The notes beneath the pieces are model-generated. The model worked only from the letters and a program-made list of their open reading frames with translations. It had not been told where the DNA came from and made no database searches. Positions 1 through 48,442 of a DNA stretch of 48,442 nt are shown piece after piece (position 1 is the first letter of the stretch; each line of letters opens with the position of its first letter). The translations under genes and the position numbers were made by a program. The stretch comes from an uncultured Candidatus Saccharibacteria bacterium. GTDB taxonomy: Bacteria > Patescibacteriota > Minisyncoccia > Phycocordibacterales > Phycocordibacteraceae. The stretch is from positions 1 through 48,442 of the forward strand of contig CAYIMJ010000001.1 in assembly GCA_964364605.1 (NCBI GenBank). Reading direction: 5' to 3'.

Positions 1-30
1 CTTGGGGCTCGGAACGGCTAGAGAGAACTA
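1..30. repeat. conserved 3'-flank repeat of the TasA-like genes, copy 1 (cut by window edge)
   Basis: 1-30 cttggggctcggaacggctagagagaacta matches 1021-1050 at 29/30 positions. Both copies overlap the stop codon and 3' flank of a minus-strand paralog. Confidence 0.85.
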
Positions 31-960
31 ATCTGGAGTTGGTATTGGCGTTAGGGTCGGCCAAACAGGTGTGTAGTCCGTCGTGCAAGAGAAGTCCGGG
101 TTGTTTCTCGACTGCACCGTGTAGAACTGTATGTCGCCCTGCACCTGGTCGGTTTGCGCCGCGCTATTTACAGCCGATCCATCACAGGTAAAGCCGGTGC
201 CCGTGAGCGGTGAGCGTGAGTTATCCGAGCTGTCCTGCACCAGGTTTGTCGGCGTCAGCGCACCCGCGCACCAGATCTTAGCGATATGCACATGCGGATT
301 TTTTGTTAACGAGTTCGTACCGGGTAACGGGTCCGTGCCGAACACACCGCCTGAGGGCGTGGCAAGAGCGATTTTCTGTGTCGATGAGGCAAGGTCGCTA
401 AGAGATCCGCTAAGGAACATAGTCTCGACTGTGCCCATCCCTTCACCTTCTACAGGTTCATACACATTGTCACCATCGTCTGCCCAAAACGCGAAGGTAA
501 GTGCGCTGTCGAGTTCGCCCTGGCCGAGGCCCGGAGTCGTACAGGCAGGATCATCGGACAATTCAGGTTCCGTACAAGACTGGTCGGAGTCGTCGGTGAG
601 ACGAACGGCCGCACACATCCATGCATCGTTTGAAAGAGAGTAGATCGAAATAGTGTCCTCCCCATAATCGCCCGGCTTCACATCAGTGAAGTCGAAGAAC
701 TTATGAGTTCCAGCGACGAGGTCGGCGATGGTCCACGAGTTCGCAGGATTTGCGACCAAATCACCGTCCGGCACGTACTGGTAGCCCGGGATGTTGAAGT
801 CAATCGCGTAGCTATGGTTATCAATCTTGAGGTCGATGTCACCGGCGGCAAACGTGTTGCCGGTCGATGTCTCCGTGTCAGAAAAGAATGCTCCTGTACT
901 CGCGACAGCGCCGCTGCCAAAAGCGATAATGACTGCGAGCGAGAGAAGAATGCGATTCAT
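28..960 (-). CDS. secreted TasA/camelysin-like protein with SipW-dependent-type signal peptide
   Basis: N-terminus MNRILLSLAVIIAFGSGAVASTGAFFSDTETSTGNTFAAGDIDLKIDN matches the SipW-cognate signal peptide pattern (hydrophobic segment followed by AFFSDTETS..N.F.AG). It is a paralog of the 1048..1947 gene. Confidence 0.8.
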   Translation of the reverse strand: MNRILLSLAVIIAFGSGAVASTGAFFSDTETSTGNTFAAGDIDLKIDNHSYAIDFNIPGYQYVPDGDLVANPANSWTIADLVAGTHKFFDFTDVKPGDYGEDTISIYSLSNDAWMCAAVRLTDDSDQSCTEPELSDDPACTTPGLGQGELDSALTFAFWADDGDNVYEPVEGEGMGTVETMFLSGSLSDLASSTQKIALATPSGGVFGTDPLPGTNSLTKNPHVHIAKIWCAGALTPTNLVQDSSDNSRSPLTGTGFTCDGSAVNSAAQTDQVQGDIQFYTVQSRNNPDFSCTTDYTPVWPTLTPIPTPD

Positions 961-1020
961 AAATTTATATTTAATTAATATCCCTTACTGGTTTCCCTTC
1001 CAGCCCACCGAGTCCCACCA

Positions 1021-1050
1021 GTTGGGGCTCGGAACGGCTAGAGAGAACTA
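1021..1050. repeat. conserved 3'-flank repeat of the TasA-like genes, copy 2
   Basis: 29/30 identical to 1-30. tggggctcgg (1022-1031) can pair with ccgagtccca (1007-1016) with one mismatch, giving a hairpin just 3' of the minus-strand stop codon. Confidence 0.8.
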
Positions 1051-1947
1051 GATTGGTGGCAGGAATCCTCTATAGTTCGCTGCACATGTGAAAGTCGGAT
1101 TGTTTCTCGACTGCACTGCGTAGAACTGCATATCGCCCTCTACTCGGTCCGTCTGAGCTGCGTTGTTGACGGCTGCACCATCACAGGTAAAGCCTGGAGT
1201 AAGCGTGAGTGGAGACCCGGTGTTGAGGCCATCCTGAACGAGGTTAGTCGAAATAGGATTGCCGAAGCACCATGCCTTCCCGATGTAGAACGTCGTGCCG
1301 CCCGGAATTGGATTTGCTGCTCCGAGAATGCTTGTCGAAGAGTCCGCAAGAGTGATGTTGCTTGTTGTAGAAGCAATGTTGCTAAGCGGGCCCGAGAGGA
1401 AGATTGTCTCGGCTACTCCACCGCTCTGTCCTGCTATTGGTTCATAGACGTTGTCGCCATCATCAACCCAGAAAGCGAAGTTTAGCCCGTTGTCGAGTTC
1501 ACCGAGACCTGCACCAGGGAATGTCGATGTTGCAGTATCGTCTGCAAGCTCAGGTTCCGTGAGCGACTGGTCGGAGTCATCCGTGAGTCGTGCAGCTGCG
1601 CACATCCAGGCATTATTACTTCCGACGTGGATAGAGATGGTATCTTCACCCAAGTCCCCTGGTTTTAAATCGTCGAAGGTGAAGAACTTATGAGTTCCCG
1701 CGACGAGGTCTGCAAGTTGCCATGAGTTTGCAGGATTCGCGACAAGCGCCCCTGTTGTTGTTCCTTGGAATGTCGGGATGTTGAAGTCGATTGCGTAACT
1801 TGAGTTATCAATTTGGAGATCAATGTCGCCAGCGGCAAACGTGTTGCCAGTTGAAGTCTCAGTATCGTTGAAGAACGCGCCCGTGCTCGCAATAGCACCA
1901 CCACCAAGAGCGACGATGACTGCGAGCGAGAGAAGAATTCGTTGCAT
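1048..1947 (-). CDS. secreted TasA/camelysin-like protein with SipW-dependent-type signal peptide (tandem paralog)
   Basis: MQRILLSLAVIVALGGGAIASTGAFFNDTETSTGNTFAAGDIDLQIDN. Colinear similarity to the 28..960 product through most of its length (AWMCAA.RLTDDSDQS.TEPEL, FYxVQSRNNP.F.C). Confidence 0.8.
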   Translation of the reverse strand: MQRILLSLAVIVALGGGAIASTGAFFNDTETSTGNTFAAGDIDLQIDNSSYAIDFNIPTFQGTTTGALVANPANSWQLADLVAGTHKFFTFDDLKPGDLGEDTISIHVGSNNAWMCAAARLTDDSDQSLTEPELADDTATSTFPGAGLGELDNGLNFAFWVDDGDNVYEPIAGQSGGVAETIFLSGPLSNIASTTSNITLADSSTSILGAANPIPGGTTFYIGKAWCFGNPISTNLVQDGLNTGSPLTLTPGFTCDGAAVNNAAQTDRVEGDMQFYAVQSRNNPTFTCAANYRGFLPPI

Positions 1948-2302
1948 ATAATTTATGTGTTAAGTGAGTTGTTTTGGTTAATAGTTTTTATGTGCTGCGC
2001 CGTGCGATGACTATTCTCGACCAAAAGTATCGCGCCGCGTGTATCGCGGACGCGACACACATGTGAAGCTTCGCTCCGTACTGGTATGCGCGGCAAGTGT
2101 GGACACTGGTTACATCCTGTGCACAAAAAAGTGCATAACTTTTTTCAAAAACGTGTCGAAAAAATACACGAAGTGTCTGGTATACCCCGTGAGATATCAC
2201 TTTGATCCTCCCAGTGTCCAACACTCGGTGTTGGACATGTGTATTCCGTATTTTTTCCAAGGTGAGGATTGCCACATGCATACAATGTACAAGGAGGTGC
2301 TA

Positions 2303-3094
2303 ATGGCGTTCTGGTATAGTTCCCGCATGAAGATCGTCTCGTGGAACGTAAATGGTCTGCGCTCCCTCGCAAACAACGGCTATTGGGAATCTTTTTTGAA
2401 AGGCGTAAAGCCAGATATTTTCTGCCTCCAAGAGACCAAAGCGAACCCTGAGCAAGTGTCGGAAGAGATGCTCTCCCCTCTTGGATTCCGCTCGTTCTTT
2501 TCATCGTGCCAAGTACGTAAAGGCTATAGTGGCGTCGCTATATATTCAAAAATCGAACCCTTGAAGGTCATTTACGGCATGGGAATAAAGGAGTTTGATC
2601 AGGAAGGGCGTCTGATAGGGGCCGAATACGAGGACTTCTGGCTCATAAATGCATACTTCCCCAACGGAGGCCAGGGCCCAGAACGTCTCGATTATAAAAT
2701 GCGTTTCTATGACGCATTCCTCGCATTTATAGAGAAACTCCGCAAGCAGAAACCGGTCATATTCTGCGGCGATGTGAACACCGCCCACGAGGAAATAGAT
2801 CTCGCGCGACCAAAAGAGAACGAGGACAATACCGGATTCCTCCCTGCAGAGCGCGCGTGGATAGACGAGGTCGTCAGCGCCGGATATATAGACTCCTTCC
2901 GCCACTTCTATCCACAAACCAAAGATGCTTACACTTATTGGGATATGAAGACTCGCGCACGAGACAGAAATGTCGGTTGGAGAATTGATTATTTTTTTGT
3001 TGCAAGTGAATTCATAAAGCGCGTGAAGAAAGCAGAAATCCACTCTGACATATATGGCTCCGACCACTGCCCTCTTTCCATCACAGTGTCCTAA
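2303..3094 (+). CDS. xth: exodeoxyribonuclease III
   Basis: MKIVSWNVNGLRS..FCLQETK..GYSGVAIYSK..NAYFPNGG..GDVNTAHEEIDL..WRIDYFFV..GSDHCPL are Xth/APE1 family motifs. AAGGAGG at 2291-2297 precedes ATG 2303. ATG 2327 (MKIVSW) is an alternative start. The 2039 ORF start is an upstream artefact. Confidence 0.93.
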   Translation: MAFWYSSRMKIVSWNVNGLRSLANNGYWESFLKGVKPDIFCLQETKANPEQVSEEMLSPLGFRSFFSSCQVRKGYSGVAIYSKIEPLKVIYGMGIKEFDQEGRLIGAEYEDFWLINAYFPNGGQGPERLDYKMRFYDAFLAFIEKLRKQKPVIFCGDVNTAHEEIDLARPKENEDNTGFLPAERAWIDEVVSAGYIDSFRHFYPQTKDAYTYWDMKTRARDRNVGWRIDYFFVASEFIKRVKKAEIHSDIYGSDHCPLSITVS

Positions 3095-3358
3095 AGGACA
3101 AGTTGTCCACAGGGTGTCCTTTACAATGTCCTTTACTAGAATAGTATTGGCAAAGGAAGAGATGTTCTTTACATAGTTCTTGAAAGCATCTGTCGGCATC
3201 GGTGCGCTTCTCGAGGTGCCTGCCTACGTCGCGGCGATCCGCGGTATAAGTATTGCGCACGGTATTCCTTGGCAAAAGCGCCAGTATGCTAAGTATAAAA
3301 AGCTACCCTCATTCTCGGGTCGGAGACCCCATCTACGCCCTGCTCCTTTTTGTCTCCG

Positions 3359-3388
3359 GCCACCACTCAGGGTGGCTTTTTTGTTTTT
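3359..3388 (+). terminator. rho-independent terminator with no annotated gene immediately upstream
   Basis: gccacc (3359-3364), loop actcag, ggtggc (3371-3376), followed by ttttttgttttt. Confidence 0.75.
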
Positions 3389-3465
3389 ATACGAGACGAC
3401 CGTGTTCCACACAATGCTTCACCGCACTTATGAGTATGAACCATGCTTATGACTTACCCCTACGT

Positions 3466-3502
3466 GCTAGCTACTTGGGGGTTTCACCCCCAAGTAGCTA
3501 GC
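3466..3502. terminator. perfect 16-bp hairpin overlapping the cca stop codon
   Basis: gctagctacttggggg (3466-3481), loop tttca, cccccaagtagctagc (3487-3502). There is no U-tract on either strand. The stop codon TAG of cca (3498-3500) lies in the stem. Confidence 0.5.
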
Positions 3503-4982
3503 AGACGTGATACTTCTCCATTATATGCTTTATTTCCTCATCTTCAGCAGCTTCCCTCCTCTGCTTCCCTGCTTCCCCAAGCTTCTTTAGCTCATCATCA
3601 GACATTTTAAATAGCTCTTCAGTCCTTTTATCAAGGTATTCTTCAGTATTCTTACCGGAATCATCAAGTATTTCCTCAAGAAGCGCATTAAGCGCCCACC
3701 CTATCCTCGGTCCAGGTTTCACCTGAAACTTATCCATGATGTGTGCCCCATCCGTTTTGAGCATTCCCACAGATATAGGGTCCCGAAGTGCCTGATCAAC
3801 CATCGCCTTATACTTACGGAAGCGAAATGGCTGCTCCTTCGGCCGTCCTGTACCTATGCGGTCGCAAATGCGGAGGTTAAGTAAATCAACGATATTTTCC
3901 TCCCCTACGTTCTTTATCATGCGGCGCACAGCAGAAAGGGTTATTTGCTCAGGATCCGAGAAGAACATGTGCCAACGGACCAGTTTAACGACCTTATCTA
4001 TTGTTTCACGTGAAAAATGCATGTCCTCTAGAGCTTTTTTCGTTACACGTGAACCAACTACCTCATGGCCATGGAAGCTCCAATCCTTCTTTTCTTCCAC
4101 CCATCGACGAGTCTCTGGCTTAGATATGTCGTGGTAGAGACCGGCAAGGCGTATATCGAATCCCCAGTCCTTATCAGCCGCATGCTGCATAGTGCGGAGG
4201 TTATGCCCGAAAACGTCATACGAATGCGCCTGGTTCTGCTCGACACCGATGCCACGAATAAGGTCTGGAACAATAAATTCCAATATTCCTAGTTGCTGTG
4301 CAAGAACAAGTGCGTTCATCGGCTGTTTTGAATTGAGTATCCTCACAAATTCATCACGGATCCTTTCACGTGAAACATGGCTTAAGTGCTTGCTATTTTC
4401 TTTTACTGCCGCAGCCGTATTGTTTTCTATTCCGAAATCAAGCTCGGCGACTAACCTAACCGCACGAAGCATGCGCAGAGCGTCCTCATTGAACCGCTCA
4501 GAGGCGTTACCCACGGCCCGCACCACTTTGTCCTTTATGTCCTTTTGACCATCGTACGGGTCAACCAGGTGTCCTATAGAGTCATCTAGCGCGATAGCAT
4601 TGATCGTAAAATCGCGGCGAGCAAGATCCTCAAGCAGGGAAGTGCCAAATTCTACTTTGTCTGGCCGGCGCTTGTCGGAATAGGCAGATTCGGTGCGATA
4701 AGGAGTCACTTCAACAATAGCGAGGCGAGAATCCTCTGAATTCGTCTTAATACCTACCGTGCCGTAGTCGTTTTCATAAAAAGAGTCAGGAAATAGGACT
4801 TGAATCTGCTCTGGGGTAGCGTTCGTAGTGACATCCCAGTCCTTTGGCTCTCTGCCGATGATAAGATCGCGGACACACCCGCCGACAAGATAGGCCTCGA
4901 AGCCCGCTTTCTGCAATCCATCGCTAACTACTGATATTTCGCTTGGAATACGATACGCCATGGGCGAATCGTAGCACAGCAT
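3498..4982 (-). CDS. cca: CCA-adding tRNA nucleotidyltransferase with C-terminal HD domain
   Basis: GGCVRDLIIGREPKDWDVTT (PolyA_pol head motif), RRDFTINA, then HD region LYHDISKP. The start is uncertain (ATG 4982 or ATG 4961, MAYRIP). Confidence 0.88.
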   Translation of the reverse strand: MLCYDSPMAYRIPSEISVVSDGLQKAGFEAYLVGGCVRDLIIGREPKDWDVTTNATPEQIQVLFPDSFYENDYGTVGIKTNSEDSRLAIVEVTPYRTESAYSDKRRPDKVEFGTSLLEDLARRDFTINAIALDDSIGHLVDPYDGQKDIKDKVVRAVGNASERFNEDALRMLRAVRLVAELDFGIENNTAAAVKENSKHLSHVSRERIRDEFVRILNSKQPMNALVLAQQLGILEFIVPDLIRGIGVEQNQAHSYDVFGHNLRTMQHAADKDWGFDIRLAGLYHDISKPETRRWVEEKKDWSFHGHEVVGSRVTKKALEDMHFSRETIDKVVKLVRWHMFFSDPEQITLSAVRRMIKNVGEENIVDLLNLRICDRIGTGRPKEQPFRFRKYKAMVDQALRDPISVGMLKTDGAHIMDKFQVKPGPRIGWALNALLEEILDDSGKNTEEYLDKRTEELFKMSDDELKKLGEAGKQRREAAEDEEIKHIMEKYHVC

Positions 4983-5022
4983 TCCTGGTTTTTTAGCATT
5001 TGTGCCATACTATGACGGATAC

Positions 5023-5094
5023 GCCCCGATGGTGAAACGGATATCACAACAGTCTTCGGAACTGTAGGTCCAAGTTCGATTCTTGGTCGGGGCA
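5023..5094 (+). tRNA. tRNA-Arg (anticodon UCG)
   Basis: Hand fold: acceptor GCCCCGA/TCGGGGC, D stem GTGA/TCAC, anticodon stem ACAGT/ACTGT with loop CTTCGGA, T arm CCAAG-TTCGATT-CTTGG, discriminator A. CCA is not encoded. Confidence 0.85.
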
Positions 5095-5102
5095 CTGGAA
5101 AA

Positions 5103-5137
5103 CAAAAGAGGCGATCGAATTCGATCGCCTCTTTTTG
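5103..5137. terminator. bidirectional rho-independent terminator
   Basis: aaaa + agaggcgatcgaattcgatcgcctct (perfect palindrome) + ttttt. It lies between tRNA-Arg (+) and the convergent 5155..5355 gene (-). Confidence 0.85.
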
Positions 5138-5154
5138 GGAAAAGAGCGTCAGGC

Positions 5155-5355
5155 CTACCGTTCGACGAGCTTTCCGCTTTTGTTGATGTGGAGCTTTCTG
5201 AGCGCCTTCCCGAGCTGCTTGATCTCGTAATCGATCGCGGCCTCGACGCTCGGATGTTTCCCAGACCGGACCTCTTCACGCAAGTCCTCGTAATTACCTT
5301 TTACGAACGTGAGAAGGCCAACTACCGTCCGTTTGCTAAATCCACTTGGGGGCAT
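5155..5355 (-). CDS. small hypothetical protein (66 aa)
   Basis: Strong SD AAGGAGGAAGTC precedes ATG 5355, and a terminator follows the stop directly. I recognise no family. Confidence 0.6.
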   Translation of the reverse strand: MPPSGFSKRTVVGLLTFVKGNYEDLREEVRSGKHPSVEAAIDYEIKQLGKALRKLHINKSGKLVER

Positions 5356-5494
5356 GACTTCCTCCTTTTGTTTTTGATTTATACCATACCGAACTCCGGT
5401 AACAATTTATTAAAAAATAAATATGATGTAAATAAAATAAAGGTTTTTTATTGATAAATTGAACTAAAAGTACAATCTATGCTATCTTATCGAC

Positions 5495-6298
5495 ATGATT
5501 TATGGCAACAAAAAACATCTCGAGGATCGAGTTGTAGAACTGCTTGCGGAGGACAGTAAATCGATAGCATCGCTGCATCAAACCCTTGCCGACAAGGAGG
5601 AGGGCGTATCGTTACGAGCGATATATAAATCAGTCCACGGCCTAATTGATGCCGGAGTTGTATTGAAAGTCGGGAGACGGATCATGCTAGACCAAGAATG
5701 GGTAAAACGCTTGGGAGAAATGCTAGGTTCCGTGTCTGCTCCAGCTCTTTCGGTTAAAGAACGTGCCGTTTATACATTTACCTCCTTTGAACACCTAGAC
5801 GCTTTTTGGAAAACTGTCATGATTCCACTGGAACACTCCCACTCAGCTGATGAAATATTCTTCTATAATCCACACAATTTTTGGGCTTATTTACCGGCCC
5901 GCAAGCAGAGCGAGGACGCGTATTATCAACACTTTTCGGGTAAACAGTACGGATTTTTCACGATAGGAGGGGATACTCAAGCAGATATTGAGTTCAAGAG
6001 AGGATATCAGAACGAAAATTTGCAAATAGACTTAAGAGATACAACGCTTTTTAGGAGGACCGACCATGTGACCATAGTAAAATCAATGATTATTACAGTG
6101 CGATTGGCTAAGGGGATTGCTGAGCGAATTGATAAACTCTATGCGTCTGGGGAGGGGATAGAGAACATCCTCCCGGAAATAGTACAGATATGTCGGAAGC
6201 CAGGGAAAATTCGATTTTTGATTGAGAATAATCAAACAAAAGCAGAAAAAATGAAGAGAATGCTTGCACGGAATTTCTATTTCAGACGGCCGGAATAA
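5495..6298 (+). CDS. hypothetical protein with N-terminal winged-helix-like segment
   Basis: N-terminus (SIASLHQTL..VSLRAIYKSVHGLIDAGVVLKVGRRIML) looks like a wHTH domain. The rest is unassigned. TATCTT sits 6 nt upstream of ATG. Confidence 0.6.
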   Translation: MIYGNKKHLEDRVVELLAEDSKSIASLHQTLADKEEGVSLRAIYKSVHGLIDAGVVLKVGRRIMLDQEWVKRLGEMLGSVSAPALSVKERAVYTFTSFEHLDAFWKTVMIPLEHSHSADEIFFYNPHNFWAYLPARKQSEDAYYQHFSGKQYGFFTIGGDTQADIEFKRGYQNENLQIDLRDTTLFRRTDHVTIVKSMIITVRLAKGIAERIDKLYASGEGIENILPEIVQICRKPGKIRFLIENNQTKAEKMKRMLARNFYFRRPE

Positions 6299-6361
6299 GA
6301 TATTCACTGATTTAAGGATGTTTCTATCAATAAGTGAACTCTCATTGTGTACTATTACAGT

Positions 6362-7042
6362 ATGCGAAAAGATAAGGGAACTGCTTTACAAATGCGCAAA
6401 AGTGGAAAGAGCTACAGTGAGATACATGCTGCATTAAAAATTCCAAAAGCAACTCTGTCAGACTGGTTTGGCGAGATCGGCTGGTCGAAAGATATGACCA
6501 AAAAACTCGCGTCCAGAGTACAGGTACAGCATACCGTTAGAATAATCGAGCTTGATAGAATTCGCGGACAACATCTTGCTCGCTCCTACGAAGAAGCACG
6601 AAACGAAGCTAGAGAGGATCTCAGTATTCTCAAGTACAACCCGCTTTTCATAGCTGGTCTTATGCTGTATTGGGGTGAAGGCGACAAGGCTACAAAGGCT
6701 CAGGTCAGACTCGCGAACACCGACCCGGAACTGATCAGGCTTTTTGTTTTCTTCTTAATAAAGATCTGCAACATACCGAGAGAAAAGGTCGGCGTTCATA
6801 TTCTCACGTACCCCGATATCGATGACAAATCTAACCGCCAATACTGGTCTGAAATATCGGGCATCGCCCCAGAGAAATTCCTAAAAAGTGTTCTTATACA
6901 GGGACGGCACAAAACGAGACGATTGGGACACGGCGTATGCAGTGTCTACGTATCGAGCACGTATTTCAAAGTTAAAATGCTCGAGTGGCTGAAGTTACTA
7001 CCGGAAGAATTGATGAATCTGCGATACTATGAGAACATGTAA
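6362..7042 (+). CDS. HTH protein with LAGLIDADG-like (homing-endonuclease-like) domain
   Basis: N-terminal HTH (KSGKSYSEIHAALKIPKATLSDW), then FIAGLMLYWGEGDK..VRLANTDPELIRLFVFFL, which resembles LAGLIDADG-type modules. ATG 6362 is preferred over GTG 6347. Confidence 0.5.
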   Translation: MRKDKGTALQMRKSGKSYSEIHAALKIPKATLSDWFGEIGWSKDMTKKLASRVQVQHTVRIIELDRIRGQHLARSYEEARNEAREDLSILKYNPLFIAGLMLYWGEGDKATKAQVRLANTDPELIRLFVFFLIKICNIPREKVGVHILTYPDIDDKSNRQYWSEISGIAPEKFLKSVLIQGRHKTRRLGHGVCSVYVSSTYFKVKMLEWLKLLPEELMNLRYYENM

Positions 7043-7047
7043 AATAC

Positions 7048-7121
7048 GCGGGTATGGTTTAGTGGTAGAACGCCACCTTGCCAAGGTGGAGACAGGGTTT
7101 CGATTACCCTTACCCGCACCA
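7048..7121 (+). tRNA. tRNA-Gly (anticodon GCC), CCA encoded
   Basis: Acceptor GCGGGTA/TACCCGC, anticodon stem CCACC/GGTGG with loop TTGCCAA, T arm AGGGT-TTCGATT-ACCCT, then A-CCA. Confidence 0.9.
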
Positions 7122-7315
7122 AAATCGAAATTTGACATCAAAAAGGTTCCCGCGCGCAAAAACATGCCCGATTGAGCCGTTTTTCTTCTAAAAGTCTTCT
7201 GTGGAGAACTGTTGATAAAGGTGTTCATACTGGGGATAAAGGACACTTGTTCCTAATGCATTCAAATTTAAGGTCCTAGAGTATACTGAGCAAATGAGCC
7301 ATATTTCTAAAAGCC

Positions 7316-7711
7316 GTGGATATTTCTGCTAAGTCTCGAAAGGAGATAGGTAATCTTGGGGAAAATATTGCCGCCGAGTACCTCAAGCGACATGGATTCG
7401 CTATCCGTGATAGAAATGTTGCACGCAAAACAGGTGAGCTTGATATCATCGCAGAGAAAGAAGATACGCTGTATTTTGTCGAAGTTAAGACGATGATTGT
7501 GGACGCATTCCGTGAAGAAAACCACGCCAGCGATGAGTACGATCCTTCGTTAAACCTTCATGCAATGAAAATACGAAAGGTTGCACGGACAGGGGAATGG
7601 TATGTCCTTGAAAAGGGGTGGGAAGGAGATTGGCAAGTAGATGGTTGTCTCGTGTGGCTGCGCCGTTCAGACGGCATGGCAAAAGTCCGCTACCTCCCGC
7701 AAATCGTCTGA
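7316..7711 (+). CDS. yraN: YraN family (UPF0102) endonuclease-like protein
   Basis: GNLGENIAAEYLKRHGFAIRDRN..GELDIIAEKEDTLYFVEVKT is typical YraN. GTG start. Confidence 0.85.
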   Translation: MDISAKSRKEIGNLGENIAAEYLKRHGFAIRDRNVARKTGELDIIAEKEDTLYFVEVKTMIVDAFREENHASDEYDPSLNLHAMKIRKVARTGEWYVLEKGWEGDWQVDGCLVWLRRSDGMAKVRYLPQIV

Positions 7712-7803
7712 GCTTTTGAGGAAAACTCATTCGGAGGTGACAGGGCAAGAACTTCTTCATCCACTCGCTCGTTTTGTAGTAACCTGTTAAGCTGTGCAAA
7801 CAA

Positions 7804-7874
7804 CGGGCCGGAGTATGCCGGTAGTACATCTGCTTTGGGAGCAGACAGACCGAGTTCAATTCTCGGCGGCCCGA
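7804..7874 (+). tRNA. tRNA-Pro (anticodon UGG)
   Basis: Acceptor CGGGCCG/CGGCCCG, D stem GTAT/GTAC, anticodon stem TCTGC/GCAGA with loop TTTGGGA, T arm CCGAG-TTCAATT-CTCGG, discriminator A. CCA is not encoded. Confidence 0.85.
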
Positions 7875-7967
7875 CTGAATGTAATGAGGGAGGCTTGATC
7901 AATAAATATATGTGGATAACAGGGATGCAGTCTAGAAATGACTGTAAGCTGTGAGTAATTAACTTAC

Positions 7968-9260
7968 ATGATGCCAAACCAACAACTTCTCGAATACGTT
8001 AAGCAGCAATTGAAAGAAGGTGTGAGTCGAGAACAAATTAAAAGTCTACTCTTAGCTAATAATTGGCAAGAAGCCGATATTAACGCAGCTTTTAACGTTA
8101 TTGCGGGTAACACGGCTCCTATGCCTGAATCGCAAACGCCACGACAGATCACGGGCACATTACCAGGAGTAACAGCTCTCTTGGGTCAGGCATGGTCGCT
8201 CTACAAACAAAGATTTGCGACATTTCTAGGAATCATGATAGTTCCGATACTGGTTTCTATGGCTCTTGTGGCAATGCTGGTTATTAGTATAGGGTCCGAA
8301 AAGGGTAGAATTTTCCTTGCAGAAAAACTAGCCGGAAGCAGCATTGAGGTTCTCCTTCTTATGTTGGGTGCGCTTGTTCTGTTTTCCTTCGCGGTAATTT
8401 TTATTGGTCAATCATGGGGTCAGACTTCTTTGCTTTTTGCGATAAAAGATAGCTCGGAAGAGATTGGGGTGTGGGAAGCGTACCGCAGAGGCTGGCACAA
8501 ATTGTATTCCTATTGGTGGATTACTTTGTTGATGGGATTTATTATATTAGGCGGATTTCTTTTATTCATAATTCCCGGAATAATTTTTGCGGTTTGGTTC
8601 AGTATGGCAATGTTCATTTTGATTGCTGAAGATCTAAAAGGAATGGATGCTCTCCTTAAGAGCCGCGAGTACGTAAGGGGGAGATGGGGTGATGTTCTTT
8701 GGCGTTTATTTTTCGTTAGTATTTTTTCGTTTATTCCTTCTATCGCGAGTACGTTTGTATTTAAATCTCTAAATATTCCTTTTGTGGAGACGCTCGGCAG
8801 TTTTGTTTTAACGATATTAATGACTCCTCTCATACTGACCTATTTATTTTTGTTATATAGCAATCTGCAAGCTAGAAAAAGTGATGCTTCATTTGTATCT
8901 ACCGGAGGTAAAAAGGCAGCTTTTATTTTTGTCGGAATTCTTGGCATGTTAATTATCCCAGCGATAATAGCTTTTGTTATTTTTTCAAGCCTTGGTATGG
9001 CAAGAGCAAAGAGTCGTGACTCTATACGACAACATGACATTGGGACAATTCAAGTCGCATTAGAAATGTATTATGGTGATCACTCGGGTACATATCCATC
9101 TACACTAAATGAACTGCCCCAAGAATATCTATCGAGCACCCTAGACCCTGTAACAAAACAGCCTTACCAATACCAATTACAAGCGGGTGGTAAAAATTAC
9201 GAAGTTTGTGCCCAATTAGAATCTCCAAAAACTCAGAAATGCGTTTCATCTCAATTTTAG
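7968..9260 (+). CDS. polytopic membrane protein with C-terminal type IV pilin-like domain
   Basis: Soluble N-terminal segment (EYVKQQLKEGVSREQIKSLLLANNWQEADINAAF), several hydrophobic helices, then IIPAIIAFVIFSSLGMARAKSRDSIRQHDIGTIQVALEMYYGDHSGTYP. That last stretch resembles the pilin helix plus head (ARDA.R..D...I..ALE.YY...G.YP) but lacks a G/FTLIE cleavage site. Confidence 0.65.
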   Translation: MMPNQQLLEYVKQQLKEGVSREQIKSLLLANNWQEADINAAFNVIAGNTAPMPESQTPRQITGTLPGVTALLGQAWSLYKQRFATFLGIMIVPILVSMALVAMLVISIGSEKGRIFLAEKLAGSSIEVLLLMLGALVLFSFAVIFIGQSWGQTSLLFAIKDSSEEIGVWEAYRRGWHKLYSYWWITLLMGFIILGGFLLFIIPGIIFAVWFSMAMFILIAEDLKGMDALLKSREYVRGRWGDVLWRLFFVSIFSFIPSIASTFVFKSLNIPFVETLGSFVLTILMTPLILTYLFLLYSNLQARKSDASFVSTGGKKAAFIFVGILGMLIIPAIIAFVIFSSLGMARAKSRDSIRQHDIGTIQVALEMYYGDHSGTYPSTLNELPQEYLSSTLDPVTKQPYQYQLQAGGKNYEVCAQLESPKTQKCVSSQF

Positions 9261-9274
9261 AAACTAATGAGAAT

Positions 9275-10426
9275 TTACGGCAACTGAGAGGCCAGAATTT
9301 TCTCGAGCGATGGTATGCGAGGGGCAAAATTGGCGACAGAAGCGGAGGTTGATGCAGCAAGAAGAATATCGATAGCTTCACCGGTTTCACTCGCGTACTC
9401 ACCGCGGATGTAGGACGCCGTAATAGCAGAGAGGGAGCGAGTACTAGTGTCGCCCTTTATTGTGCTCGTCGTGATAGTACCAAGGAGCGTGCCTGACGCC
9501 CCGGCGACACCCCCACCAGAAGAGCCTTCTTGCGCGGCGGCCGAACCGCCAAGGGCAATGACATCAATGGTATTTTTTACATACGTAAATACATCTTTAA
9601 CTGAACCGAATACGACCGTAGGGAAAAGCGACGATTGTATCTGACTTGATTCAAGAAACTGCGCACCATAGGAAGCGATGACAATTGGCGTTCCTGGGAC
9701 AGGCGGCTGCTGTGCAAGCGGGAGGGAGGGGAACGCCGCGGGGAGAGCAGATGACGTTGCGCTTTTTGTGACCGCGAGAAGGGCGAAATCGTATTGCCCC
9801 GTTCCGCTTGGAGTTTCTTCGGTGAGCACATTCGCATTCTCCTTGATCCACGCAGGCGGGATGTACATGAGCGCGGCAGAATAGTTATTCCTCGCAGGAC
9901 TTCCCGAACGAATGACGCAGGTCACATCACGGTCGGCGAGCAGGAAATACTGCGCGATATGGGCGTTAGTGAGAATGATGCCTTTTGGATCAATAAATAC
10001 GCCACTACCTGAAATGGAGTGTAGAATAGTTCCCTGAGGCACATAACAGAGGATGTTCACGAGTGCCGCGCGAAGCAGTGCGGCAGAAGCATCGAGCTCG
10101 GCGGCACTTACGGGAGCAGGAGAGGGAACTGAGGTGGATTTTGGTACGACAGCTGCAACAGCCACAGGCGCGGACGTCGTGATCTTTTTATGTGGGGTAG
10201 AGGTCGCTTCCGCACTACTGGTAGCCACAATACTTTCTTTCGGCAAAACTAAGGAAGGTGATGGGGCCGGCGAAGAAGAGTCGGATTCTACAGAAAGTGT
10301 CGACGAGGCGGTATACGTAGCGACTATAGGAGCCGGGAGAGATATCTGGTCACCGAAAAAAGTTGCGATGAAGACGCCGAAGAAAAGGGCTATGATGATA
10401 CCGAAATAAGACTCAAAGCGATTCAT
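9275..10426 (-). CDS. membrane-anchored trypsin-like serine protease
   Basis: N-terminal TM helix and Ser/Pro/Ala-rich linker. Catalytic-triad contexts GSGVFIDPKGIILTNAHIA, YDFALLAV, GSSGGGV. Confidence 0.75.
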   Translation of the reverse strand: MNRFESYFGIIIALFFGVFIATFFGDQISLPAPIVATYTASSTLSVESDSSSPAPSPSLVLPKESIVATSSAEATSTPHKKITTSAPVAVAAVVPKSTSVPSPAPVSAAELDASAALLRAALVNILCYVPQGTILHSISGSGVFIDPKGIILTNAHIAQYFLLADRDVTCVIRSGSPARNNYSAALMYIPPAWIKENANVLTEETPSGTGQYDFALLAVTKSATSSALPAAFPSLPLAQQPPVPGTPIVIASYGAQFLESSQIQSSLFPTVVFGSVKDVFTYVKNTIDVIALGGSAAAQEGSSGGGVAGASGTLLGTITTSTIKGDTSTRSLSAITASYIRGEYASETGEAIDILLAASTSASVANFAPRIPSLEKILASQLP

Positions 10427-10515
10427 TCGTATACGCTAACGCATAATCGTTTTGAAAGACAGTGGAGTGAAAAGACTTCGCACGGACGCCAATTTCCTGG
10501 TATCCTCTTTTCAAA

Positions 10516-10586
10516 GCGGGATTAGTTTAATGGTAGAACATCAGTTTTCCAAACTGATAGCACCGGTCCGATTCCGGTATCCCGCA
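10516..10586 (+). tRNA. tRNA-Gly (anticodon UCC)
   Basis: Acceptor GCGGGAT/ATCCCGC, anticodon stem TCAGT/ACTGA with loop TTTCCAA, T arm ACCGG-TCCGATT-CCGGT, discriminator A. The T loop has C where U55 is expected. Confidence 0.8.
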
Positions 10587-10595
10587 CAAATGATA

Positions 10596-10628
10596 AAGGC
10601 CGGCCTTCTTTCAAGAAGACCGGCCTTT
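10596..10628. terminator. hairpin terminator between tRNA-Gly and the convergent membrane-protein gene
   Basis: aaggccggccttct / agaagaccggcctt form a 14-bp stem with one mismatch and loop ttca, flanked by short A and T runs. Confidence 0.6.
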
Positions 10629-10635
10629 GGGCGAA

Positions 10636-11229
10636 TTAGATGATTCTCAGTGCAGCGACCACCCATATGAGGATGATCTCGGCGAGAACCTGCAGCTTTG
10701 CAGTGACGCTGAATGTCCACCGAGGGTTGAATTTTGCGACACCGAGGTAAAAAAACGGTGTCAGCATAATTGAAATCACGAGGAGATCAACTTTCGAGAC
10801 CGGCGGAGTCGCCATACCCGGAAGATATACCATTGCAAAGATCCAAATGGCCGCGACGGCGAAGACTCCGTGAATCCATCCCGCAATAGTCGTTGTACCG
10901 TGATGCGTATGCGCTTCGGGTATAAGCATGCCCCCTTTCTGGTACATGTGGCCCATAATAAGCGAGAGAGCGATGGCAATCGCAAGTAGCATAATCCCGC
11001 GATTCGATACATATGGGAATTGGTACCTACTCACGAGATACGCGACAAACGGGGAGATGACGAGTACATCAGCCCACATTCCGCCATGCTCCATGAACGA
11101 CCAACCGATAATCCCACGCGATACCATTTGATCCTGTGTGAGATATCCGTCGAACCAAGACGCAAATCCTTGAATGAGCACCAGAATGATTCCCACAGTG
11201 AAAATCGTTCCAAACAATTTCAGGTCCAT
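10636..11229 (-). CDS. integral membrane protein, unknown function
   Basis: About 6 hydrophobic segments. G-rich SD (aaggggggtg) lies 4 nt upstream of ATG. Confidence 0.65.
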   Translation of the reverse strand: MDLKLFGTIFTVGIILVLIQGFASWFDGYLTQDQMVSRGIIGWSFMEHGGMWADVLVISPFVAYLVSRYQFPYVSNRGIMLLAIAIALSLIMGHMYQKGGMLIPEAHTHHGTTTIAGWIHGVFAVAAIWIFAMVYLPGMATPPVSKVDLLVISIMLTPFFYLGVAKFNPRWTFSVTAKLQVLAEIILIWVVAALRII

Positions 11230-11340
11230 TCAACACCCCCCTTTTTTCTATATAGTGAACGAGTGCTTACTTCTGCCGTGCATTGTACACTATTTATTAT
11301 ATAAATCAAGTGCTCTCTTCAAGAGGAGTACCATGCACAC

Positions 11341-12468
11341 ATGGAACCCCTCGCTGCTCGTATACGACCGCAAAAACTTGATGCTGTCGTCGGACAAGAG
11401 CACCTTGTCGGTGTAGGGAAGCCACTGCGAGTCGCTGTAGAGAAGAAACATAAATTCTCATTCATCCTCTGGGGTCCGCCGGGGACAGGGAAGACAACTA
11501 TCGCGCGCATCTATGCGCGAGCGCTCGATGCAGAACTCTTCGAGCTCTCAGCGGTGTCGGCAGGGAAGGACGATATCCGAAATATCGTCGCGATGGATTC
11601 AAAAGGGAAGGACAAAGTGCTTTTTCTTGATGAGATACATCGATTTAATAAAAGTCAGCAGGATTTTCTCCTGCCATATGTTGAGAGTGGGGAACTGACG
11701 CTCATCGGTGCGACGACTGAAAATCCATCTTTTGAAGTGATCGCCCCACTTCTCTCGCGCTGTCGCGTATTTGTGCTTGAACCTCTCTCTGAAGAAGCCC
11801 TACGGGCCATTACGAAAAGTACGAAGATAAAAATGAAGAAGGATGCGTTTGATTGGCTCATGGACTATGCAAACGGTGATGCGCGTAAAGCGCTCGGTAT
11901 GATGGAAGGAGCACAAAGCTTATATGGGGAAGTCACGGTCGATACCCTCAATAAAGCGCTTGAGTCCCCACATCTACGCTACGACAAGAAGGGCGAGGAG
12001 CACTACGACACGATCAGCGCATTTATTAAAAGCATGCGCGCTTCACAGCCCGATGCGGCGATGTATTACCTCGCACGCATGGTCGAAGCAGGGGAGGACC
12101 CGCTATTTATAGCCCGTAGGATGGTGATTTTCGCGAGTGAGGACATCGGGCTTGCGCAGCCGACCGCGCTCGTCGTCGCAAACGCCGTCTTTCGCGCGTG
12201 CGAGACTATCGGTTACCCGGAATGCGCTATCAATCTCGCTCATGGGGTCGCGTATCTCGCGCAGGCAAAGAAAGACCGCTCCGCCTACGACGCACTGCGT
12301 TCAGCACAGGCTGATGTGCAGCAATTTGGCAATTTGCCGGTACCGAAAAAGATTAGAAATTCAGTAACAAAACTCATGAAAGAGCTTAATTACGGCAAAG
12401 GGTATGAAAAATATACCGATGAGTCATATCTACCGGACAAATTAAAGAAAAAGAAGTACCTAAAATAA
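11341..12468 (+). CDS. rarA: replication-associated recombination protein A (AAA+ ATPase)
   Basis: [21 protein letters not shown], Walker [26 protein letters not shown], and MgsA C-terminal motifs ([26 protein letters not shown]). Confidence 0.92.
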
Positions 12469-12502
12469 AAATCGCGATGCCAGAGGCATCGCGATTTTTA
12501 TA
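12467..12502. terminator. bidirectional rho-independent terminator
   Basis: aaaa + atcgcgatgcc agag ggcatcgcgat + tttttat, between convergent rarA and hup. Confidence 0.85.
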
Positions 12503-12511
12503 CGTAAAAGC

Positions 12512-12787
12512 TTATTTTACTGCGTCCTTCAATGCCTTTGCGGCACGGAACTTCGCGGTGCGGGAAGCTGCGATATGAATCGTCTCGCCAGTACGAGGAT
12601 TGCGGCCCTGGCGTGCAGGACGTGCCTTCGTCGCAAAAATACCGAGACCAGCGATCGATACCTCATCCCCGGACTTGAGACTGGAAACGATTGTGTCGAT
12701 AACTGTCTCGACAGCGCGCTCGGCATCGGCTTTCGTCGTACCAAGAACGCTATGCACCTTGTCGACAATGTCTGCTTTATTTGCCAT
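12512..12787 (-). CDS. hup: DNA-binding protein HU
   Basis: MANKADIVDKV..GLGIFATKARPARQGRNPRTGETIHIAASRTAKFRAAKALKDAV is the canonical HU/IHF fold sequence. Confidence 0.95.
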   Translation of the reverse strand: MANKADIVDKVHSVLGTTKADAERAVETVIDTIVSSLKSGDEVSIAGLGIFATKARPARQGRNPRTGETIHIAASRTAKFRAAKALKDAVK

Positions 12788-12986
12788 GAGTATCTGCTAA
12801 TTGCTAATCCCGCAGCCTATGAGGCGGGTATGGGGAAAGTATAGGAAATGCGCCACGTTACGCAAGAGGCTTGCCAAGGTCCAGTGGATAGTGCGAAATA
12901 ACTTGACTTTTATATAATAGTATGCTACTTTATCCCGCAGAAAGCAGAAACGACATCGCTCCAAAAACTTTCATCAGGAGGACGAG

Positions 12987-13286
12987 ATGGAACATCTCAT
13001 TGGGATGATAACGATGAGTCTGGCAATCGCGATGGTTGTAATCGCATTTCCAAAACAAATCATCAAAAATCATAAGGATAATCGAGTGGGAATAACCTTA
13101 TGGCTCGTTATTCTCCCGCTCGGGGTTTATACATCAAGAGCAGTGTACGGACTCCTAATCGGGAGTAAGTACATTATGATCCCCGATGTTCTGGGGGTCA
13201 TATTCTCGTCAGTCCTGCTCTATCAATGCTTAATAAGGCCGCGAATCGGGCTTATCGAGATGCTTGAGAAGAGGGGTTGGCTGTAA
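12987..13286 (+). CDS. small three-helix membrane protein, SemiSWEET/PQ-loop-like
   Basis: 99 aa with three hydrophobic helices. MEHLIGMI...AFPKQIIKNHK resembles the SemiSWEET N-terminus and PQ motif. AGGAGG lies 6-7 nt upstream of ATG. Confidence 0.5.
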   Translation: MEHLIGMITMSLAIAMVVIAFPKQIIKNHKDNRVGITLWLVILPLGVYTSRAVYGLLIGSKYIMIPDVLGVIFSSVLLYQCLIRPRIGLIEMLEKRGWL

Positions 13287-13328
13287 AACCGCATGGAAGC
13301 ACTTGCTTCCATGCGGTTTCTGTTTTTC
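13287..13328. terminator. bidirectional rho-independent terminator
   Basis: accgcatggaagc actt gcttccatgcggt followed by ttctgttttt, with an A-run on the other side. Confidence 0.85.
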
Positions 13329-13334
13329 TTAATG

Positions 13335-14864
13335 TTATCGCGCAAATTCAACAACGCGGTTTTCGCGGATGATGTTGACCTTAATTTCGCCCGGATATTT
13401 CAATTCATCTTGTATGCGTTTCGCGATGTCGCGTGCGAGCGTGTGCATCGCGATGTCTGAAATCTTCCCCGGATTCACGAAGACGCGGATTTCACGGCCG
13501 GCAGCGATTGCATAGACCTTTTCAACGCCCTCAAATGTTCCTGCGAGGCGTTCTAGATCGCCCAATCGCTCTAGGTATCGGTCTACTGTGTCGCGGCGTG
13601 CTCCAGGACGACCGCCTGAGATGGCATCGGCTACCTGAACTATGACCGACTCGGGCGTTTCATACGGATACTCCTCGTGATGCGACTGCATAGCGAGGAT
13701 AACTTTCTTGTCGACACCAAATTTCTCAAGAATCCTGCGGCCGATCTCCACATGAGTACCCTGCACCTCGTGATCGACTGCTTTCCCGATGTCATGAAGA
13801 AGAGCTCCGGTACGAGCCACTGTCACATCAGCACCGAGTTCTGCCGCGAGCATACCGGCAATATGCGCCATCTCGATAGAGTGAGTGAGGACGTTCTGCC
13901 CGTAGCTCGTGCGAAAATGAAGCCGTCCAAGAAGCGCAGTGAGCTTCGGATCGAGACCAATGACGCCCGTTTCATACGCAGCGGCTTCGCCTTTCTGCTT
14001 CACTATTTCCCCGACCTCGGCGCGAGTTTTCTCTACCGCCTCCTCAATTTTCGTCGGCTGGATGCGACCATCAGCGATGAGTTTCTCGAGCGCTATCTTC
14101 GCAATAGCGCGACGAAGAGGGTCAAAAGAAGAGAGGGTTATCCTGTCCGGAGCATCATCAATGAGAACATCGACACCAGTCGCACGCTCAAAAGACTTTA
14201 TATTACGGCCTTCTTTCCCGATAATCTTTCCCTTTATATCCTCCGAGGGGAGAGTAACCGAAAGAGACATCACCTCAGCGTTCACTGCGTTCCCGAGACG
14301 ATGGATGGTACTCGTGAGGATAGACCGAGCTTTGTCTTCGAGGCGCTCTCGACCATGTGCTTCAAGTTTTTGCAGACGGAGAAGAATCGCATCCTCATAC
14401 GCGCGCTCGATTTCAGTGAAGAGCTCATGACGCGCCTTGTCCTCTGAAAGATGCGCAATTCTCGCAAGCTCTTTCGAGCGTTCCGCGGTGAATTTTTCTG
14501 CTTCATGTTTCACTCGCGCGGTCTCTTGCTCTCGAGTGCGCACATCATTTTCCTTTTCATCGAGATCGCGCTGTCGAGAATCGAGAAATTCTTCTCGTGT
14601 CGCAAGACGTTCCTCTCTGGAGATAAGTTTCCCTTCACGCTCCTCAATGGGCGCAAGACGCTCCGTCTCGATGACTTCTCCGCGGAATTCGGCAGCAGCG
14701 ATAATTTTCGCCGCCTGTTCCTTGGCAGCAAGCATCTTCTGTTTGGTGTCGAGCTCGACCGAACCACGCTGAGCAAGCCCGATGAGGACGCGCAGCACGT
14801 AGCCGAGCACGATGCCGCCCACGCCCGAGAGCGCAAGCATTATCAATATGATTTTGAGTGACAT
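13335..14864 (-). CDS. rny: ribonuclease Y
   Basis: N-terminal TM helix, long coiled coil, KH motif IIGKEGRNIKSFE, HD domain HSIEMAHIAG..LLHDIGKA. Confidence 0.95.
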   Translation of the reverse strand: MSLKIILIMLALSGVGGIVLGYVLRVLIGLAQRGSVELDTKQKMLAAKEQAAKIIAAAEFRGEVIETERLAPIEEREGKLISREERLATREEFLDSRQRDLDEKENDVRTREQETARVKHEAEKFTAERSKELARIAHLSEDKARHELFTEIERAYEDAILLRLQKLEAHGRERLEDKARSILTSTIHRLGNAVNAEVMSLSVTLPSEDIKGKIIGKEGRNIKSFERATGVDVLIDDAPDRITLSSFDPLRRAIAKIALEKLIADGRIQPTKIEEAVEKTRAEVGEIVKQKGEAAAYETGVIGLDPKLTALLGRLHFRTSYGQNVLTHSIEMAHIAGMLAAELGADVTVARTGALLHDIGKAVDHEVQGTHVEIGRRILEKFGVDKKVILAMQSHHEEYPYETPESVIVQVADAISGGRPGARRDTVDRYLERLGDLERLAGTFEGVEKVYAIAAGREIRVFVNPGKISDIAMHTLARDIAKRIQDELKYPGEIKVNIIRENRVVEFAR

Positions 14865-15057
14865 AGCCCGTTTTGTTAGATCTATCCCTAAAGGGGGACA
14901 GGATAAAGTTCTAAAAAGGGAAGTGCGGCGGGGCGGTCAGATCAGTCGTTCAGCGAAGCGGTATGAGGGGACTCTAGCACAAACGAAACGCGCCGGCTCA
15001 TGCCTCATGACTTCCGAAGGGAAGCTGGGCGGCTCCTTTATTATTTCTTCAAAAACC

Positions 15058-15657
15058 TTAACCGTACACCTTATCGACGAGACCATATTTCTTTGCCTCA
15101 TCCGCGGTCATGAAGAAATCACGCTCGACGTCTTTCTCAACCTTCGCGAGCGGCTGGCCGGTATTTTTCGAAAGGATTTTATTCAGCACGGCTCGGAGCT
15201 TCAAGATCTGCTTTGCCGTAATTTCGATATCGGTCGCCTGACCCTCGGCACCGCCATGTGGCTGATGAATCATGACCTCGGCATTCGGGAGCGCAAAACG
15301 CTTTCCTTTCTCACCAGCAGAAAGAAGAATCGCCGCGCCTGAAGCGGCCATGCCGACACAGACGGTCGAAACCGCTGGCTTCACATGATTCATAGTGTCG
15401 ACCATCGCGAGAGTCGCCGTGACCGAACCGCCTGGAGAATTGATATAGAGCGAGATGTCCTTCTTCGGATCTTCCGCCTCGAGGAAGAGTAGTTGTGCGA
15501 TGACAAGATTCGCAACATCATCATCGATAGGTCCCCCGAGAAAAACGATACGCTCTTTGAGAAGGCGCGAGTAGATGTCGTAAGCGCGTTCACCGAACTG
15601 GCTTTTCTCGATAACCATCGGGACGAGCATTGAGGCACGGGATGTTTGCATTTTCAT
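15058..15657 (-). CDS. clpP: ATP-dependent Clp protease proteolytic subunit
   Basis: [52 protein letters not shown]. Confidence 0.96.
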
Positions 15658-15723
15658 AGGTAAAAGTAAATTACACGTTAGTTACGTCTGGGCCAGAATA
15701 CCACAAAGCCTTGCTTCGCAAAT

Positions 15724-15897
15724 TTACTGCGCGGTCGTTGCAGAAGAAGGAACGGTCGTGTCAGCGATTCTTTTGCCCCATGCGTAGAAAGCACCAATGA
15801 TGATCATAAGCACGATAACGATAATCGAGATGAAGGCGCCCCAAGACTGAGCTTGCGGGGAAGGTGTGCCAGGTGGGAGAACGGGTTCGTTTTCCAT
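15724..15897 (-). CDS. candidate small membrane protein (57 aa), not in the ORF track
   Basis: Own translation: MENEPVLPPGTPSPQAQSWGAFISIIVIVLMIIIGAFYAWGKRIADTTVPSSATTAQ. It has one clear TM helix and lies 28 nt downstream of ppa on the same strand. Confidence 0.45.
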   Translation of the reverse strand: MENEPVLPPGTPSPQAQSWGAFISIIVIVLMIIIGAFYAWGKRIADTTVPSSATTAQ

Positions 15898-15925
15898 AAT
15901 TAATTATTTGATTCAGCAGAATCAC

Positions 15926-16447
15926 CTACTGGGTTGAGTCATTGTACATCTTTCGTGCACGCTCGTATGCAGCCTCTGCCGCCGAACGTCCCTCGAAGTC
16001 ACCAACTGAGACCTCTTTCTTCTGAATCTGCTTATACGTAGCGAAGAAGTGTGCTATTTCCTTGAGCACGTGCTGGTTCGCATCCTTAATATCTTTCACA
16101 TCCGCGTACCGAGGATCACCGGAGGCAACTGCAATAACTTTTTCATCTGCTTCGCCGCCATCGATCATATGCATGATGCCTACCATGCGTACCGGGACGA
16201 GAATGCCGGGTGCAAGCGGATGCGTAGTCAGCACGACAACATCAAGAGCGTCGCCATCATCCCAGAGTGTCTGCGGCACGAAGCCGTAGTCAAAAGGGTA
16301 GTCCTGCGCGCTGTGCATGACCCTGTCGAGCTTGATAACTCCTGTCTTCTTATCAATCTCGTACTTATTGTGAGAACCTTTCGGAATCTCAATGATGACA
16401 TTCACCTCTTCTTTTGTTCCCGGATCAATATCGTGCAAAAGATTCAT
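15926..16447 (-). CDS. ppa: inorganic pyrophosphatase (family I)
   Basis: VIIEIPKGSHNKYEIDK..LDRV...YPFDYGFVPQTL.DDGDALDVVVL. Confidence 0.95.
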   Translation of the reverse strand: MNLLHDIDPGTKEEVNVIIEIPKGSHNKYEIDKKTGVIKLDRVMHSAQDYPFDYGFVPQTLWDDGDALDVVVLTTHPLAPGILVPVRMVGIMHMIDGGEADEKVIAVASGDPRYADVKDIKDANQHVLKEIAHFFATYKQIQKKEVSVGDFEGRSAAEAAYERARKMYNDSTQ

Positions 16448-16526
16448 CCCGTTAGAAATTAGTTTAATAAAGCATTGCTTGTTTTATTTTACACCCCCCC
16501 CCGACAATCTCGCCATTTCTAACGGG
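16448..16526. mobile_element. family-A inverted-repeat mini-element (79 nt) abutting the ppa start codon
   Basis: Arms CCCGTTAGAAAT (16448-16459) and ATTTCTAACGGG (16515-16526). Flanked by the direct repeat ATTCAT (16442-16447 and 16527-16532), which is ATGAAT on the gene strand. Contains a C9 tract at 16494-16502. Confidence 0.75.
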
Positions 16527-16560
16527 ATTCATATGCATCGATTATACATCACTGATACTT

Positions 16561-17928
16561 TTAATCGTCTTTTGCTTTATCACGATCTTCTGTCGCATCA
16601 GCAACAGTCTCATCACTCGCAGGAAGGGGAGTCAATTCCTCTTCAGCAGGAAGAACGGTGGACTGAGGAGCCTCATTAGTAATCATCTCGATGCTCTCAG
16701 TCGGCATGACACCTGCCTCTTCGGCCGGACCTTCGTCGTTGTTCGCAATAACGGCAACTGATTCGCCATTCGATTCAGCGATGTCCTTGCCGCCTGTAGA
16801 AATAATATCGATGTTCCATCCTGTGAGTTTCGCCGCCAAACGGACGTTTTGTCCTCCGCGCCCGATAGCGAGCGACTGTTCGTCCTCGCTGACTGTCACT
16901 GTTGCGCGATGGTCCGCTTCGTTAAGCACCACTTCAGTCGGAGTCGCAGGGGAGAGCGCTTCTTTCACGAATTCCTTCGAATCAGCGTTCCATTCGATGA
17001 TGTCGATGCGCTCACCGCCAAGCTCGCTCATGACCGTCGAAACACGGACACCGCGCTGACCGACGAGAGAACCGACCGGGTCGATGTGCGCTTCGCGAGA
17101 CGCAAGTGCGATCTTGGTGCGACTACCTGGTTCGCGAGCAAGAGCCTTAACCTCGATAGAACCAGCGGCAAGCTCTGGTGCTTCAAGCTCGAAGAGCTTC
17201 ACGACAAACTGAGGATGCGCGCGGGAAAGTCTAAGATATACGCCGCGGAATCCCTCATCGACCACGTAGAGATATGCGCGGATACGCTCACCCATGCGAT
17301 AACGCTCGCCTGGAATTTGCTCCTCGTACGGAATAATGCCAGTTGTGCGACCGAGGTCGACAAATATCGCGCCACGCTCCACACGCTGCACGATGCCGCC
17401 TACGATTTGACCCTTCTTTTCGCCAAATTCTTCCATCATCGAGAGCTTCTCAGCCTCGCGAACCTTCTGGATGACGACCTGTTTTGCAGTCTGAGCTGCA
17501 ATGCGACCAAAATCGTCTTGCTGCTCAAGCGGGAAAATAATATCTTCGCCCACATTCACGCCGCGCTTCATGCGCTTTGCATCGTCGAGAAGAATGTGTT
17601 TTTCAGAATCAAAGCGGGGTAGTTCGCCTTCCGCAAGATGCTCTTCCTCAGTATGGAATGGGTGTGCATGATGATGCTCCTCAGGAATCACTTCATCAGG
17701 TGCAGGAAAACGAACCGTTGTGTCGTCTACGACGGTTTTTACTTGTTCAAAGGAGATTGTGCCGGTGTTGAGATCGAGCTTGGCACGGATGACTTGCCCG
17801 CGCTTGCCGTATTCGCGCTTATACGCGGTCGCCATGGCGCTTTCGATAGCATCGATCATCGTCGCGCGGCTGATGCCTCGATCCTCAAACTCCCCGAGCA
17901 CTGCATTGATAGTCTTTAAATCAATCAT
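16561..17928 (-). CDS. nusA: transcription termination/antitermination factor NusA
   Basis: The N-terminal domain (MIDLKTINAVLGEFEDRGISRATMIDAIESAMATAYKREYG), S1-like and two KH regions (GQRGVRVS..., AIGRGGQNVRLAAKLTGWNIDI), plus an acidic tail. Confidence 0.92.
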   Translation of the reverse strand: MIDLKTINAVLGEFEDRGISRATMIDAIESAMATAYKREYGKRGQVIRAKLDLNTGTISFEQVKTVVDDTTVRFPAPDEVIPEEHHHAHPFHTEEEHLAEGELPRFDSEKHILLDDAKRMKRGVNVGEDIIFPLEQQDDFGRIAAQTAKQVVIQKVREAEKLSMMEEFGEKKGQIVGGIVQRVERGAIFVDLGRTTGIIPYEEQIPGERYRMGERIRAYLYVVDEGFRGVYLRLSRAHPQFVVKLFELEAPELAAGSIEVKALAREPGSRTKIALASREAHIDPVGSLVGQRGVRVSTVMSELGGERIDIIEWNADSKEFVKEALSPATPTEVVLNEADHRATVTVSEDEQSLAIGRGGQNVRLAAKLTGWNIDIISTGGKDIAESNGESVAVIANNDEGPAEEAGVMPTESIEMITNEAPQSTVLPAEEELTPLPASDETVADATEDRDKAKDD

Positions 17929-18133
17929 ATGGAATATGTATGTCGCACTTTTTTAATAAGAAAGCCTGCGGCGCAGGCATTCAATACGGTGTATAATAGC
18001 AAAAAGATACGGTTGCGTCAACTCTGGATGAACTATTTGACTTAATTAAGTAATGATGTACTATCAGATCAGAATTGTTGTTTGACAATGCTCACTTAAA
18101 CGAAACTTCAAACTCGAAAGAAAGGGGTCAGCC

Positions 18134-20056
18134 ATGCAGGTTATACCTCGTGTCTATCAGAAAACAGCCGTTAAGGCTGCTCTCAAAGGACTACGAGGCC
18201 GCCAGAAACGTGCCCTCGTCGTCCTCGCAACAGGTCTTGGTAAAACCTTGACTGCTGCGTTCATCACAAAGCAGTTCCGCGTAAAACGTGTTCTCTTCCT
18301 TGTGCACAACAACTTCATTCTCAAACATGCCCTCGATGAGTTCCGTCTGGTTTTCGACGAGAGTACCAGAATGGCAACTTACAACGGTATGTCAAAGGAG
18401 GGCGCTACTAAAGCGCACATTGTATTCTCAACGTGGCAGACAATGGGTAAAAGTCTCACGCAATGGGCGCGAGACCACTTTGATCTCATCATCGTGGACG
18501 AAGCGCATCATTCCGAAGCCGACACCTATAAACCGGTTCTGAACTATTTCACCGGACCAAAGCTTGGTGTCACCGCGACCCCAGACCGTGAGGACGAAGC
18601 GGATATCCGCGAAGTCTTCGGGCATGAAGTAATCAACGTCACGCTTGAGGAAGCGATCGCTCGCGGATGGCTGCCTCGCATTGAGTATCACGTCATCACT
18701 GACGAGAGTCTCGATGAAGAAGCTCTTCAGAAAATCGCGGCTGAAATCCGCGAAGGAAAGAAGCGCTTCACGATGGCAGAAGTGAATCGGCGTATCTTCA
18801 TCAAGAAGCGCGACGAAGAAGTTGCTCGGATCATTAACGGCTACAACGAAAAGGCTGTGGTGTTCTGCCAATCCATCACTCACGCCGACCGGATGAGCAA
18901 GTCGCTTGATCTGGCGTCAACATTCCATTCCCAAAAGGGCAGCGGGCAAAAAGATACTTGGGATAAAAACCAAGCAACGCTCGATGCTCTGAAGAACGGA
19001 ATCGTCCGTCGTGTGTGTGCGGTAAACGCCTTCAACGAAGGTGTGAACGTACCCTCTGTCGGATTAGTCGCCTTCTGTCGTGTTACCGGGGTCTTGACCA
19101 TCTTCCGCCAACAGCTTGGACGTGGGCTTCGTCCTGGGAAGGACAAGCTCATCGTTCTCGATTTTGTCGGAAATCTTGAGCGCATTCAGTTAGTGCTTAA
19201 GATGATGAACAAGATTTCTGATCTTCACGAGCAGTTTACTCCCAAAGATGAGATTGCACGCGAAGGTTACGTCCGTGAACGCTTCGAAGTGTCAGGAAAA
19301 GGATTTGAGTTCACCTTCTCAGATGAGGTGGTGGACTTGATGAAGATTCTTGAACACTGCGAGCGTGAATTCTATTCAACATGGCAAGAAGCCGGAAAGG
19401 CGGCACAGAAATTGGGTATCAAAACCAAGGAGGAGTATAAGTTACGGTACAAAGAAGATCCGCGACTTTGTAGCCCTAACCATCTCGATTATCGCTACGC
19501 CGACTTCCCAGACCTAGTGACGTTCCTTGGTGGTCAAACAAAGAACTTCTATCCGACGTGGCAAGCTGCATCAAAAGCCGCAAGACGGTTGGGTATTAAG
19601 ACCTCCGTAGAATACAGGTCACGTTACACGGAAGACTCGAGACTCCAAAGTAATGTAAGTAGATATTATAAAGATTTCCCAGGTTGGGATGTCTTTCTTG
19701 GTAATTACTACTACTCAACATGGAAGGAGGCGGGAAAGGCAGCGAAGAAACTTGGCATTAAGACTCAAGTGGAATACGGATTACATTACAAGAAGGATAG
19801 GAGGCTCAATAGCACACCAGGAAGGCACTATGCTGACTTCCCAGGTTGGGATGTCTTTCTTGGTCGTCAACCAAAGAGCCTTTACCCGACGTGGCGGGAG
19901 GCATCCAAAGCCATAGTCGCCCTTGGTCTTACTTCTTCAAACCTCGCACTGGAATACAAGTCACGACGTAAGGAAGATCCGAGACTTCCAAGTTATCCTT
20001 CGGATTCCTACGCTGACTTCCCAGGTTGGAAGAAGTTCCTGCCTAAGTCTCGTTAG
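18134..20056 (+). CDS. SF2 DEAH-box helicase (type III restriction Res-subunit-like) with four C-terminal ~55-aa repeats
   Basis: VLATGLGKTLTA (motif I), IIVDEAHH (motif II), GVTATP (III), QQLGRGLR (VI). The C-terminus carries 4 tandem units: [FY]Y.TW.EA.KAA..LGIKT..EY...Y..D.RL........YADFPGWD.FLG. Confidence 0.85.
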   Translation: MQVIPRVYQKTAVKAALKGLRGRQKRALVVLATGLGKTLTAAFITKQFRVKRVLFLVHNNFILKHALDEFRLVFDESTRMATYNGMSKEGATKAHIVFSTWQTMGKSLTQWARDHFDLIIVDEAHHSEADTYKPVLNYFTGPKLGVTATPDREDEADIREVFGHEVINVTLEEAIARGWLPRIEYHVITDESLDEEALQKIAAEIREGKKRFTMAEVNRRIFIKKRDEEVARIINGYNEKAVVFCQSITHADRMSKSLDLASTFHSQKGSGQKDTWDKNQATLDALKNGIVRRVCAVNAFNEGVNVPSVGLVAFCRVTGVLTIFRQQLGRGLRPGKDKLIVLDFVGNLERIQLVLKMMNKISDLHEQFTPKDEIAREGYVRERFEVSGKGFEFTFSDEVVDLMKILEHCEREFYSTWQEAGKAAQKLGIKTKEEYKLRYKEDPRLCSPNHLDYRYADFPDLVTFLGGQTKNFYPTWQAASKAARRLGIKTSVEYRSRYTEDSRLQSNVSRYYKDFPGWDVFLGNYYYSTWKEAGKAAKKLGIKTQVEYGLHYKKDRRLNSTPGRHYADFPGWDVFLGRQPKSLYPTWREASKAIVALGLTSSNLALEYKSRRKEDPRLPSYPSDSYADFPGWKKFLPKSR

Positions 20057-20074
20057 TGAGTTGCTCTTTGTTCA

Positions 20075-20110
20075 AACGCCGCAGACAAAAAATCTGCGGC
20101 GTTTTCTTTA
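20075..20110 (+). terminator. rho-independent terminator
   Basis: acgccgcag acaaaaaat ctgcggcgt followed by tttctttacc. Confidence 0.75.
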
Positions 20111-20160
20111 CCTTAAAAAATAGGCTTGGGGACAAATCATGATGTAAGATTTACAACACC

Positions 20161-20817
20161 ATGCTCAAAGTTCACTTTGCGTACGATCTCGAGAAAGACG
20201 TGGAGAATTTTCTACGTGGCACTCAGTCAATAAACAACAAAGCTCCTACGAAACTGCAGCGGCTTTATATTGAAAAACACGGTCCTATTTATGATTCAGA
20301 AATCGTAAGGAATTTTATTGAGACCTATATCCAAAATAATCATATTGATCTCTCAAGTTTTGTAACTGCGATGGAACGGGATTGGCGCCCGATAGAGGAA
20401 AACTTTATCTCTAAAACCGAAAAGTTATTCGGCACGACGTATCCGGTCGAATCAATTACGGCTTATCTCTCAACTAACAGCCGTTGTACTTACAATATTC
20501 AGGACAATTACTTTTTTGTATTCTTAAACGCAAAATCACCGAATGCCTATATCATGCATGAGCTTCTTCATTTCTACACGTCATACGCATTGCATGATGA
20601 ATTGATAGGGCAGGGGCTAGACGAGAAGCAGTATAACGATATTAAGGAATCATTGACCGAGCTACTAAATCTTGAATATGTCGATCTAATGGATGGGATT
20701 GTTGATGAAGGGTACTCGCAGCACGTTGCTATGCGAAAAAAGGTCCGTGCACTTTGGTTGGCTACAAAGGATCTCCGAAAGACCGTGCTCGGAATAACAA
20801 CTGAAGACGAGGTGTGA
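20161..20817 (+). CDS. hypothetical protein with HExxH motif
   Basis: YIMHELLHFYT is a possible zincin motif. I recognise no further family. Confidence 0.55.
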   Translation: MLKVHFAYDLEKDVENFLRGTQSINNKAPTKLQRLYIEKHGPIYDSEIVRNFIETYIQNNHIDLSSFVTAMERDWRPIEENFISKTEKLFGTTYPVESITAYLSTNSRCTYNIQDNYFFVFLNAKSPNAYIMHELLHFYTSYALHDELIGQGLDEKQYNDIKESLTELLNLEYVDLMDGIVDEGYSQHVAMRKKVRALWLATKDLRKTVLGITTEDEV

Positions 20818-20871
20818 AATGAACGACTGACTGGGGCCTGGACTAAATTGTTTTGTGACATAATAGTTACG

Positions 20872-22152
20872 ATGATGAATATGAGAGGCCACTTTACAGC
20901 ATTGTTTGTGCTTCTCATCAGCCTTGCTGTATCCGGCTTCGTACTTCTTTTACACAAAACCACCCCAGACTATTCCCTTCTTGCATCTTTTTTTGACACG
21001 CCAAATCATCTTCCTCTCCTTCCTGCTCCTCCCCTTCCAAATCCGCCACAACCCCCTCCTCCATTACTCCCTAGAGGCGCATACGATTCGTACGGCACAA
21101 ACGACATACTTGCCATTGACATAGGTGTCCTTATCGCCAAGCGTGTTCCTGGTGGAATTATCGTGCGACGTGTGGATGAAAAAGATGAAAATGGTGTTTT
21201 CACTGCAGTTGCATATGCCGATGATTTTCACAGACTGACGGACCCTGATGGCGGGCGAACCCCTTACTTTCAGGCAGGAGATACGGTGTACATGTTTAAA
21301 TATGGAGACATAGTCCACACTCCTGACACATCACTTCTCCCAGTTCCTGTGAGCATACCCGGCGCTGATGCCTCTACGTTTATGCCGGGCATTAGTCCCT
21401 ACCTTAGTCGTATCGCAAAAGATAAAACCCATGTGTATATAGATGGCATTCTAGATCCAATAATTGATGCGAAAACAGTTGCCGTCATACCCCAGCATCC
21501 TGGTGTCTTTCAAGATTCTTTTCACGTATATGAATACACCGGACAATCTTTACCCTATACCATCACCCCTTTTGAGCCTCCGATTACCTTTTTCTCAGAG
21601 ATAGCTCAACTTGACTCCGAGTTTAATGCGTACTTTACAGATAAGAACGGTGCTTACTTCCAAAAAGAAAAAATCGTGGGTGCGGATCTAGGAACATTTG
21701 CCGTCTTTACCAGTCCGAAGCTTCATGAATTGAAGGGTAGCGGACCAATCTATTCGTATGCAAAGGATAAGAATTTCGTATATTACAGAGGCGTCGCTGT
21801 ATCTCTGGCTGACCCCGCAACGTTCGTCCCAGTCGATAATGGGGGAGTATTTTCGTACTACTATGGTAAGGATACGAACAGAGTATACGAGGGTACTACA
21901 ACAATTCCTACTCTAAATCCTTTGAGTGTCCAGGTCTTGTGGCAGCCGATATATGAGGGATGTGGGTCCTCTCATTATGTAAAAGATGCAAAATATGTAT
22001 TCTTTCTGCATACAATGGTTCCGAACGCCGACCCGGAAACATTTAAATCCCTTATCGGTGGCTACGGGCGTGACAAAAATGGCATATGGGAAGGAGCGAG
22101 TTTTCGTCCTGATCTTCCGAAAGACTTCCAGCCGGTCTGCAACTACGGCTAA
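20872..22152 (+). CDS. DKNYY-repeat family protein, membrane anchored
   Basis: TM helix, Pro-rich linker, repeated D-K-N/T-x-V/A-Y units (AKDKTHVYIDG, FTDKNGAYFQK, AKDKNFVYYRG, GKDTNRVYEG, GRDKNGIWEG). ATG 20872 is preferred over TTG 20848. Confidence 0.75.
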   Translation: MMNMRGHFTALFVLLISLAVSGFVLLLHKTTPDYSLLASFFDTPNHLPLLPAPPLPNPPQPPPPLLPRGAYDSYGTNDILAIDIGVLIAKRVPGGIIVRRVDEKDENGVFTAVAYADDFHRLTDPDGGRTPYFQAGDTVYMFKYGDIVHTPDTSLLPVPVSIPGADASTFMPGISPYLSRIAKDKTHVYIDGILDPIIDAKTVAVIPQHPGVFQDSFHVYEYTGQSLPYTITPFEPPITFFSEIAQLDSEFNAYFTDKNGAYFQKEKIVGADLGTFAVFTSPKLHELKGSGPIYSYAKDKNFVYYRGVAVSLADPATFVPVDNGGVFSYYYGKDTNRVYEGTTTIPTLNPLSVQVLWQPIYEGCGSSHYVKDAKYVFFLHTMVPNADPETFKSLIGGYGRDKNGIWEGASFRPDLPKDFQPVCNYG

Positions 22153-22198
22153 CGCAACACAGTACGGGTGAAATCCGCCATTGCCGAAGGCAGAGCGC

Positions 22199-22268
22199 GT
22201 ATACCCGTGAGATAGCATTTCAATGCAGTGTACAACTCGATAAACATTGGGCATCTCACGGGGTATAC
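22199..22268. repeat. family-B inverted repeat (arms GTATACCCGTGAGAT / ATCTCACGGGGTATAC) upstream of pilB
   Basis: Left arm 22199-22213, right arm 22253-22268, 39-nt spacer. The right arm ends in TATACT (22264-22269), 9 nt from ATG 22279. Confidence 0.75.
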
Positions 22269-22278
22269 TTTAGCGCAT

Positions 22279-24027
22279 ATGCACGTTTCGGAAGGGGAGC
22301 TGAAAGAATTCATCATCGACTCCGGTCTCGTCGTGAAGAAGGAGATTGATGCTGCAAGCGAAGAAGCCGTAAAGAAAGGTCAGTCGCTTGGCGATATACT
22401 CGTCTCGCGAGGATCGTTGACCGAAGATGCTCTGCGGCGCATCCAAGCGTACGTACTTGGGATTCCGTTTGTAAATTTAAAAGAGCATCGTGTCCCTGTC
22501 GATGTGCTCGCACTCATCCCAGAACCAATCGCACGCACGCACAACATCATTGCGTTCCGAAAAGAAGGAGATTCGCTCGAAGTCGCAATGCTTGACGTTG
22601 AAGATCTCGCTTCTATCGACTCTGTACGTAAAAAGACTGGCCTCAAGATATTATCACGATTGACCGATACGGAAAGTATCAAGTCAGCGCTCCTGCAATA
22701 TCAGAAGTCACTCAAAGATGAGTTCGGCGACATCATATCGACCGAGGCAGGGAAAATCCGTGCTGTTTCTGCAGGCAATAAGGACCTTTCGGGCGACGAA
22801 CTCAAGAAAATGGCTGAGGACTTACCGATCGTGCGCATCGTCGACACGCTTTTGCGGCACGCTATCGTTCAGGGTGCTTCCGACATTCATATCGAGCCTA
22901 TGGAGAACGAGGTACTCGTGCGCTATCGCATCGATGGCATCCTGCACGATGCAATGACGCTTCCCAAGCCAGCTGCTGCCGGTATCGTCGCGCGCATCAA
23001 GGTGCTCTCCAACCTAAAGCTCGACGAAAAACGCCTACCGCAAGACGGTCGTTTCAAAATGGAGACCGATGCAGATCGAGTTTCTTTCCGTGTCTCAATG
23101 CTCCCGACATTCTTCGGCGAGAAAACCGTGATGCGTCTTCTGCGCGAAACAGGGGAGGGCTTCACGCTCGATGCGCTCGGACTCCATGGGGAAAATATGG
23201 AGCGCATCCATCACGCTCTGAAGCAGACGACTGGCATCATCCTCATCTCGGGACCGACAGGCTCTGGAAAAACGACGACGCTTTACACGATGCTCGATAT
23301 CCTGAATCAACCGGACGTGAATATTTCAACCGTCGAGGATCCTATCGAGTATCAGATGAAGCGCGTCAATCAGACGCAAGTTAACCCAGAGATAGGGTTC
23401 ACCTTCGCCAACGGACTCCGATCACTCGTGCGCCAAGATCCAGACATCATCATGGTCGGCGAAATTCGCGACAGCGAGACAGCTTCGCTCGCGATCAATG
23501 CCGCGCTCACCGGCCACCTCGTACTCTCGACTATTCACACGAACAGCGCGGCAGGCGCCATACCTCGCCTTATTGATATGGGCATCGAGCCATTCCTCCT
23601 CGTTTCTACTATCCGCGTTATCGTAGGACAACGCCTCGTACGCAAACTCATCGAAAATAAAGAGCCATATTCGTTGGACAAGGCCGTGCGCGGGAAAATC
23701 GCGAGCGAAGAAGATTTTAATGCCGCATTCAAAGCTCTTGAAGACGAGAAGCTCGTCAGTAAAGGAGCAACGCTCGACACGATTCCTTTTTATCGACCAG
23801 TGGCATCATCTGAGTCTGAAGATGGCTATCGAAGTCGTATCGGCATCCATGAAGTGCTTGCTGTTTCGCCGGCCATTCGCGAAACCATCCTCCGATCAAG
23901 CACGAGTGACGCTATTGACGCACAAGCGAAAAAAGAGGGGATGCTTACGATGTTTCAAGATGGTCTCTACAAGGCTGCGCGCGGTATCACGAGCATTGAA
24001 GAGGTCCTGCGTGCGATAACTGAATGA
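22279..24027 (+). CDS. pilB: type IV pilus assembly ATPase PilB (GspE family)
   Basis: The N-terminal MshEN-like domain, Walker A GPTGSGKTTTLY, Asp/His boxes (VGEIRD, TGHLVLSTIHTN). ATG 22279 (MHVSEGELKEF) is preferred over GTG 22228. Confidence 0.93.
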   Translation: MHVSEGELKEFIIDSGLVVKKEIDAASEEAVKKGQSLGDILVSRGSLTEDALRRIQAYVLGIPFVNLKEHRVPVDVLALIPEPIARTHNIIAFRKEGDSLEVAMLDVEDLASIDSVRKKTGLKILSRLTDTESIKSALLQYQKSLKDEFGDIISTEAGKIRAVSAGNKDLSGDELKKMAEDLPIVRIVDTLLRHAIVQGASDIHIEPMENEVLVRYRIDGILHDAMTLPKPAAAGIVARIKVLSNLKLDEKRLPQDGRFKMETDADRVSFRVSMLPTFFGEKTVMRLLRETGEGFTLDALGLHGENMERIHHALKQTTGIILISGPTGSGKTTTLYTMLDILNQPDVNISTVEDPIEYQMKRVNQTQVNPEIGFTFANGLRSLVRQDPDIIMVGEIRDSETASLAINAALTGHLVLSTIHTNSAAGAIPRLIDMGIEPFLLVSTIRVIVGQRLVRKLIENKEPYSLDKAVRGKIASEEDFNAAFKALEDEKLVSKGATLDTIPFYRPVASSESEDGYRSRIGIHEVLAVSPAIRETILRSSTSDAIDAQAKKEGMLTMFQDGLYKAARGITSIEEVLRAITE

Positions 24028-25247
24028 CCATGAAATTTCGGGTTACCGTACGGAAAGAGGGTGCACCAGACCAAATACGCAACATCGAAGCATCGTCACG
24101 CTTCGATGTATACCATCAGATAAATAGTGAAGGCAGTTCCGTCACTTCAATTGAAGAGCTGCGCGGATTTAATCTTGATACCCTATCCCGCTTTAATATA
24201 TCGATCGGTACGGGAATAAAGCGTGTTGAAATAATCCGCACTGCAAAAAATGTGTCCGCGATGCTCTCCGCTGGCCTTTCCATTTCTCGTGCGCTTTCTA
24301 TCATTGAACGCCAATCAAGCAACAAGCATTTTAAGACAATTGCTGCCGGCCTTTCTGAATCAATAAAAAAAGGCTCCTCCTTTCACGAAGCTCTTACTGC
24401 CTACCCGAAAGTATTTCCCGAGATATTCGTCGCCATGGCGCGAGCAGGAGAGGAGTCAGGCTCCTTAGCTGACTCTCTTACTGTCGTCGCTCTCCAGATG
24501 GAACGTTCCGAGGAGTTAGTACGGAAAATCAGAGGCGCGATGATTTATCCGGCTATCGTTGTCACCGCAGTGATCATTGTCGGTATCCTCATGCTCATCT
24601 ACGTCGTACCGACCCTGACGAGCACCTTTACCCAGCTCGGGGTACAAGTACCGCTCGCCACACGAATGATTGTCGCGTTGTCGGATTTCATGGTCGCTCA
24701 TGTCGAACTTGTCCTCCTGGCAATCACTATAGGAGTGATAGGCGGCACTACATTCTTCCGATCGAGAATAGGGGGCAGGATAGTGCTGGCGTGTGCTTTG
24801 TATATGCCCGTTATAAATGAGCTCGTACGCGAGACGTATACTGCCCGAGCCTCTCGTACGCTCTCCTCACTTCTCTCTGCCGGCGTACCCGTACTTGAGG
24901 CTCTCTCCATCACCAAAGAAGTGGTGCATGCGGAGGCATTTGCGAAAGTGGTCGAGGAAGCAGAAGAACATGTGAAAAAAGGGGAGCCTCTTTCCACATC
25001 ATTTTCTGAACATGCGAAACTCTATCCAATTTTAATGAGCGATATGCTCGCAGTGGGGGAAGAGACCGGTAAAGTCGCCGAGATGCTTAAACAAATCGCG
25101 GAGTTTTATGAAGAAGATGTCGGTCAAAAAACAAAAGATCTTTCGACTATCATCGAGCCAGTCCTCATGCTCGTTATCGGAGCCTTTGTCGGCGTCTTTG
25201 CAGTCTCGATGATTGCACCGATTTATTCGCTCTCATCGGCTATATAA
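24024..25247 (+). CDS. pilC: type IV pilus platform protein PilC (GspF family)
   Basis: Two GspF repeats (SAGLSISRAL..., SAGVPVLEAL...) and three TM segments. ATGA overlap with the pilB stop. Confidence 0.92.
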   Translation: MTMKFRVTVRKEGAPDQIRNIEASSRFDVYHQINSEGSSVTSIEELRGFNLDTLSRFNISIGTGIKRVEIIRTAKNVSAMLSAGLSISRALSIIERQSSNKHFKTIAAGLSESIKKGSSFHEALTAYPKVFPEIFVAMARAGEESGSLADSLTVVALQMERSEELVRKIRGAMIYPAIVVTAVIIVGILMLIYVVPTLTSTFTQLGVQVPLATRMIVALSDFMVAHVELVLLAITIGVIGGTTFFRSRIGGRIVLACALYMPVINELVRETYTARASRTLSSLLSAGVPVLEALSITKEVVHAEAFAKVVEEAEEHVKKGEPLSTSFSEHAKLYPILMSDMLAVGEETGKVAEMLKQIAEFYEEDVGQKTKDLSTIIEPVLMLVIGAFVGVFAVSMIAPIYSLSSAI

Positions 25248-25248
25248 C

Positions 25249-25635
25249 ATGTCTTCTGCGCGCGGATTTTCACTCGTCGAAGTTACCGTCTCGATCCTCA
25301 TTATGAGCGTCATGTTTCTTCTGCTTCAAGCAGTTATACGCAGTAGCGTGCTCGTAAGAACATCAAAAAACCAGGGCATTGCTCTCGCAATCGCGAGCAA
25401 TAAGATTGAGAGTTTGCGCATCGGAGGCTATGCGACCCTCCCATCGGGAGGTTCCTTTTCAGATAGCCTCATAAGCACACTTCCCCGAGCAGCAACGACG
25501 ACGCTCGCCATCAGTGCCTACAATGCTAAAACAAAACAGGTCTCAGTAAGCGTAATATGGCTGGATTCAGGCTCTACCGCGTCAAGCACTGTCTCACTCT
25601 CAACTCTTATCACTGAGACCGGCGGACTTCCATGA
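25249..25635 (+). CDS. prepilin-type N-terminal cleavage/methylation domain protein (minor pseudopilin)
   Basis: MSSARGFSLVEVTVSILIMSVMFLLL is a class III signal peptide (G/FSLVE). Confidence 0.85.
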   Translation: MSSARGFSLVEVTVSILIMSVMFLLLQAVIRSSVLVRTSKNQGIALAIASNKIESLRIGGYATLPSGGSFSDSLISTLPRAATTTLAISAYNAKTKQVSVSVIWLDSGSTASSTVSLSTLITETGGLP

Positions 25636-26204
25636 CATTTCACCCTCCGACACGACAACGAGCATTCACTCTCATTGAAACGACTATCGTTATAGCTTTC
25701 AGTATCAGTATGATGGCCGCACTCGGCCTTTTGATCTATGACTTCGATAAGATTTCGACATATGATCGAACCTCAGCACAGTCATCCGGCTCCGCAAACG
25801 CGGCCATCCGTGAGATAGAATTATTCGCATTCCCCGCGAATGCAGTGCTTCAAACTCACACGTTTTCCAGCGCAACGTATACATCAACTTCGACCTCGCT
25901 CGTTCTTGAGATCCCTTCCGTCGACAGTTCCGGAAATATAATTTCCGGAACTCATGATTACGCGGCATTCTATGTCGTCGGAACGACGACAATGTATCGC
26001 CTCCTTGAGGCAAATGCTGCGAGTAAGCGTGTTTCAGGAACAAAGCGACTCAGTTCCTCTATCAACACATTGACCTTCACCTACAATGATAGCAATTTCA
26101 CCAATGTACACACTGTTACAGTCGACCTGCAGACGCAAGCGCGTGCAAAACAAGAGATTTTGAACGATCATCGGCGCGAGCAAATTAGATTACGTAATTT
26201 CTAA
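25632..26204 (+). CDS. prepilin-type N-terminal domain protein (minor pseudopilin)
   Basis: RQRAFTLIETTIVIAFSISMMAAL. ATGA overlap with the upstream gene. Confidence 0.8.
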   Translation: MTFHPPTRQRAFTLIETTIVIAFSISMMAALGLLIYDFDKISTYDRTSAQSSGSANAAIREIELFAFPANAVLQTHTFSSATYTSTSTSLVLEIPSVDSSGNIISGTHDYAAFYVVGTTTMYRLLEANAASKRVSGTKRLSSSINTLTFTYNDSNFTNVHTVTVDLQTQARAKQEILNDHRREQIRLRNF

Positions 26205-26214
26205 CACACATCCT

Positions 26215-27546
26215 ATGCGCCACATCCACAAACCGTCCAAGAACACCCGCGGGTATGTGCTTGTCATGTCGCTCGTTTTCCTTGGGATTTTTTTCACGGT
26301 TGGTAGCGCCTACTTGAGTTCCGTAACCAGCTCCGCACGAAACGCCAGATACGGCGTAGCGAGCGCACAGGCACTCTCACTGGCCGAAGCAGGCATGGAT
26401 AAAGCAGCGTATGAGCTAAATCAAAATACTTCCTACAGCGGGGAAACCAATACTGCGCTCAGTCCTGGAGTATTTACCATAGCCGTTTCGAACATCGATT
26501 CGATTACAAAACGGATTACGGTAACGGGATATGTGCCAAATAGTTCAAACCCCACAGCGACAAGAATTATCAAAGCAAACGTGGGTATTAATAATGATGT
26601 CGTCTCTTTCCACTACGGTGTTCAGTCAGGAGTCGGGGGATTCCAACTTGATAATACCTCTTCCATCACCGGCAATGTGTACTCGAGCGGATCGGTCATC
26701 GGGAGCAGTCAAAATTACATATACGGCGATGTCATTTCTGCAGGAGCAAGCGGGCTAGTGTACGGTATTCACGCAACCAGTTCGGTGTATGCTCACACTA
26801 TCGGAAATGCTTCTGCAAATACTATTATCGACAGAAACGCCTATTACGTCACCAAGACCAATACAACCGTGAGTGGAACTTCGTACCCAAACAGTCCCGA
26901 CCAGGCCACAACATCGCTGCCGATTTCAGATGCCCAAATCGGTGAGTGGGAAACCCTCGCGGCTGCAGGAGGAACCGCGACATGCACAAACGGCTCATAT
27001 AATATTTCGTCCGGGAATGTGAGTCTTGGGCCTGTGAAGATTCCTTGTGACCTGACCATCAGCAACACCTCCGTTGTAACGTTAAACGGGCATATATGGG
27101 TCACTGGCAATATCGTTATACAAAATTCTGCTATCGTAAAAATGGCAGCATCATTGGGAACCGAGACTGTGACGATTATAGCTGACAATCCGTCAAACAG
27201 ACTTACCAGCAGCACGATAGCTGTAAAAAACACTGCGTCATTTCAAAATTCGGGAACGGCCGGATCATTCATTCTGCTAGTTTCTCAAAACAACAGTGCC
27301 GAGAATGCTGGGGGAGTAAGAGCAATCGAGTTGGAAAACAATGTTTCGGCGATGATTGCATACGCGGCGCACGGACTTATCGAACTAGAGAACAGTATTT
27401 CTTTGAAAGAGGTTACTGCATACAAAATACATTTGAAAAATTCAGCCAATGTAAGATACGACACTGGTCTTGCAAACGTCATATTCGATTCAGGCCCAGG
27501 CGGGAGCTGGAGCTTTACTCCTGGCACTTACGTCATTACCCGATAG
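26215..27546 (+). CDS. pilus-associated protein with PilX-like N-terminus and repetitive beta-rich body
   Basis: RGYVLVMSLVFLGIFFTVGSAYLSSVTSSARNARY...AQALSLAEAGMDKAAYEL resembles the PilX N-terminal domain. The remainder is Ser/Thr/Asn/Gly-rich and repetitive. Confidence 0.6.
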   Translation: MRHIHKPSKNTRGYVLVMSLVFLGIFFTVGSAYLSSVTSSARNARYGVASAQALSLAEAGMDKAAYELNQNTSYSGETNTALSPGVFTIAVSNIDSITKRITVTGYVPNSSNPTATRIIKANVGINNDVVSFHYGVQSGVGGFQLDNTSSITGNVYSSGSVIGSSQNYIYGDVISAGASGLVYGIHATSSVYAHTIGNASANTIIDRNAYYVTKTNTTVSGTSYPNSPDQATTSLPISDAQIGEWETLAAAGGTATCTNGSYNISSGNVSLGPVKIPCDLTISNTSVVTLNGHIWVTGNIVIQNSAIVKMAASLGTETVTIIADNPSNRLTSSTIAVKNTASFQNSGTAGSFILLVSQNNSAENAGGVRAIELENNVSAMIAYAAHGLIELENSISLKEVTAYKIHLKNSANVRYDTGLANVIFDSGPGGSWSFTPGTYVITR

Positions 27547-27572
27547 GGGTTTTATACTGATATGATAGCTGC

Positions 27573-28316
27573 ATGCTTATTGTAGCCAACTGGAAGGCAT
27601 ACGTAGAAGATTTAGGAAAAGCAAAGAAACTCCTTGCCGTAAGCAAGCGGCTCGCGCGCACGACTTCGTGCGATATTGTGCTTGCTCCGCCGTCGCCACT
27701 TCTCGGAGCGCTCGCGGTGCGTAATAAATCAAAAGTTGCTTTCGCGACGCAAGACGTCTCTCGAACGACAGGGGGAGCGAAGACTGGGGAGTCGACCGCT
27801 GAAGCCTACGCAGCCATCGGGGTAATGTATGCGATCCTGGGACATTCCGAGCGCCGAGCGCTCGGCGATACGGAACAAATAATTGCTGAGAAAATCGCGC
27901 ATGCACTCGCTCACGGACTCACGCCCATCCTCTGTGTCGGCGAACATGAACGCGACGGGGAAGGACACTATCTCAGCTATGTGCGTGAAGAACTTACTTC
28001 TGCAATCGGATCACTCACGCCAAAAGAGCGCTCGAAAGTCATTGTCGCCTATGAACCTCTCTGGGCCATCGGCAAGACAGCTGCCGAAGCAATCCAGTCG
28101 AACGATCTTGCAGAGATGGTGTTGTACATCCGGAAAGTGCTCTCGGAACTCCTGCCGGGGAAAAGTTCGCGACAGACGCTCGTGCTTTATGGAGGATCAG
28201 TCGAACCGGGAAATATCCGCGGACTTGCAGGCGACTCAAATGTTGACGGATTTCTTGTCGGTCATGCTTCGGTAGATCCGGTTGCATTCTCGCTTCTTGT
28301 AAAACAACTTGCCTGA
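27573..28316 (+). CDS. tpiA: triosephosphate isomerase
   Basis: IVANWKA, ILGHSERR, CVGE, VAYEPLWAIG, YGGSV. Confidence 0.95.
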   Translation: MLIVANWKAYVEDLGKAKKLLAVSKRLARTTSCDIVLAPPSPLLGALAVRNKSKVAFATQDVSRTTGGAKTGESTAEAYAAIGVMYAILGHSERRALGDTEQIIAEKIAHALAHGLTPILCVGEHERDGEGHYLSYVREELTSAIGSLTPKERSKVIVAYEPLWAIGKTAAEAIQSNDLAEMVLYIRKVLSELLPGKSSRQTLVLYGGSVEPGNIRGLAGDSNVDGFLVGHASVDPVAFSLLVKQLA

Positions 28317-28324
28317 TAATGCGT

Positions 28325-28438
28325 CCCGTTAGAAATCACGAACACGTCTATCAAAGTGATCACGAAACGTTATGGACCGCAGTAACAAAATAAAATATGA
28401 CACCCTTTATGCGACGTTCGTATTCTATTTCTAACGGG
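28325..28438. mobile_element. family-A inverted-repeat mini-element (114 nt) between the duplicated pgk start codons
   Basis: Arms at 28325-28336 and 28427-28438. Flanks are ATGCGT (28319-28324) and ATGCGC (28439-28444). Confidence 0.75.
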
Positions 28439-29599
28439 ATGCGCAGCGTCCGCGACATCCGACTATTCGAGAATATTCCGATACTCGTTCGGACGGCGCT
28501 CAATGTCCCGATTGAAAATGGGAAAGTCGTCAACGACTACCGATTACGACGCGCACTGCCAACCATTAGATTTCTTTCCGAACGAGGTGCGAAAGTCATT
28601 CTCATCAGCCACATCGGAGAGCAGGGGACTGAGACACTCGAACCGGTTGCGCAAGCTCTCGGGAAACTCATATCCCGAGTCTCGTTCTTCGGTGAGACCA
28701 TCGGGGAGCGGGCCCGAGGAGCCATACGGGAACTTTCGCCAGGAGGCATCCTGGTACTTGAAAATCTCCGCCGCAATAAAGGTGAAGTGATGAATGATCG
28801 AGCCTTCACCAAAGAACTTGCGGCGCTTGCTGACGTCTTCGTTCAAGATTCTTTTGATACTTGCCACCGTCGTCACGCCTCAATCATCGGTGTTCCTGAA
28901 TTATTACCAAGTTATGCCGGACTCCTTCTTGAGGAAGAGATCGAGGAACTTTCGGAAGCGCTCATGCCGAAGCATCCGGCGCTTGCAGTTATCGGCGGAG
29001 CGAAATTCAGCACGAAGGAAGCAGTGCTTACTACGCTTCTCAAAACATATGATCATGTGTTTGTCGGCGGAGCACTTGCCAATGACTTCCTGAAAGCGGC
29101 GGGACAAGGGGTAGGGAAGTCGCTTGTTTCAGGAGCTGACTCAGACTCTATTAAAAAACTTCTCACCAATCCTAAACTGGTATTACCCGTAGACTCGTTT
29201 GTCGTTCCAGCAACGAGCATCGGCGCTTTGAATACGAAAATGAACGCGCGCGTCGCAACTGCCGGACAAGTACGGCCCGATGAAGTCATTCTCGATCATG
29301 GTCCCGGCACTTCAGCACTCTTAGCTAACCTTGCCGAAAAAGCGAAAAATATTCTCTGGAACGGCCCCTTGGGAAATTACGAGCACGGCTTTGTAGATGC
29401 AACCAATGCTTTCGCGCGCGCGGTCGCAGACTCGGGAGCGCACTCGGTCGTCGGCGGCGGCGACACTATCGCAGCGATAGAGAACCTCGGCCTTCTTCCG
29501 CACTTTTCTTTTGTCTCGACTGGCGGCGGCGCCATGCTCGACCTCCTCGCAAAGGGAACTCTTCCCGGCATTGCAGTACTTGACAAAACACACAACTAG
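28439..29599 (+). CDS. pgk: phosphoglycerate kinase
   Basis: MRSVRDIRLFENIPILVRTALNVP..ISHIG...ENLRRNKGE..GGAKFSTK..GGGDT. The conserved N-terminus begins at ATG 28439. In-frame ATG 28397 would add the element-encoded peptide MTPFMRRSYSISNG. Confidence 0.93.
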   Translation: MRSVRDIRLFENIPILVRTALNVPIENGKVVNDYRLRRALPTIRFLSERGAKVILISHIGEQGTETLEPVAQALGKLISRVSFFGETIGERARGAIRELSPGGILVLENLRRNKGEVMNDRAFTKELAALADVFVQDSFDTCHRRHASIIGVPELLPSYAGLLLEEEIEELSEALMPKHPALAVIGGAKFSTKEAVLTTLLKTYDHVFVGGALANDFLKAAGQGVGKSLVSGADSDSIKKLLTNPKLVLPVDSFVVPATSIGALNTKMNARVATAGQVRPDEVILDHGPGTSALLANLAEKAKNILWNGPLGNYEHGFVDATNAFARAVADSGAHSVVGGGDTIAAIENLGLLPHFSFVSTGGGAMLDLLAKGTLPGIAVLDKTHN

Positions 29600-29651
29600 T
29601 GTAATATATATGCAGGTTTGAGAGCAACTCACTCATCACATAAGGAGCTTT

Positions 29652-29747
29652 ATGCCCGAAATCCTCTTACTGGCGATTCCGGTTGGCGGCATGTTCTTTC
29701 TGCTTTATTTCGTTGGGAAATTTTTTCGATCGGACTACGCTGAATAA
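29652..29747 (+). CDS. candidate small membrane peptide (31 aa), not in the ORF track
   Basis: AAGGAG (29642-29647) lies 4 nt before ATG. Own translation: MPEILLLAIPVGGMFFLLYFVGKFFRSDYAE. A hairpin at 29761-29787 follows. Confidence 0.45.
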   Translation: MPEILLLAIPVGGMFFLLYFVGKFFRSDYAE

Positions 29748-29798
29748 AAAGGGGGTTCGAGTGCCGGCATCCATAAGATGTCGGCACTTTACTGGAAT

Positions 29799-29842
29799 CG
29801 GCCAGAACGCCCCGCCTGCTTTGCAGCGGGGATGAATGGCCG
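29799..29842. repeat. structured hairpin motif, copy 1
   Basis: CGGCCA-gaacg-CCCCG-c-CTGC-ttt-GCAG-CGGGG-atgaa-TGGCCG. Confidence 0.6.
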
Positions 29843-29895
29843 AAATTAAACATGCGCGGCGGAGGCCGCATCTTTATCCAGCAAAACACCCTGGT

Positions 29896-29946
29896 GTCCG
29901 TCTCGCCAATGCCCCGTCCGCTTGCGGCGGGGATGGCGAAACGGAC
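29896..29946. repeat. structured hairpin motif, copy 2 (possible HIT-gene terminator)
   Basis: GTCCGT-c-TCGCCA-atg-CCCCG-t-CCGC-tt-GCGG-CGGGG-a-TGGCGA-a-ACGGAC. Same architecture as copy 1, with different but still complementary outer and inner stems. Confidence 0.6.
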
Positions 29947-29950
29947 TGTT

Positions 29951-30361
29951 TTACTTTATGTGTGCGCGAATTTTTTCGGCTAAAACTGCGGCAGCATCCT
30001 TAGGAAGATCCTTATGCGGCCAGAAGTTGAACTCGTCGCGGGAGTGACGGGGGATGATGTGAAAGTGGAGATGAAAAACGATCTGCCCCGCAGCCGCCTC
30101 ATGATTGGAATTGATGTGGACACCGTGCGCGCCGACAGCATCTCGTACCGCAGGAGCGATCTTCCGCACGGTACGCATCACAGCAGCAAGCGTTGCATCA
30201 TCTGCGTCAAAAATATTTCTCACTGATTTCTTCGGTATCACAAGTGTGTGGCCAGGCGTAACCGGTTTCACATCGAGGAAAGCGAGAGTATCGTCGTCTT
30301 CATACACAATATCAGCAGGAACTTCACGCCGGATGATCTTCATAAAAATGGTGTCTTCCAT
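29951..30361 (-). CDS. HIT family (histidine triad) protein
   Basis: FMKIIRREVPADIVYEDDDTLAFLD..PGHTLVIPKK..HLHFHIIP. Confidence 0.93.
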   Translation of the reverse strand: MEDTIFMKIIRREVPADIVYEDDDTLAFLDVKPVTPGHTLVIPKKSVRNIFDADDATLAAVMRTVRKIAPAVRDAVGAHGVHINSNHEAAAGQIVFHLHFHIIPRHSRDEFNFWPHKDLPKDAAAVLAEKIRAHIK

Positions 30362-30368
30362 TTCGTAA

Positions 30369-30475
30369 GTATACTCCGTGAGATAGGTGTTCCTGGGGCT
30401 ACCTGCTCGAATATCGAGCAGGGCAACGTAAGCGCATAAGCAGAGAAATGGAGCGAATTATCTCATGGGGTATAC
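30369..30475. repeat. family-B inverted repeat in the HIT/recJ divergent promoter region
   Basis: Arms GTATACTCCGTGAGAT (30369-30384) and ATCTCATGGGGTATAC (30460-30475). The 75-nt spacer contains the perfect hairpin CCTGCTCGA-ata-TCGAGCAGG. Confidence 0.75.
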
Positions 30476-30487
30476 AATAGCTCTCAC

Positions 30488-32284
30488 ATGTTCCCACTCC
30501 ACGATCCGCTTACTGAACCTCTACGAGCAGAACTTGCATCGTATGACGATCTCACTGCCGCGTTGCTTTCGCGCCGCGGTATCCTGACTAAAGAAGACGC
30601 TGAGAAATTTCTCAACCCCTCCTACGAAGGTCACCTATATGACCCATTCCTGATGACTGACATGAGAAAAGCCGCGGAGCGATTTGCGGCGGCGATTCTC
30701 TCGGGAGAAAAAATTGCAGTATGGAGCGACTACGATTGCGATGGTATTCCGGGTGGCGTACTCCTCCACGATTTCCTCGCGAAAGCTGGTGCGAATTTTG
30801 AAAATTATATTCCGCATCGACATGAAGAGGGGTATGGCATGAATGTGAGTGGAATTGAGAAGCTTGCAAAGAGCGGAGTGAAACTCATCGTGACAGTCGA
30901 CTCTGGTATCACCGATATCGAACCTGTTGCCCGGGCGAAAGAACTTGGCATGGACGTCATCGTAACCGATCATCATTTGCCGGGAGAAAAATTACCAGAC
31001 GCTTTTGCGGTCGTTAATCCTAATGCTCGTCCCGTTAGAGACAAGATGTTGTCAGCATCTGGCTCGCCGGAGGCGAGCGTCTCTAACGGGACAAGTGCCG
31101 ACGAAACGTATCCGTTTCGCAGTCTCTGCGGCTCAGGGGTCGCGTGGAAACTCGTCTGCGCGACTCTCGCGATTGCACCAACTCTTCGCGAGAAGGTACC
31201 CGTCGGATGGGAGAAGTGGCTCCTTGATATGGTCGGTCTCGCAACCATCGCTGACATGGTTCCGCTTGTCGATGAGAATCGCGTTCTCGCGACGTATGGA
31301 TTGAAAGTAATGCGGAAGTCGCCACGCATCGGGCTACAAAAAATGTGCCGCGGAATGCGTGTGGATCAGCGTGCGATTACCGAAGACGACGTCGGGTTCA
31401 TGATAGCCCCGAGAGTGAATGCCGCGAGCCGGATGGGGGACGCACGCGATGCGTTCCGTCTCTTCACGACGACCGATGAAAACGAAGCTGATGAACTCTC
31501 AAAGAAAATGGAGAAGGCGAACCGTCAACGGAAAGCAGAGGCGGGCGCTATCACGCGCGCGGTACACACACGACTCAAGGAACGCGGGGAGGTGCGAAGC
31601 GTCATCGCACTCGGAGATCCCGAGTGGCGCCCGGCGCTTCTCGGTCTTGTTGCAAACACGATTGCTGACGAGTATGAGCGTCCGGTATTTTTGTGGGGAA
31701 GGGAAGGGAACATGCGTCTGAAAGGATCAGTGCGGAGTGGCGGCACGACGCATATTATGGAACTCATGCGCGCGGCAGAAAAAGCATTCGTCGAATTCGG
31801 CGGACATGCGGCGGCGGGCGGTTTTGCCGTCCACGACACTGAAGTATTTTTTCTAGAAGACCGACTCGTCGAAGCACATGCAAAAATACTGGAAGGAAAA
31901 ACCGCTGAAGACAGTCTGGCGATGCGTGCCGATGCGCACATCACACCGGAAGAAGCGACGACGTCATTTCTTTTCAAAGTCGAGAAGCTCGCACCCTTCG
32001 GTCAGCAGAATGCGAAGCCAGTGTTTCTGCTTCGCGAAATTATCGTGCGAGAGATTTCACGCTTCGGAAAAGGGGAGGAGCATTTGAAATTGAAAATAAC
32101 TTCCGTCGAAGGTACTGGACGAAGTGTCGAAGCGGTTACGTTTTTCGTAAAAGGATCGATCGCCCGTGCAGCGGAGAAAATCTCTGCGGGTAGTCGCGTG
32201 AACCTACTTGCACACCTTGAGCGCGACACCTTCTCGCGCGGGAATCCGGTGCGCCTGCGACTTCTCGACATCAAATTGATATGA
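30488..32284 (+). CDS. recJ: single-stranded-DNA-specific exonuclease RecJ
   Basis: DYDCDGI, VTVDSG, VTDHH, GSGVAWKL, IADMVPL (DHH/DHHA1 motifs). Confidence 0.93.
   Translation: MFPLHDPLTEPLRAELASYDDLTAALLSRRGILTKEDAEKFLNPSYEGHLYDPFLMTDMRKAAERFAAAILSGEKIAVWSDYDCDGIPGGVLLHDFLAKAGANFENYIPHRHEEGYGMNVSGIEKLAKSGVKLIVTVDSGITDIEPVARAKELGMDVIVTDHHLPGEKLPDAFAVVNPNARPVRDKMLSASGSPEASVSNGTSADETYPFRSLCGSGVAWKLVCATLAIAPTLREKVPVGWEKWLLDMVGLATIADMVPLVDENRVLATYGLKVMRKSPRIGLQKMCRGMRVDQRAITEDDVGFMIAPRVNAASRMGDARDAFRLFTTTDENEADELSKKMEKANRQRKAEAGAITRAVHTRLKERGEVRSVIALGDPEWRPALLGLVANTIADEYERPVFLWGREGNMRLKGSVRSGGTTHIMELMRAAEKAFVEFGGHAAAGGFAVHDTEVFFLEDRLVEAHAKILEGKTAEDSLAMRADAHITPEEATTSFLFKVEKLAPFGQQNAKPVFLLREIIVREISRFGKGEEHLKLKITSVEGTGRSVEAVTFFVKGSIARAAEKISAGSRVNLLAHLERDTFSRGNPVRLRLLDIKLI
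31029..31092. mobile_element. family-A variant inverted-repeat element inserted in-frame in recJ
   Basis: Arms GTCCCGTTAGAGAC (31029-31042) and GTCTCTAACGGGAC (31079-31092). The core 31031-31090 is 60 nt (20 codons), encoding PVRDKMLSASGSPEASVSNG between the conserved NPNAR and YPF..L.GSGVA. There is an inner hairpin gctcgcc-gga-ggcgagc. Confidence 0.7.
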
Positions 32285-32721
32285 TGAGCGGCATGAGTCA
32301 TTTCACGATCCATGCAGACGGAGGTTCACGAGGGAACCCCGGCCCCTCCGGGGCCGGGGCGATGATACGCGACCATCTCGGCAACTCAGTCGCGAGCGTT
32401 TCAAAATTTCTCGGAACACGCACGAATAATTTTGCAGAATACGAAGCCGTCATCCTTGCATTCGAGGAACTCGCGAAACTCGTCCCGAAAGAAAAACTTA
32501 GCTCGACTGAAGTCATCGTAAAAATGGACAGTGAGCTCGTGGTGAAACAAATGAACGGCGTCTACAAAATAAAACACCCAGTCATGAAGGCACAGTACGC
32601 ACGCCTCATACAGGCCGGAGCAGCATTCAACAAAATCACTTTCACACACGTCTTCCGCGCCGAAAACTCCGACGCTGACGCCCTCGCAAACGAAGCGATG
32701 GATAGGGGCGCAAATCCTTAG
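32281..32721 (+). CDS. rnhA: ribonuclease HI
   Basis: IHADGGSRGNPGPSGAG..NNFAEYEAVILAFEEL..DSELVVKQMNG.YK..NSDADALANEA. ATGA overlap with recJ. Confidence 0.9.
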   Translation: MMSGMSHFTIHADGGSRGNPGPSGAGAMIRDHLGNSVASVSKFLGTRTNNFAEYEAVILAFEELAKLVPKEKLSSTEVIVKMDSELVVKQMNGVYKIKHPVMKAQYARLIQAGAAFNKITFTHVFRAENSDADALANEAMDRGANP

Positions 32722-32756
32722 GGACCCGTTAGTCAATCTTGCTGTAATCTACCAAA

Positions 32757-33776
32757 ATGGAAGGGCCTGAGAAATTGCCAGAAAAACTACCGGGTCCCGA
32801 CCGTATTGTTGGAACGGATGAGGTTAGTGAGAAGAATTTAAAACTCCTACTTACAGAAACAATAAGAGACCAAAAATTTGAATCATTTGAACGCGAAAAA
32901 ACACTTGAAGAACGAGTAATATTTTATGAGATTACCAAAAAAATTCCTGATTTTATAAAAGAATATGGCGCAGAGAGAACCAAATTCGTCTTGGAAAACC
33001 AGATTCATATCTTAGATGGATCAAAACAAGATTCGGAGCAAGTGCAGCATTTCTTAGAGGATGAAATCGGGGGTACGTATTCATCGAATGGGCGAATCGA
33101 TATCTTATCAACGGATGGGGAATATTTGCATACTGCACATGCGCTCGTTCATGAATTAATGCACGCCCATTCTTTCGAGAGCTCTACTTTAAAAATCCTT
33201 TCCGCAAATGTAGGGGGTACCGGAGACGCCCCATTAACACGCACTGTTGATGGGCGCGAGGAGAAGGCTTCATTAGAACATCGCAGATTTGGTCTTGAAG
33301 TGTTTGAAAAGGGAGAAAGTAAATTATTTACTTATTTAAATGAGGCAGTAACTGAAGAACTTACGAGGCGTTTCTGCGAACGTTATTTTAAGGATATTCC
33401 GCATGTGAATACTGAGTTTGCAAAGTATTCATTTGAAAATAAACCTGAAAATCAAGAATTGCCGGTGCGAAATCTCATTTTAGTCGGCTTACATGAAGCA
33501 TCGGACAAACTGTCATTTTATGCCTACACAAAAGAACGCATCGCTCTTGGATGGATAGTCCATGTACTCTACCAAGAAAATCAAAACAAATTTAAAAATC
33601 CCGAGGAAGTCTTTCAACTTTTTTCGCAGGCACTGTTTACTGGGAAATCACTTGAGATAGCTCGTTTGATTGAAAAAAGTGTCGGAATCGGAAAAGGATC
33701 TTTCAGAAAGATGGGGAAGATCGATGTGGGCATGTTCCTGGACGAGATGCTTGAAAAGTTTAAACAAGAATATTAG
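32757..33776 (+). CDS. hypothetical protein with HExxH motif
   Basis: AHALVHELMHAH. I recognise no other family. TAATCT lies 6 nt upstream of ATG. Confidence 0.55.
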   Translation: MEGPEKLPEKLPGPDRIVGTDEVSEKNLKLLLTETIRDQKFESFEREKTLEERVIFYEITKKIPDFIKEYGAERTKFVLENQIHILDGSKQDSEQVQHFLEDEIGGTYSSNGRIDILSTDGEYLHTAHALVHELMHAHSFESSTLKILSANVGGTGDAPLTRTVDGREEKASLEHRRFGLEVFEKGESKLFTYLNEAVTEELTRRFCERYFKDIPHVNTEFAKYSFENKPENQELPVRNLILVGLHEASDKLSFYAYTKERIALGWIVHVLYQENQNKFKNPEEVFQLFSQALFTGKSLEIARLIEKSVGIGKGSFRKMGKIDVGMFLDEMLEKFKQEY

Positions 33777-33845
33777 GCACGTCTTGTGGATAGGAGAAGT
33801 GCGGACACCTGATGTCCAAAACACATCGCGTGATATACTGCACGC

Positions 33846-34118
33846 GTGGCGAAAATCTCTAAAAAAATGGTGCTGGTAAAAACTCAATACGGGTCGTTCA
33901 ATGCGGTCTTTGAGCCAGAAACCGATATGGGCGGATATGTTGTTACCGCGCCAAAGGTGCAGGGAGCGGTCTCATGGGGTAAAAACCTTTCTCATGCAAA
34001 AAAAATGATTGTAGAGTGCATCGAGGGGGCCATTGAGACTCGTATCATTTCAGAAGCTGTAAAAGAAGGGAATGTCCGTTTCACCGCTAACGCGAAACGC
34101 ATTCCGTCTTTTGCATGA
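33846..34118 (+). CDS. hicB: HicB-like antitoxin
   Basis: FNAVFEPETDMGGYVVTAPKVQGAVSWGKNLSHAKKMIVECIEGAI resembles the HicB/UPF0150 fold. GTG 33846 is preceded by TATACT at 6 nt. ATG 33867 is an alternative start. Confidence 0.7.
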   Translation: MAKISKKMVLVKTQYGSFNAVFEPETDMGGYVVTAPKVQGAVSWGKNLSHAKKMIVECIEGAIETRIISEAVKEGNVRFTANAKRIPSFA

Positions 34119-34339
34119 GTATCATTCCGATACTCGCGGCGCGTTTAGTGATACGCAAACTAATCAGAGCAGGGTTCCACTATGAAAAATCGCACGGAAG
34201 TCATCAATACTACATTCATCCGATAACGAAACGTATGACCTCGATTCCTATCCACGGAGGAAACACGATAGGCCGCAATCTGCTAAAAAAGATTATTGAT
34301 CAGGCAGGGATTACCATAGAACAGTTTTTGAAACTCTGA
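34115..34339 (+). CDS. hicA: HicA-like mRNA interferase toxin
   Basis: LIRAGFHYEKSHGSHQYYIHP...SIPIHGGNTIGRNLLKKIIDQAGI (YcfA/HicA). 4-nt overlap with hicB. Confidence 0.8.
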   Translation: MSIIPILAARLVIRKLIRAGFHYEKSHGSHQYYIHPITKRMTSIPIHGGNTIGRNLLKKIIDQAGITIEQFLKL

Positions 34340-34365
34340 TACGCATTGCCTGTTACGATACTTGC

Positions 34366-35901
34366 ATGAGCTATCTCATCGCCATCGTGTCGGGATTCGC
34401 GAGCGGAGTATTTCTCCGCTCGGTTTTTAGTTTTGGATGGCCAGTAATCTGTTTCGTACTTTTGCTCGCCACGATTCTTTTTGCAGTCCCGAGAGTACTT
34501 GCCGTTCATCCTGCGTACACGCTTGCCCCGTTAGAAATCAGATTTCTAACGGGGCTTGGCGCGGCTTTCTGTATTTTTCTTGCCCTCGGTATGGTGCGAA
34601 GCTCACTCGCCGAGACTCCCTTGCCCGACATCTTCGCAAAAGATCTGCGACATCGCGTTTCCTACGAAGGAGTCATTGTCTCCGATCCTGATGTGCGCGA
34701 CGCGAATCAACGCGTTGAAATTCGTGTGTCAGAAAAAGGTGAGTCGACGACTATGCTCGCGGTCGCACCGCGATATCCGAGAGTTATGGTTGGTGATCGT
34801 GTCTATGTCTCAGGCACACTTCTTGTCCCTGAAGCATTTCTCGATGAGAACGGTCGTGTCTTTCGTTATGATAAATATTTGGAGCGCAGTGGTGTGCGTT
34901 TCATTCTAAACTTTGCATATCTGCGTGTCATCGAGAAAGCTCCTTGGTATTCGATACCAGCTTTACTCGCACGAATAAAACATTCATTCCTCGACGGCCT
35001 CTCGACCACACTGCCTGAACCGTATGCCTCACTTGCTGGCGGTGTCGTGATAGGAGGGAAGTCCGGTCTCGGAAGCGAGCTCAAAGAGGTATTCATTCGC
35101 TCAGGTCTCGTACAGATAATTGTTCTGTCCGGCTATAACGTCATGATCGTTGCTGAGTGGGTCATGGCCGCGCTCACATTTACCAAGCTCAGGAAGCGGT
35201 GGGCGGCAGTGGCGGGTGCGTTTGCAATCCTTATCTTCATCGGTGTCGCAGGAGCTTCCGCGACAGCACTTCGCGCCGCGCTCATGGCATTCATCGCACT
35301 CTATGCGCGAGCAACCGGCCGCACGTATGCAGCTGGTCGCGCATTACTGCTCGTCGTATTTCTCATGCTCGTGTGGAATTCTCTCTATCTCGTTTTTGAT
35401 CCAGGCTTCGGACTCTCGGTAACCGCAACCGCAGGACTCATCTGGCTGGCGCCCCTCATCGAAATCATATTTGCTTTCATGAAAAACGCATTCTGGAAGA
35501 ATGCAATTGCGACAACTCTCGCTGCACAAATCGCTGTCCTACCGCTCCTTTTATATGACACTGGGAACCTATCGCTCGTCGCGCTCCCTGCGAACTTGCT
35601 CGTGATGCCTGTTGTGCCTATCGCGATGGGACTCTCCGCATTTGCCGGTTTCGCAGGAATTATTTTCGGAACATTCGCCCCCATGTTTGCCGTCATGCTT
35701 GCACTGCCGGCATACCTTGCGAATGCGTATCTGATATTCATCGCGCAAGAATCTGCCGCACTGCCTTTTGCGGCTTTTACGCTTCCGTTATTCCCGTTCT
35801 GGCTTGTACTCGCTGCCTACGCGGCACTTATTTATTTCGCTTCATCAAAACGCTTCTCGACAACGCTCCAGTTGAGATTCGCAAAAAAGGCGTCAACATA
35901 A
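34366..35901 (+). CDS. comEC: ComEC/Rec2 competence channel protein (DUF4131 + Competence domains, no MBL domain)
   Basis: OB-like DUF4131 region (YEGVIVSDPDVRDANQRVEIRV..GDRVYVSGTL), then a polytopic region with GLVQIIVLSGYNV, GASATALRAALMA. Confidence 0.85.
   Translation: MSYLIAIVSGFASGVFLRSVFSFGWPVICFVLLLATILFAVPRVLAVHPAYTLAPLEIRFLTGLGAAFCIFLALGMVRSSLAETPLPDIFAKDLRHRVSYEGVIVSDPDVRDANQRVEIRVSEKGESTTMLAVAPRYPRVMVGDRVYVSGTLLVPEAFLDENGRVFRYDKYLERSGVRFILNFAYLRVIEKAPWYSIPALLARIKHSFLDGLSTTLPEPYASLAGGVVIGGKSGLGSELKEVFIRSGLVQIIVLSGYNVMIVAEWVMAALTFTKLRKRWAAVAGAFAILIFIGVAGASATALRAALMAFIALYARATGRTYAAGRALLLVVFLMLVWNSLYLVFDPGFGLSVTATAGLIWLAPLIEIIFAFMKNAFWKNAIATTLAAQIAVLPLLLYDTGNLSLVALPANLLVMPVVPIAMGLSAFAGFAGIIFGTFAPMFAVMLALPAYLANAYLIFIAQESAALPFAAFTLPLFPFWLVLAAYAALIYFASSKRFSTTLQLRFAKKAST
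34526..34554. mobile_element. minimal family-A element (two arms plus 3-nt loop) inserted in-frame in comEC
   Basis: CCCCGTTAGAAAT-cag-ATTTCTAACGGGG, flanked by the direct repeat CTTG (34522-34525 and 34555-34558). Translated as PLEIRFLTG. Confidence 0.75.
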
Positions 35902-36422
35902 TTCTTCTTCTCGGCGGGAACGTAGTCCACCATGTACGCATGCTCCCAGAGATCGAGCGCGAGGATGATTGGCAATCCTGAAAGATGACCGACTTCGTGA
36001 TCGTTCACGAAAACAGTCTGAAGCGTCTGCAGGGAAGGATCTGCATAGACAACAACCCAACCGATACCACGACTCCCTGCGACCTCCTTTATATGAGTGA
36101 TGAGATCTTGCGCGCCATACTTTTCTGCAACAACCTTCGCGAGAGAACTATCTGCAGTAAGCGGAGCTGAGCCGCCTTCAAATTGCGCGAAGTAGTATTC
36201 GTGCATGCGCATCCCGTCGAATTCAAATGCAAAACGACGACGCATCTCCGCAACAATATACGGATCGAGTTCAAGCTGGCTGGCGCGAACGGCCGCAAAT
36301 TTCTCCATAAGGAGATTCACGTGCTTTACGTAACCCTCATAGAGAGCGAGGTGCACTTTGATCTGTTTTTCTGAAAGCCCCGAAAGGACAGGGAGGGTAA
36401 ATGTTTTTATTGGATAGGTCAT
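35832..36422 (-). CDS. sodA: Fe/Mn superoxide dismutase
   Basis: HLALYEGYVKHVN, FNGGGH-equivalent region, LALDLWEHAYMVDY, NLNWSVVEKR. The 3' end overlaps the comEC 3' end by 70 nt. Confidence 0.9.
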   Translation of the reverse strand: MTYPIKTFTLPVLSGLSEKQIKVHLALYEGYVKHVNLLMEKFAAVRASQLELDPYIVAEMRRRFAFEFDGMRMHEYYFAQFEGGSAPLTADSSLAKVVAEKYGAQDLITHIKEVAGSRGIGWVVVYADPSLQTLQTVFVNDHEVGHLSGLPIILALDLWEHAYMVDYVPAEKKNYVDAFFANLNWSVVEKRFDEAK

Positions 36423-36439
36423 AGGATAAAATCTATCAC

Positions 36440-36931
36440 ATGCCGCGTGAACTGCCGAGAAGTTTTTATCTCCTACTTTTTGTCGTGCTCATTCTAGGAA
36501 ACGTCAGCATCTACCGGGAAATATTCGCGGCAGAAGTACTCAAAGTATCGATACTGGAGGTTGGAAAGAAGGGGAGTGCGGTTCTCATGCGAAGCCCGAG
36601 CGGCGCAACCATTCTCATTGATACCGGCCCTGATGCGAGCATCCTGCGAGCGCTCGGAAGTGAGCTGCCGCCATGGAAGCGCACCATTGACGCTGTCTTG
36701 CTTACCAGCGAGAAAACCAGTGCGGCTGGTGGACTGGCGGATGTCACGAGCCGCTACCGGGTCAAGACTGTCATAAAATCTGGCACGCGCTTCTTGCTCG
36801 GGAACACCTCCATCACTATTCTTTCGCTCGGAACATTCGATATTTCTTACGGCGCCACACGGCTCACAATCTCTTCTTCCACACCCAAAGGCGTCTATCT
36901 TTCAAACGGAGAAACAGTCACCCAAATATAA
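36440..36931 (+). CDS. ComEC-type metallo-beta-lactamase-like domain protein, catalytic motif degenerate
   Basis: VSILEVGKKGSAVLMRSPSGATILIDTGPD...IDAVLLTSEKTSAAGGL parallels the ComEC MBL pattern (fLDVGQGDa.li...LIDtG...D.lilTH.D.DH.GG), but the H.H.DH residues are absent. Confidence 0.6.
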   Translation: MPRELPRSFYLLLFVVLILGNVSIYREIFAAEVLKVSILEVGKKGSAVLMRSPSGATILIDTGPDASILRALGSELPPWKRTIDAVLLTSEKTSAAGGLADVTSRYRVKTVIKSGTRFLLGNTSITILSLGTFDISYGATRLTISSSTPKGVYLSNGETVTQI

Positions 36932-36962
36932 GCTACTCGGTAGAGGTTTTTACCGTCTGTTT

Positions 36963-37253
36963 CTAGCGAGGCTGTAATAGCGAAGTGCCTCGTTCAAAAT
37001 TCTCTCCTATCCATGAAATTTGCCCTATCATTGGGCCGAAAATTCCCAAGGCTATCGTTGCAAGTATTGCGGAACCGATAAAAAATCCGACGCCGTAAAT
37101 AATTCCAGTACCTAGTATATATTTTATAGAGTTCCGACGTTCAATGCCGGAATTCAGAATCTCCAGTTGCTTGATGATCTTATTGTTCTGATCCTCGATG
37201 TTCATGTCGACGAGTATAGCATTCAATATTGGAATTTCTCGCGGAGCATACAT
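36963..37253 (-). CDS. small membrane protein, unknown function
   Basis: 96 aa with a C-terminal hydrophobic hairpin (ILGTGIIYGVGFFIGSAILATIALGIFGPMI). AT-rich gene. Confidence 0.55.
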   Translation of the reverse strand: MYAPREIPILNAILVDMNIEDQNNKIIKQLEILNSGIERRNSIKYILGTGIIYGVGFFIGSAILATIALGIFGPMIGQISWIGENFERGTSLLQPR

Positions 37254-37273
37254 GTCCCGATTCCCATTTTTAA

Positions 37274-38155
37274 TTACCTAGCAAAAGATTTGGAAATTTC
37301 AATGATTTTTTCTAACGTATAACCACCCGGCATATTGCTAAAATCAATAACCGAGCAGCTGTCGCCCCTTTTAAAATTCGCCTTATAATATACGTTGGGT
37401 ATTTTGAGTTGGTAGAGTGTTAGTTTTGTGTCACCAAGATTTTCTTCATAAACTTTATGTATGCCGTTCTCTGCATCAGATATGTCAAAACCAATATCCA
37501 TTATTGAACCGATGGAAATACAATTTTTATATCCATGCTTTTGAGTATCATTTCCGATGGTAGACCCATAGAATTGGATATATGAGTTGGGATAAAATAT
37601 TAAACCAACATTGCTTGGGTCTTTAAGAAAAGATCTCACCGCTTGTCCAAAAGCGTCTATTTTTTCATTTCTTTTTTTATATATGTTCACATAGTACGTT
37701 CCATCCTTTTTTGCTTCCGTAAAATACGGCTCAAAATCTTTATCTATTAGATTGACCGTTGTTGCGTTTGGAATATACAGTTGCGCACTCATAGAAACAG
37801 GGATTTCATCAGTGTAGATTGCCGATATTTGCGCTGATATTTGTCTTGACTGATTGAATAACTGGACAAACTGAAAAGTAAATTTAATAGGTAGGTAGGA
37901 AAGAATAATTAAAACTACCAGAAAAAGTATGCTGGGTTTTAGCGCCTCTCTTTTATACGAAAGATATAGACTTAAACAAATTAATATTATCGCCAAAACT
38001 GCAACCGGTGATGCATACAAAATGTATATGCCAAAGACAAACCCGATTGCGTAAGAAACATCTATTTGAACGAGTTGAGGCAATATAATCCTAGCGACAA
38101 CCAATATGTAATAAATACCGAGAATTGCCAACGAGATCTTTTTAATTATTTTCAT
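37274..38155 (-). CDS. membrane protein, unknown function (AT-rich gene)
   Basis: Three N-terminal TM helices followed by a soluble domain. Markedly AT-rich codon usage compared with its neighbours. Confidence 0.6.
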   Translation of the reverse strand: MKIIKKISLAILGIYYILVVARIILPQLVQIDVSYAIGFVFGIYILYASPVAVLAIILICLSLYLSYKREALKPSILFLVVLIILSYLPIKFTFQFVQLFNQSRQISAQISAIYTDEIPVSMSAQLYIPNATTVNLIDKDFEPYFTEAKKDGTYYVNIYKKRNEKIDAFGQAVRSFLKDPSNVGLIFYPNSYIQFYGSTIGNDTQKHGYKNCISIGSIMDIGFDISDAENGIHKVYEENLGDTKLTLYQLKIPNVYYKANFKRGDSCSVIDFSNMPGGYTLEKIIEISKSFAR

Positions 38156-38254
38156 GGAAAATATTCAATAAGTGTCGCTATTGTTATTGCGATTTTACCA
38201 TAAACAAAAACGGGTTCTCATTCTGAGGTGTGGGGAAGTTGGACTTCCCTGGCA

Positions 38255-38340
38255 ACTACTGAACTACCCAGTAGGTGATTGTGCTCAATCACCCAGTAGG
38301 CGAATCAGTAGATTCGTGACTCGGTCATAAATTCTACTGA
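38255..38340. repeat. cluster of short repeats and hairpins (CCCAGTAGG units; TCAGTAG/CTACTGA)
   Basis: CCCAGTAGG + GTGATTG-tgct-CAATCAC, then CCCAGTAGG + CGAATC-agta-GATTCG. CTACTGA occurs at 38257 and 38334. Preceded by the hairpin GGGAAGT-tgg-ACTTCCC (38233-38249). Confidence 0.6.
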
Positions 38341-38341
38341 A

Positions 38342-38584
38342 TCAAATAGCTCCTGCCTTCTTGAGCGCCGCAAAAGCGCCGTTCTTTTTGATAGTCTTGA
38401 GCCCCTTTACTGAAACATCGACGATGACAGTCTTGCCGAGTTCGGCGACATAGATGCGACGCTTCTGGAGATTTGCCTTGCGGCGGACCTTGCCGACCGG
38501 GTTATATTGCGTCGCGCGAGTACGGTTAGAGTACCGCCCGCCAATTTGCGTCGATTTACCTGTTATTTCACATTGTCTTGCCAT
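38342..38584 (-). CDS. rpmB: 50S ribosomal protein L28
   Basis: MARQCEITGKSTQIGGRYSNRTRATQYNPVGKVRRKANLQKRRIYV. The true start is ATG 38584. The longer 38342..38863 ORF is an upstream artefact. Confidence 0.9.
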   Translation of the reverse strand: MARQCEITGKSTQIGGRYSNRTRATQYNPVGKVRRKANLQKRRIYVAELGKTVIVDVSVKGLKTIKKNGAFAALKKAGAI

Positions 38585-38699
38585 AATAAAAGTAATTTGG
38601 TAGATACCTTGGCTTAGGAGGCCTGCCCCGTAGCCAGCCGAGCGAAGCAAGGCTGTGGTACTGGGGCGCATGGTAGCATAGGATACGAAACCAGCAAAC

Positions 38700-39371
38700 A
38701 TGGCCACACTCCTTACCTTCGCTATCCTTATCATATCCATCATCGCGCACGAAGTAGCGCACGGGTACGCTGCCAATTCGCTTGGGGATCCGACCGCCCG
38801 CCTCGCAGGACGCCTCACCCTCAATCCGCTCCCGCATATCGACCTCATGGGCTCAATCGTCATTCCCGCCCTCCTTGCTTTCGGGGGTTCGCCGATATTC
38901 TTCGGTTGGGCGAAGCCGGTTCCGTATAACCCCTACAATCTCACGAATCAACGCTGGGGCGAGGCGCTTGTCGCGATCGCCGGCAGCGCGACGAACATCT
39001 GTCTCGCGATTGTGTTCGGACTTTTGGTTCGATTTGGTTCGACATCTGGACTCGATGCGACAACACTTTCTCTCGCCGCTGTCATTGCCTTCGTCAATCT
39101 TTTCCTCGGTCTTTTCAACCTTATCCCGTTCCCACCGCTTGATGGTTTTACCGCCCTGCGTGCCGCACTCCCTTGGAACCTCTCTTCAGACTTGAGTCGA
39201 CTTGAGCACCAAGTTCGTACGGCCGGAATGCTTCCACTTATCCTCTTCCTCATTATTTTCTCCTATATCTTCGCCGGACCGTTCTTCAATCTCGTCGTAT
39301 GGCTCCTCGGACTCATTGCGAGCCACGATATATATGTACTCCTTGGACTCATTGCGAGCAGCGGTATATAG
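38700..39371 (+). CDS. site-2 protease family (peptidase M50) membrane metalloprotease
   Basis: IIAHEVAHGYAANSLGDPTA...GRLTLNPLPHIDLMGS and NLIPFPPLDG motifs. Confidence 0.88.
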   Translation: MATLLTFAILIISIIAHEVAHGYAANSLGDPTARLAGRLTLNPLPHIDLMGSIVIPALLAFGGSPIFFGWAKPVPYNPYNLTNQRWGEALVAIAGSATNICLAIVFGLLVRFGSTSGLDATTLSLAAVIAFVNLFLGLFNLIPFPPLDGFTALRAALPWNLSSDLSRLEHQVRTAGMLPLILFLIIFSYIFAGPFFNLVVWLLGLIASHDIYVLLGLIASSGI

Positions 39372-39385
39372 TGCGATATATGGAT

Positions 39386-39497
39386 CCCGTTAGAAATCGC
39401 GAACGCTGCAATCGAGGAATGGATCCAATTATAAGCTCTAATCGGATAGGGTTCGGCTGCACCGCATCTGGTGTGTCCGCGCCCTATTTCTAACGGG
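39386..39497. mobile_element. family-A inverted-repeat mini-element (112 nt) between duplicated start codons of the DUF3467 gene
   Basis: Arms at 39386-39397 and 39486-39497. Flanks are ATGGAT (39380-39385) and ATGGAC (39498-39503). Confidence 0.75.
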
Positions 39498-39755
39498 ATG
39501 GACTTCAACAAAATCCCCAAGCAATTCTGTGAAAATGTCGTCGCAGGGCACTCCGAAGAAAATTTCGTCATGATTATGAGCGTCGGCGAAACAGCCAATG
39601 CCTACGCACTCACGCCGCCACACATGAAGCGACTCGTGCAGAGCCTCAATCATCAAGTCGAGGAGTATGAGAAAAAGTTTGGCCCTATTCAGGCAAAGTG
39701 GACCCCGGGCATCGAAAGTCCCCTCCAATCGAAAGACATCCGGGGCGATAAGTAA
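39498..39755 (+). CDS. DUF3467 family protein
   Basis: MDFNKIPKQFCENVVAGHSEENFVMIM......LTPPHMKRLVQSLNHQVEEYEKKFGPI fits the DUF3467 pattern. Confidence 0.75.
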   Translation: MDFNKIPKQFCENVVAGHSEENFVMIMSVGETANAYALTPPHMKRLVQSLNHQVEEYEKKFGPIQAKWTPGIESPLQSKDIRGDK

Positions 39756-39767
39756 CAGACGGGGAAG

Positions 39768-41111
39768 GTGTCATACGGCATGAATGTATCCACACCGACT
39801 ATCCTGATCATCGTTGGAATTACCGGCGACCTTTCGAGACGAAAATTACTGCCGGCGATTAGTAAGCTCGCAGCCGCCGGCGTCCTGCCGCAACAGTTTC
39901 GCATCGTCGGAATTACACGGAAGAAGAACGTCATGCTCGACAGTCTCCTTGAAGGAGTTACGGGCTCAGAGCATATTCGCGAGAATATAGAGCTATTTTC
40001 GATGTCCCTTACCGACAGTGCGGACTACGAGCGCTTAAGTACCCACCTTAACGATATTAGTACCGAGCTCGGTGGCGCTCCGCAACGCCTCTGGTATCTT
40101 TCGGTACCCCCGGAAACAGCGTGGCCTATTATTGAACAGCTCGGGGCGTCTGGACTTGCAAAAGTTCCCCATACAAAACTGCTTCTCGAAAAACCATTCG
40201 GGACCGATGAAAAAAGTGCGCATGAACTCGTCGCACATATCGAGCGCTCATTTGCACCTGAACAAGTCTATCGTGTCGACCACTATCTCGCTAAGGAAAC
40301 GGTTCAAAATATCATCGCCTTTCGCCGCGACAACTCCTTCTTTGAACATGCCTGGAACCAGAGTGCTATCGAGCGCATTGACATCCTTGCGAGCGAAACC
40401 ATCGGCATCGAAGGCAGAGCCACTTTTTATGAACAGACTGGAGCTCTCCGTGATTTGATTCAAAGCCATCTATTGCAGCTTGCTGCGCTTACGCTCATGG
40501 CTCTGCCGGAAAACGATGATCGGCAGAATATTCCAAAAGCACGTCATGCATTACTACAGACACTTCATGTCGATCCTAATCACATTCACCTCGGCCAATA
40601 TGAAAAATACCGCGAAGAAGTTACCAACCTGACGTCAGAGGTCGAAACATTCGCCTCTCTCACATTCTTTTCTACGGATCCCCGCTGGAAGGATGTGCCA
40701 ATCACTCTTACAACCGGTAAAGCCCTCGCCGAAAAGAAAACCGAAGTCATCGTGACGTACCGTCGCAATAACGCATCAGCGGCGAATCGCCTCACGATTA
40801 AAATCCAGCCAGACGAAGGAATCGAGCTTTGTTTTTTTGCCAAGCGTCCAGGATATGAGCACGTGCTTGAACGCGTCCCGCTCGCATTTACGTATGCTGA
40901 ACATTTCACTACACTTCCCGATGCTTATGAACATATTTTCCTCGGTGCCCTACATGGTGACCACACCCTTTTCGTCTCAAACGACGAAGTGCATGAGTCG
41001 TGGCGCATCGTTGATGCTGCCCGCAAAGAGTGGGGTCTTCATGCGAGAGCGCTCATTTCGTATCCTCGCGGTTCCACGGTAGAAGAAGTGCTTGCAAAGA
41101 GCGCACCATAA
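39768..41111 (+). CDS. zwf: glucose-6-phosphate dehydrogenase
   Basis: IVGITGDLSRRKLLPA, EKPFG, YRVDHYLAKETVQNI, LRDLIQSHLLQL. ATG 39780 is an alternative start. Confidence 0.92.
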   Translation: MSYGMNVSTPTILIIVGITGDLSRRKLLPAISKLAAAGVLPQQFRIVGITRKKNVMLDSLLEGVTGSEHIRENIELFSMSLTDSADYERLSTHLNDISTELGGAPQRLWYLSVPPETAWPIIEQLGASGLAKVPHTKLLLEKPFGTDEKSAHELVAHIERSFAPEQVYRVDHYLAKETVQNIIAFRRDNSFFEHAWNQSAIERIDILASETIGIEGRATFYEQTGALRDLIQSHLLQLAALTLMALPENDDRQNIPKARHALLQTLHVDPNHIHLGQYEKYREEVTNLTSEVETFASLTFFSTDPRWKDVPITLTTGKALAEKKTEVIVTYRRNNASAANRLTIKIQPDEGIELCFFAKRPGYEHVLERVPLAFTYAEHFTTLPDAYEHIFLGALHGDHTLFVSNDEVHESWRIVDAARKEWGLHARALISYPRGSTVEEVLAKSAP

Positions 41112-41240
41112 ATCTTCACAGTTCTTGTAACGTCCGTAACAACCTTTTAATTTAATAAGGTGCGGGTGTGTTACTCGGCAATACGCAGTTGTGGCCGTAC
41201 TCGACAACATGATGAGGAATCGGCTGCTATACTGAGGGAG

Positions 41241-41684
41241 ATGGAGTACCATGTGCCGCAATTCATCGAGGTCGAGGACAAGATCATTGGACCATTGACC
41301 TTGCGACAATTCATTTACATCGCCGGTGCGGGCGGACTCTGCGTCGTATTCTTTTCCTATCTGCCGTTCATCGTCGCTCTCCTGTTATCAGCTCCGGTAG
41401 TAGCGCTCGCAGCTGCGCTCGCGTTCTATAAAGTGAATGGGAAATCATTCATCGAGATGCTTGAGGCTGGCTTCAACTACTACACAGGAGCGAAACTATT
41501 CCTCTGGAAAAAACGAGAGCAAAAAGAAGGGGAGCGGAGCGCCGCCGCCGAAGCGGCAGCAGCCGCAGAAATATCTCTCCGCGAGGTTCGCGGCACCCCG
41601 AAGCTTACGAGAGGGAAGCTCTCGGAGCTCGCATGGTCACTTGATGTGAAATCGCAGAATCCTGAACTTCAAACCAAAGAATAA
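41241..41684 (+). CDS. PrgI family (VirB3-like) membrane protein of a Gram-positive-type T4SS
   Basis: MEYHVPQFIEVEDKIIGPLTLRQFIYIAGAGGL followed by two TM helices is the PrgI signature. TATACT lies 7 nt upstream of ATG. Confidence 0.75.
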   Translation: MEYHVPQFIEVEDKIIGPLTLRQFIYIAGAGGLCVVFFSYLPFIVALLLSAPVVALAAALAFYKVNGKSFIEMLEAGFNYYTGAKLFLWKKREQKEGERSAAAEAAAAAEISLREVRGTPKLTRGKLSELAWSLDVKSQNPELQTKE

Positions 41685-41688
41685 TAGT

Positions 41689-42324
41689 ATGGCGACCAAA
41701 CCATCGGGTGCGACACAGCAGTTTGTTCCGGTCAAAGAAATCCGGAACGGGACGATCATCCTTAAAGACGGCGGGTACCGTGGCGTACTTATCTGCTCCT
41801 CTATTAACTTCGGCCTCAAATCAGCGGACGAGCAACACGCGATCACTCTCGGCTTCCAGAATTTCCTCAACACACTCGATTTCTCGATTCAGATTGTAGT
41901 GAACTCACGCAAGATGGACTTGCGTCCCTACTTAGCGCTCCTTGAGGAGAAGGCACCGGAACAAAAAACCGAGCTTATGCGGATCCAGCTGCGCGAATAT
42001 ATCGAGTTCGTCCGCTCTTTTGCCGACCAGGCGAACATCATGACAAAATCTTTCTATATCATCGTGCCCTACGCACCACACGTTTCTGCTACTCGAGCTA
42101 TCAGCTTCCTCCGGCGAGAAAGCGCCGCCACAAAGAATACGGCGGCACAGGCATCCTTCGAACAGGACCGTGCACAACTTGAGCAGCGCCTTTCTCTCGT
42201 CATCGGAGGCTTAGCGGGCACCGGAGTGCGCGCAGTTCCTCTCGGGACCGAGGAAGTGATCGAGCTCCTCTACCGGTCCTTCAACCCGGGAGAGCTCGAA
42301 AATCCTATTCGCTTGGATAATTAA
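41689..42324 (+). CDS. hypothetical T4SS-cluster protein (resembles VirB4/TraC N-terminal region)
   Basis: QQFVPVKEIRNGTIILKDGGYRGVLICSSINFGLKSADEQ..I..GFQNFLNTLDFSIQIVV resembles the N-terminal domain pattern of Gram-positive VirB4-like proteins. Tightly packed between prgI-like and virB4-like genes. Confidence 0.5.
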   Translation: MATKPSGATQQFVPVKEIRNGTIILKDGGYRGVLICSSINFGLKSADEQHAITLGFQNFLNTLDFSIQIVVNSRKMDLRPYLALLEEKAPEQKTELMRIQLREYIEFVRSFADQANIMTKSFYIIVPYAPHVSATRAISFLRRESAATKNTAAQASFEQDRAQLEQRLSLVIGGLAGTGVRAVPLGTEEVIELLYRSFNPGELENPIRLDN

Positions 42325-42326
42325 AT

Positions 42327-44147
42327 ATGTCACTACTCGATTTTCTCACCCGCAAAAAAGAACAGTCTCCGGCGATAACTCCGGTCCTACCGAAAGATAT
42401 CTACCAACAAGGATCCTTGGAGCTCGTCGACACTATCGCCCCAACGGCGCTTAAGATCAGTTCGCGCGAAATCGAGCTCGGCGAAAAATTCGTTCGCACT
42501 TTTTATACCATCTCCTACCCGCGCTTTCTCTCCGACAGCTGGTTCTCTCCCGTCATAAACCTCGACAAGGTGCTCGATATTTCTATATTCATTCACCCGA
42601 TAGAGACTGAGGTCGCGCTGCGCGGCTTCCAAAAGAAAGTTGCCGAGGTTCAGAGCCAGATTGGAGAGAGGGAAGCGAAGGGGCTCGTGCGCGACCCACT
42701 GCTCGATACCGCCTATCAAGACCTTGAGGCTTTGCGCGATAACCTGCAACAAGCTCAGGAGAAGCTCTTTAACGTCGGACTCTATCTCGCCCTCTATGGC
42801 GACTCCAAAGAGGAGATCGATAAGACCGAGGGTGATATTCGCGGAATCCTCGACGCTAAGCTTGTCTACACCAAGCCGGCACTCTTCCAGCAAGAACAAG
42901 GACTTCGTTCCTGTCTGCCGCTCGGCACCGACGAACTTCTCGTGAATTCGAAGCTGGACTCTTCACCCCTCTCCTCGCTATTCCCCTTCGTTTCCTTCGA
43001 CCTCACGAGTGATCGCGGCATACTCTACGGCATCAACCGTCACAACTCCTCGCTCATCCTCTTCGATCGTTTTTCGCTTGAAAACTATAACTCGGTGATT
43101 TTCGCAAAGTCCGGCTCGGGCAAGAGCTACGCGACGAAGCTTGAGCTCCTGCGCTCGCTTATGTTCGGCACCGACATCATCGTCATTGACCCTGAACGCG
43201 AGTATGAGCAGCTCGCGGAAGCGACCGGCGGACGCTCATTCAACATTTCGCTCTCCTCAGAGCACCACATCAATCCCTTTGATCTTCCGCCAGTGAAAGA
43301 GGATGAGGACCCAAAAAATATTCTGCGCTCCAACATCATCGCACTCGTCGGACTGTTCCGTATCATGCTCTCCGGCCTCACACCGGCGGAAGATGCTATC
43401 GTCGATCGCGCCATAAGCGAGACCTACGCACTCAAAGACATCACCGGCGACACTGACTTCACGGGCGCGGAATCGCCATCCCTTTCCGACTTCGAACAGG
43501 TGCTCTCCGGTATGGAGGGCAGCGAGTCACTCGTCGAGCGCCTCTCAAAATACACAAAGGGAACGTGGGCAGGGTTCCTTAACCAGCCGACGAACATCGA
43601 CCTAAAGCAGCAGTTCGTGGTCTTCTCAGTACGCGACATGGAGGACGAGCTCAAGCCCGTAGCGATGTATATCATCACACACTACATCTGGAACGCAGTG
43701 CGCCATGAGCTCAAGAAGCGACTGCTCGTCATCGACGAAGCCTGGTGGATGATGAAGAGCGAAGACACTGCGTCTTTCCTCTACTCGGTCGCGAAGCGCG
43801 GACGCAAATACTATCTTGGCGTCTGCACTATTACCCAAGACGTCGAAGACTTCCTTAAGAGCCCCTATGGGCGGCCGATTCTGACCAACTCTTCTTTGCA
43901 ATTGCTGCTGAAGCAATCTCCAACGACAATCGATGTGCTGAAAGAGACTTTTAATCTTACTGATGAAGAAAAGTATCTTCTTCTTGAAGCCGGAGTAGGG
44001 GAGGGACTTTTCTTTGCCGGATTAAAACATGTCGCCATCAAGATAGTCGCAAGCTACACCGAAGACCAGATAATCACCTCCGACCCATCGCAAGTCCTCG
44101 CGATTAAACAAGAAAAGGATCGCCATGTCCTTGCGCAGAAACAATAA
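42327..44147 (+). CDS. virB4: VirB4/TraC-like type IV secretion ATPase
   Basis: Walker A FAKSGSGKSYATK, Walker B LLVIDEAWWMM, plus the N-terminal VirB4-type domain (TFYTISYPRFLSDSWFSPV). Confidence 0.85.
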   Translation: MSLLDFLTRKKEQSPAITPVLPKDIYQQGSLELVDTIAPTALKISSREIELGEKFVRTFYTISYPRFLSDSWFSPVINLDKVLDISIFIHPIETEVALRGFQKKVAEVQSQIGEREAKGLVRDPLLDTAYQDLEALRDNLQQAQEKLFNVGLYLALYGDSKEEIDKTEGDIRGILDAKLVYTKPALFQQEQGLRSCLPLGTDELLVNSKLDSSPLSSLFPFVSFDLTSDRGILYGINRHNSSLILFDRFSLENYNSVIFAKSGSGKSYATKLELLRSLMFGTDIIVIDPEREYEQLAEATGGRSFNISLSSEHHINPFDLPPVKEDEDPKNILRSNIIALVGLFRIMLSGLTPAEDAIVDRAISETYALKDITGDTDFTGAESPSLSDFEQVLSGMEGSESLVERLSKYTKGTWAGFLNQPTNIDLKQQFVVFSVRDMEDELKPVAMYIITHYIWNAVRHELKKRLLVIDEAWWMMKSEDTASFLYSVAKRGRKYYLGVCTITQDVEDFLKSPYGRPILTNSSLQLLLKQSPTTIDVLKETFNLTDEEKYLLLEAGVGEGLFFAGLKHVAIKIVASYTEDQIITSDPSQVLAIKQEKDRHVLAQKQ

Positions 44148-44871
44148 ACCGTCTCCGCCAGAAGCGATGACATGGGGAAGAGCGCGGCCCGTTCTCGCTA
44201 TTTCTTTCGTATTCGACGCCCTGAGACTCTTCTTTGAGATGTTCTGGTTCTTCGGTCCGGCATTGGCCGCAGCGTATTGCACCTCAGTAGCAAGCGGTAC
44301 CCTGGCGACATGGACGTTCGGGTCGCTGGGAACAAAAGCAGCGGCAGCGGCGTGCTCTACTGTCGCGGCGGCGGGAGGGTCTCTACTTTCGGCACCGCTC
44401 ATTATCTTCGGCACCGTCATGGCAATGGCCGTCGGGCTCTTCGGCTGGCTCACGGTCGGACTTGTGCTCATGATGACTAATTCGCGCATATTCACAGAGC
44501 ATTCCGGGCACTCGCTCATGTCTATCATCGGTCTTGGCGTTTCCGAGTTACCGCTTATAGGAGCGCTTCCTGCGCTCACGGGCACGACATGGAAGATGTA
44601 CCACGCTCAAATCAAGACCGATGCAGAGGCTATGAAGAAATATGAGAAAGAAAATGCCGCCGCGAAATTACAGGAGCGCCGGCAGCAAGCTGCAGAACTT
44701 ATGCAGATTCAGGGAGCTCGCCTAAACCAAGTTCAGCAACAGGACGCCGAGCAGGAAGATGATGAATCCGAAGGCATGCAAACTAATGTGATACGTTTCC
44801 CTTCAGAGAGGGCATACGGGAGTGCGGTTGGGAAACAAAATATCCCCGATGAGATGCGCGAAGCAGCGTAA
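44125..44871 (+). CDS. polytopic membrane protein with C-terminal coiled coil (possible VirB6-like)
   Basis: About 4 TM helices, then a charged Q/E-rich tail. Overlaps the virB4-like 3' end by 23 nt. ATG 44167 is an alternative start. Confidence 0.5.
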   Translation: MSLRRNNKPSPPEAMTWGRARPVLAISFVFDALRLFFEMFWFFGPALAAAYCTSVASGTLATWTFGSLGTKAAAAACSTVAAAGGSLLSAPLIIFGTVMAMAVGLFGWLTVGLVLMMTNSRIFTEHSGHSLMSIIGLGVSELPLIGALPALTGTTWKMYHAQIKTDAEAMKKYEKENAAAKLQERRQQAAELMQIQGARLNQVQQQDAEQEDDESEGMQTNVIRFPSERAYGSAVGKQNIPDEMREAA

Positions 44872-44900
44872 CTACCCTGTGCAGGCTATATACTAGGAGC

Positions 44901-45896
44901 ATGCGTCTCAATCTCCTTACTGCCTCTGCTCTACTTATTCTCATCCTGCCTATCTCTGTCTCAGCGCAATCCCTGGAAAACTCGGCCGGAGATGCGCCCT
45001 TTACAGTCTCAGTAAATCCCCAATACCCGGCACCCTACAGCCAAGCAAGTTTATCCTTCCTTTCAGCCTCTCTTGATCTCACAAATGCGCTGCTCGCTGT
45101 CTCAGTTGCTGGTAAGGAGACCTATCGAGGAACGGTCCAGCCAGTCGGAATCACTCTTGGTAAAGCAGGGAGCGCTACGAATGTAAAAGTGACGATTTCT
45201 TCGGGCGGAGTAAATTATACTCAGACAATTTTTATACAACCCCAGGATGTGGCGATTATCGCTGAACCAATCTCTTCGGCCCCGCCTCTCTACCCAGGAA
45301 CGCCCCTCATACCGCTTGAAGGAAGCGTGCGAGTGGTCGCGGTGGCGAACCTGAGAGACGCAAGAGGGAAGACTCTCGACCCATCGACACTGTCGTACGC
45401 ATGGACGGTCGATACTACACAGATCGCAAACTCATCAGGTATCGGCAAGATGGCAATCATGGTCGCTTCGCCGCTCCAATACCGCGCTCGTTCAGTCTCA
45501 GTTGCAGTTACGAGCCAGAACGGGAGTCTTGTCGGAGGGGCGTCGCTCTCACTCACTGCCAAAGAACCCTTAGTACGTATCTACCGGAATGACCCTCTAC
45601 TCGGCATCCGTTTCAACCACGCCCTCTCGGGAGAATATCCCATCGCCGGCGCAGAGACGGCTCTCTATGCCGCACCGTTCTCACTACCAACTGCCGTCGG
45701 CGCACCACTCCTCCAGTGGTTCTTAGACGGTAGTCCCGCACAGACAGGGAATGCGATAACACTTCGCCCTACGGGAAGCGGCCAAGGGAATGCCTCCCTG
45801 TCGCTCGTAGCATCTGCGGGAAATTCCACGACAGCAACCGCAAACCTATCACTTTCCTTCGGTGCAAAACCGGGCTTTAATATATTCGGCCTATGA
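44901..45896 (+). CDS. secreted hypothetical protein
   Basis: Signal peptide MRLNLLTASALLILILPISVSAQS. TATACT lies 6 nt upstream of ATG. Confidence 0.65.
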   Translation: MRLNLLTASALLILILPISVSAQSLENSAGDAPFTVSVNPQYPAPYSQASLSFLSASLDLTNALLAVSVAGKETYRGTVQPVGITLGKAGSATNVKVTISSGGVNYTQTIFIQPQDVAIIAEPISSAPPLYPGTPLIPLEGSVRVVAVANLRDARGKTLDPSTLSYAWTVDTTQIANSSGIGKMAIMVASPLQYRARSVSVAVTSQNGSLVGGASLSLTAKEPLVRIYRNDPLLGIRFNHALSGEYPIAGAETALYAAPFSLPTAVGAPLLQWFLDGSPAQTGNAITLRPTGSGQGNASLSLVASAGNSTTATANLSLSFGAKPGFNIFGL

Positions 45897-45898
45897 GT

Positions 45899-45976
45899 CC
45901 CGTTAGAAATTCAAAACAATATATGGGTATTAAAAATATGTCGCAACAGGAGCACTCTGACTCTATTTCTAATGGG
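45899..45976. mobile_element. family-A inverted-repeat mini-element (78 nt, open in frame) at the 5' end of the pilin-like gene
   Basis: Arms CCCGTTAGAAAT (45899-45910) and ATTTCTAATGGG (45965-45976). ATGAGT lies upstream and GTGATGA downstream. Confidence 0.7.
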
Positions 45977-45979
45977 GTG

Positions 45980-46675
45980 ATGAAAAAAATAATACTCATG
46001 TCGAGCCTCTTTCTGCTTCTCGGATTCGCTCCGCATGTGCTAGCCCAAGGCGGATTCGTCCCTCTTGCACCTATTCCTGGCCTTACGGAAGGTGTGGCAG
46101 CAGACGAAGCAGGTCTCGCTAATTTCTTTAATAATCTCTACAAATACCTCATCGGTCTCGCCGCGACACTCGCTGTTATTGAGATAATTTGGGGAGGGCT
46201 TCAAATATCAACTCAGGACTCGGTCAGCAAACAGGGTGAGGGCAAAGAACGCATCCAGGAAGCAATCTTCGGCCTCGTGCTTGTTCTCTCGCCAGTCCTC
46301 GTCTTCTCCATAATCAACCCAAGCATTCTAAATCTCTCTCTCAACCTCCCGCCGATTGATACGACAGTAGCTCCGACACCCAGTGGGACTACATTGGCTG
46401 GTCCTACACCAGATAGTGCTACCGATATAATACAAAGCAACCAAAAATATACGGATCGATTTTATAAATGTTTGGACACTAGATGTGATGGGGCAAAAAA
46501 GTCGTGTAGTAATGACCCCCAAGCCAAATACCAGATTGAGAAATATATGTCCGTTGTGTGCTTTAAAGACGGCTCTATCGATCCAAAGGGAAGAACTTGG
46601 TTCTCTCTGGTTCCCTTTACCGATTATACGTGCGATGGTGGCGGAGTTCCGCACATTAAATGTATTATGAAATAA
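45980..46675 (+). CDS. TrbC/VirB2-like T4SS pilin candidate with Cys-rich C-terminal domain
   Basis: MKKIILMSSLFLLLGFAPHVLAQG signal peptide, then two hydrophobic helices (LYKYLIGLAATLAVIEIIWGGL; AIFGLVLVLSPVLVFSII). The upstream in-frame ATG 45893 would add 29 element-encoded residues. Confidence 0.6.
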   Translation: MKKIILMSSLFLLLGFAPHVLAQGGFVPLAPIPGLTEGVAADEAGLANFFNNLYKYLIGLAATLAVIEIIWGGLQISTQDSVSKQGEGKERIQEAIFGLVLVLSPVLVFSIINPSILNLSLNLPPIDTTVAPTPSGTTLAGPTPDSATDIIQSNQKYTDRFYKCLDTRCDGAKKSCSNDPQAKYQIEKYMSVVCFKDGSIDPKGRTWFSLVPFTDYTCDGGGVPHIKCIMK

Positions 46676-46703
46676 TACTGAAACAATCTGATCTTTTACT
46701 ACT

Positions 46704-47903
46704 ATGCGCCGCACATTTATTATCATCGCCATCGTGATTGTCCTCCTCGGGGTTGGGGTAGGGGTATATTTTTATCTTTCCACGCGCGCACCAAGCATCA
46801 CAGTCGCACCAACCGGAGGCACGGATTTGCCTGTCGCAGGGCAGGGAACACCGATTCCTACAGATGCCCCCGCGGGAGACGATCAGGGCGGGACGCCCGT
46901 ACCAGTTGGCGCACGGCTAGTGAAGATAACTACAGGCCCGATCGTATCAGGAATGATCGCAGTTGATATGAAACCTGTCGATGCGAGCTCATCACCAGAT
47001 GTCGCGATAGACTATATCGAACGGCAGAGCGGGAACGTATATTCCTACCAGGTTGGGGCTGCAACACTCACTCGCATCTCAAACAAAACCATCCCAGGCA
47101 TCCAGACGGCCTCATGGCTCCCTGACGCATCGCTTGCCTTCGTGCGCTACTTATCGGGCACCGATTTCTCCACCATCAACACCTATGCACTTCCTTCAAA
47201 TGGTTCTGATGGATTCTTTTTGCCGCAAAATCTCGCCGATGTAGCTGTCGCATCGACGAGCGTACTAACCCTCAGCTCGGGCGTAAATGGCTCTGTCGCT
47301 TCGCTCCGGCACACGGACGGCACGCCTATATCCACCGTATTCACAACACCGCTTTCCGCCTTGCGCGCTTCCTTCGCAGGGAAGAATCAGTACCTCGCCT
47401 TTTCGAAACCCTCTATGACACTTTCTGGAAGTGCATTTCTTGTCGACAGTACCGGGCACTTCTCGCGCATTGCCGGGCCACATAACGGCCTCGTGGCTCT
47501 CGCGAGCCCCTCAGGGAAATGGGTACTCGTAAGTTTTGCGTCCGACGGAGTGATGCATATGGAGCTTGTGAACACAACGACGGCCGAAGTCACACCGCTA
47601 CCTATCGGAACTATCGCCGACAAATGCGCGTGGACGGCTGACGATACTACGGTCTACTGCGGGATTCCGGTGAACCCATCTGCCGACCAAAATTACCCCG
47701 ATGATTGGTACCAGGGCGCCGTGCACTTCAGCGATCGGATATGGAAGATACAAGTTGCGGGCCGCTATGCGCAGCTCGTGCTTGATTTCCCAGAGGAAAC
47801 AAATGAATCTCTTGATGCTGAAGCTCTTGCAATCAACCCTACAAATACCGTACTCGTATTCACCAACAAGAACGATGGTTCGTTGTGGTCCTACCGGCTC
47901 TAG
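46704..47903 (+). CDS. membrane-anchored hypothetical protein (beta-rich, possibly propeller-like)
   Basis: N-terminal TM helix (FIIIAIVIVLLGVGVGVYFYL), then a Ser/Thr/Gly-rich beta-type sequence. Confidence 0.6.
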   Translation: MRRTFIIIAIVIVLLGVGVGVYFYLSTRAPSITVAPTGGTDLPVAGQGTPIPTDAPAGDDQGGTPVPVGARLVKITTGPIVSGMIAVDMKPVDASSSPDVAIDYIERQSGNVYSYQVGAATLTRISNKTIPGIQTASWLPDASLAFVRYLSGTDFSTINTYALPSNGSDGFFLPQNLADVAVASTSVLTLSSGVNGSVASLRHTDGTPISTVFTTPLSALRASFAGKNQYLAFSKPSMTLSGSAFLVDSTGHFSRIAGPHNGLVALASPSGKWVLVSFASDGVMHMELVNTTTAEVTPLPIGTIADKCAWTADDTTVYCGIPVNPSADQNYPDDWYQGAVHFSDRIWKIQVAGRYAQLVLDFPEETNESLDAEALAINPTNTVLVFTNKNDGSLWSYRL

Positions 47904-47916
47904 ATAGAGAAACTGT

Positions 47917-48442
47917 TTAAGTTTTTGTTACTGCGCGGCGCACATGCCACTCCTGGAGTGATCCTGCGAGATTCGTCGTAATGAAATAGAGTGCGATAGC
48001 TGTTGAGGTCGTATAGGAAATGGTCCCGATAAGGAAAGGGAACACGTATTTCAGCTGCAGCCCCATCACTTTCTGGAAATCCCCCTGCATCCCACCGCCA
48101 GTTGCGGGCTTCATGGTGCCCGAGAGGGACATGTGTGCCTGGAGGAATTGTGTGAGGCCCGCTAGCACCGCAAGAACGATACTCTTACCGGTTAGTGATA
48201 TAAGCCCTAGGAACTGGAGCGAGATGGTGTGGGGAACGGGAGTGAACCCGTATAGACGTGCCGTATTGATAACGGTAAACGGCTCGTAGAGAAACACCCA
48301 GTAGAGAGCGAGGAGGACGGGAATTTGAATAAAGACCGTAAGAATGCTCGCAAACGGGTTTACTCGTTCTTCACGATAGAGAGCGAGGGTTTCCAGCGCC
48401 TCTTTTTCTTTGTCTCCCTTATGCTTCTCTTTTAGTTCTTTT
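47917..48442 (-). CDS. yidC: membrane protein insertase YidC/Oxa1 family (5' end outside window)
   Basis: The frame stays open to the window edge. It reads KELKEKHKGDKEKEALETLALYREERVNPFASILTVFIQIPVLLALYWVF..., the YidC C-terminal core. Confidence 0.85.
   Translation of the reverse strand, partial: KELKEKHKGDKEKEALETLALYREERVNPFASILTVFIQIPVLLALYWVFLYEPFTVINTARLYGFTPVPHTISLQFLGLISLTGKSIVLAVLAGLTQFLQAHMSLSGTMKPATGGGMQGDFQKVMGLQLKYVFPFLIGTISYTTSTAIALYFITTNLAGSLQEWHVRRAVTKT

Follow-up and report, generated by a model that had tools for sequence, protein, structure and literature searches.

The window (the whole stretch of 48,442 nt analysed here) carries two pairs of inverted repeats, one upstream of pilB (22199-22268, its left arm short of one C) and one between the divergent HIT and recJ genes (30369-30475), together with a solo arm upstream of xth. 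All three palindrome sites had been described in an earlier note on this DNA, and they are real: a search of the window for the arm, tolerating up to three mismatches, returned five matches versus 0.35 expected by chance, and none of 100 shuffles reached five. The fifth match (37236, three mismatches) looks like a chance occurrence. The solo arm is present too, but one base away from the 2179-2194 at which it had been placed; it lies in a 355-nt intergenic region between xth (SD-led start at 2303) and a gene on the minus strand whose end is at 1947, with no recognisable right arm within 220 nt. At the pairs, the TATAC boxes stand at the distances from the start codons that had been reported: TATACT precedes the pilB ATG (22279-22281) by 9 nt, TATACA precedes the recJ ATG (30488) by 11 nt, and the minus-strand TATACT precedes the HIT ATG (30361-30359) by 6 nt, which is exactly the leaderless spacing. 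Before recJ, AGTATACAAT or GATACAAT is conserved across Kaiserbacteria.

Table 1. Parts of the inverted-repeat elements and adjoining predicted promoter boxes in the window.
Feature	Position	Strand	Remarks
Solo arm GTATACCCCGTGAGAT	2180-2195		
Solo (truncated) copy	2181-2196	+	TATA flank 2181-2184, left terminal repeat CCCCGTGAGATA 2185-2196
Left TATA copy of target-site duplication, pilB promoter	22200-22203		empty sites in G047, G005, G056
Short-class element, 60 nt, pilB	22204-22263		core unique to this copy
Left repeat of pilB element CCCGTGAGATA	22204-22214		one C lost
Right repeat of pilB element CATCTCACGGGG	22252-22263		
Predicted pilB -10 hexamer TATACT	22264-22269	+	first four bases are the right duplication copy
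Predicted HIT -10 hexamer TATACT	30368-30373	-	left TATA copy at 30370-30373
Long-class element, 97 nt, HIT/recJ	30374-30470		core unique to this copy
Left repeat of HIT/recJ element CTCCGTGAGATA	30374-30385		
Right repeat of HIT/recJ element TATCTCATGGGG	30459-30470		
Right TATA copy (30471-30474) inside TATACAAT	30471-30478	+	
Predicted recJ -10 hexamer TACAAT	30473-30478	+	9 nt to recJ ATG at 30488

Insertion of short elements with a 4-bp duplication

A genome-wide search for the motif, which the earlier note had proposed, uncovered seven GTATAC-type pairs and the solo arm in the genome to which the window belongs (738 kb in 96 contigs), as well as two more pairs of a GTTAGAT variant, giving at least nine pairs where none is expected by chance. 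The conserved unit is a 12-bp terminal inverted repeat, CCCCGT(G/T)AGATA ... TATCT(C/A)ACGGGG. Among the 108 copies that we collected from the genus (74 copies) and the order, 107 have the same arm variant at both ends; the elements are non-coding, 57-110 nt long, and fall across the order into two length classes of ~59 (57-66) and ~96 (93-103) nt, with a core of ~35 or ~72 nt. The cores of different copies are without detectable similarity within a genome, where they form no clusters, and share only a weak consensus overall; the sole identical element pair is a tandem duplicate in G309. Copying of the core from flanking DNA was considered and was seen only in a tRNA-carrying copy. The family is spread patchily, the paired pattern being found in 30 of 151 congeners and, in the order, in 19 of 301 genomes and 17 of 190 genera, with up to 20 pairs per genome, while a reversed control pattern gave no match in the genus search and matches in two genomes of the order search. 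Copies also lie upstream of 16S and 23S rRNA, within a 23S gene (one copy) and within tRNA-like genes (two); since only two were found in viral contigs, support for phage as the vector is weak.

Identical 4-nt flanks surround 51 of the 108 copies and differ at the other 57. In 31 of the 51 the flank is TATA, which makes up 0.27% of genome 4-mers, and an offset control for flank identity gave 0 of 74 matches in the genus set. In the genome analysed, filled sites read TATA-element-TATA, and the comparison of orthologous intergenic regions, likewise proposed before, revealed element-free alleles with a single (G)TATAC(T) in close relatives, five loci in all having empty sites with one copy of the duplication. 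The HIT/recJ site is empty in six genomes (G047, G014, G056, G061, G017 and G001), where the intergenic region measures ~25 nt and has the layout cat-N7-8-G-TATA-CAAT-N8-9-ATG, and is filled at the same place, as TATA-(97-102 nt)-TATA, in the genome analysed and in G005. At pilB the empty sites (Table 1) read gcgcTATACT or ggTATACT, followed after 8-9 nt by the ATG, and the response-regulator and FKBP loci show the same pattern as HIT/recJ. The duplication at the position before the PBP2 gene matches a local CGAG or CAGG variant that is present in empty sites. These alleles establish insertion with a 4-bp target-site duplication. Moreover, positions are reused: at least three element types have inserted at the PBP2 position, and at least three different elements at the TATA before recJ (that of the genome analysed and G005; two in tandem in L131; that of L133), such that different elements occupy the identical nucleotide position in different species, and tandem arrays share TATA. 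Of the two readings that the earlier note had offered, mobile palindromic elements or paired operator sites, the mobility of the former is borne out by the empty sites and duplications. Its boundary for the element was drawn wrongly, as GTATAC is host DNA throughout, made up of a G, the duplicated TATA and a C; we also rejected GTATAC as part of the inverted repeat on the GTGTAC/GTACAC variants, which are direct repeats (TGTA, TACA), and on empty sites that hold one GTATAC.

Host promoters and the predicted course of insertion

Of 388 starts, 71 have a TAnnnT hexamer whose end lies exactly 6 nt ahead of the ATG (background ~9), and 33 have SD-like motifs; the upstream logo of the starts is TGn (extended -10), without a -35, and TATACT is the commonest -10 hexamer. 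Judged from these upstream sequences, the genome is predicted to make mostly leaderless mRNAs from extended -10 promoters that have no -35, and the TATAC(T/A) boxes beside the elements, which are host DNA and not borne by the element, are therefore best taken as the -10 hexamers that belong to these genes, cut by the insertion and restored by it. The earlier note had the palindromes carrying outward-facing boxes and supplying promoters, a part of its claim that falls, as the boxes occur in single copy in element-free relatives and it is their TATA that was doubled. Among 53 element ends with a leaderless-type hexamer, 46 have the hexamer starting at or within 2 nt of the element end, 37 of them at offset 0 and 9 at offset 2. 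Inspection of the latter nine showed TATACT hexamers that in fact stand at offset 0 and have a longer gap. At HIT/recJ, two back-to-back promoters share one palindromic GTATAC in the ~25-nt divergent region.

We conclude that Candidatus Kaiserbacteria and their relatives harbour a MITE-like element family whose members insert into the TATA of -10 boxes already in place. The preferred target is the TATA within G-TATA-C, in this lineage the start of the commonest leaderless -10 hexamer, and doubling of TATA at insertion leaves a complete hexamer beside the gene, or beside both genes of a divergent pair. As these four bases are copied, each neighbouring gene keeps its predicted promoter box, and as the promoters have no -35, an element placed directly against the -10 on its upstream side should be tolerated, with the arm's terminal G run falling at the extended -10 G position. 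We infer that the elements are mobilised in trans by an enzyme making 4-nt staggered cuts; precise loss probably also occurs, and the downstream hexamer is presumably still the working promoter. The host genomes, of ~0.7 Mb, are almost without spare DNA, and a mobile element surviving in a ~25-nt divergent region must rebuild the signal that it cuts, here by way of the target-site duplication. A sister family (family A) rebuilds start codons likewise. This illustrates how selfish DNA can hold out even where a genome has been streamlined to the extreme. In practice, the elements mark promoter positions in uncultured organisms, and annotators are cautioned that a conserved palindrome flanked by -10 boxes may be the scar of an insertion.

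Profile searches for a cognate transposase with PF01609, PF13701, PF13546 and PF13586 gave no match in the 5 to 10 element-rich genomes (of ten) searched per family, and PF00665, run on five element-rich genomes, gave one match, an rve element of G005 that lacks these arms and so is no relevant partner; the search covered these five Pfam families in assembled sequence. A search of the genome analysed for an autonomous partner, as arm pairs 250-4000 bp apart, returned noise only.

Weighing the alternatives

That the copies are non-autonomous MITE-like insertion elements, with 12-bp terminal repeats, a non-coding core, a 4-bp duplication and promoter TATA as target, is in our judgement highly probable. 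Cores in an ordinary MITE family are related between copies. Set against the MITE-like reading are the unrelated cores, a cognate transposase not found among the Pfam families run, length classes that are tight across the order and unexplained by neutral decay, and the copies without identical flanks. It is rather unlikely, though worth stating, that the propagated unit is the arms and not the whole element: an order-wide CPR enzyme would recognise pairs of the 12-bp arm that stand at either of two fixed distances and insert "hairpin cassettes" directly against the -10 on its upstream side, perhaps reading distorted or melted promoter DNA, with any sequence as core, even a complete tRNA gene; this would make it a new promoter-homing mobile element with exchangeable cargo instead of a decayed IS. 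Domestication would mean that a module which arrived by transposition now has its arms kept by the host for a regulatory role, either to form the upstream surroundings of the promoter or to bind a conserved protein. It would account for the tight length classes, for the terminal G at the extended -10 G position, for one 12-mer persisting throughout an order in which neutral sites have reached saturation, and for arms that hardly change although the cores diverge: in the HIT/recJ element the arms of the genome analysed and of G005 differ at 1 of 24 positions, whereas 48 of 66 positions align between their cores, and many gaps are needed, a weak homology. Arm conservation is, however, partly an ascertainment effect, because copies were sought by intact arms; at the response-regulator locus the arms of the G005 copy have decayed, arms toward gene 3' ends are as intact as those toward start codons, and in the closest relatives these genes do without the element, all of which makes domestication improbable.

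A Correia-like donor, whose own outward promoters would activate neighbouring genes as described for Correia elements (PMC10969869), might be suspected from the ORF start that lies within 25 nt of an element end in 73 of 108 copies and from hexamers abutting the arm. We hold it to be quite improbable in view of the empty alleles, in which the hexamer is present and identically placed; it is composed of duplication and host bases, none from the element, and the cores hold no conserved -35-like sequence. An RNA-level element would be a transcribed pair folding into a 12-17-bp hairpin for RNase III or other processing. Processing hairpins of this kind have been reported for Correia elements and rRNA intervening sequences, and the stems here are perfect, the copies near or in rRNA and tRNA-like genes would fit, and in the first dozen copies arm mismatches appeared G-U compatible on the sense strand. 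But over 31 one-sided elements, sense-strand mismatches were G-U compatible in 10 cases versus A-C in 11, so there is no strand bias and a hairpin in RNA of the downstream gene's sense is rejected; the outer variants TGTA and TACA are direct, not complementary, repeats, and where the gene codes for a protein the predicted leaderless start falls downstream of the element. Structured or tRNA-like cores were also rejected (folding mean z +0.2 in the short class, -1.1 in the long class), and Rfam gave no match inside elements beyond a MITE-derived miRNA model (E = 0.01, below gathering score), leaving an RNA role very improbable. Paired operators of one DNA-looping regulator, the other reading of the earlier note, would suit the promoter location, the two preferred spacings and the conservation of some positions between species, yet they are scarcely credible: the orthologous promoters of the nearest relatives have no sites, the flanks are 4-bp direct repeats, tandem arrays occur, the flanked genes (pilB, HIT, recJ, FKBP, response regulator, FtsK, PBP2) have no common function, and copies turn up in rRNA operons, tRNA genes and phage contigs, with arms patchy across the order.

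Relation to known element families

Prokaryotic MITEs, non-autonomous class II elements, are reviewed in PMC10969869 and PMC11602168, in which Patescibacteria or CPR are unmentioned; our literature search found no paper connecting the two, and in the papers searched a MITE-like family with this unusual targeting is not described for these bacteria. The present elements resemble MITEs, which measure about 50-800 bp, in their size and non-coding nature, in having terminal inverted repeats that reach 10 bp or more (12 bp here), in a short target-site duplication seen as a single copy at empty sites, and in being multi-copy, mostly intergenic and polymorphic between relatives. They differ in that copies have only the 12-bp ends in common and are not related along their whole length, in the two tight length classes, in the lack of a matching transposase or full-length IS among those searched for, and in having the same ends over a whole CPR order. 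Correia elements (CREE) of Neisseria are about 100-155 bp long; their repeats measure 26 bp, the duplication is TA and the cores are related. First described as 204 bp, they bring along promoters as well as an IHF site, and RNase III cleaves the transcripts made from them (PMC10969869). Like these, the present copies are palindromic mini-elements directly upstream of genes that duplicate an A/T-rich target at promoter-like positions, but they are much shorter, with a different arm sequence, a 4-bp duplication in place of TA and a predicted -10 box that is host DNA and not element-borne, and we place them outside the Correia family.

Short conserved inverted pairs around a variable centre are also a feature of REPIN/REP sequences (mobilised by RAYT) and of integron attC sites. 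The latter vary in length from ~57 to 141 bp and stand in cassette arrays beside an integrase, with ends RYYYAAC/GTTRRRY; we know of no target-site duplication at REPINs or attC sites. The present copies, in contrast, are dispersed and have other end sequences and 4-bp duplications, and on these duplications REPIN/RAYT membership was rejected.

The likeness that the earlier note had drawn, to the family-A arm CCCGTTAGAAAT of the same genome, is genuine: family A (arms TCCCGTTAGAAAT) is identical at 9 of 12 arm positions to the present family (family B), has a 4-bp flanking repeat and the same size range, and its insertion likewise rebuilds an expression signal, the ATG in family A and the -10 box in family B. 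Family A differs in its location, either on a start codon or inside a gene and in frame, whereas family B sits in -10 boxes with unrelated cores, and in having ~20 copies with related cores in the genome analysed, which suggests a recent burst. One congener carries GTATACCCCGTTAGAA, and the intermediate arm types GTTAGATA and GTTAGAGAT occur in congeners.

Duplicated flanks and empty sites

The motif is present at all three sites where the earlier note had placed it, the solo arm being shifted by one base (2179-2194 there), and the window holds five matches versus 0.35 expected when up to three mismatches are allowed. Across the genome that holds the window (738 kb, 96 contigs, 49.7% G+C, the window being contig C1), the motif occurs nearly always as inverted pairs, and a genome-wide search returned seven GTATAC-type pairs and the solo arm, along with two more pairs of a GTTAGAT variant. 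The intergenic region before xth is unusually long (355 nt) and holds both the solo arm and, close by on its right, a 9-bp-stem palindrome (GTCCAACAC-tcg-GTGTTGGAC). Hairpins with the same core and a short loop, GCCTGCCCCGTGAGAT-gccgtcttcggc-TATCTCACGGGG, lie at three places in this genome and in one relative, two of the copies having a common loop, and may represent the element in minimal form.

Coordinates of family B elements (short MITE-like units with 12-bp terminal inverted repeats, the arms, around a non-coding core), of related palindromes and of family A; own, genome holding the window; G, C and L numbers, relatives' genomes, contigs and extracted loci
Feature	Location	Context
Solo arm GTATACCCCGTGAGAT	window 2180-2195	before xth
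9-bp-stem palindrome	window 2210-2240	
Inverted pair	window 22199-22268	nine nt upstream of pilB ATG
Inverted pair	window 30369-30475	fills gap between divergent HIT and recJ genes
PBP2 element	own C15 5716-5819	four bases just before TATCAT hexamer, inside 3' end of upstream gene
Short-loop hairpin	own C13 2388-2432	
Short-loop hairpin	own C20 from 3110	
Short-loop hairpin	own C3 from 21150	
Short-loop hairpin	G002 L028	
Tandem array	L229 302-493	G309
Tandem array	L063 598-730	G115
Tandem array	L131	
Viral-contig copy	L244 4251-4309	IMG/VR
Viral-contig copy	L275 4201-4294	IMG/VR
tRNA-carrying element	L029 1495-1613	G132, Val-CAC
tRNA-carrying element	L218 1500-1607	G360, Gly-CCC
rRNA-operon copy	L060 603-707	G115 C11
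rRNA-operon copies	L059, L061, L066, L067	
Family A	window 16448-16526	arms TCCCGTTAGAAAT, related cores
Family A	window 28325-28438	arms TCCCGTTAGAAAT, related cores
Family A	window 39386-39497	arms TCCCGTTAGAAAT, related cores
Family A	window 45899-45976	arms TCCCGTTAGAAAT, related cores
Family A	own C4 8484-8598	one of ~20 pairs on other contigs

Thirty of 151 congeners yielded 74 pairs, all genomes being MAGs in which repeats may be under-assembled. The sequence common to the pairs is CCCCGT(G/T)AGATA with its complement. The four bases outside the arms are direct, not inverted, repeats: they are identical in 39 of the 74 elements, versus none for the next four bases outward. TATA, in a G-TATA-C context, is the commonest of these 4-mers and makes up half of the duplications, versus 0.27% of genome 4-mers; TGTA, TACA, CTCG, CGGG, TTCG and CAAA also occur. 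When copies from the genus and the order were taken together (108 in the final set), flanks were identical in 51, with TATA in 31 of these. Measured from CCCC to GGGG, the elements fall into a short class of 57-66 nt, most often 59, and a long class of 93-103 nt, most often 95-97.

Orthologous promoters in relatives provide the empty counterparts. The HIT-recJ intergenic region spans only ~25 nt in the closest congeners, reading cat-TTCGGAAG-TATA-CAATAACCTTCAC-ATG in G047 and likewise in G014, G056, G061, G017 and G001, while the own genome and G005 carry TATA-[97-102 nt]-TATA at exactly this place, with arms that differ by one base and cores of weak but significant likeness (6 of 500 shuffles reach the observed score). 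The pilB locus is empty in G047, G005 and G056 (gcgcTATACT or ggTATACT), the FKBP locus in G014 (GTAGTATACT) and G047 (GTAGTATAAT), and the response-regulator locus in four relatives (GTAGTATACT or GTAGTATATT), G005 having there a copy with decayed arms. Because empty relatives hold a single copy at the same loci, GTATAC is host DNA and TATA the target-site duplication.

Host promoters as insertion targets

Of 388 start codons placed with confidence in the own genome, 71 have a TAnnnT hexamer whose end is exactly 6 nt ahead of the ATG, over a background of ~9 per position, and TATACT is the commonest such hexamer. The upstream logo shows T-G-n immediately before the hexamer and lacks a -35 element, and Shine-Dalgarno-like motifs are rare (33 of 388 starts). 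By the usual geometry of sigma-70 promoters, in which the hexamer spans -12 to -7, transcription would start on the ATG itself. From this architecture we infer that leaderless mRNAs are made from extended -10 promoters. The outward-facing TATAC(T/A) boxes of the earlier note are these hexamers of the host. At 46 of the 53 element ends having such a hexamer, it starts at the end or within 2 nt of it; at the remaining seven, mostly from the orthologous PBP2 locus, it begins four bases later. The duplication rebuilds the hexamer beside the gene. At the empty loci orthologous to window positions 30362-30487 (L086, L088 and L090), HIT and recJ have one palindromic GTATAC in common, which appears to serve as a pair of divergent leaderless -10 boxes that overlap, TATACT (HIT) and TACAAT (recJ); in the filled site the duplication restores both. 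The use of these promoters, the leaderless starts and the neutrality of the insertions are suggested by sequence statistics and comparison.

Some positions were occupied by different elements. Among 80 Kaiserbacteria recJ loci, two further ones carry other elements in the same TATA, one with two short elements in tandem and the other with an 85-nt element. The PBP2 position, empty in many species, holds at least three types, with arms GTTAGAGAT (~60 nt), with arms GTTAGATAA (~95 nt) and a 61-nt form, and its duplication (CGAG, CGGG or CAGG) is the local variant present in empty sites. Occupancy of the same nucleotide at PBP2 and recJ argues for repeated independent insertion. Random insertion and survival by themselves would not produce such a pattern. 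Arrays with two or three elements in tandem that share TATA at their joints, including two identical 63-nt units in the G309 array, fit such insertion. At the PBP2 promoter (own C15 and L249-L251, L255, L256, L268 and L274) the element sits in the final codons of the upstream gene, whose C-terminus it replaces. In two of the three frames the arms contain a stop codon.

Distribution and competing readings

The paired pattern was detected in 19 of 301 genomes sampled over the order (17 of 190 genera), with as many as 20 pairs in a genome, and the carriers differ greatly in base composition. These copies match those of the genus in their TATA flanks, their start-codon adjacency and their two size classes; a reversed control pattern had no match in the genus and matched in two genomes when the order was searched. 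Copies also occur in viral contigs, tRNA genes and rRNA operons. Two viral contigs carry one, including L244, which we take to be a phage fragment with ORFs that by eye look like terminase, portal and LAGLIDADG endonuclease genes, and in which the copy, whose flanks do not match, lies between two genes. In two elements, from hosts of different families of the order, the core is a complete tRNA gene, and around each element lies a degenerate copy of that tRNA, which it splits in the anticodon loop. One rRNA-operon copy, in G115, is inside a 23S rRNA gene, in a ~200-nt insertion presumably near helix 69 (model positions ~1930-1955, by E. coli 23S numbering); other copies precede 16S or 23S genes by 30-90 nt.

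The earlier note had offered two explanations. Paired operator sites for one regulator are contradicted by the empty sites and duplications, by the unrelated functions of the flanked genes and by copies that lie within rRNA, tRNA and phage DNA. Mobile palindromic elements that supply promoters fare better in part: the empty sites and duplications bear out mobile palindromes, but the promoters are the host's. Promoter donation, as described for Correia elements (PMC10969869), is not needed because the hexamers pre-exist. The reading as a sense-strand RNA hairpin, initially promising, failed on a larger sample (10 G-U versus 11 A-C).

Conservation at the ends and a sister family

The family is described as a kind of MITE with promoter-box targeting and conservation at its ends only; a search found no MITE literature on this bacterial group. 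Several features depart from an ordinary MITE. No core similarity between copies was found within a genome, and the cores over all copies give only a faint consensus; by eye, the cores at pilB and FKBP in the own genome and one in G005 look related, at about two thirds identity. The cores are neither structured nor copies of flanking DNA, and searches of element-rich genomes, some of which are 100% complete, with five transposase Pfam families gave no relevant match. Conservation of the arms is partly an ascertainment effect, because copies were located by their arms, and erosion of arms is seen in the decayed G005 copy. In the account that we prefer and infer here, the elements would be old lineages that evolve independently and move by cut-and-paste, with a mobilising enzyme that constrains nothing beyond their ends and total length, and with precise loss.

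Family A, the sister elements of the own genome, has flanks of the form ATGNN-T[...]A-TGNN, which correspond to a 4-bp duplication TGNN, and the terminal A of the element restores the ATG. This rebuilding of the start codon is the counterpart of the -10 rebuilding in family B.

Follow-up and report, generated by a model that had tools for sequence, protein, structure and literature searches.

The start region of ppa

The window, that is, the whole stretch of 48,442 nucleotides that was analyzed, carries on its minus strand a ppa gene (15926-16447) encoding a family I inorganic pyrophosphatase of 173 aa (Pfam Pyrophosphatase, E 5.5e-57). This is the sole pyrophosphatase detected in the 87%-complete genome. 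Its upstream neighbor on the same strand is nusA (16561-17928, stop TAA at 16563-16561), whose 455-aa product contains NusA_N, KH_5 and S1 domains. No terminator-like hairpin was found between the two genes, and a generic sigma-70 and terminator scan of positions 15850-16700 returned nothing.

The original prediction described the interval between nusA and ppa as a promoter-like box followed by two ATGAAT copies on either side of an inserted element, and direct reading of the minus strand agrees with this layout. TATAAT (16546-16541) is followed by a spacer of 8 nt, cgatgcat (16540-16533), and by an outer ATGAAT (16532-16527). The inner ATGAAT (16447-16442) is the start of ppa, as confirmed by the 173-aa open reading frame and its Pfam match. 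The two ATGs lie 85 nt apart and in different frames. A uORF of 22 codons, MNPVRNGEIVGGGCKIKQAMLY, begins at the outer ATG and closes with a TAA stop at 16466-16464 (16464-16532 in all), the end of which lies 16 nt before the ppa ATG. The uORF spans the left arm of the element and a run of nine G (C9 on the plus strand, 16494-16502), read as GGG GGG GGG. As predicted, nothing resembling a Shine-Dalgarno (SD) sequence precedes the inner ATG, with no GGAG, GAGG or AGGA in the preceding 20 nt.

Comparison with other copies and with an empty site allowed us to assign each part of this interval. The outer ATGAA (16528-16532) is the target-site duplicate on the upstream side and marks the original ppa start, which now opens the uORF, and the inner ATGAA (16443-16447) is the downstream copy and the working start codon. 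The true duplication is 5 bp long and the sixth base, T, is part of the element, since 6 of the 11 filled ppa sites read ATGAAT upstream and ATGAAC in the gene. Between the two copies lies an insert of 79 nt (16448-16526), a non-coding miniature belonging to a family of mobile elements. Its left end, defined by arm search and by comparison of filled alleles, consists of the T and the arm CCCGTTAGAAAT (16515-16527). The interior of 55 nt (16460-16514) aligns with other alleles of a short class and holds an internal -10-like box, TG-TAAAAT (16486-16493). The right arm ATTTCTAACGGG (16448-16459), found by arm search and folding, provides a backup stop, an in-frame TAA located 4 nt upstream of the ppa ATG. 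The element had no match in an Rfam 15 scan of the window at the gathering threshold, which returned four tRNAs only.

To score promoters, we used a -10 matrix built from 197 sites of the genome itself; the promoters of this organism show no -35 signal. With this matrix the TATAAT at 16541-16546, which is the -10 box of a pre-existing leaderless-type ppa promoter, scores 8.13, compared with a median of 7.77 over the 197 sites. Genome-wide, 34% of long ORFs have a leaderless-type box 6-9 nt upstream and only about 15% have an SD 4-mer at 5-8 nt. Initiation without a Shine-Dalgarno sequence is therefore normal in this genome. TAATTT, located 8 nt before the inner ATG, was considered as a new leaderless promoter and rejected: its score is 2.3, and 3 occurrences were observed at promoter offsets versus 2.75 expected.

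A family of start-codon elements and its candidate parent

The two arms of the ppa insert (16526-16515 and 16459-16448) match at 12 of 12 positions in inverted orientation, so that the element starts with CCC and ends with GGG. The 12-mer arm occurs 11 times in the window (0.21 expected), and the genome holds 23 copies of the element in a strict arm search and 33 in a looser one. An ATGNN(T) upstream and a gene start downstream are found in 24 of the 33, and the orientation relative to the gene is identical in all 15 long copies. Arm search identified four further copies in the window, three of which lie on the plus strand. Two of these occupy the start of a gene, one of 114 nt on ATGCG (28325-28438) and one of 112 nt on ATGGA (39386-39497), the latter with a uORF that runs without a stop to the TAA in the arm, 4 nt ahead of the gene. 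The third, of 78 nt (45899-45976), is in frame with the downstream gene and reads as a fusion. The last is a minimal copy of 27 nt composed of two arms and CAG (34527-34553), flanked by GCTTG and associated with no start codon. Copies of the long class extend the arm helix by about 9 pairs (CGCGGACGC/GCGTCCGCG). Depending on its frame, the right arm provides a TAA 4 nt before the ATG, a TGA overlapping ATGA, or an open fusion frame.

Two copies in this genome are full-length (275 nt, contig C20:4087-4361, and 278 nt, contig C8:6252-6529), and their arms match at 11 of 12 positions. Each has an ORF that opens at the duplicated ATG, terminates with a TGA that overlaps the ATG of the host gene and encodes a 94-aa GIY-YIG protein (Pfam PF01541, E 1e-16 and 3.6e-14); the nearest solved structure is UPF0213 BH0048 (1ZG2, E 3e-4). 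The same arm-flanked architecture is present in seven other genomes of the genus. When we considered the 24 genomes covered by both searches, an arm-flanked GIY-YIG gene was found in 5 of the 7 genomes with miniature copies and in none of the 17 without. The full-length copies are candidate parents of the miniatures. Overall, the comparisons show (with about 95% confidence) that the ppa insert is a non-autonomous miniature element with terminal inverted repeats, belonging to a family that targets start codons and duplicates ATGNN, and in which a GIY-YIG nuclease of about 94 aa is the sole product of the full-length form. It landed on the ATGAA of a leaderless-type ppa gene, leaving the promoter and one copy of the start upstream and rebuilding the start downstream.

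We found no publication describing this family. Three known systems resemble it in part. Correia or NEMIS elements, which are MITEs of Neisseria, are likewise short and non-coding and lie beside genes, with inverted repeats at their ends and duplicated target sites; they may bring promoters with them, and the RNA hairpins that they form undergo processing. They duplicate TA, have 26-bp repeats and derive from DDE-type mobility, and we know of no start-codon targeting by them. In contrast, the family described here targets the start codon in a fixed orientation to the gene, and the enzyme encoded by its candidate parent is a GIY-YIG nuclease, not a DDE transposase.

MIRUs occur as direct repeats in tandem in mycobacterial operons and intergenic regions and are not known to carry terminal inverted repeats. 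They are short, apparently mobile repeats at start codons, with a small ORF translationally coupled to the host gene (-4 nt), and they hardly disturb its expression (PMC12548453). Many copies of the present family share this arrangement, their small ORF either stopping 4 nt short of the ATG or ending in a TGA that overlaps it. The ppa element differs in being a single unit from Patescibacteria, with perfect inverted arms of 12-14 nt and a 5-bp ATGNN duplication. It is also only loosely coupled, with a gap of +16 nt, whereas other copies of the family have +4 or -4. Moreover, the family has a full-length form encoding GIY-YIG, while the review names no nuclease partner for MIRUs (PMC12548453). 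The ppa element works like a MIRU but is not a member of that group.

The Ssn proteins are small single-domain GIY-YIG single-strand nucleases, whose genes are flanked on both sides by the cognate NTS/SRM repeat, present in many copies genome-wide (Chenal et al. 2025, PMC11893778). Their authors liken this architecture to an insertion sequence (PMC11893778), and a small single-domain GIY-YIG gene flanked by a repeat that is scattered through the genome is what we find here as well. However, each NTS/SRM unit forms its own hairpin of about 30 nt, whereas the arms of the present family pair across the element. In addition, neither a location at start codons nor an ATG duplication is reported for the Ssn repeats, and the term 'start codon' is absent from that paper (PMC11893778).

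Filled and empty ppa starts within the genus

The sister genome G047, whose ppa is 93% identical, has an empty site that reads TGTATAATCGATGCAT|ATGAATCTTTTA, with a single ATGAA and an identical promoter, spacer and start. The arrangement TATAAT-cgatgcat-ATGAAT-ppa in this genome supports the earlier proposal that, until the insertion, ppa was leaderless or had a very short leader. Among the named relatives, 40 of the 67 empty ppa sites have a TAnnnT located 5-10 nt upstream of the start codon. The spacer between nusA and ppa, which was to be compared in relatives, does differ: the ppa start is filled in 11 of the 222 genus genomes and empty in G047. Since the filled starts carry three clearly different types of element (short, long and variant-arm), we read this as at least three independent insertions.

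We compared the filled alleles to understand how the site has evolved. The interior of the ppa copy is 85% identical to that of the G014 allele, while the 4-fold sites of the two ppa genes are only 41% identical. Across the filled alleles, identity at 4-fold sites ranges from 0.34 to 0.6, which is near saturation. At the protein level the filled-genome ppa shows 90% amino-acid identity, versus 41% at 4-fold sites, and the gene thus stays under purifying selection. The -10 box is kept in 10 of the 11 filled alleles and the outer ATGAAT is likewise intact in 10 of 11. In G226 both the outer ATG and the outer promoter are lost, and the nusA stop codon lies 1 nt before the left arm.

The NusA+PPase tree is equally parsimonious with four gains and with four losses. 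The interior types differ between the sister genomes G014 and G005, which suggests that alleles have been exchanged. We also considered domestication, namely an interior unique to ppa. Within the genus the data agreed with this reading, with one copy per genome and always at ppa, but it was weakened by metagenome contigs in which the short subfamily lies at the start codon of a different gene, presumably hpf as judged from its N-terminal sequence.

Expression of ppa behind the insert

Placing an element between a promoter and the start of an essential gene raises the question of how the gene is now translated. We give even odds to a scenario in which the old promoter still fires, translation of the uORF opens the arm helix and ppa starts without an SD sequence; every expression step in it is inferred. 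The old TATAAT promoter would direct transcription from the outer AUG itself or from 1-2 nt ahead of it. Ribosomes would load on this 5'-terminal AUG and translate the uORF through the left arm. In the predicted folding, whose centroid structure contains it, the arm helix is perfect, 14 bp long and includes the A and U of the ppa AUG. Translation of the uORF would prevent or melt this helix (about -21 kcal/mol), and the ribosome would halt at the TAA 16 nt upstream of ppa. The ppa AUG would then be used behind an AU-rich, SD-less stretch, either by the same ribosome re-initiating or by a fresh one starting on the opened RNA. The internal -10-like box would probably add hairpin-free transcripts.

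Several observations favor this scenario. The outer promoter is probably still in use, because the -10 box and the outer ATGAAT are intact in almost all filled alleles despite 4-fold sites near saturation. Tight coupling or fusion to the gene is seen in 30 of 60 start-codon copies versus 13.6 expected from shuffled interiors, and long copies distribute over the three length classes modulo 3 as 25:10:6; copies counted across species are related and hence non-independent. In G226, a ribosome terminating at the nusA stop could likewise open the helix. Two points weigh against re-initiation as the final step. In 5 of 8 short-class ppa alleles the uORF ends 35-54 nt upstream or there is no outer ATG, so re-initiation cannot be the common mechanism, and only the helix-opening version fits all short-class alleles. 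In E. coli and Haloferax, termination-reinitiation is already falling in the range of a 16-nt gap, is almost abolished at about 20 nt and suffers a loss of 80-100% at 38 nt (PMC10666635).

In mycobacteria, leaderless short ORFs upstream of operon genes act as native regulatory sensors, for example of cysteine (bioRxiv 10.1101/834739). As far as that account goes, they share with the ppa locus a 5'-terminal AUG that opens a short first cistron, translation of which influences the next gene (bioRxiv 10.1101/834739). By comparison with the sensors described there, the ppa uORF would be a by-product of insertion, and its peptide sequence is not conserved among alleles.

Three further points speak against the scenario. 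A stable helix 4 nt past a 5'-terminal AUG should interfere with leaderless initiation if ribosomes do not load during transcription. As no terminator separates the two genes, transcripts may also read through from nusA, and the outer AUG would then lie inside an mRNA without an SD sequence. Finally, the conserved internal -10-like box offers a simpler route to ppa expression.

This last route, which we regard as a tenable but less probable account, assumes that an extended -10-type promoter, GG-TG-TAAAAT (hexamer 16491-16486), is supplied by the short-class element itself. This box, absent from the original prediction, could reduce the importance of the outer ATG. The bulk of ppa mRNA would begin about 7 nt further downstream, free of the left arm and of the helix, with an SD-less, AU-rich leader of about 31 nt that is unpaired in the predicted transcript, and the outer ATG and uORF would be leftovers. 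The box TGTAAAAT ends 38 nt before the ppa ATG and scores 7.22 on the matrix of the genome, on which the outer box has 8.13 and the median is 7.77. Of the 8 short-class ppa alleles, 5 keep a GG-preceded TAnnnT at this column of the alignment, again 38 nt from the ATG, and four different hexamers (TAAAAT, TAGAAT, TAAACT and TACACT) occupy the position. The box also occurs in the three subfamily copies found on another gene's start in metagenome contigs. Strong boxes (score >=8.5) across the 60 copies are 13 in sense and 1 in antisense orientation, and G226 keeps ppa with neither outer promoter nor outer ATG. However, if the outer signals were useless, their retention in 10 of 11 alleles at saturated synonymous divergence would be unexpected. 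Three short-class alleles (G005, G007 and G017) lack the box, and its TG occupies positions -2 and -1 directly before the hexamer, whereas the genome prefers -3 and -2. Long-class copies at leaderless genes are mostly without a box, yet their uORFs stay open. When we asked whether internal promoters are commoner in weakly coupled copies, there was no clear difference (14 of 30 versus 9 of 24).

Beyond being a parasite that the cell tolerates, the short-class element may also have become a portable expression cassette in control of ppa, combining its own -10 box, a hairpin that hides the AUG and a 5'-terminal uORF that unmasks it. We consider this doubtful. If true, synthesis of the sole pyrophosphatase would be tied to the cell's capacity for leaderless (70S) initiation, and the G9 would, in this lineage alone, make the position of the uORF stop adjustable by slippage.

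RNA processing is very unlikely to be the explanation. RNase III, which the genome encodes, would cut the arm helix as in the Correia elements of Neisseria and leave a 5' end just before the ppa AUG, regenerating a near-leaderless message. The perfect 14-bp helix does end at the ppa AUG and is longer by about 9 pairs in long-class copies, but RNase III prefers helices of about 20 bp, so that one of 14 bp is short. Leaderless initiation is not known to work well from a processed 5'-monophosphate end, and the enrichment of open, frame-preserving uORFs in the family would be left unexplained.

We attach equally little probability to a contingency switch, in which slipped-strand mispairing or RNA polymerase stutter at the C9/G9 tract would move the uORF stop from 16 nt to 36-41 nt and so tune or switch pyrophosphatase synthesis. 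The tract is unusual: in 738 kb there are only two G/C runs of at least 9, and the genome is otherwise depleted of G/C runs (for length 7, 7 observed versus 49 expected). The arithmetic of the original prediction is right: the homopolymer lies inside the uORF, and a change of one base moves the stop from its present 16 nt to 36 nt (G8) or 41 nt (G10) upstream of ppa. The nearest allele, G014, is 2 nt shorter exactly in the G9 segment and has a uORF gap of 41 nt. A special role for C9 nevertheless finds no support in the relatives. Seven other short-type alleles have no counterpart of the tract and carry GCGTGAGGA, GGAAGGAGG, GGGAGGA and similar sequences in its place; judging from this alignment, the tract arose in this lineage from a GGAGG-like motif. 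Where the 41-nt configuration is fixed, ppa remains conserved, so that state is not 'off', and the gene is evidently still expressed from alleles with a stop 35-41 nt upstream. As ppa is the sole pyrophosphatase, turning it on and off would do harm. The only visible effect of the tract would be to maintain the uORF frame whose stop lies 16 nt ahead of ppa. A search of metagenome contigs for other tract lengths of the ppa allele found no contig with that allele.

Two further candidates were rejected, namely a frameshift at G9 fusing the uORF to ppa, as both alternative frames stop 2-3 codons past the tract, and ribosomal bypass between identical AAT codons of the T4 gene 60 or mitochondrial byp type, as AAT/AAT fits at ppa but other copies pair non-matching codons (GAT/GAA, AAT/AAA or AAG, CAT/CGG) and no stop follows outer codon 2.

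What is new here is the empty site in the closest relative, the filling of 11 of 222 ppa starts with three element types, and the lack of conservation of C9. The locus offers a natural before/after pair, in which the same leaderless ppa promoter occurs with and without an 84-bp wedge (the 79-nt element and the 5-bp duplication), and a sole pyrophosphatase is under strong purifying selection in both the filled and the empty state. Gene callers can choose the outer ATG or call the uORF a gene at filled starts, which should be kept in mind in annotation. In ultra-small bacteria, ppa provides a testable case of an SD-less gene that is initiated behind a uORF and a hairpin, with leaderless loading, helix opening, re-initiation at 16 nt and an imported promoter as candidate routes. 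More generally, a family of start-codon-seeking elements is living in genomes with almost no spare DNA.

The ppa start and its uninterrupted relatives

Read on the minus strand, the nusA stop codon (TAA, 16563-16561) is followed, after a spacer of 14 nt, by a TATAAT box (16546-16541), cgatgcat and the outer ATGAAT (16532-16527). Then come the left arm CCCGTTAGAAAT, 55 nt of element interior, the right arm ATTTCTAACGGG and the inner ATGAAT (16447-16442), which continues as CTTTTGCAC. A 173-aa ORF for a family I inorganic pyrophosphatase (Pfam, E-value 5.5e-57) begins at the inner ATG. The outer ATG begins a uORF, MNPVRNGEIVGGGCKIKQAMLY followed by a stop, which ends 16 nt 5' of ppa in a different frame. 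Nine C occupy 16494-16502 on the plus strand, and no SD-like 4-mer lies upstream of the inner ATG. The original prediction had described the duplicated ATGAAT, the TATAAT, the uORF, the C9 run and the missing SD correctly, and the observation at the ppa start is real.

Of 61 genus genomes, 53 gave a ppa locus, and the sequence 5' of the gene was read at the 30 best-matching loci. In G047, the sister of the source genome G000 (support 100/94; 93% identity in the pyrophosphatase and 94% in NusA), ppa is preceded by TGTATAATCGATGCAT running directly into ATGAATCTTTTACAC, with an identical -10 box and 8-nt spacer, one ATGAA and no element. The element is likewise absent from ppa in most other genomes, which have TATAAT or TATACT 6-9 nt 5' of the ATG. 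Among named records, which are MAGs labelled Candidatus Kaiserbacteria or Paceibacterota, TAnnnT lies within 5-10 nt at 40 of 67 empty sites. A pattern search in 222 genus genomes returned 11 filled ppa starts, namely eight short-class alleles (74-79 nt; G000, G014, G099, G147, G226, G005, G007 and G017), two unrelated long-class copies (G045 and G146) and one variant-arm copy (G132). Since these copies are of three kinds, the ppa start was struck at least three times. On a NusA plus PPase tree, the short-class pattern is accounted for as parsimoniously by four gains as by four losses, and the different interior types of the sisters G014 and G005 suggest that alleles may have been exchanged. 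At the G226 locus (L071, contig C9), the short-class element adjoins the nusA stop (GAG TAA T, then CCCG), 1 nt before the left arm; the promoter and outer ATGAA are gone and ppa is intact.

Of the 604 long ORFs of G000, 204 (34%) have TAnnnT 6-9 nt 5' of the ATG, most often at 6 nt (100 ORFs), and about 15% have an SD-like 4-mer at 5-8 nt. The consensus derived for this genome is GTGG-TATAAT/TATACT, with T-G-n preceding the box, and no -35 signal was found at its promoters. The organism seems to depend largely on leaderless mRNAs. Examples of the box before an ATG lie in the window at 39366-39379 and 45880-45892. On the genome's own -10 matrix the ppa box, GATG-TATAAT, reaches 8.13, above the median of 7.77. 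The original prediction had placed a leaderless or very short-leader ppa before the insertion and had proposed comparing the nusA-ppa spacer in relatives. With G047 and most others empty, this comparison, the genome-wide boxes and the box score indicate that ppa was probably leaderless or had a leader of 1-2 nt, and such an ancestor is now well supported by sequence comparison.

A family of elements placed on start codons

The window contains 11 occurrences of the 12-mer arm (0.21 expected). In the 738-kb assembly, a strict search found 23 inverted arm pairs and a looser one 33; of these 33, 24 lie immediately 5' of a gene start with ATGNN repeated at both ends; the target repeat is 5 bp. A T precedes CCCG in nearly all copies, and in other species the two copies at ppa differ, with ATGAAT upstream and ATGAAC at the gene, so this T was assigned to the element. 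All 15 of 15 long copies (about 112-119 nt) share one internal orientation relative to the host gene. Two copies elsewhere in G000, of 275 and 278 nt and with arms differing at one position (AGAGAT), have as their entire interior an ORF that runs from the duplicated host ATG to a TGA overlapping the host ATG. It encodes a 94-95-aa GIY-YIG domain protein (Pfam PF01541, E-values 1e-16 and 3.6e-14), whose closest solved structure is UPF0213 protein BH0048. The same architecture is present in seven further genus genomes, and sister families with other arms are likewise placed on ATG. Among the 24 genomes common to both searches, counting the loci listed, an arm-flanked GIY-YIG gene is present in 5 of 7 genomes with miniature copies and in 0 of 17 without.

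The element has no Rfam match, and a full-text literature search found no published description of the family. With its inverted termini, target duplication, non-coding content and multiple copies, it is a MITE in structure. MIRUs are tandem direct repeats without inverted arms, a definition that excludes the element. In function they are its nearest published analogue, being described as mobile repeats that insert at start codons with an internal ORF coupled at -4 nt (PMC12548453). The GIY-YIG candidate parent resembles the Ssn GIY-YIG nucleases, which are flanked by their own genome-wide repeat; the paper describing them does not mention start codons (PMC11893778). The element lacks the defining features of gene-60-type bypass.

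Outside the window, two tandem elements occupy one start codon at C41:3575-3810 (ATGAAT, a 113-nt copy, ATGAAT, a 117-nt copy with arms CCCGTTAGAGGT, and the ATGAAA gene), where a rebuilt start codon was struck a second time. Rickettsia palindromic elements are in-frame insertions inside genes. By analogy, 60-nt (20-codon) variant-arm copies (CCCGTTAGAGAC ... GTCTCTAACGGG) at 31031-31090 of the window and at C13:1549-1608 and C20:7583-7642 of G000 could be in-frame insertions within genes; they enclose a nested GC-rich hairpin and none is on a start codon. A second palindromic family (arms CCCGTGAGATAT ... ATATCTCACGGG), originally placed at 22199-22268 and 30369-30475 of the window, also occurs at C2:14184-14240, C19:1285-1383 and C57:1648-1739 of G000. 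Its flanking GTATAC-like hexamers are similar to the genome's TATAC(T) -10 consensus.

Routes to the ppa start codon

The 87%-complete G000 yielded no H+-PPase or family II enzyme, and ppa is the only pyrophosphatase detected. Between G000 and G014, it retains 90% amino-acid identity with 41% identity at 4-fold sites, which indicates purifying selection in filled genomes. Together, these data argue that ppa is expressed through the element.

Ten of the 11 filled alleles retain an intact outer -10 box and outer ATGAAT, even though synonymous divergence is near saturation. The arms, together with the AU/AU of the duplicated codons, are predicted to pair into a 14-bp helix (about -21 kcal/mol). 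This helix is the leader's centroid structure and would engage A and U of the ppa start codon in pairing. We favour an account in which ppa is expressed from the outer promoter and uORF translation opens this helix. Transcription would still initiate from the old promoter, and a ribosome loading at the 5'-terminal AUG would translate through the left arm and keep the helix open. The ppa start, which has no SD, would then be used by the same ribosome after terminating 16 nt upstream, or by a new one. In E. coli and Haloferax, little re-initiation is left once the gap reaches about 20-38 nt (PMC10666635; review PMC12548453). Since five short-class alleles have a uORF gap of 35-54 nt or no outer ATG, pure re-initiation misfits the set of eight; the helix-opening version is consistent with all eight.

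The right arm leaves all three reading frames harmless, with a TAA 4 nt 5' of the ATG, a TGA overlapping ATGA and an open fusion frame. Among 60 start-codon copies drawn from nine genomes, tight coupling or fusion is seen in 30, compared to 13.6 expected with shuffled interiors (9 of 17 and 3.5, respectively, in G000 alone), counts given with no P-value because the copies are related to one another. By length modulo 3, long copies distribute as 25:10:6.

An internal -10-like box of the short class is the main rival, a less likely principal route to ppa with several features in its favor. The box lies in sense and ends exactly 38 nt 5' of the ATG in five ppa alleles: GG-TG-TAAAAT in G000 (score 7.22), GATG-TAAAAT in G014, GAGG-TAGAAT in G099 (score 8.6), GAGG-TAAACT in G147 and GAGG-TACACT in G226. 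It recurs in three metagenome copies of the short subfamily on another gene's start, and strong boxes across the family (score 8.5 or more) number 13 in sense versus one antisense. A transcript from it would have no left arm and a leader predicted to be unpaired. In most box-bearing alleles the uORF ends early, at the TAA or TAG that forms part of the box. The uORF of G005 and G007, which have no box, is open to -16, and G000 combines the box with the -16 stop. This distribution is suggestive of complementarity between box and long uORF among alleles. The favored outer-promoter route and the internal one are not mutually exclusive.

The short subfamily, GGAGG-TACACT/TAAACT ... TTTTATTAAACTA, is on an ATGAA start at loci L190-L192 (from Hainich groundwater and another metagenome contig). 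The host gene begins MNITIKA and, from this N-terminal sequence, is a putative ribosome hibernation factor hpf. The G000 gene with this N-terminus has a different short copy (C30:7148-7226) with a consensus TGGTATAAT box.

The G9 tract and the value of the locus

G/C runs are strongly avoided in G000 (7 runs of length 7 versus 49 expected), and the ppa tract is one of only two of 9 or more, the other lying in an intergenic hairpin. In the alignment of the eight short-class ppa alleles, the equivalent position reads GCGTGAGGA in G014, GGAAGGAGG in G099, GTGAGGAGG in G147 and GGGAGGA in G005, G007 and G017. G9 is thus a lineage-specific, A-to-G-converted version, longer by 2 nt, of a conserved GGAGG-like motif. 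As anticipated from the sequence, slippage would shift the uORF stop: its computed distance to ppa is 16 nt with G9, 36 nt with G8 or G11 and 41 nt with G7 or G10, and no tract length produces a uORF-ppa fusion. The 41-nt state occurs naturally in G014, G099 and G147, where ppa is conserved, which indicates that this state is viable. A metagenome scan returned no match to the G000 ppa allele. The C9 is a derived oddity for which these comparisons give no sign of a function.

Elsewhere in G000, beyond the window, eight consecutive C (G8 on the coding strand) at C14:4441-4448 adjoin a fourfold 12-nt tandem repeat (GCTCTGCTTCCA) in the following ~100 nt. The ORF holding both resembles a type I restriction specificity subunit. 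As a candidate for phase or length variation, this locus is more conventional than the ppa tract.

The value of the ppa locus lies in its pair of filled and empty alleles at an essential leaderless gene, where it can be tested which of the two routes feeds the start codon.

Follow-up and report, generated by a model that had tools for sequence, protein, structure and literature searches.

The repeats described here resemble above all bacterial MITEs such as the Correia elements (CREE/NEMIS) of Neisseria, which are small, non-coding and present in many copies, have terminal inverted repeats that form an RNA hairpin, make a short target duplication, vary in presence and absence between strains and occur directly in front of genes. 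A review describes Correia elements as bearing promoters and as substrates of RNase III (PMC10969869). Our repeats nevertheless differ from them in termini and duplication and are not Correia elements, the latter having 26-bp termini (TATAGTGGATTAA...) and a TA duplication compared with 13-bp termini and a 4-bp duplication here; furthermore, Correia elements are confined to one genus, whereas the present family spans phyla with identical arms. As the term "start codon" is nowhere mentioned in the Correia review (PMC10969869), a register with start codons that rebuilds ATG or GTG is not a described property of those elements. Rickettsia palindromic elements (RPEs) are palindromic, mobile and without a known transposase as well, and they sit in frame in genes, to which they add a peptide segment. 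They are about 100-150 bp long, occur in Rickettsia only and are not known from start codons; in the present family, the smallest copy comprises 27 nt, many phyla are involved, the arms set the coding frame (PVRN...ISNG) and most copies lie outside genes.

Termini similar to ours are known from piggyBac, whose 4-bp TTAA duplication has T first and A last, like the flanks seen here, and whose terminus CCCTAGAAAGATA shares with CCCGTTAGAAAT of the present family a length of 13 bp, the initial CCC and the motif TAGAAA. The bacterial, piggyBac-related IS1380 members make duplications of 4-5 bp and have ends starting with CC, and the 4-bp duplication and YCCCG ends of our repeats agree with these features. 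However, no transposase of any kind was found beside the present termini, the target is degenerate (TGAA, TAAA, CTTG, CATG and others) compared with TTAA, and the resemblance to the piggyBac terminus is short and could be due to chance. REP/REPIN sequences, mobilised by RAYT, are likewise short, abundant and arranged in inverted pairs forming hairpins, with the enzyme encoded elsewhere, but they make no target duplication, are extragenic and specific to a lineage and its RAYT, whereas here clean 4-bp duplications are the rule and copies are also found within genes, which separates the two. Integron attC sites have outer boxes RYYYAAC ... GTTRRRY with AAC and GTT pointing inward; in our arms, GTTAGAA lies 5' and TTCTAAC 3', GTT and AAC pointing outward, and they are therefore no attC boxes. 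Bypass elements (T4 gene 60; byps of Magnusiomyces mitochondria) are also short hairpin inserts in coding sequence with matching codons on both sides, but programmed translational bypass does not fit copies that, within ORFs, are all in frame and open.

Termini and copies in the window

The window, i.e., the whole analysed stretch of 48,442 nt, had been described in an initial annotation as carrying nine exact matches to the 12-mer CCCGTTAGAAAT on both strands. We obtained the same number, compared with 0.01 expected, and it was reached in 0 of 100 shuffles; allowing two mismatches or fewer revealed the variant arms CCCGTTAGAGAC at 31031 and 31079 and CCCATTAGAAAT at 45965. The six inverted pairs proposed there were all recovered with identical coordinates and flanks, as were CCCGTTAGAAATCRCGAACRC, common to the copies at 28325 and 39386, and the occurrence of a stop codon in only one of three frames of each arm. 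Counting one sister-family copy that had been missed, the 48-kb contig holds seven copies (Table 1). In the window, a repeat finder lengthened the arms to 14-17 nt, and their suggested reading as 13-mers turned out to be right, since the 13th pair is C..G in 71 and T..A in 49 of 128 copies, i.e., complementary in 120 of them, giving termini of the form Y-CCCGTTAGAAAT...ATTTCTAACGGG-R. The identities of the genes in the window were confirmed by Pfam. Among Rfam covariance models run on the window, the gathering score was reached by tRNAs only, and no match overlapped any element at E values up to 10.

Table 1. Element copies and solo arms in the window, with their direct repeats and adjoining start codons.
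Feature	Position	Strand	Length and arms	Direct repeats; flanks	Start codons and context
ppa (inorganic pyrophosphatase) start-codon copy	16447..16527	-	81 nt incl. 13th bases	TTCA (TGAA on gene strand), 16443-16446 and 16528-16531; ATGAAT/ATGAAT	working ATG 16447-16445; vestigial upstream ATG 16532-16530
Sister-family copy	22204..22262	.	59 nt; CCCGTGAGATAG/CATCTCACGGG	GTATA, 22199-22203 and 22263-22267	intergenic; pilB-like ATG (22279) 16 nt downstream
pgk start-codon copy	28324..28439	+	116 nt	TGCG, 28320-28323 and 28440-28443; ATGCGT/ATGCGC	old ATG 28319-28321; rebuilt ATG 28439-28441
recJ in-frame copy	31030..31091	+	variant arms CCCGTTAGAGAC/GTCTCTAACGGG		
comEC minimal copy	34526..34554	+	two arms and CAG loop	CTTG, 34522-34525 and 34555-34558; GCTTG/GCTTG	in frame, translation APLEIRFLTG
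DUF3467 gene start-codon copy	39385..39498	+	114 nt	TGGA, 39381-39384 and 39499-39502; ATGGAT/ATGGAC	old ATG 39380-39382; rebuilt ATG 39498-39500; -10-like TATAGT 39367-39372
T4SS-pilin-like gene copy	45898..45977	+	80 nt; one change in right arm (ATTTCTAATGGG)	imperfect, TGAG (45894-45897)/TGAT; ATGAGT/GTG-ATGA	at ATGA stop/start overlap; GTG at 45977, ATG at 45980
Solo arm-like CCCGTTAGTCAA	32725..32736	+	without partner arm		in 35-nt spacer before 32757 ORF
Solo sister-type left arm CCCGTGAGATAT	2186..2197	+	no right arm recognised	GTATA precedes	

Read on the gene strand, the interior of the ppa copy has a run of nine G followed by a -10-like TAAAAT, and the pgk copy has a second stem, CACGAAC..GTTCGT, inside its arms. 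The position of the -10-like box at the DUF3467 gene suggests that its transcript would be leaderless. The ATGA overlap occupied by the pilin copy joins the gene at 44901-45896 to the T4SS-pilin-like gene; the left repeat preserves the upstream stop codon TGA, and the right side reads G-TGAT-GA. The 60-nt copy lies in RecJ (DHH domain) at residues 182-201 according to Pfam, and together with its flank it accounts for 22 extra residues, PVRDKMLSASGSPEASVSNGTS. The solo arm-like sequence at 32725 is a possible remnant.

Target duplications, empty sites and host range

Relatives of the window were compared at the syntenic loci of Kaiserbacteria-like genomes, and the empty sites that the initial annotation had proposed to look for do exist, with a single copy of the duplicated bases. 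The pgk site is empty in L122 and L124 (single ATGCGC) and filled in L121, L130 and L131; the DUF3467 site is empty in L121, L122 and L124 (single ATGGAC), so this insertion is recent; and the ppa site is empty in L124 (single ATTCAT, i.e., ATGAAT on the gene strand). At the pilin gene, L121 has an orthologous filled site with an intact right arm followed by ATGATGA, and L124 an empty one (ctATGAcaaaa). The RecJ proteins of relatives, showing 82-88% identity, are without exactly the 22 inserted residues. At comEC, a 36-nt copy is present in L126 and none in six other relatives, and the RecJ C-terminus of L132 carries the same 27-nt type as the comEC copy. Six loci are hence polymorphic for an insertion, namely pgk, ppa, recJ, comEC, the DUF3467 gene and the pilin gene, and the duplicated bases of old copies have decayed.

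Exact arms were found in at least 120 genome stretches of several phyla, namely Patescibacteria, Planctomycetota, Deltaproteobacteria, Gammaproteobacteria, Nitrospirae, WOR-3 and KSB1, and the host genes beside the copies are typical of the respective phyla; identical 12-nt arms spanning phyla show that the family is confined neither to this genome nor to its lineage. Copies range from 27 to 128 nt. Their 4-bp flanks are identical in 74 of the 128 copies, mostly as TGAA (24), TAAA (16), TGGA (7), TCAA (7) and TGAG (5), and the flank logo displays T at -5 and A at -2. In L143, at least 13 copies are nested within 1.3 kb, and all nine of those peeled off have identical 4-bp repeats on both sides, with many different repeats among the copies. 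The signature of terminal inverted repeats with a 4-bp target-site duplication, first noticed in the window, is thus borne out by flanks, empty sites and nested insertions, and so is its interpretation as a non-autonomous MITE-like family with 13-bp termini. We consider it probable, at roughly 0.78, that the repeats are a non-autonomous, hairpin-forming mobile element belonging to a MITE-like superfamily common to many bacterial phyla. Two 13-bp inverted termini with T..A or C..G as outermost pair would enclose a variable but base-paired interior of 3 to about 115 nt, and an enzyme encoded elsewhere would insert the element at a 4-bp staggered cut in a preferred target resembling R-T-N-N-A-Y, yielding the 4-bp direct repeat.

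In 54 of the 128 copies (42%), the flanks are not identical; some of these recur, such as TTTA with TGAA or the hexamer ACYTGT, and in about seven copies the duplication appears to be 3 bp. The recurring non-matching flanks count against the MITE-like explanation, since a simple 4-bp duplication does not predict them. They would be accommodated by a mini integrative element using a site-specific, tyrosine-type recombinase, with an excised circle in which right arm, 6 bp and left arm follow each other: flanking repeats would then be the overlap region, and non-matching flanks, which stem from a small set of preferred 4-mers, donor coupling sequences. Two inverted arms of 12-13 bp separated by 6 bp (R-TNNA-Y) are arranged as in a core site, and an asymmetric overlap would set the orientation. 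This is improbable, however, as the duplications at pgk, the DUF3467 gene and ppa are the target's own bases (TGCG, TGGA and TGAA), the base beside the left arm goes with the element rather than with the target, nested copies carry many different clean 4-bp repeats, and an overlap of 4 bp is atypical of tyrosine recombinases.

The initial annotation had also considered DNA uptake signals, which in Neisseria occur as inverted pairs, for a competence system based on ComEC and a type IV pilus. Genes for both are encoded in the window, but the same 12-mer occurs in unrelated phyla, the copies have the target duplications and empty alleles of insertions and are nested in one another, and with 13 arms in 48 kb they are sparse; this idea can be rejected with near certainty.

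Inverted termini, a duplication of fixed length, small non-coding multicopy elements and empty sites all characterise the repeats as a MITE, and an autonomous, transposase-encoding element with the same termini was not found within the loci searched. In line with the earlier statement on the window, no transposase domain was found there, the evidence including Pfam annotation of the syntenic locus. An autonomous partner was found neither in 0.9 Mb around 120 genome copies nor among arm pairs spaced 511-571 nt, and no such element was present in the window, 120 genome loci or 25 metagenome loci, a result that refers to about 8 kb around short copies and implies no absence beyond that. As no partner was found, a DDE-type transposase as mobilising enzyme is a guess. 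That phyla so distant share identical 12-nt arms suggests that the enzyme has been transferred widely.

Register with start codons

Directly preceding an ORF start, i.e., abutting an ORF of at least 60 codons, are 55 of the 128 copies (43%), 39 at ATG and 16 at GTG, so the association with start codons observed in the window survives the larger tally. In 33 of these 55, ATG opens the hexamer that adjoins the upstream arm. In 39 copies, the terminal A and the duplicated TG rebuild an ATG, as had been proposed, and the C..G terminus variant rebuilds a GTG instead. The remaining copies lie between genes, within other copies or, in frame, inside genes. Within the window, four of the five copies outside genes are at starts, and a crude gene map yields 19-37 start-codon versus 266-980 intergenic sites of the preferred kind. 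In the literature, we did not find start-codon rebuilding described for bacterial mini-transposons, nor any publication on this element.

Under the MITE-like explanation, an element ending in ...CGGG-A or ...CGGG-G would, with a duplicated TGNN, create ATG or GTG right behind it, and the original ATG with two further bases would stay in front of the element, where they open a short leader ORF (M-x-P-V-R-N...). With an ATGA stop/start overlap as target, the stop codon of the upstream gene would be kept as well. Where a genome has hardly any DNA between genes, few other insertions would spare all genes, which is why these would accumulate. We infer that the excess at start codons reflects both purifying selection and target preference. 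Starts account for 25 of 42 copies in Patescibacteria loci compared with 7 of 33 (21%) in other phyla, and the latter share looks too high for selection alone.

A position at codon 2 could instead be a property of insertion and not of selection, if an integrase actively picked the DNA of translation starts, for example by recognising A/G-TG-R-R beside an AT-rich or melted promoter or via a host factor. In favour of such homing, 39 of 49 T..A-type copies (80%), compared with 16 of 71 of the C..G type, are at starts, the share of 21% is reached even in large-genome phyla, where start sites should make up about 2% of the usable sites by our own estimate, and the targets include several leaderless starts preceded, at 6-9 nt, by a -10 box. 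Moreover, the pgk start has two different interior types whose distribution is at odds with RecJ relatedness, which suggests repeated hits at one site. On the other hand, many copies, especially of the C..G type, lie at TTTA/TAAA sites between genes, in genes or in other copies, and selection could account for the biased orientation as well as for the surplus at starts. We regard active homing as possible rather than probable.

Fold, orientation and copies within genes

The recJ copy folds into a Y shape of a 13-bp stem and two 7-bp hairpins (z = -7.2), and the minimal comEC copy reaches z = -8.2. Across five recJ sequences, compensatory base changes preserve the Y-shaped fold: 10 of 27 pairs changed on both sides, and 97% of the cells are paired compared with 33-45% when the partner is slid. 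Orientation relative to the downstream gene is biased 28:1, and the internal motif followed by TAnnnT was found in ten copies in sense and in none in antisense. The MITE-like family of the initial annotation is supported by structure, duplication and polymorphism, but an orientation relative to genes, intact arms with diverging interiors and a base-paired fold kept by compensatory changes are not expected of a passive element with symmetric ends. Because of the orientation bias, we infer that surviving copies must supply directional expression signals.

These features would also be explained if the host kept inserted elements because the folded RNA controls the downstream gene, a tentative reading in which the hairpin could act as an mRNA-stabilising 5' stem-loop, an RNase III site or insulator, a stem hiding the start region up to translation of the leader ORF, or a carrier of an internal promoter. 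Besides the recJ fold and the orientation, it can draw on the covarying second stem of the ~115-nt type, on a stem in which the 12 nt preceding the start codon take part together with its A, and on the pgk and pilin copies, whose interiors have strongly diverged across relatives with arms unchanged save one base in the window's pilin copy. Correia elements, for which promoters and processing by RNase III have been documented (PMC10969869), offer a precedent. Against such a leader, a sigma-70 scan showed no promoter excess, the stops of the leader ORFs are scattered over 7-92 nt ahead of the real start, no Rfam family matched, and in the recJ copy G-U and A-C cells are balanced, so that no strand is favoured. 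Rather unlikely, in our view, is a combination with homing, in which a structure-dependent module would home to start sites across phyla and then serve as a portable 5' leader, i.e., a mobile cis-regulatory cassette for leaderless or coupled genes. From the retained old start codon, a short leader ORF would be translated across the left arm; access to the rebuilt start would be gated by the conserved stem with its internal decoy motif, or these would provide processing or promoter functions, and the host would maintain the fold by compensatory evolution.

About 27 copies lie within long ORFs, where they read PVRN...ISNG or PLE...FLTG. All of them are in frame and stop-free, with lengths of 27, 36, 39, 45, 48, 51, 57, 60, 63, 66, 69, 72 and 105 nt, and thus look like translated segments rather than skipped ones. 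According to the MITE-like explanation, in-gene copies would survive only in this state and would then be translated. Take-off/landing bypassing, which the initial annotation had kept as an alternative, is disfavoured for these copies on the same grounds. More generally, skipping of the insert by the ribosome or by RNA excision would leave the protein unchanged, and duplicated codons flanking a hairpin (ATG-AAT...ATG-AAT; CGT...CGC), a stable stem joining the two junctions and the conserved structure of the recJ copy are compatible with it. Yet every copy in a long ORF keeps the frame without a stop, the recJ copy measures 60 nt in all five orthologues, start-codon copies fall into all length classes modulo 3 (23, 20 and 12 copies), and the duplicated bases decay in old copies, making skipping very improbable.

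If the MITE-like account holds, a mini-transposon can insert into the most densely packed genomes known and disrupt no gene, which would explain how selfish DNA persists in the ultra-small genomes of Patescibacteria; in one syntenic relative, only about 2% of the DNA is intergenic. It would likewise explain many lineage-specific PVRN...ISNG protein loops. Orientation bias and conserved fold provide a testable case for mobile hairpins recruited as expression signals of leaderless or coupled genes. A consequence for annotation is that start codons are miscalled within the element, as for Pgk in L130, which was called 14 residues too long.

Arm pairs in the window and across phyla

Re-reading of the window confirmed, on both strands, the nine exact occurrences of the 12-mer CCCGTTAGAAAT counted in the initial annotation (expected 0.01), and its variant arms were recovered when two mismatches were allowed. 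All six paired loci held in position and flanks, and the identities given to ppa, pgk, comEC and the DUF3467 gene were matched by Pfam, the neighbours being pyrophosphatase, NusA, triose-phosphate isomerase, Pgk, RecJ, ComEC, the DUF3467 protein and a T4SS-pilin-like protein. Extended by a repeat finder, the arms reach 14-17 nt, and every window copy folds with a long closing stem (z-scores -1.1 to -8.2, the lowest in the two intragenic copies). A sister family, with arm position 6 and its pairing partner both altered, is represented by a copy just 5' of a pilB-like gene; its arm type also occurs at 9883 in L121, a syntenic locus from a Kaiserbacteria-like relative.

A scan for exact arm pairs separated by 30-90 nt, with one genome per species, revealed at least 120 genome stretches; the element is not private to the source genome of the window. 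The phyla among the matches listed include many Patescibacteria classes, Planctomycetota, Deltaproteobacteria, Gammaproteobacteria, Nitrospirae, WOR-3, KSB1 and others. A search of viral contigs gave only three matches. On GC-rich contigs the adjoining genes encode a sulfatase, a PQQ propeller and a secretin, which fits hosts outside the Patescibacteria. Interiors vary widely, with subfamilies still recognisable, and a BLAST search of the 93-nt deltaproteobacterial subfamily against plasmids gave no match. Perfect palindromes of 16-18 nt with loops of 0-3 nt also stand at gene ends in the window (3465-3503, 5104-5135, 12465-12501 and 13286-13319); they have no sequence kinship with the arms and are probably terminators.

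Features and subfamilies of the element (L-numbers denote syntenic loci from Kaiserbacteria-like relatives)
Feature	Location	Details
-10-like boxes near ATG	window 39344-39382, 16533-16560	also in relatives L121, L122, L124
Sister-family copy, seventh in the window	window 22204-22262	arms CCCGTGAGATAG/CATCTCACGGG between GTATA repeats
Sister-family solo arm	window 2186-2197	
Small in-frame copy, second of 27 nt	L132 11657-11683	RecJ C-terminus, SPIRNQISNG
Small in-frame copy, 36 nt	L126 15113-15148	in ComEC
Subfamily, 93 nt		in Deltaproteobacteria
Subfamily, roughly 66 nt		GC-rich
Subfamily, roughly 110 nt		second stem CGCGGACGCG...CGCGTCCGCG
Subfamily, roughly 75 nt		AT-rich
Subfamily, 27 nt		minimal, CAG loop
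Hairpin pairs of the recJ copy		AGATGTT/AGCATCT, AGGCACC/GGTGCCT, AGATGCC/GGCATCT, AGACATC/GATGTCT, AGACACC/GGTGTCT

Termini, target duplication and empty sites

Across 128 copies, the base outside the 12-mer pairs with its partner in 120 (C..G in 71, T..A in 49), which means that the termini comprise 13 bp. The four bases beyond them are the same on both sides in 74 of the 128, most commonly TGAA/TTCA (24), TAAA/TTTA (16), TGGA (7), TCAA (7) and TGAG (5); the flank logo begins the duplication with T and ends it with A, often with R ahead and Y behind. At least 13 nested or piled copies were found within 1.3 kb of L143, a Planctomycetes-like metagenome contig, where nine could be removed computationally; in each case one of two identical 4-bp repeats remained (TTGA, CAAG, CTGG, TCAA, CTTG and CATG among them). 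Nested copies with such clean repeats are the mark of a transposable element cutting with a 4-bp stagger. Piles of at least 10 copies within about 1 kb occur in L143 (4150-5560, contig Ga0114930_10012834) and in two further stretches, L139 (2940-3960) and L148 (5990-6920), with nested as well as adjacent copies of several arm subfamilies (..AGAAAT, ..AGAAGT and ..AGAGATC).

The window is a complete contig from a Kaiserbacteria-like genome. Sites without the element, for which the initial annotation had proposed to look, were seen among eight syntenic loci of relatives sharing 78-88% identity in RecJ. Single copies of the duplicated bases stand at pgk (ATGCGC in L122 and L124, for ATGCG-T[element]A-TGCG-C in the window), at the DUF3467 gene (ATGGAC in L121, L122 and L124) and at ppa (ATTCAT in L124); at the T4SS-pilin-like gene near 45977, L124 reads ctATGAcaaaa. 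The duplicated bases are always the target's own, and the base beside the left arm goes with the element: at pgk and the DUF3467 gene it is T where the site is filled and C where it is empty. In RecJ of relatives at 82-88% identity, exactly 22 residues are absent between NPNAR and ADETYPF, equal to a 62-nt element plus 4 bp, and the segment is present in other relatives at 78-88% identity; the ComEC insertion is common to the window and L126 only among the syntenic loci. At pgk, the interior of the window copy is of the same type as that of L130, and that of L121 the same as that of L131, closer relatives being empty, a pattern that implies conversion, precise loss or more than one insertion at the site.

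Some flanks do not follow this pattern. TTTA is paired with TGAA in 8 of the 128 copies, and in at least nine copies from unrelated genomes the upstream arm is preceded by AC(T/C)TGT with no duplicated start codon. The motif lies directly outside one arm in L020, L022, L031, L036, L041, L086, L088 and L093, in several cases 7-9 nt past a -10-like box, and its reverse complement stands 3' of the window recJ copy (31091-31096). Relatives of the L031 Smc gene (about 63-70% identity), searched for the corresponding empty site, were too diverged and gave no exact match.

Start codons, reading frame and orientation

The association with start codons persists when tallied beyond the window: in 55 of the 128 copies the base 3' of the right arm and the next two form ATG (39) or GTG (16) at the start of an ORF 60 or more codons long. 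In 33 of these 55 the upstream arm is abutted by a hexamer that starts with ATG, and a further 18-21 copies have the upstream gene's stop codon within a few bases, ATGA overlaps included. Copies of the T..A type lie at starts far more often (39/49) than those of the C..G type (16/71), as do copies in Patescibacteria-labelled loci (25/42) compared with those in other phyla (7/33; Fisher p = 0.001). By a count resting on a crude gene map, the window offers 19-37 start-codon sites with a suitable sequence versus 266-980 intergenic ones, and four of its five extragenic copies are at starts despite these sites being fewer. By our own sum, L121 has only about 480 nt between called genes in 21.8 kb, elements excluded, so that selection alone could yield much of the start excess in these tiny genomes; it accounts less easily for the 21% at starts in Planctomycetes and Deltaproteobacteria.

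The target genes have no conventional leader. Those for Pgk, the pilin and T2SSF (in L131) begin 0-3 nt behind the previous gene or overlap it, and ppa and the DUF3467 gene have a -10-like box (TATAGT, TATAAT or TACAAT) 6-8 nt 5' of the ATG, a spacing that suggests leaderless transcripts in this lineage. A promoter and terminator scan found no excess versus shuffles. The interior of the ppa copy (16478-16500) has nine consecutive C (G9 on the gene strand) directly 5' of a -10-like TGTAAAAT, and length variation of this homopolymer could switch expression. Counted modulo 3, start-codon copies occur in every length class (23, 20 and 12 copies). Leader ORFs of these copies stop 7-92 nt ahead of the real start; a termination-reinitiation design was rejected on account of these scattered distances. 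In L130 (8375-9580), Pgk is called from inside the element with 401 residues versus 386-387, so the element leads to wrongly annotated N-termini in public records.

About 27 distinct copies lie inside long ORFs, all in frame and stop-free, and encode PVRN...ISNG (most) or PLE...FLTG, the two stop-free frames of the arms. Since start-codon lengths are unrestricted, this frame-keeping argues that intragenic copies are translated, as in Rickettsia palindromic elements, and speaks against splicing or ribosomal bypass, including the take-off/landing bypass considered in the initial annotation.

When the 55 start-codon copies were aligned to the direction of the gene they precede, the motif R-Y-GGG-R was seen inside them, in sense in 28 and in antisense in one; it is a degenerate version of the end of the right arm and falls mostly within the interior's first third. 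In 10 copies the motif is followed by a TAnnnT box no more than 6 nt away; on the opposite strand this was seen in none. Symmetric termini should insert both ways, so either survival depended on a directional function or insertion itself is directional. Movement by a tyrosine recombinase, with the arms serving as half-sites on either side of a 6-bp overlap, would account for this bias and for the non-matching flanks, but fits the empty-site data more poorly, and we regard it as very unlikely.

In the filled pgk and pilin-gene copies the arms are kept (one base is changed in the window pilin copy) and the interiors have strongly diverged. The recJ copy is exactly 60 nt long in five genomes, and compensatory changes maintain its two internal 7-bp hairpins: both sides are changed in 10 of 27 pairs, 97% of cells are paired versus 33-45% with the partner slid, and none of 500 shuffles reached this covariation. 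The encoded peptide varies while the hairpins stay paired. Covariation, here between G-C and A-U, is likewise seen in the second stem of the roughly 115-nt type. In the right flank of recJ copies, comparison of L130 (10604-10609) with the window and L132 shows that the CTCG direct repeat has drifted toward its reverse complement (ACGAG in L130), with Thr-Arg still encoded; to judge from these flanks, it looks as if the stem is lengthening outward. A passive MITE does not explain the orientation, arm conservation, fold, incongruent distribution and odd flanks. Targeting, a role for the host, or the two together may lie behind the fold and the position at start codons.

Relation to known systems and the mobilising enzyme

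The proposed MITE-like family stands in structure and behaviour, by which the element is a MITE: four of five defining features tested were found, and the fifth, an autonomous partner, was not. It resembles Correia elements as a hairpin 5' of genes, and Rickettsia palindromic elements in its coding inserts kept in frame. It differs from both in its termini and duplication, its span across phyla, its fixed orientation and conserved fold, and its start-codon register, in which its own terminal base rebuilds ATG or GTG. The DNA-uptake sequence offered as an alternative was dropped, as were attC, dif/Xer, CRISPR-repeat and inverton readings, for misfits in box order, spacing or insertion signature. 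Rfam held no family for the element, at the gathering score or with E up to 10; a literature search with the arm sequences gave a single unrelated match, a carrot paper, and keyword searches turned up neither start-codon MITEs nor reports of such elements from Patescibacteria. Start codons go unmentioned in a 2024 review on prokaryotic MITEs (PMC10969869). The element bears on mobile DNA, minimal genomes and translation initiation.

Pfam and further checks upheld the absence of a transposase from the window, and the longer element with the same termini and a transposase, suggested as something to look for, was not found in the loci searched. No autonomous element emerged from long-range arm pairs sought across loci totalling 0.9 Mb, and the ORFs beside unpaired arms revealed no transposase; an all-against-all comparison of 665 ORFs returned only housekeeping families as recurrent neighbours. 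Metagenome arm pairs 511-571 nt apart, sought as deletion derivatives, were two adjacent short elements in 25 of 25 cases, and Pfam assigned the genes beside the piles to sulfatase, secretin and similar families, with no transposase. The L143 pile holds a disrupted C-terminal relic of an rve-type transposase (...FRERYNMIRPHWAL...), rejected as a partner because it is itself a target of insertions.

The 4-bp T..A duplication and the 13-bp ends, which begin with CCC and contain TAGAAA, recall piggyBac (TTAA; CCCTAGAAAGATA) and, among bacteria, its IS1380-family relatives; this apparent resemblance is no more than a lead. Between tRNA-Arg and tRNA-Gly, the window has a 231-residue ORF (6347-7042) with an N-terminal helix-turn-helix, which shows a weak, sub-threshold match to the HTH of Sleeping Beauty transposase and a LAGLIDADG-like stretch FIAGLMLYWGEGDK; the ORF was placed in no family. 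A ResIII/DEAD-type helicase (18134-20056) carries three 'integrase repeat unit' copies (PF14882) in its C-terminus. A cluster of PrgI-like, TraC-like, VirB4/TraG-like ATPase and T4SS-pilin-like genes (41160-46675), conserved in the syntenic loci, adjoins the type IV pilus and ComEC genes.

Follow-up and report, generated by a model that had tools for sequence, protein, structure and literature searches.

How is pgk translated when the start codon that once stood directly behind tpiA has been parted from its gene by 120 nt? The question is raised by the tpiA-pgk junction of the window, by which we mean the whole 48,442-nt stretch of DNA that was analysed. The two genes are adjacent and run in the same direction, and no terminator-like site was found in 28300-28450. 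A preliminary description had proposed that an inserted element replaced direct coupling of the two genes by a relay through a short upstream ORF (uORF), and every coordinate that it gave for the junction agrees with the sequence and the ORF list. The features concerned are as follows.

27573-28316, + strand: tpiA (triosephosphate isomerase), from the ORF list; Pfam TIM, E 1.8e-60; stop codon TGA at 28314-28316
28319-28321, + strand: former start codon of pgk, the left one of two copies, 2 nt past the tpiA stop (TGAtaATG)
28319-28393, + strand: uORF1, 24 codons, MRPVRNHEHVYQSDHETLWTAVTK, opening at the old start codon and ending with TAA at 28391-28393
28320-28323: left target-site duplication TGCG, 4 nt, identical to the right copy
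28324-28439: MITE-like hairpin element, 116 nt, T-CCCGTTAGAAAT...ATTTCTAACGGG-A, with an interior of the 'type A' subfamily
28325-28336, + strand: left arm CCCGTTAGAAAT, read without a stop as P V R N in the uORF frame; TAG occurs in one other frame
28372-28434, + strand: alternative 20-codon ORF, the stop of which is the right-arm TAA
28397-28399, + strand: ATG in frame with pgk, 14 codons before its canonical start (MTPFMRRSYSISNG-M...) and 3 nt past the uORF1 stop
28427-28438, + strand: right arm ATTTCTAACGGG, read as I S N G in the pgk frame; in one frame it holds TAA at 28432-28434, 4 nt before ATG 28439
28439-29599, + strand: pgk from its canonical start; Pfam PGK, N-terminus of homologues
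28440-28443: right target-site duplication TGCG, 4 nt

The conserved PGK N-terminus begins at ATG 28439: its motif MR[ST][VI]RDI recurs in about 110 of the 120 nearest PGK homologues, mostly proteins of 382-387 aa. The ORF from ATG 28397 also extends to 29599 (Pfam PGK, E 9e-106), and a protein made from it would begin with MTPFMRRSYSISNGMR, compared with (M)RSVRDIR from the canonical start. ATG 28319 and ATG 28439 are spaced by 120 nt, and the latter directly abuts the right arm, its A being the final base of the element and its TG coming from the right duplication. The codons CGT and CGC at the two AUG-CG sites could share one tRNA.

The inverted repeat is genuine, with 16-nt arms (28321-28336 and 28427-28442) that are 94% complementary. 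The 12-nt arm, searched in the window with up to two mismatches, gave 16 matches against 3.5 expected, a number reached in none of 100 shuffles, and the 12-nt arms occur as 5-6 copies within these 48 kb. An insertion of 120 nt stands as described before, but its division into an element of 114 nt plus 6 nt gives way to one of 116 nt plus 4 nt, following the logic of the flanks across the whole family. Folding of 28305-28460 gives a minimum free energy of -41.2 kcal/mol (z -2.7), and in the consensus fold of eight pgk copies an invariant 16-bp closing stem, beyond which the predicted fold has a further 6-bp helix, buries AUG 28439 in paired positions (A-U, U.G, G-C). The minimum-energy prediction leaves the A-rich apical region of the hairpin unpaired, and with it the CAGUAACAAAAUAAAAUAUGACACCC stretch that contains ATG 28397.

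Whether this segment came later than the genes that it separates is answered by the junctions of relatives. Among 58 listed pgk-upstream regions, about 50 lack the element and consist of the tpiA stop, 2-8 nt and the pgk start (mostly ATGCG); these include the closest relatives L065, L005 and L008 (81-82% PGK identity). Filled sites were found in L006, L007 and L010 of the listed regions and in four further contigs (L196-L199), and the element occupies the identical position in eight genomes, that of the window included. The presence of the segment at one place in eight genomes, with conserved ends, would suit a spacer of ancestral origin or a regulatory RNA particular to the tpiA-pgk operon of this lineage, yet either reading is contradicted by the empty junctions, by the scatter of filled among empty sites on a neighbour-joining PGK tree and by the recurrence of the same ends around unrelated sequences at many other loci. 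Nor does the interior behave as a conserved RNA: RNAalifold on the eight orthologous copies gave a covariation term of -0.08 with compensatory changes in only 2 of 28 pairs, the closing stem being uninformative in this respect because it is invariant, and Rfam 15 at its gathering score recognised four tRNAs and nothing else in the whole window. At E values up to 10, the sole Rfam match in 28250-28500 was a eukaryotic lncRNA model (E=5), a chance match. We regard the spacer reading as almost certainly wrong; the 120 nt were inserted where pgk had once been coupled directly to tpiA, as the preliminary description had supposed. The eight pgk copies are not independent and fall into two interior lineages, and since the tree is of a single protein and has short internal branches, repeated insertion, recombinational spread and repeated precise loss are not separable on it.

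The pgk copy belongs to a family with 164 paired copies across the loci examined, and a metagenome scan found it on at least 120 contigs. Copies are 27-134 nt long, apart from a few that are longer or nested, and both nested and adjacent copies exist. Their ends form a conserved 13-nt inverted repeat, made of a 12-nt core and a complementary Y/R pair, in which arm positions 0-11 are conserved at 96-100% over 310 element ends. The target duplication is 4 nt long with the pattern T-N-N-A/G; 101 of the 164 copies have it without a mismatch, where 15 were expected. The interiors are mostly unrelated: 110 of the 164 copies were singletons in stringent clustering, and only two sizeable interior subfamilies emerged, type A (16 copies) and a type of 93 nt (28 copies). 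The pgk element is antisense to the type-A consensus, as is every start-codon copy of that subfamily. Family members are located at start codons, just upstream of ribosome-binding sites and in frame inside genes. Terminal inverted repeats, target-site duplication with empty sites, small size, many copies and the lack of a transposase are the marks of a MITE, while the shared interior of such elements is for the most part missing. A parent transposon was sought as arm pairs 0.3-4 kb apart, with at most three mismatches, around unpaired arms in about 1.9 Mb of loci; none was found, and no autonomous element with the family ends occurred in the loci examined. The insert in the TGCG of the tpiA-pgk junction (A-TGCG-C) is a non-autonomous MITE-like mobile element with no coding capacity.

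Other classes of repeats fit less well. REP/REPIN sequences with RAYT were rejected given the clear 4-nt duplication and the absence of long-range arm pairs enclosing a gene, and integron attC sites given the reversed polarity (GTTAGAA first, TTCTAAC last) and a seventh base that misfits RYYYAAC/GTTRRRY. In the literature searched we found no published description of the family, neither among papers on MITEs in the candidate phyla radiation or Patescibacteria nor among those on leaderless translation in Patescibacteria. As a string, the left arm appeared once in the papers searched, in an unrelated carrot paper, and the right arm was absent.

Inside genes, copies were found in recJ, where one adds 22 residues, and in comEC; both insertions are missing from most relatives, and for recJ empty sites were also found in relatives. 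The total added length is a multiple of 3 in 11 of 13 copies spanned by an open frame, including comEC (27+6 nt), and the in-frame recJ-type copies are likewise multiples of 3 (60+6 in recJ, 36+6 and 60+6 in relatives). A copy of another kind interrupts the tRNA-Lys(CTT) gene of L188 between positions 37 and 38. Its insert consists of C, arms enclosing an intact tRNA-Pro(TGG), and GTGAAGG; deleted in silico, it leaves a canonical 76-nt cloverleaf with a CCA end, and the intron-side GUGAAGG pairs with the anticodon loop, extending the anticodon stem into the arm helix. If this tRNA-Lys is functional, the insert must be removed. The arms could then be recognised by a processing and ligation activity acting on RNA, the mature pgk mRNA would regain UGAuaAUGCGC, and its repair would follow the same way as that of the tRNA. 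The conservation of the arms around very different interiors agrees with such an activity, and excision between the 4-nt repeats would leave no scar. On the other side, the added lengths in multiples of 3, and equally the open uORF frames described below, matter only if the element stays in the mRNA; the closing helix is continuous over 12-16 bp and lacks the two 3-nt bulges, around a 4-bp helix, of the archaeal bulge-helix-bulge intron, a class that was also rejected as such; and Rfam offers no match. Removal of the pgk copy from its mRNA is thus a long shot, and to the same slight degree would we credit the broader idea that the 13-nt ends are recognition sites for RNA-level cutting and joining, and the elements a new kind of bacterial intervening sequence.

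If the element stays in the message, ribosomes have to pass it. Neither ATG 28439 nor ATG 28397 is preceded by a Shine-Dalgarno (SD)-like sequence or other ribosome-binding site. SD-like motifs were found in 3 of the 43 long ORFs of the window, 15 of the 43 starts are preceded at 5-9 nt by a -10-like hexamer, and the organism thus appears to rely on leaderless or coupled initiation. Which route ribosomes take through the pgk copy, and with which N-terminus PGK is made, we infer from this and from the arrangement of reading frames. Before the insertion, pgk would have lacked a ribosome-binding site of its own and depended for its translation on ribosomes finishing tpiA at TGAtaATG. The old start codon would have stayed with tpiA when the element came in, while the terminal A of the element and the duplicated TG made a new ATG 120 nt further downstream; in the mRNA, pairing of the two ends would enclose this new AUG in a 16-bp stem. 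After terminating on tpiA, ribosomes could restart at AUG 28319; translation of the 24 codons of uORF1 would melt the closing stem, and termination at UAA 28391 would be followed by a restart at AUG 28397 (TAAaatATG, 28391-28399), giving PGK with 14 additional residues, or by scanning on to AUG 28439.

For the family, the relay has statistical support. In 53 copies that retain the old start codon, the frame from this left start is stop-free through the whole element in 28; the other sense frames are stop-free in 10 and 7 copies and the antisense frames in 9, 17 and 9, and 2000 shuffles gave 10.0 +/- 2.7 stop-free left-start frames with a maximum of 20. The 28 open uORFs end in TAAcgggRTG (13), in RTGA overlapping the new start (9) or in an in-frame fusion (6). 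Type-A copies at start codons have the same orientation to the downstream gene in 15 of 15 cases, which represent roughly 10 independent sites, and their sense frame is open in 9 of 15, compared with 3 of 15 if they are flipped. Family members thus appear to be kept stop-free unusually often, which would let ribosomes read through them and translate the downstream gene.

The pgk copy itself is less simple. Its uORF1 has an internal stop 45 nt before the canonical start, and a relay here therefore needs two steps, with ATG 28397 as the second start. Such multi-step chains were no commoner than in shuffled interiors (12 against 16.6 +/- 3.2 expected), and the arrangement of the pgk copy cannot be claimed as selected. 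L196 shares with the window the length and stop position of uORF1 and the in-frame ATG architecture, and this common two-step arrangement is not distinguishable from chance. In all five subtype-2 pgk copies, uORF1 is followed by a uORF2 whose stop codon is the right-arm TAA, 4 nt short of pgk, and the 3' end of the alternative ORF at 28372-28434 resembles this uORF2. The variable sites of uORF2 in the subtype-2 copies, counted by hand, number 4, 8 and 9 at codon positions 1, 2 and 3, and in view of this lack of third-position bias, only the openness of the frame, not the peptide, could be under selection. The relay that the preliminary description had drawn from tpiA through the uORF to pgk is thus borne out in its premises (the insertion, the coupled ancestral junction, the missing ribosome-binding site and the open frames of the family), while its two-step form at pgk gains nothing from the comparison with shuffled interiors. 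We hold it to be the most likely route to PGK in this copy, with a confidence somewhat above even.

Ribosomes could also initiate inside the element on their own. Direct initiation at AUG 28397 would need neither an SD sequence nor tpiA or uORF1 translation and would give PGK with the 14 additional residues; the CAGUAACAAAAUAAAAUAUGACACCC stretch is predicted to be unpaired in the minimum-energy fold, an ATG in frame 13-15 codons before the canonical start is present in six of eight pgk copies (window, L006, L196, L197, L198 and L199), and the rarity of SD-like motifs in the 43 ORFs means that SD-independent initiation must be common. We nevertheless consider this route unlikely: L007 and L010 have no such ATG and still an intact pgk, most genes without an SD sequence look leaderless by their -10-like hexamers, a mode that requires a 5'-terminal AUG, and initiation in the loop does not explain why frames from the left start codon are stop-free so often across the family. 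A new 5' end, by contrast, would provide a leaderless or short-leader pgk mRNA uncoupled from tpiA, a type of start that appears common in this genome. It could arise by cleavage of the closing stem, since the 16-bp stem with its additional 6-bp helix is a plausible substrate for a double-strand RNase (PMC12641178, in discussing factors of ribosome biogenesis in these bacteria, names RNase III as one of them), or from a promoter within the element, where ATGACA-18-TATTCT (28397-28426) is predicted to start transcripts about 5 nt before ATG 28439. However, this promoter-like sequence matches in 9 of 12 positions and is not above chance (2 found against 1.4 expected by shuffling), the corresponding -10 in five subtype-2 copies is TGTTCT, without the key A at position 2, and the arms hold no TANNNT hexamer at the right distance. 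Neither variant accounts for the open left-start frames or the fixed orientation of type A, and we judge a new 5' end improbable.

A last candidate route is a shunt past the folded hairpin, in which ribosomes that have terminated at the tpiA stop, or that carry a tRNA on the first codons, would resume at the second AUG-CG and leave the element untranslated. The geometry is suggestive, as the stem places 28323 beside 28440, AUGCG repeats flank both sides, and the tpiA stop is 7 nt (28317-28323) from the stem base. Bypassing of the T4 gene 60 type was rejected all the same, with CCC and not a stop codon following the take-off codon CGT and with a gap of 120 nt against about 50 nt in the phage gene; the open frames across the family argue for reading of the interior. 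Such a shunt therefore seems highly improbable. For the pgk copy we retain the relay from the tpiA stop through uORF1 as the preferred reading.

The closest precedent would be the mycobacterial MIRUs, as a functional analogy and not a membership. In PMC3184786 (section 9), which summarises Supply et al. 1997, MIRUs are repeats of roughly 40-115 nt between the genes of polycistronic operons, with tetranucleotide direct repeats at filled sites that are missing at empty sites of relatives, imperfect terminal inverted repeats, and short ORFs overlapping the stop and start codons of their neighbours. As described there, they resemble the present elements in being small operon-internal repeats with terminal inverted repeats, a 4-nt duplication and empty sites. 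The present elements differ in that they belong to another phylum and have perfect 13-nt inverted-repeat ends around mostly unrelated interiors, that their terminal purine completes a new ATG or GTG, that many of their targets look leaderless rather than operon-internal, and that they are not tandemly repeated, as MIRUs often are. Supply and colleagues reportedly saw in the MIRU ORFs a sign of translational coupling and found MIRUs oriented with the operon; the type-A copies at start codons likewise have one fixed orientation.

Bacterial MITEs are described in the same text as having terminal inverted repeats, a target-site duplication, no transposase, many copies, long RNA hairpins and co-transcription with neighbours (PMC3184786). 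Elements of this kind, such as Correia/NEMIS of Neisseria, Nezha of cyanobacteria and MITEAba12, resemble our family in these features, the hairpins and the co-transcription being predicted ones here, while typical MITE families also share their interiors. Correia elements have a TA duplication and 26-bp repeats; here the duplication is of 4 nt (T-N-N-A/G) and the repeats are of 13 nt. The Rickettsia palindromic elements (RPE) are palindromic repeats that lie in frame inside genes and are translated (Ogata et al. 2000, as cited in PMC3184786). The copies within recJ and comEC are comparable to them, but the pgk copy lies at a gene start and not within the protein, and its sequence is unrelated. 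RPEs are not known to regenerate start codons. Classical termination-reinitiation coupling uses stop/start overlaps such as ATGA or TGAnnATG in operons, and TGAtaATG, TAAcgggATG, the RTGA endings and TAAaatATG are all of this kind; the difference is that coupling here was interrupted and, by inference, re-established via an element ORF whose translation must unwind a stable hairpin. REP2 of Neisseria lies immediately upstream of genes and contributes a translational start (PMC3184786, section 11), whereas the present element contributes to the start codon no more than its first base and has no recognisable promoter or ribosome-binding site. No principle is overturned, MIRUs being already a precedent for coupling ORFs inside intergenic repeats.

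Our results have a practical side for annotation. Gene callers place the pgk start at 28397, so that the predicted protein (P0001, 400 aa) gains 14 residues from the element; an extended start of this kind is also called in four other assemblies, and knowledge of the element permits correction across Patescibacteria. The 13-nt ends with mostly unrelated interiors, one of them a whole tRNA gene, suggest that anything between two such ends may be movable. Even at the one nucleotide position where a gene is most sensitive, a selfish element can persist by rebuilding the start codon, and the copies that persist would be those readable by ribosomes. The family thus offers a natural experiment in which reinitiation and 5'-end-dependent initiation face a structured insert of 70-120 nt in organisms largely without ribosome-binding sites.

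The tpiA-pgk junction, with all coordinates of the preliminary description borne out on re-reading, has these features on the forward strand:

27573-28316, tpiA (Pfam TIM), stop TGA at 28314-28316
28319 (ATG) to 28391-28393 (TAA), uORF of 24 codons, read from the sequence
28397, ATG, upstream start of the long pgk frame
28439, ATG, canonical pgk start, immediately past the right arm

The Pfam PGK profile match starts at residue 24 of the 400-aa pgk ORF, and ATG 28439 is the ancestral start, because about 110 of the 120 closest PGK homologues share the N-terminus MR[ST][VI]RDI and most are 382-387 aa long. A scan with one genome per species yielded 70 related pgk loci, and the upstream region was inspected for 58. 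At about 50 of these 58 junctions, the tpiA stop is followed after 2-8 nt by the pgk start, mostly ATGCG (for example, tcaTAAcaATGCGCACC at the empty site of locus L065 and gcgTAAgcATGCGCAGC at that of L005), and a few have longer, unrelated spacers. The element occupies the identical nucleotide before pgk in L006, L007, and L010, and four further filled sites, L196-L199, were found via homologues whose called N-terminus ends in ...SISNG-M. Given the short stop-start junctions and the shared insertion point, the proposal that pgk was formerly coupled to tpiA through TGAtaATG is well supported, and the alternative of an ancestral spacer fails, since most junctions lack the 120 nt. The window contig originates from Hainich groundwater, and the PGK relatives carry the labels Kaiserbacteria or Paceibacterota; filled and empty sites are interleaved on the PGK tree, which would fit repeated insertion, recombinational spread, or repeated loss alike. 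In L052, the tpiA-pgk spacer, about 110 nt 5' of pgk, is armless but has GTTCGTGTA ... GATCACGAACAC, which are the pgk element's subterminal motifs with their order reversed; it may be a decayed or rearranged copy.

The inverted repeat of the pgk element is 16 nt long and 94% complementary, and its 12-nt arm CCCGTTAGAAAT has 16 matches in the window against 3.5 expected. A scan of metagenomes for the two arms spaced 40-100 nt apart matched at least 120 contigs, and these matches plus related genomes gave a family set of 164 paired copies. End conservation falls off sharply past arm position 12, a complementary pair flanks the arms (C..G in 108 and T..A in 49 of the 164 copies), and the 4-nt direct duplication outside this pair is perfect in 101/164 copies against 15 expected, being mostly TAAA/TTTA, TGAA/TTCA, TCAA/TTGA, TGCG, or TGGA. 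In the recurrent flank class ATGAAC...GTGAAA, the first base of the right start differs from that of the left start and is complementary to the base preceding the left arm, so the terminal purine is part of the element. This makes the pgk copy a 116-nt element (28324-28439) flanked by the TGCG duplication, and the first base of the pgk ATG, the A, is element DNA. Open frames span 13 copies, 11 of which add a multiple of three, and several copies are nested or side by side (L130 1276-1385, L131 6800-6897, L174 5590-5761 and 7140-7405, L091 1075-1332), as is typical of active mobile DNA.

This set of properties is that of a MITE, with two unusual features: no parent element was found among the loci examined, and most interiors are unrelated, except in a 93-nt subfamily and the 112-118-nt type A subfamily, which includes the pgk copy. 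No Rfam family matches, and in the literature search the left arm string turned up in a single unrelated paper, on carrot, and the right arm string nowhere, the element appearing in no paper searched. The 93-nt subfamily (28 copies with C..G ends, e.g., L114 12734-12826, L141 1434-1526, and L193 6229-6321) occupies GTAAAC...GTAAA sites and contains two GC-rich hairpins, each followed by a T-rich stretch, terminator-like in both directions; in several copies with GTAAAC-type flanks (e.g., L192 and L186), the right flank leads directly into a ribosome-binding (SD) motif (GTAAAGGAG). Further family copies in the window are:

16448-16526, family copy directly before ppa, minus strand
39386-39497, family copy before the DUF3467 gene
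45899-45976, family copy at an ATGA gene overlap
34527-34553, family copy in frame within comEC
31031-31090, variant family copy in frame within recJ

The 79-nt copy at 16447-16527 lies directly 5' of the inorganic pyrophosphatase gene ppa (15926-16447, minus strand), downstream of nusA. Its flanks in gene orientation, ATGAAT...ATGAAT, with a TATAAT box 8 nt upstream of the left ATG, suggest a leaderless gene with a duplicated start codon, and its 22-codon uORF stops 16 nt short of the new start. Type A copies in L006 (115 nt) and L052 (116 nt) have the same ATGAA flanks before an ORF sized like ppa, of only putative ppa identity, which has 172 codons in L052 and ends at the contig end in L006. 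The 112-nt type A copy at 39385-39498, between an M50 peptidase gene and the DUF3467 gene (flanks ATGGAT...ATGGAC), has a -10-like hexamer TATAGT 7 nt upstream of the left ATG and one 37-codon uORF that opens at the old start and closes at the right-arm TAA (TAAcgggATG), which would be the cleanest one-step arrangement in the window for a relay, i.e., termination-reinitiation through the element. The 78-nt copy at 45898-45977, at the ATGA stop/start overlap of a PBP-C-like and a T4SS-pilin-like gene, is stop-free and in frame, and in the called protein (45893-46675) 28-29 residues derived from the element precede GTG-ATG-AAA-AAA, apparently the original start of the signal peptide.

In recJ (30488-32284), the variant copy with arms CCCGTTAGAGAC / GTCTCTAACGGG adds 22 residues (PVRDKMLSASGSPEASVSNGTS) in the RecJ DHH domain region. 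This insertion is also present in L007, L013, L196, and L198 and absent from most relatives; L010 has the pgk copy without the recJ copy, so gains and losses at the two sites are independent. The minimal 27-nt copy at 34526-34554 in comEC (34366-35901), two arms plus a CAG loop with a CTTG duplication, is inserted in frame in ComEC's N-terminal membrane region; the same form occurs in L013 and the phage contig L074, and a 36-nt variant occupies the same comEC position in L004. L074 and L075 (IMGVR_UViG_3300038429_000794) encode a Mu-type transposase, an AAA protein, Gam, and GemA, and three family members, of 78, 27, and 81 nt, lie on this Mu-like phage contig; phages may carry the family from host to host. 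A lone arm with one mismatch (CCCGTTATAAAT) at 24807-24818, inside ORF 24024-25247 and with no partner within 1.3 kb, is probably a chance match.

Seventy copies directly precede an ORF whose first codon is a regenerated ATG or GTG, and in 53 of them the left duplicate has kept a start codon. Upstream of the left start, an SD-like motif occurs in 3/52 copies, and the -10-like TANNNT peaks at 6-9 nt, with about 22 occurrences (20/52 copies) at 5-9 nt against 5-6 estimated from background positions. For the long ORFs of the window, rough counts from the first start codon of the longest ORFs gave an SD-like motif in 3/43 and TANNNT 5-9 nt upstream in 15/43, which suggests that leaderless mRNAs predominate in this Kaiserbacterium; examples of the hexamer are ggagTATACTtacgaaATG upstream of the HIT gene and ggggTATACAatagctctcacATG upstream of recJ. 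Since SD motifs are rare and TANNNT lies 5-9 nt upstream, at copies and window-wide, many target genes are probably leaderless, and the remaining ones, pgk among them, are coupled to an upstream stop. Leaderless or coupled alike, the old start is the sole ribosome entry after insertion.

An open frame from the left start is consistent with this. Of the 53 copies, 28 have no stop in this frame through the whole interior; the other two sense frames are open in 10 and 7, the three antisense frames in 9, 17, and 9, and shuffles give 10.0 +/- 2.7 (maximum 20 in 2000). In 13 of the open copies, the ORF stops at the right-arm TAA, which precedes the new start by 4 nt (TAAcgggRTG); in nine it stops in an RTGA overlap, and in six it runs on as an in-frame fusion; with the in-frame class excluded, 22/44 are still open. 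Type A copies at gene starts have one orientation to the gene in 15/15 (about 10 independent sites), and their frame is open in 9/15 as oriented versus 3/15 if flipped. We read this as selection, via survival of insertions, that would favour elements open to ribosomes travelling from the old start codon to the regenerated one.

The pgk copies, unlike the majority class, carry internal stops. The eight copies have arms invariant except for one base in L006, conserved subterminal segments, and two interior subtypes. Their consensus fold closes with a 16-bp stem that includes the pgk AUG (pairs A-U, U.G, G-C) and the G of the old AUG, and its interior shows no covariation across the eight copies; the element region in the window has a predicted fold of -41.2 kcal/mol (z -2.7). 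A complete ORF chain is present in 8/8: in the window and L196, the 24-codon uORF and its TAA are followed after 3 nt by an ATG in the pgk frame 14 codons upstream of the canonical start; three ORFs are chained in L006; and in the five subtype-2 copies (5/5) an 11-codon uORF1 is followed after a 13-nt gap by a 22-codon uORF2 ending at the right-arm TAA 4 nt before pgk, an ORF of a kind also present in the window (28372-28434). Chains of at least two steps were not enriched over shuffled interiors (12 observed, 16.6 +/- 3.2 expected), the eight copies represent only two lineages, and uORF2 variable sites counted in the pgk-copy alignment have no third-position bias, so the relay specific to pgk, which is shared among relatives, is plausible rather than demonstrated. 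The relay idea of the preliminary description gains support at the level of the family.

For pgk itself, we lean slightly towards an account in which ribosomes ending tpiA would restart at AUG 28319, translation of the uORF would open the element stem, and termination at UAA 28391 would lead to a restart, either at AUG 28397, which would add 14 residues to PGK, or farther downstream at AUG 28439. The predicted fold places AUG 28397 in the unpaired A-rich hairpin top, where direct initiation is a possible though rather unlikely alternative. A new 5' end, whether from cleavage by a double-strand RNase or from a weak promoter inside the element, is improbable, the promoter-like match there being neither above chance nor conserved, and a hairpin shunt is very improbable. 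Removal of the element from RNA is contradicted by the multiple-of-3 lengths and open frames; this highly improbable route is kept alive by L188 (525-631), where the arms enclose an intact tRNA-Pro(TGG) gene and the block, extended by C at one end and GTGAAGG at the other, splits tRNA-Lys(CTT) exactly between positions 37 and 38, its deletion giving a canonical cloverleaf. The L188 block has no 4-nt duplication, and its flanks lengthen the arm helix into the anticodon stem; L093 (628-735) likewise encloses tRNA-Pro(TGG), and after the same deletion its outer gene is not recognised as a tRNA. A copy in L158 (5349-5441) lies after base 9 of a tRNA-Pro gene with the duplication TGTA, and the element end ...CGGG-G plus the duplicated TGTA rebuilds the tRNA 5' end CGGGGTGTA, which leaves the gene intact, much as start codons are rebuilt.

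ORFs of the mycobacterial MIRU were reportedly interpreted as translational coupling by Supply et al. in 1997. MIRU is the closest precedent: it is described as a short repeat that lies between genes of an operon, has tetranucleotide direct repeats where a site is filled, and carries ORFs overlapping the stop and start codons of the neighbours (PMC3184786, section 9). The copies in frame within recJ and comEC are similar to Rickettsia palindromic elements, and the family has the general features of MITEs except a shared interior and a known parent. It differs from all three in its exact 13-nt ends with free interiors, its own terminal purine that completes the new start codon, its built-in TAA 4 nt before that start, and its association with leaderless-looking genes. 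The family is relevant to mobile elements, to initiation without ribosome-binding sites, and to the annotation of Patescibacteria genomes.

Follow-up and report, generated by a model that had tools for sequence, protein, structure and literature searches.

The comEC gene in the window (the whole 48,442-nt stretch of DNA that was analysed) carries a perfect 29-nt palindrome, CCCCGTTAGAAATC-A-GATTTCTAACGGGG, with CTTG on either side. Considering the evidence jointly, we regard this palindrome as probably the insertion of a minimal, cargo-free member of a selfish, nuclease-linked family of hairpin-bounded elements of the Patescibacteria. The gene stays intact and conserved despite the insertion, which is most likely without function for the host and is simply selfish DNA, surviving in comEC because its position tolerates extra residues.

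The insertion in comEC

A preliminary description of this locus had proposed that 33 nt are added in frame to comEC, encoding the 11 residues APLEIRFLTGL, and our analysis reproduced its coordinates, sequence and frame (Table 1). These residues had also been taken for an indel, in agreement with their absence from 19 orthologues of the same genus and from 28, partly overlapping with the former, from public MAGs; among the resulting set of about 40 ComEC orthologues, none was found that conserves them. At the nucleotide level, these orthologues lack exactly the 33 nt and contain one CTTG each, and the DNA alignment shows a clean 33-nt gap in every orthologue without the element. The empty site reads TAC TCG CTT GGC GCG, with its single CTTG, and the occupied target in comEC here reads ACG-CTTG-GCG, with CTTG duplicated (hyphens in sequences mark junctions or the limits of parts). 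Deleting the 33 nt from ComEC yields AYTLG-AAFCIF, to be compared with the orthologue consensus AYSLG-AVFCIF, and the motif AY(S/T)LG-A(V/A)F is regained. Because the orthologues lack the 33 nt and hold one CTTG, and because the deletion regains the motif, we interpret the comEC palindrome as an insertion with a 4-bp target-site duplication. Read without the 33 nt, the comEC junction is ACGCTTGGCGCGG. An initial MAFFT protein alignment placed the gap 12 residues upstream of the palindrome, which proved to be an artefact of the duplicated Leu-Gly; both the post-deletion alignment and the DNA alignment place the gap at the palindrome.

The AlphaFold model of ComEC contains helices at residues 25-45 and 55-81 with a coil at 46-54, at a pLDDT below 50 in this region, and fits the earlier placement of the added residues between transmembrane helices. 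At this low confidence, APLEIRFLTGL is predicted to span the last part of the TM2-TM3 loop and the first residues of helix 3, lengthening a short loop. All columns that are invariant in 25 ComEC orthologues are kept in the insertion-bearing protein, and the dN/dS of comEC against its orthologues is 0.11-0.14. Since the 29 nt of the element and the 4 nt of the duplication add up to 33 nt, the reading frame is kept in any insertion phase; the arms of the 29-mer contain a stop codon in one of the three phases only, and the comEC phase is the one that reads APLEIRFLTGL.

The terminal inverted repeats of the comEC element are perfect 14-nt arms with a single base between them, and an inverted-repeat search at the same position returned 15-nt arms, 100% complementary, at a spacing of 1 nt. 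At up to 2 mismatches, the window contains 13 occurrences of the 13-mer arm, against 1.06 expected, a count that was reached in 0 of 100 shuffles. The 29-nt hairpin folds at -18.6 kcal/mol as ssDNA (z -7.7) and at -32.2 kcal/mol as RNA in its context (z -4.9); four tRNAs and nothing else were found in the window when it was searched for known RNA families (Rfam, gathering thresholds). The bacterium hosting the hairpin is of the ultra-small Kaiserbacteria type.

Further copies of the family lie in the window and elsewhere in the 738-kb genome (Table 1), which contains about 23 arm pairs. The comEC copy had been described as the sole copy with flanking repeats that is not at an ATG, which holds for the window but not for the genome, where we located two others, flanked by CTAG and TATA, respectively. 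These two copies, the link to a GIY-YIG nuclease gene and the repeated insertion at the comEC site in other genomes had not been part of that description. A role of the arms as a DNA-uptake sequence was considered and dropped, since about 46 arms per 738 kb, always paired, are far too few.

Table 1. Features of the comEC locus and copies of the element family in the same genome; positions without a prefix refer to the window.
Feature	Position	Strand	Details
comEC, 511-aa ORF	34366..35901	+	Pfam Competence 6.7e-39, DUF4131 1e-10
Net insertion, 33 nt / 11 codons	34525..34557	+	ComEC residues 54-64, APLEIRFLTGL, in frame
Left CTTG, 4-bp target-site duplication	34522..34525	none	single CTTG in orthologues
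Arms-only element	34526..34554	none	left arm 34526-34539 CCCCGTTAGAAATC, centre A 34540, right arm 34541-34554 GATTTCTAACGGGG
Right CTTG, 4-bp target-site duplication	34555..34558	none	single CTTG in orthologues
Copy, 79-nt core	16447..16527	-	exactly at gene start, ATGAA duplicated
Copy, 114-nt core	28324..28439	+	pgk start, ATGCG duplicated; G005 copy at same place
Variant copy, 60 nt	31031..31090	+	arms CCCGTTAGAGAC; in frame in 598-614-aa ORF
Copy, 112-nt core	39385..39498	+	gene start, ATGGA duplicated
Copy, 78-nt core	45898..45977	+	gene start, open in frame with downstream gene
Long copy	C20:4087-4361		94-aa protein, Pfam GIY-YIG 1e-16
Long copy	C8:6252-6529		95-aa protein, Pfam GIY-YIG 3.6e-14
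Non-ATG copy	C26:6154-6231		flanks CTAG/CTAG
Non-ATG copy	C19:1285-1383		flanks TATA/TATA

Arms-only copies and the comEC site across the genus

A search for further arms-only copies and their reading frames, with the centre base of the 29-mer left variable, yielded 29 copies, distributed over 14 of the 222 genomes of the genus, while the reversed control pattern gave 0 matches. One exact structure, with 14-nt arms, a C-N-G centre and C...G ends, is shared by 27 of the 29. Perfect 4-nt direct repeats flank 19 of 27 arms-only copies, compared with 8% in a flank-swap control, and the target consensus of the class is symmetric, G-CNNG-C: after symmetrisation, G is found at -1 in 28/38 cases, the duplication has C at +1 and G at +4 in 32/38 cases each, and C follows it in 28/38. 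The C on the left and the G on the right beside the repeats are constant and are therefore borne by the element. Duplications of 2, 5 or 6 bp were rejected, as these two bases stay constant even at differing targets; a 4-bp duplication with element-borne C...G fits best. Additionally, the base that would be the fifth duplicated one at the copy in genome G059 is A versus G, against a longer repeat, and a 2-bp duplication at the start-codon copies is ruled out by the covariation of position 14 with the downstream flank. Together with the single CTTG in the orthologues, the repeats around the other copies bear out the earlier reading of the comEC flanks as a 4-bp duplication. The companion proposal, that the arms are the unit being propagated, likewise stands as far as sequence can tell, given that the arms-only copies occupy differing sites and have a target consensus of their own.

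The net gain per arms-only copy is always 33 nt. The two stop-free phases of the arms read PVRNxISNG and PLEIxFLTG, and copies are found within ORFs of 200-1000 aa in other genomes. It follows from the 33-nt gain and the two stop-free phases that many copies stand in frame in long genes and that most intragenic insertions are simple 11-residue additions; compact genomes, about 90% coding, can host such elements. The arms-only copies also set an upper bound on what the family needs in cis, since target duplication, an own consensus and dozens of sites are attained with two 14-nt arms. Because these copies still insert in this way, the hairpin stem appears to be the functional unit.

Such a palindrome could instead be the footprint of a longer member whose interior was deleted in place, by excision or slippage, and not a self-transposing unit. 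Hairpins favour internal deletion by replication slippage, and a 62-nt member of the family resides at exactly this comEC site in G059. Against this, the one exact structure recurs in 27 of 29 arms-only copies at different loci in 14 genomes, with a target consensus particular to the class, and the arms of the G059 member, CCCCATTAGAGAT, are unlike those in comEC here. The long copies of the family, moreover, end in T...A, and their interior is asymmetric, with C following the left arm and T preceding the right one; a simple deletion would therefore not yield the 29-nt palindrome. We consider a deletion origin very unlikely and retain the interpretation as an insertion of the arms-only form.

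The comEC site is occupied in three of the 222 genomes of the genus, namely the present one (G000), G226 and G059. G226 carries 33 nt identical to those of G000 at the same site, within flanks that are 57-58% identical (dS about 2), and in G059 the 62-nt relative is accompanied by a duplicated CTCG. In G014, G005 and G017, which are closer relatives and do carry the family, the site is empty. In the comEC tree, a single clade of all three carriers is rejected (p-AU 3.65e-69), and G000 and G226 as sisters are not rejected (p-AU 0.447). The former result implies at least two independent events and thus a hotspot at the comEC site, the same spot having been struck independently in at least one other species. 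These repeated hits at one comEC codon provide a natural marker for how the family chooses its targets. Homing with co-conversion from G226 was considered and rejected, as the upstream flank of G226 is 58% identical versus 57% for other orthologues, and the downstream flank 57% versus up to 75%, with no recent conversion tract. Further candidates for the comEC site in the genus, with 1 mismatch to the left junction, were located outside comEC.

That copies are perfectly identical in deeply diverged genomes could be due to selection acting on the hairpin and not to recent insertion. Accordingly, the palindrome might be a long-lived, selected recognition hairpin of the SRM/NTS kind (discussed below), used by a cognate Ssn-type nuclease, for example to cut incoming ssDNA at the locus in transformation, with identity maintained by purifying selection or homogenisation. 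The 33 nt that are 100% identical between G000 and G226 amid diverged flanks would suit this explanation, as would the possible shared descent of these two copies, the presence of other arms-only copies at orthologous sites in diverged genomes, and the modulation of transformation by Ssn/NTS pairs in Neisseria (PMC11893778). We nevertheless find it rather unlikely, because so few genomes of the genus have the site occupied, closer carriers of the family have it empty, and G059, which belongs to a distant clade, has another member of the family there. At orthologous sites elsewhere, copies stand in opposite orientation in different genomes (centre CAG versus CTG), a pattern better explained by turnover than by conservation, and NTS repeats are seldom intragenic (2%, PMC11893778). 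Insertion of a selfish element therefore remains our preferred reading.

Nuclease-coding copies and a possible route of mobilisation

Two long copies in the genome enclose a gene (Table 1), and in both proteins the GIY-YIG domain spans residues 9-77, with no further domain above the cut-off. Their arms differ from the comEC arms at 1-2 of 12 nt and supply the first and last codons, the ORFs being bracketed to the base. Elsewhere in the phylum, further families and classes have this gene-in-arms layout too, spanning 270-290 nt with arms of the CCCGTTAGAG type. NCBIfam searches with the GIY-YIG ORFs gave sub-threshold matches to group I intron endonucleases only, and the best solved relatives of the nuclease are UPF0213 proteins (E 3e-4). 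We found no published description in the literature of such GIY-YIG elements with terminal repeats or target duplication.

From this arrangement, we infer that the hairpin may be mobilised by the GIY-YIG nuclease. The full-length members, about 275 nt long and present twice in this genome, would be this hairpin carrying in its loop the gene of a 94-aa single-domain GIY-YIG nuclease, and the hairpin would serve the nuclease of its own family as a recognition structure in cis. By analogy with Ssn, the nuclease would bind the hairpin on ssDNA and cut beside it; since Ssn enzymes recognise the stem whatever the loop, arms-only copies could be mobilised in trans. The symmetric G-CNNG-C target and the 4-bp duplication suggest that a staggered target cut would be followed by fill-in. 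A nuclease alone cannot join DNA, and we know of no GIY-YIG enzyme that is an established transposase. The long copies favour A-TGNN at start codons and have the T...A ends and asymmetric interior described above, whereas the arms-only copies favour G-CNNG-C and have C...G ends and a symmetric C-N-G centre; with ends, centre and targets all differing, the arms-only copies could form a lineage of their own, mobilised by another activity.

A bolder version of this scheme, which seems to us possible but doubtful, would make the 29-nt hairpin a complete mobile unit and the smallest transposable element so far. The two 14-nt arms would then be its sole requirement in cis, and its transfer in trans into G-CNNG-C, with a 4-bp duplication, would be the work of an Ssn-like GIY-YIG nuclease of ssDNA acting via a single-stranded hairpin intermediate, with target choice so specific that one comEC codon would be struck repeatedly across species. 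If this were true, a bare GIY-YIG nuclease would be driving a novel class of DNA transposition in prokaryotes, and Ssn/SRM systems would have a selfish origin. The hairpin offers a concrete substrate for testing DNA mobility by small GIY-YIG nucleases of the Ssn type, whose possible role in mobility was raised, but not settled, by the authors of the Ssn study (PMC11893778).

Comparison with known systems

REP and REPIN sequences with their RAYT enzymes resemble the present family in being 20-40-nt palindromes that are spread over a genome and thought to move as ssDNA hairpins with one small enzyme. The hairpins studied here might similarly be moved by HUH proteins of the genome (Y1_Tnp, RAYT-like), with the GIY-YIG genes as passengers. 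Six ORFs of 220-245 aa score above the Pfam Y1_Tnp cut-off in the genome (6-7 Y1_Tnp ORFs in all), and REP palindromes are described as mobilised from ssDNA (PMC3733652, PMC11893778). However, REPs are extragenic, carry GTAG/CGTC tags, flank the HUH gene and produce no target duplication, while the comEC copy is intragenic and the GTAG/CGTC tag is absent from it. An arm of the CCGT(T/G)AGA type occurs within 400 nt of 0/7 Y1_Tnp loci, so that an association of the RAYT/REP kind was rejected, and it is the GIY-YIG ORFs that are bracketed to the base by arms in many genomes. Mobilisation by HUH proteins is, in our judgement, hardly credible here.

The palindromic elements of Rickettsia (RPEs), which are about 100-150 bp long and lie in frame in unrelated protein-coding genes (Ogata et al. 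2000, reviewed in PMC10969869), share with the present family an in-frame insertion that adds a peptide without inactivating the gene, as seen in comEC and in the ORFs of 200-1000 aa. They differ in their greater length, in their Rickettsia-specific sequences and conserved peptide, and in having no nuclease gene between their arms; the elements here are 29 nt long, unrelated in sequence and from another phylum, with a clear 4-bp duplication and a frame-neutral gain of 33 nt.

The comEC copy also has attributes of bacterial MITEs, such as the Correia element of Neisseria (reviewed in PMC10969869), namely terminal inverted repeats, a target-site duplication with empty sites, a lack of coding capacity, and ends that recur in a larger, coding element of the genome. 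Its ends match those of the GIY-YIG-coding copies, its presumed autonomous partner, at 10-11 of 12 nt. A usual MITE is, in contrast, about 50-500 bp long with internal non-coding sequence, whereas the comEC copy has 29 nt and consists of the inverted repeats alone with a single central base; the presumed partner, furthermore, encodes a bare GIY-YIG protein and no DDE, HUH, serine or tyrosine transposase.

Among published systems, the Ssn nucleases with their SRM/NTS hairpin repeats come closest. Ssn is a 94-aa single-domain GIY-YIG protein whose genes are flanked by hairpin repeats of 20-50 nt; it cleaves only ssDNA, beside the hairpin, and the loop is dispensable (Chenal et al., Nat Commun 2025, PMC11893778). 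Its authors remarked on the resemblance of this layout to an insertion sequence (PMC11893778). Both systems combine a single-domain GIY-YIG protein of about 94 aa with an inverted-repeat, hairpin-forming sequence that brackets the gene, and with many dispersed, gene-less hairpins of 20-50 nt in the same genomes. In the present family, however, the gene lies within one split hairpin whose arms form its first and last codons, whereas Ssn genes are flanked by complete hairpins, and the arm sequence is unrelated to NTS. Here, long copies coincide exactly with start codons and arms-only copies frequently lie within genes without breaking the frame, in contrast to the mostly extragenic NTS, and the 4-bp duplications and the empty sites in relatives are direct evidence of insertion. 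Binding and cutting of ssDNA are putative for the nuclease described here, and the hairpin is predicted to be stable in that form at the folding energy given above. Since the loop is dispensable for Ssn, the 29-nt arms-only copies and the 275-nt copies with a gene in the loop could be equivalent substrates.

An in-frame insertion in comEC

The preliminary description reported a two-armed copy flanked by CTTG within comEC, and the sequence it gave matches the window. A repeat search returned 15-nt arms with 100% complementarity and 1 base between them, and the window contains 13 occurrences of the arm 13-mer where 1.06 would be expected, a count reached in 0/100 shuffles. ComEC is present in 37 of 41 related genomes; its relatives belong to MAGs that bear the labels Candidatus Kaiserbacteria, Parcubacteria or Paceibacterota. 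All 19 same-genus orthologues show a 12-column gap against the source genome in a MAFFT protein alignment, which set the gap upstream of the palindrome, and the DNA alignment shows a clean 33-nt gap precisely at the palindrome. The insert is likewise absent from 28 of 29 further orthologues from public MAGs, a set overlapping in part with the 19. Orthologous DNA (TAC TCG CTT GGC GCG) has one CTTG only, and ComEC minus the 33 nt reads ...HPAYTLG/AAFCIFLALGM, fitting the consensus ...LAYSLG/AVFCIFVALGM with one residue to spare in a variable-length loop. The preliminary description had asked whether orthologues conserve the 11 encoded residues; these being missing from the orthologues, its reading of them as an indel is upheld, and the alignments identify the 33 nt as an insertion with a 4-bp duplication.

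All columns invariant among 25 orthologues are retained in the ORF, dN/dS against five orthologues is 0.11-0.14, and the gene with its insert looks functional. An AlphaFold model (mean pLDDT 68; helices 2-20, 25-45 and 55-81, then a beta-rich domain) would place the insert where the TM2-TM3 loop ends and helix 3 begins, although with local pLDDT < 50 this is only indicative.

Coordinates of the comEC insertion and of related features in the source genome (C numbers, contigs)
Feature	Position	Strand	Basis or remark
Left CTTG, preceded by acg	34522-34525		Direct sequence reading
Palindrome CCCCGTTAGAAATC A GATTTCTAACGGGG	34526-34554		Direct sequence reading
Right CTTG, then gcg	34555-34558		Direct sequence reading
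33 nt translated APLEIRFLTGL, ComEC residues 54-64	34525-34557		ORF translation
comEC ORF holding the palindrome, 511 aa	34366-35901	+	ComEC domains Competence and DUF4131 (Pfam)
Long copy, 94-aa ORF	C20:4087-4361		Pfam GIY-YIG, 1e-16
Long copy, 95-aa ORF	C8:6252-6529		Pfam GIY-YIG, 3.6e-14
Intragenic in-frame copies, 60 nt (n=3)	One at window 31031-31090
Intragenic in-frame copy, 78 nt	Within a 693-aa ORF		CTAG duplicated
Second palindromic family	Window 2185-2197; C19:1285-1383; C2:14184-14240; C57:1648-1739		Arms CCCGTGAGATAT
Y1_Tnp ORFs (IS200-like/RAYT-like), 220-245 aa (n=6)	C63:517-855; C41:4641-4868; C11:1554-1787; C26:2951-3214; C2:7143-7370; C17:11118-11306		Above Pfam cut-off

The arms-only class and its longer relatives

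Of the 222 genomes of the genus searched by pattern, 14 contain arms-only copies, 29 in all, and a reversed control pattern has 0 matches. In 27 of the 29 the build is that of the comEC copy and the central base alone varies. Since a C left of CCCG and a G right of CGGG occur in every copy, the element is 29 nt long. Perfect 4-nt direct repeats flank 19 of the 27 (8% when flanks of different copies are paired). Reconstructed empty sites have the symmetric consensus G/CNNG/C, a target preference that explains apparent 5-6-nt repeats; at targets off this consensus, the constant C or G remains with the element (GCTTGG in ComEC, ACTCG in the related genome G059). Each insertion adds 33 nt net, without exception, and is read as PVRNxISNG, PLEIxFLTG or a stop (CC CGT TAG), and several genomes have in-frame copies within ORFs 200-1000 aa long. 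We conclude that the class duplicates 4 bp, recurs and is frame-neutral.

Four genomes have an arms-only copy at the third codon of one orthologous gene, ~232 aa long (loci L065 in G052, L067 in G198, L069 in G073 and L070 in G226; position about 1501). Their central base differs, being translated as Q or L, so the palindrome is flipped between genomes, which suggests turnover or inversion. A further variant with different arms, CCCCGTTAGAGAG-ATG-CTCTCTAACGGGG, flanked by CGAG/CGAG (L157, G084:C19, 782-810), indicates that 29-nt minimal forms exist in other arm subfamilies too.

The source genome (738 kb, 96 contigs, G+C 49.7%) contains ~23 arm pairs, nearly all exactly at a start codon (ATGNN-T-CCCGTTAGAAAT...ATTTCTAACGGG-ATGNN-gene), and the interior always points the same way with respect to the gene. 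Sizes fall into classes of about 79 nt and 98-119 nt, and arm variants covary left and right (AGAAGT/ACTTCT, AGAGAT/ATCTCT, ACAAAT/ATTTGT, AGAGGT/ACCTCT). In both long copies the ORF spans the entire element from first base to last, beginning inside the left arm (ATG AAT CCC GTT AGA...) and ending inside the right (...CTA ACG GGA TGA in C20, GTA instead of GGA in C8), and its stop codon overlaps the host-gene ATG. Judged by sequence, the comEC copy has its arms in common with these nuclease-coding copies, and it joins the other intragenic in-frame members. Family copies also lie exactly at the pgk start codon both in the window (28325-28438) and in G005 (C8:42045-42160), an occupied site thus common to species with 80% identical Pgk.

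Beyond these, similar-sized GIY-YIG genes lie between CCCGTTAGAG-type arms (span 270-290 nt) in further families and classes of the phylum, a homologue is found in 118 of 301 genomes (E <= 1e-12), and the genus has other arm families with the identical ATG-duplicating layout. Several unrelated, ATG-duplicating arm families (e.g. CCAGTAGGACAACTTCGGAT, CCCTGTTAAAT) enclose small GIY-YIG genes of the genus, and a copy from another genus has an 11-nt duplication (ATGGCCGCTGA) rather than 4-5 nt (loci L037, L039, L034, L036 and L038 in the genus; L123 in G412). The second palindromic family of the source genome has GTATAC-type flanks, with TATA duplicated at its C19:1285 copy.

Repeated occupation of one comEC site

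An identical 33-nt insert occupies this codon in the related genome G226 (...VYSL APLEIRFLTGL GAIF...), whose ComEC and Pgk are 63% and 72% identical to those of the source genome. Three nearer genomes, G014, G005 and G017 (ComEC 73-78%, Pgk 73-80%), have an empty comEC site, yet hold 5-17 arm pairs each elsewhere. At this same site G059 (JBAZXD01) carries a different, 62-nt member with arms CCCCATTAGAGAT/ATCTCTAACGGGG and CTCG duplicated. The ComEC tree places G059 in a distant, well-supported clade, and constraining the three carriers into one clade is rejected (-280 log-likelihood units, p-AU 3.65e-69); the site has therefore received at least two independent insertions.

A sister relationship of the source genome and G226 in ComEC is compatible with the data (p-AU 0.447). 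Because their inserts are 33/33 identical against 57-58% in the flanks, with dS about 2, a third independent insertion appears likely on sequence comparison; alternatively, the identity may reflect constraint on the hairpin instead of a separate insertion. Co-conversion between the two genomes was rejected, no tract being found around the insert. Elsewhere among the 222 genus members, no comEC gene has such a left junction.

In other MAGs the comEC 5' end is disrupted otherwise, at L089 (JAJYQV010000018.1, about 1480-2400) and L102/L103 (JAKAJJ01/JAKAGD01, 1501-1760). One insert is ~0.8 kb with a reverse-strand ORF and two are ~190 nt; after each, the first 20-25 comEC codons occur again, intact, so that the N-terminal fragment upstream is a leftover duplicate.

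Candidate mobilising enzymes and known systems

Judged by folding energy, the 29-nt hairpin is stable both as ssDNA (-18.6 kcal/mol, z -7.7) and, in context, as RNA (-32.2 kcal/mol, z -4.9). We considered whether HUH (Y1_Tnp) proteins mobilise such hairpins, as the source genome encodes six above cut-off, but no hairpin arms were found within 400 nt of any of these ORFs.

We found no published account of bacterial GIY-YIG elements that combine inverted repeats with target duplications; non-intron GIY-YIG insertions are reported in CPR rRNA genes (PMC11270868), and in-frame palindromic insertions in Rickettsia (PMC10969869). New here are the arms-only class, defined by size, duplication and target, the 33-nt arithmetic behind its frame neutrality, and the evidence that a single comEC codon is used repeatedly, findings of greater interest if the hairpin is a self-sufficient mobile unit.

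The closest published match is the Ssn system. Its GIY-YIG nucleases are single-domain proteins of 94 aa, and their genes have hairpin repeats of 20-50 nt on either side, an insertion-sequence-like layout remarked on by its authors; Ssn nucleases bind the hairpin solely as ssDNA, cut beside it, and accept whatever loop is present, and a split hairpin as well (PMC11893778). By analogy, the comEC 29-mer would be the bare recognition hairpin, and in the 275-nt copies the loop of that hairpin would house the nuclease gene. We infer that the nuclease would recognise the hairpin and drive its mobility, and the way the DNA would be joined is likewise inferred.
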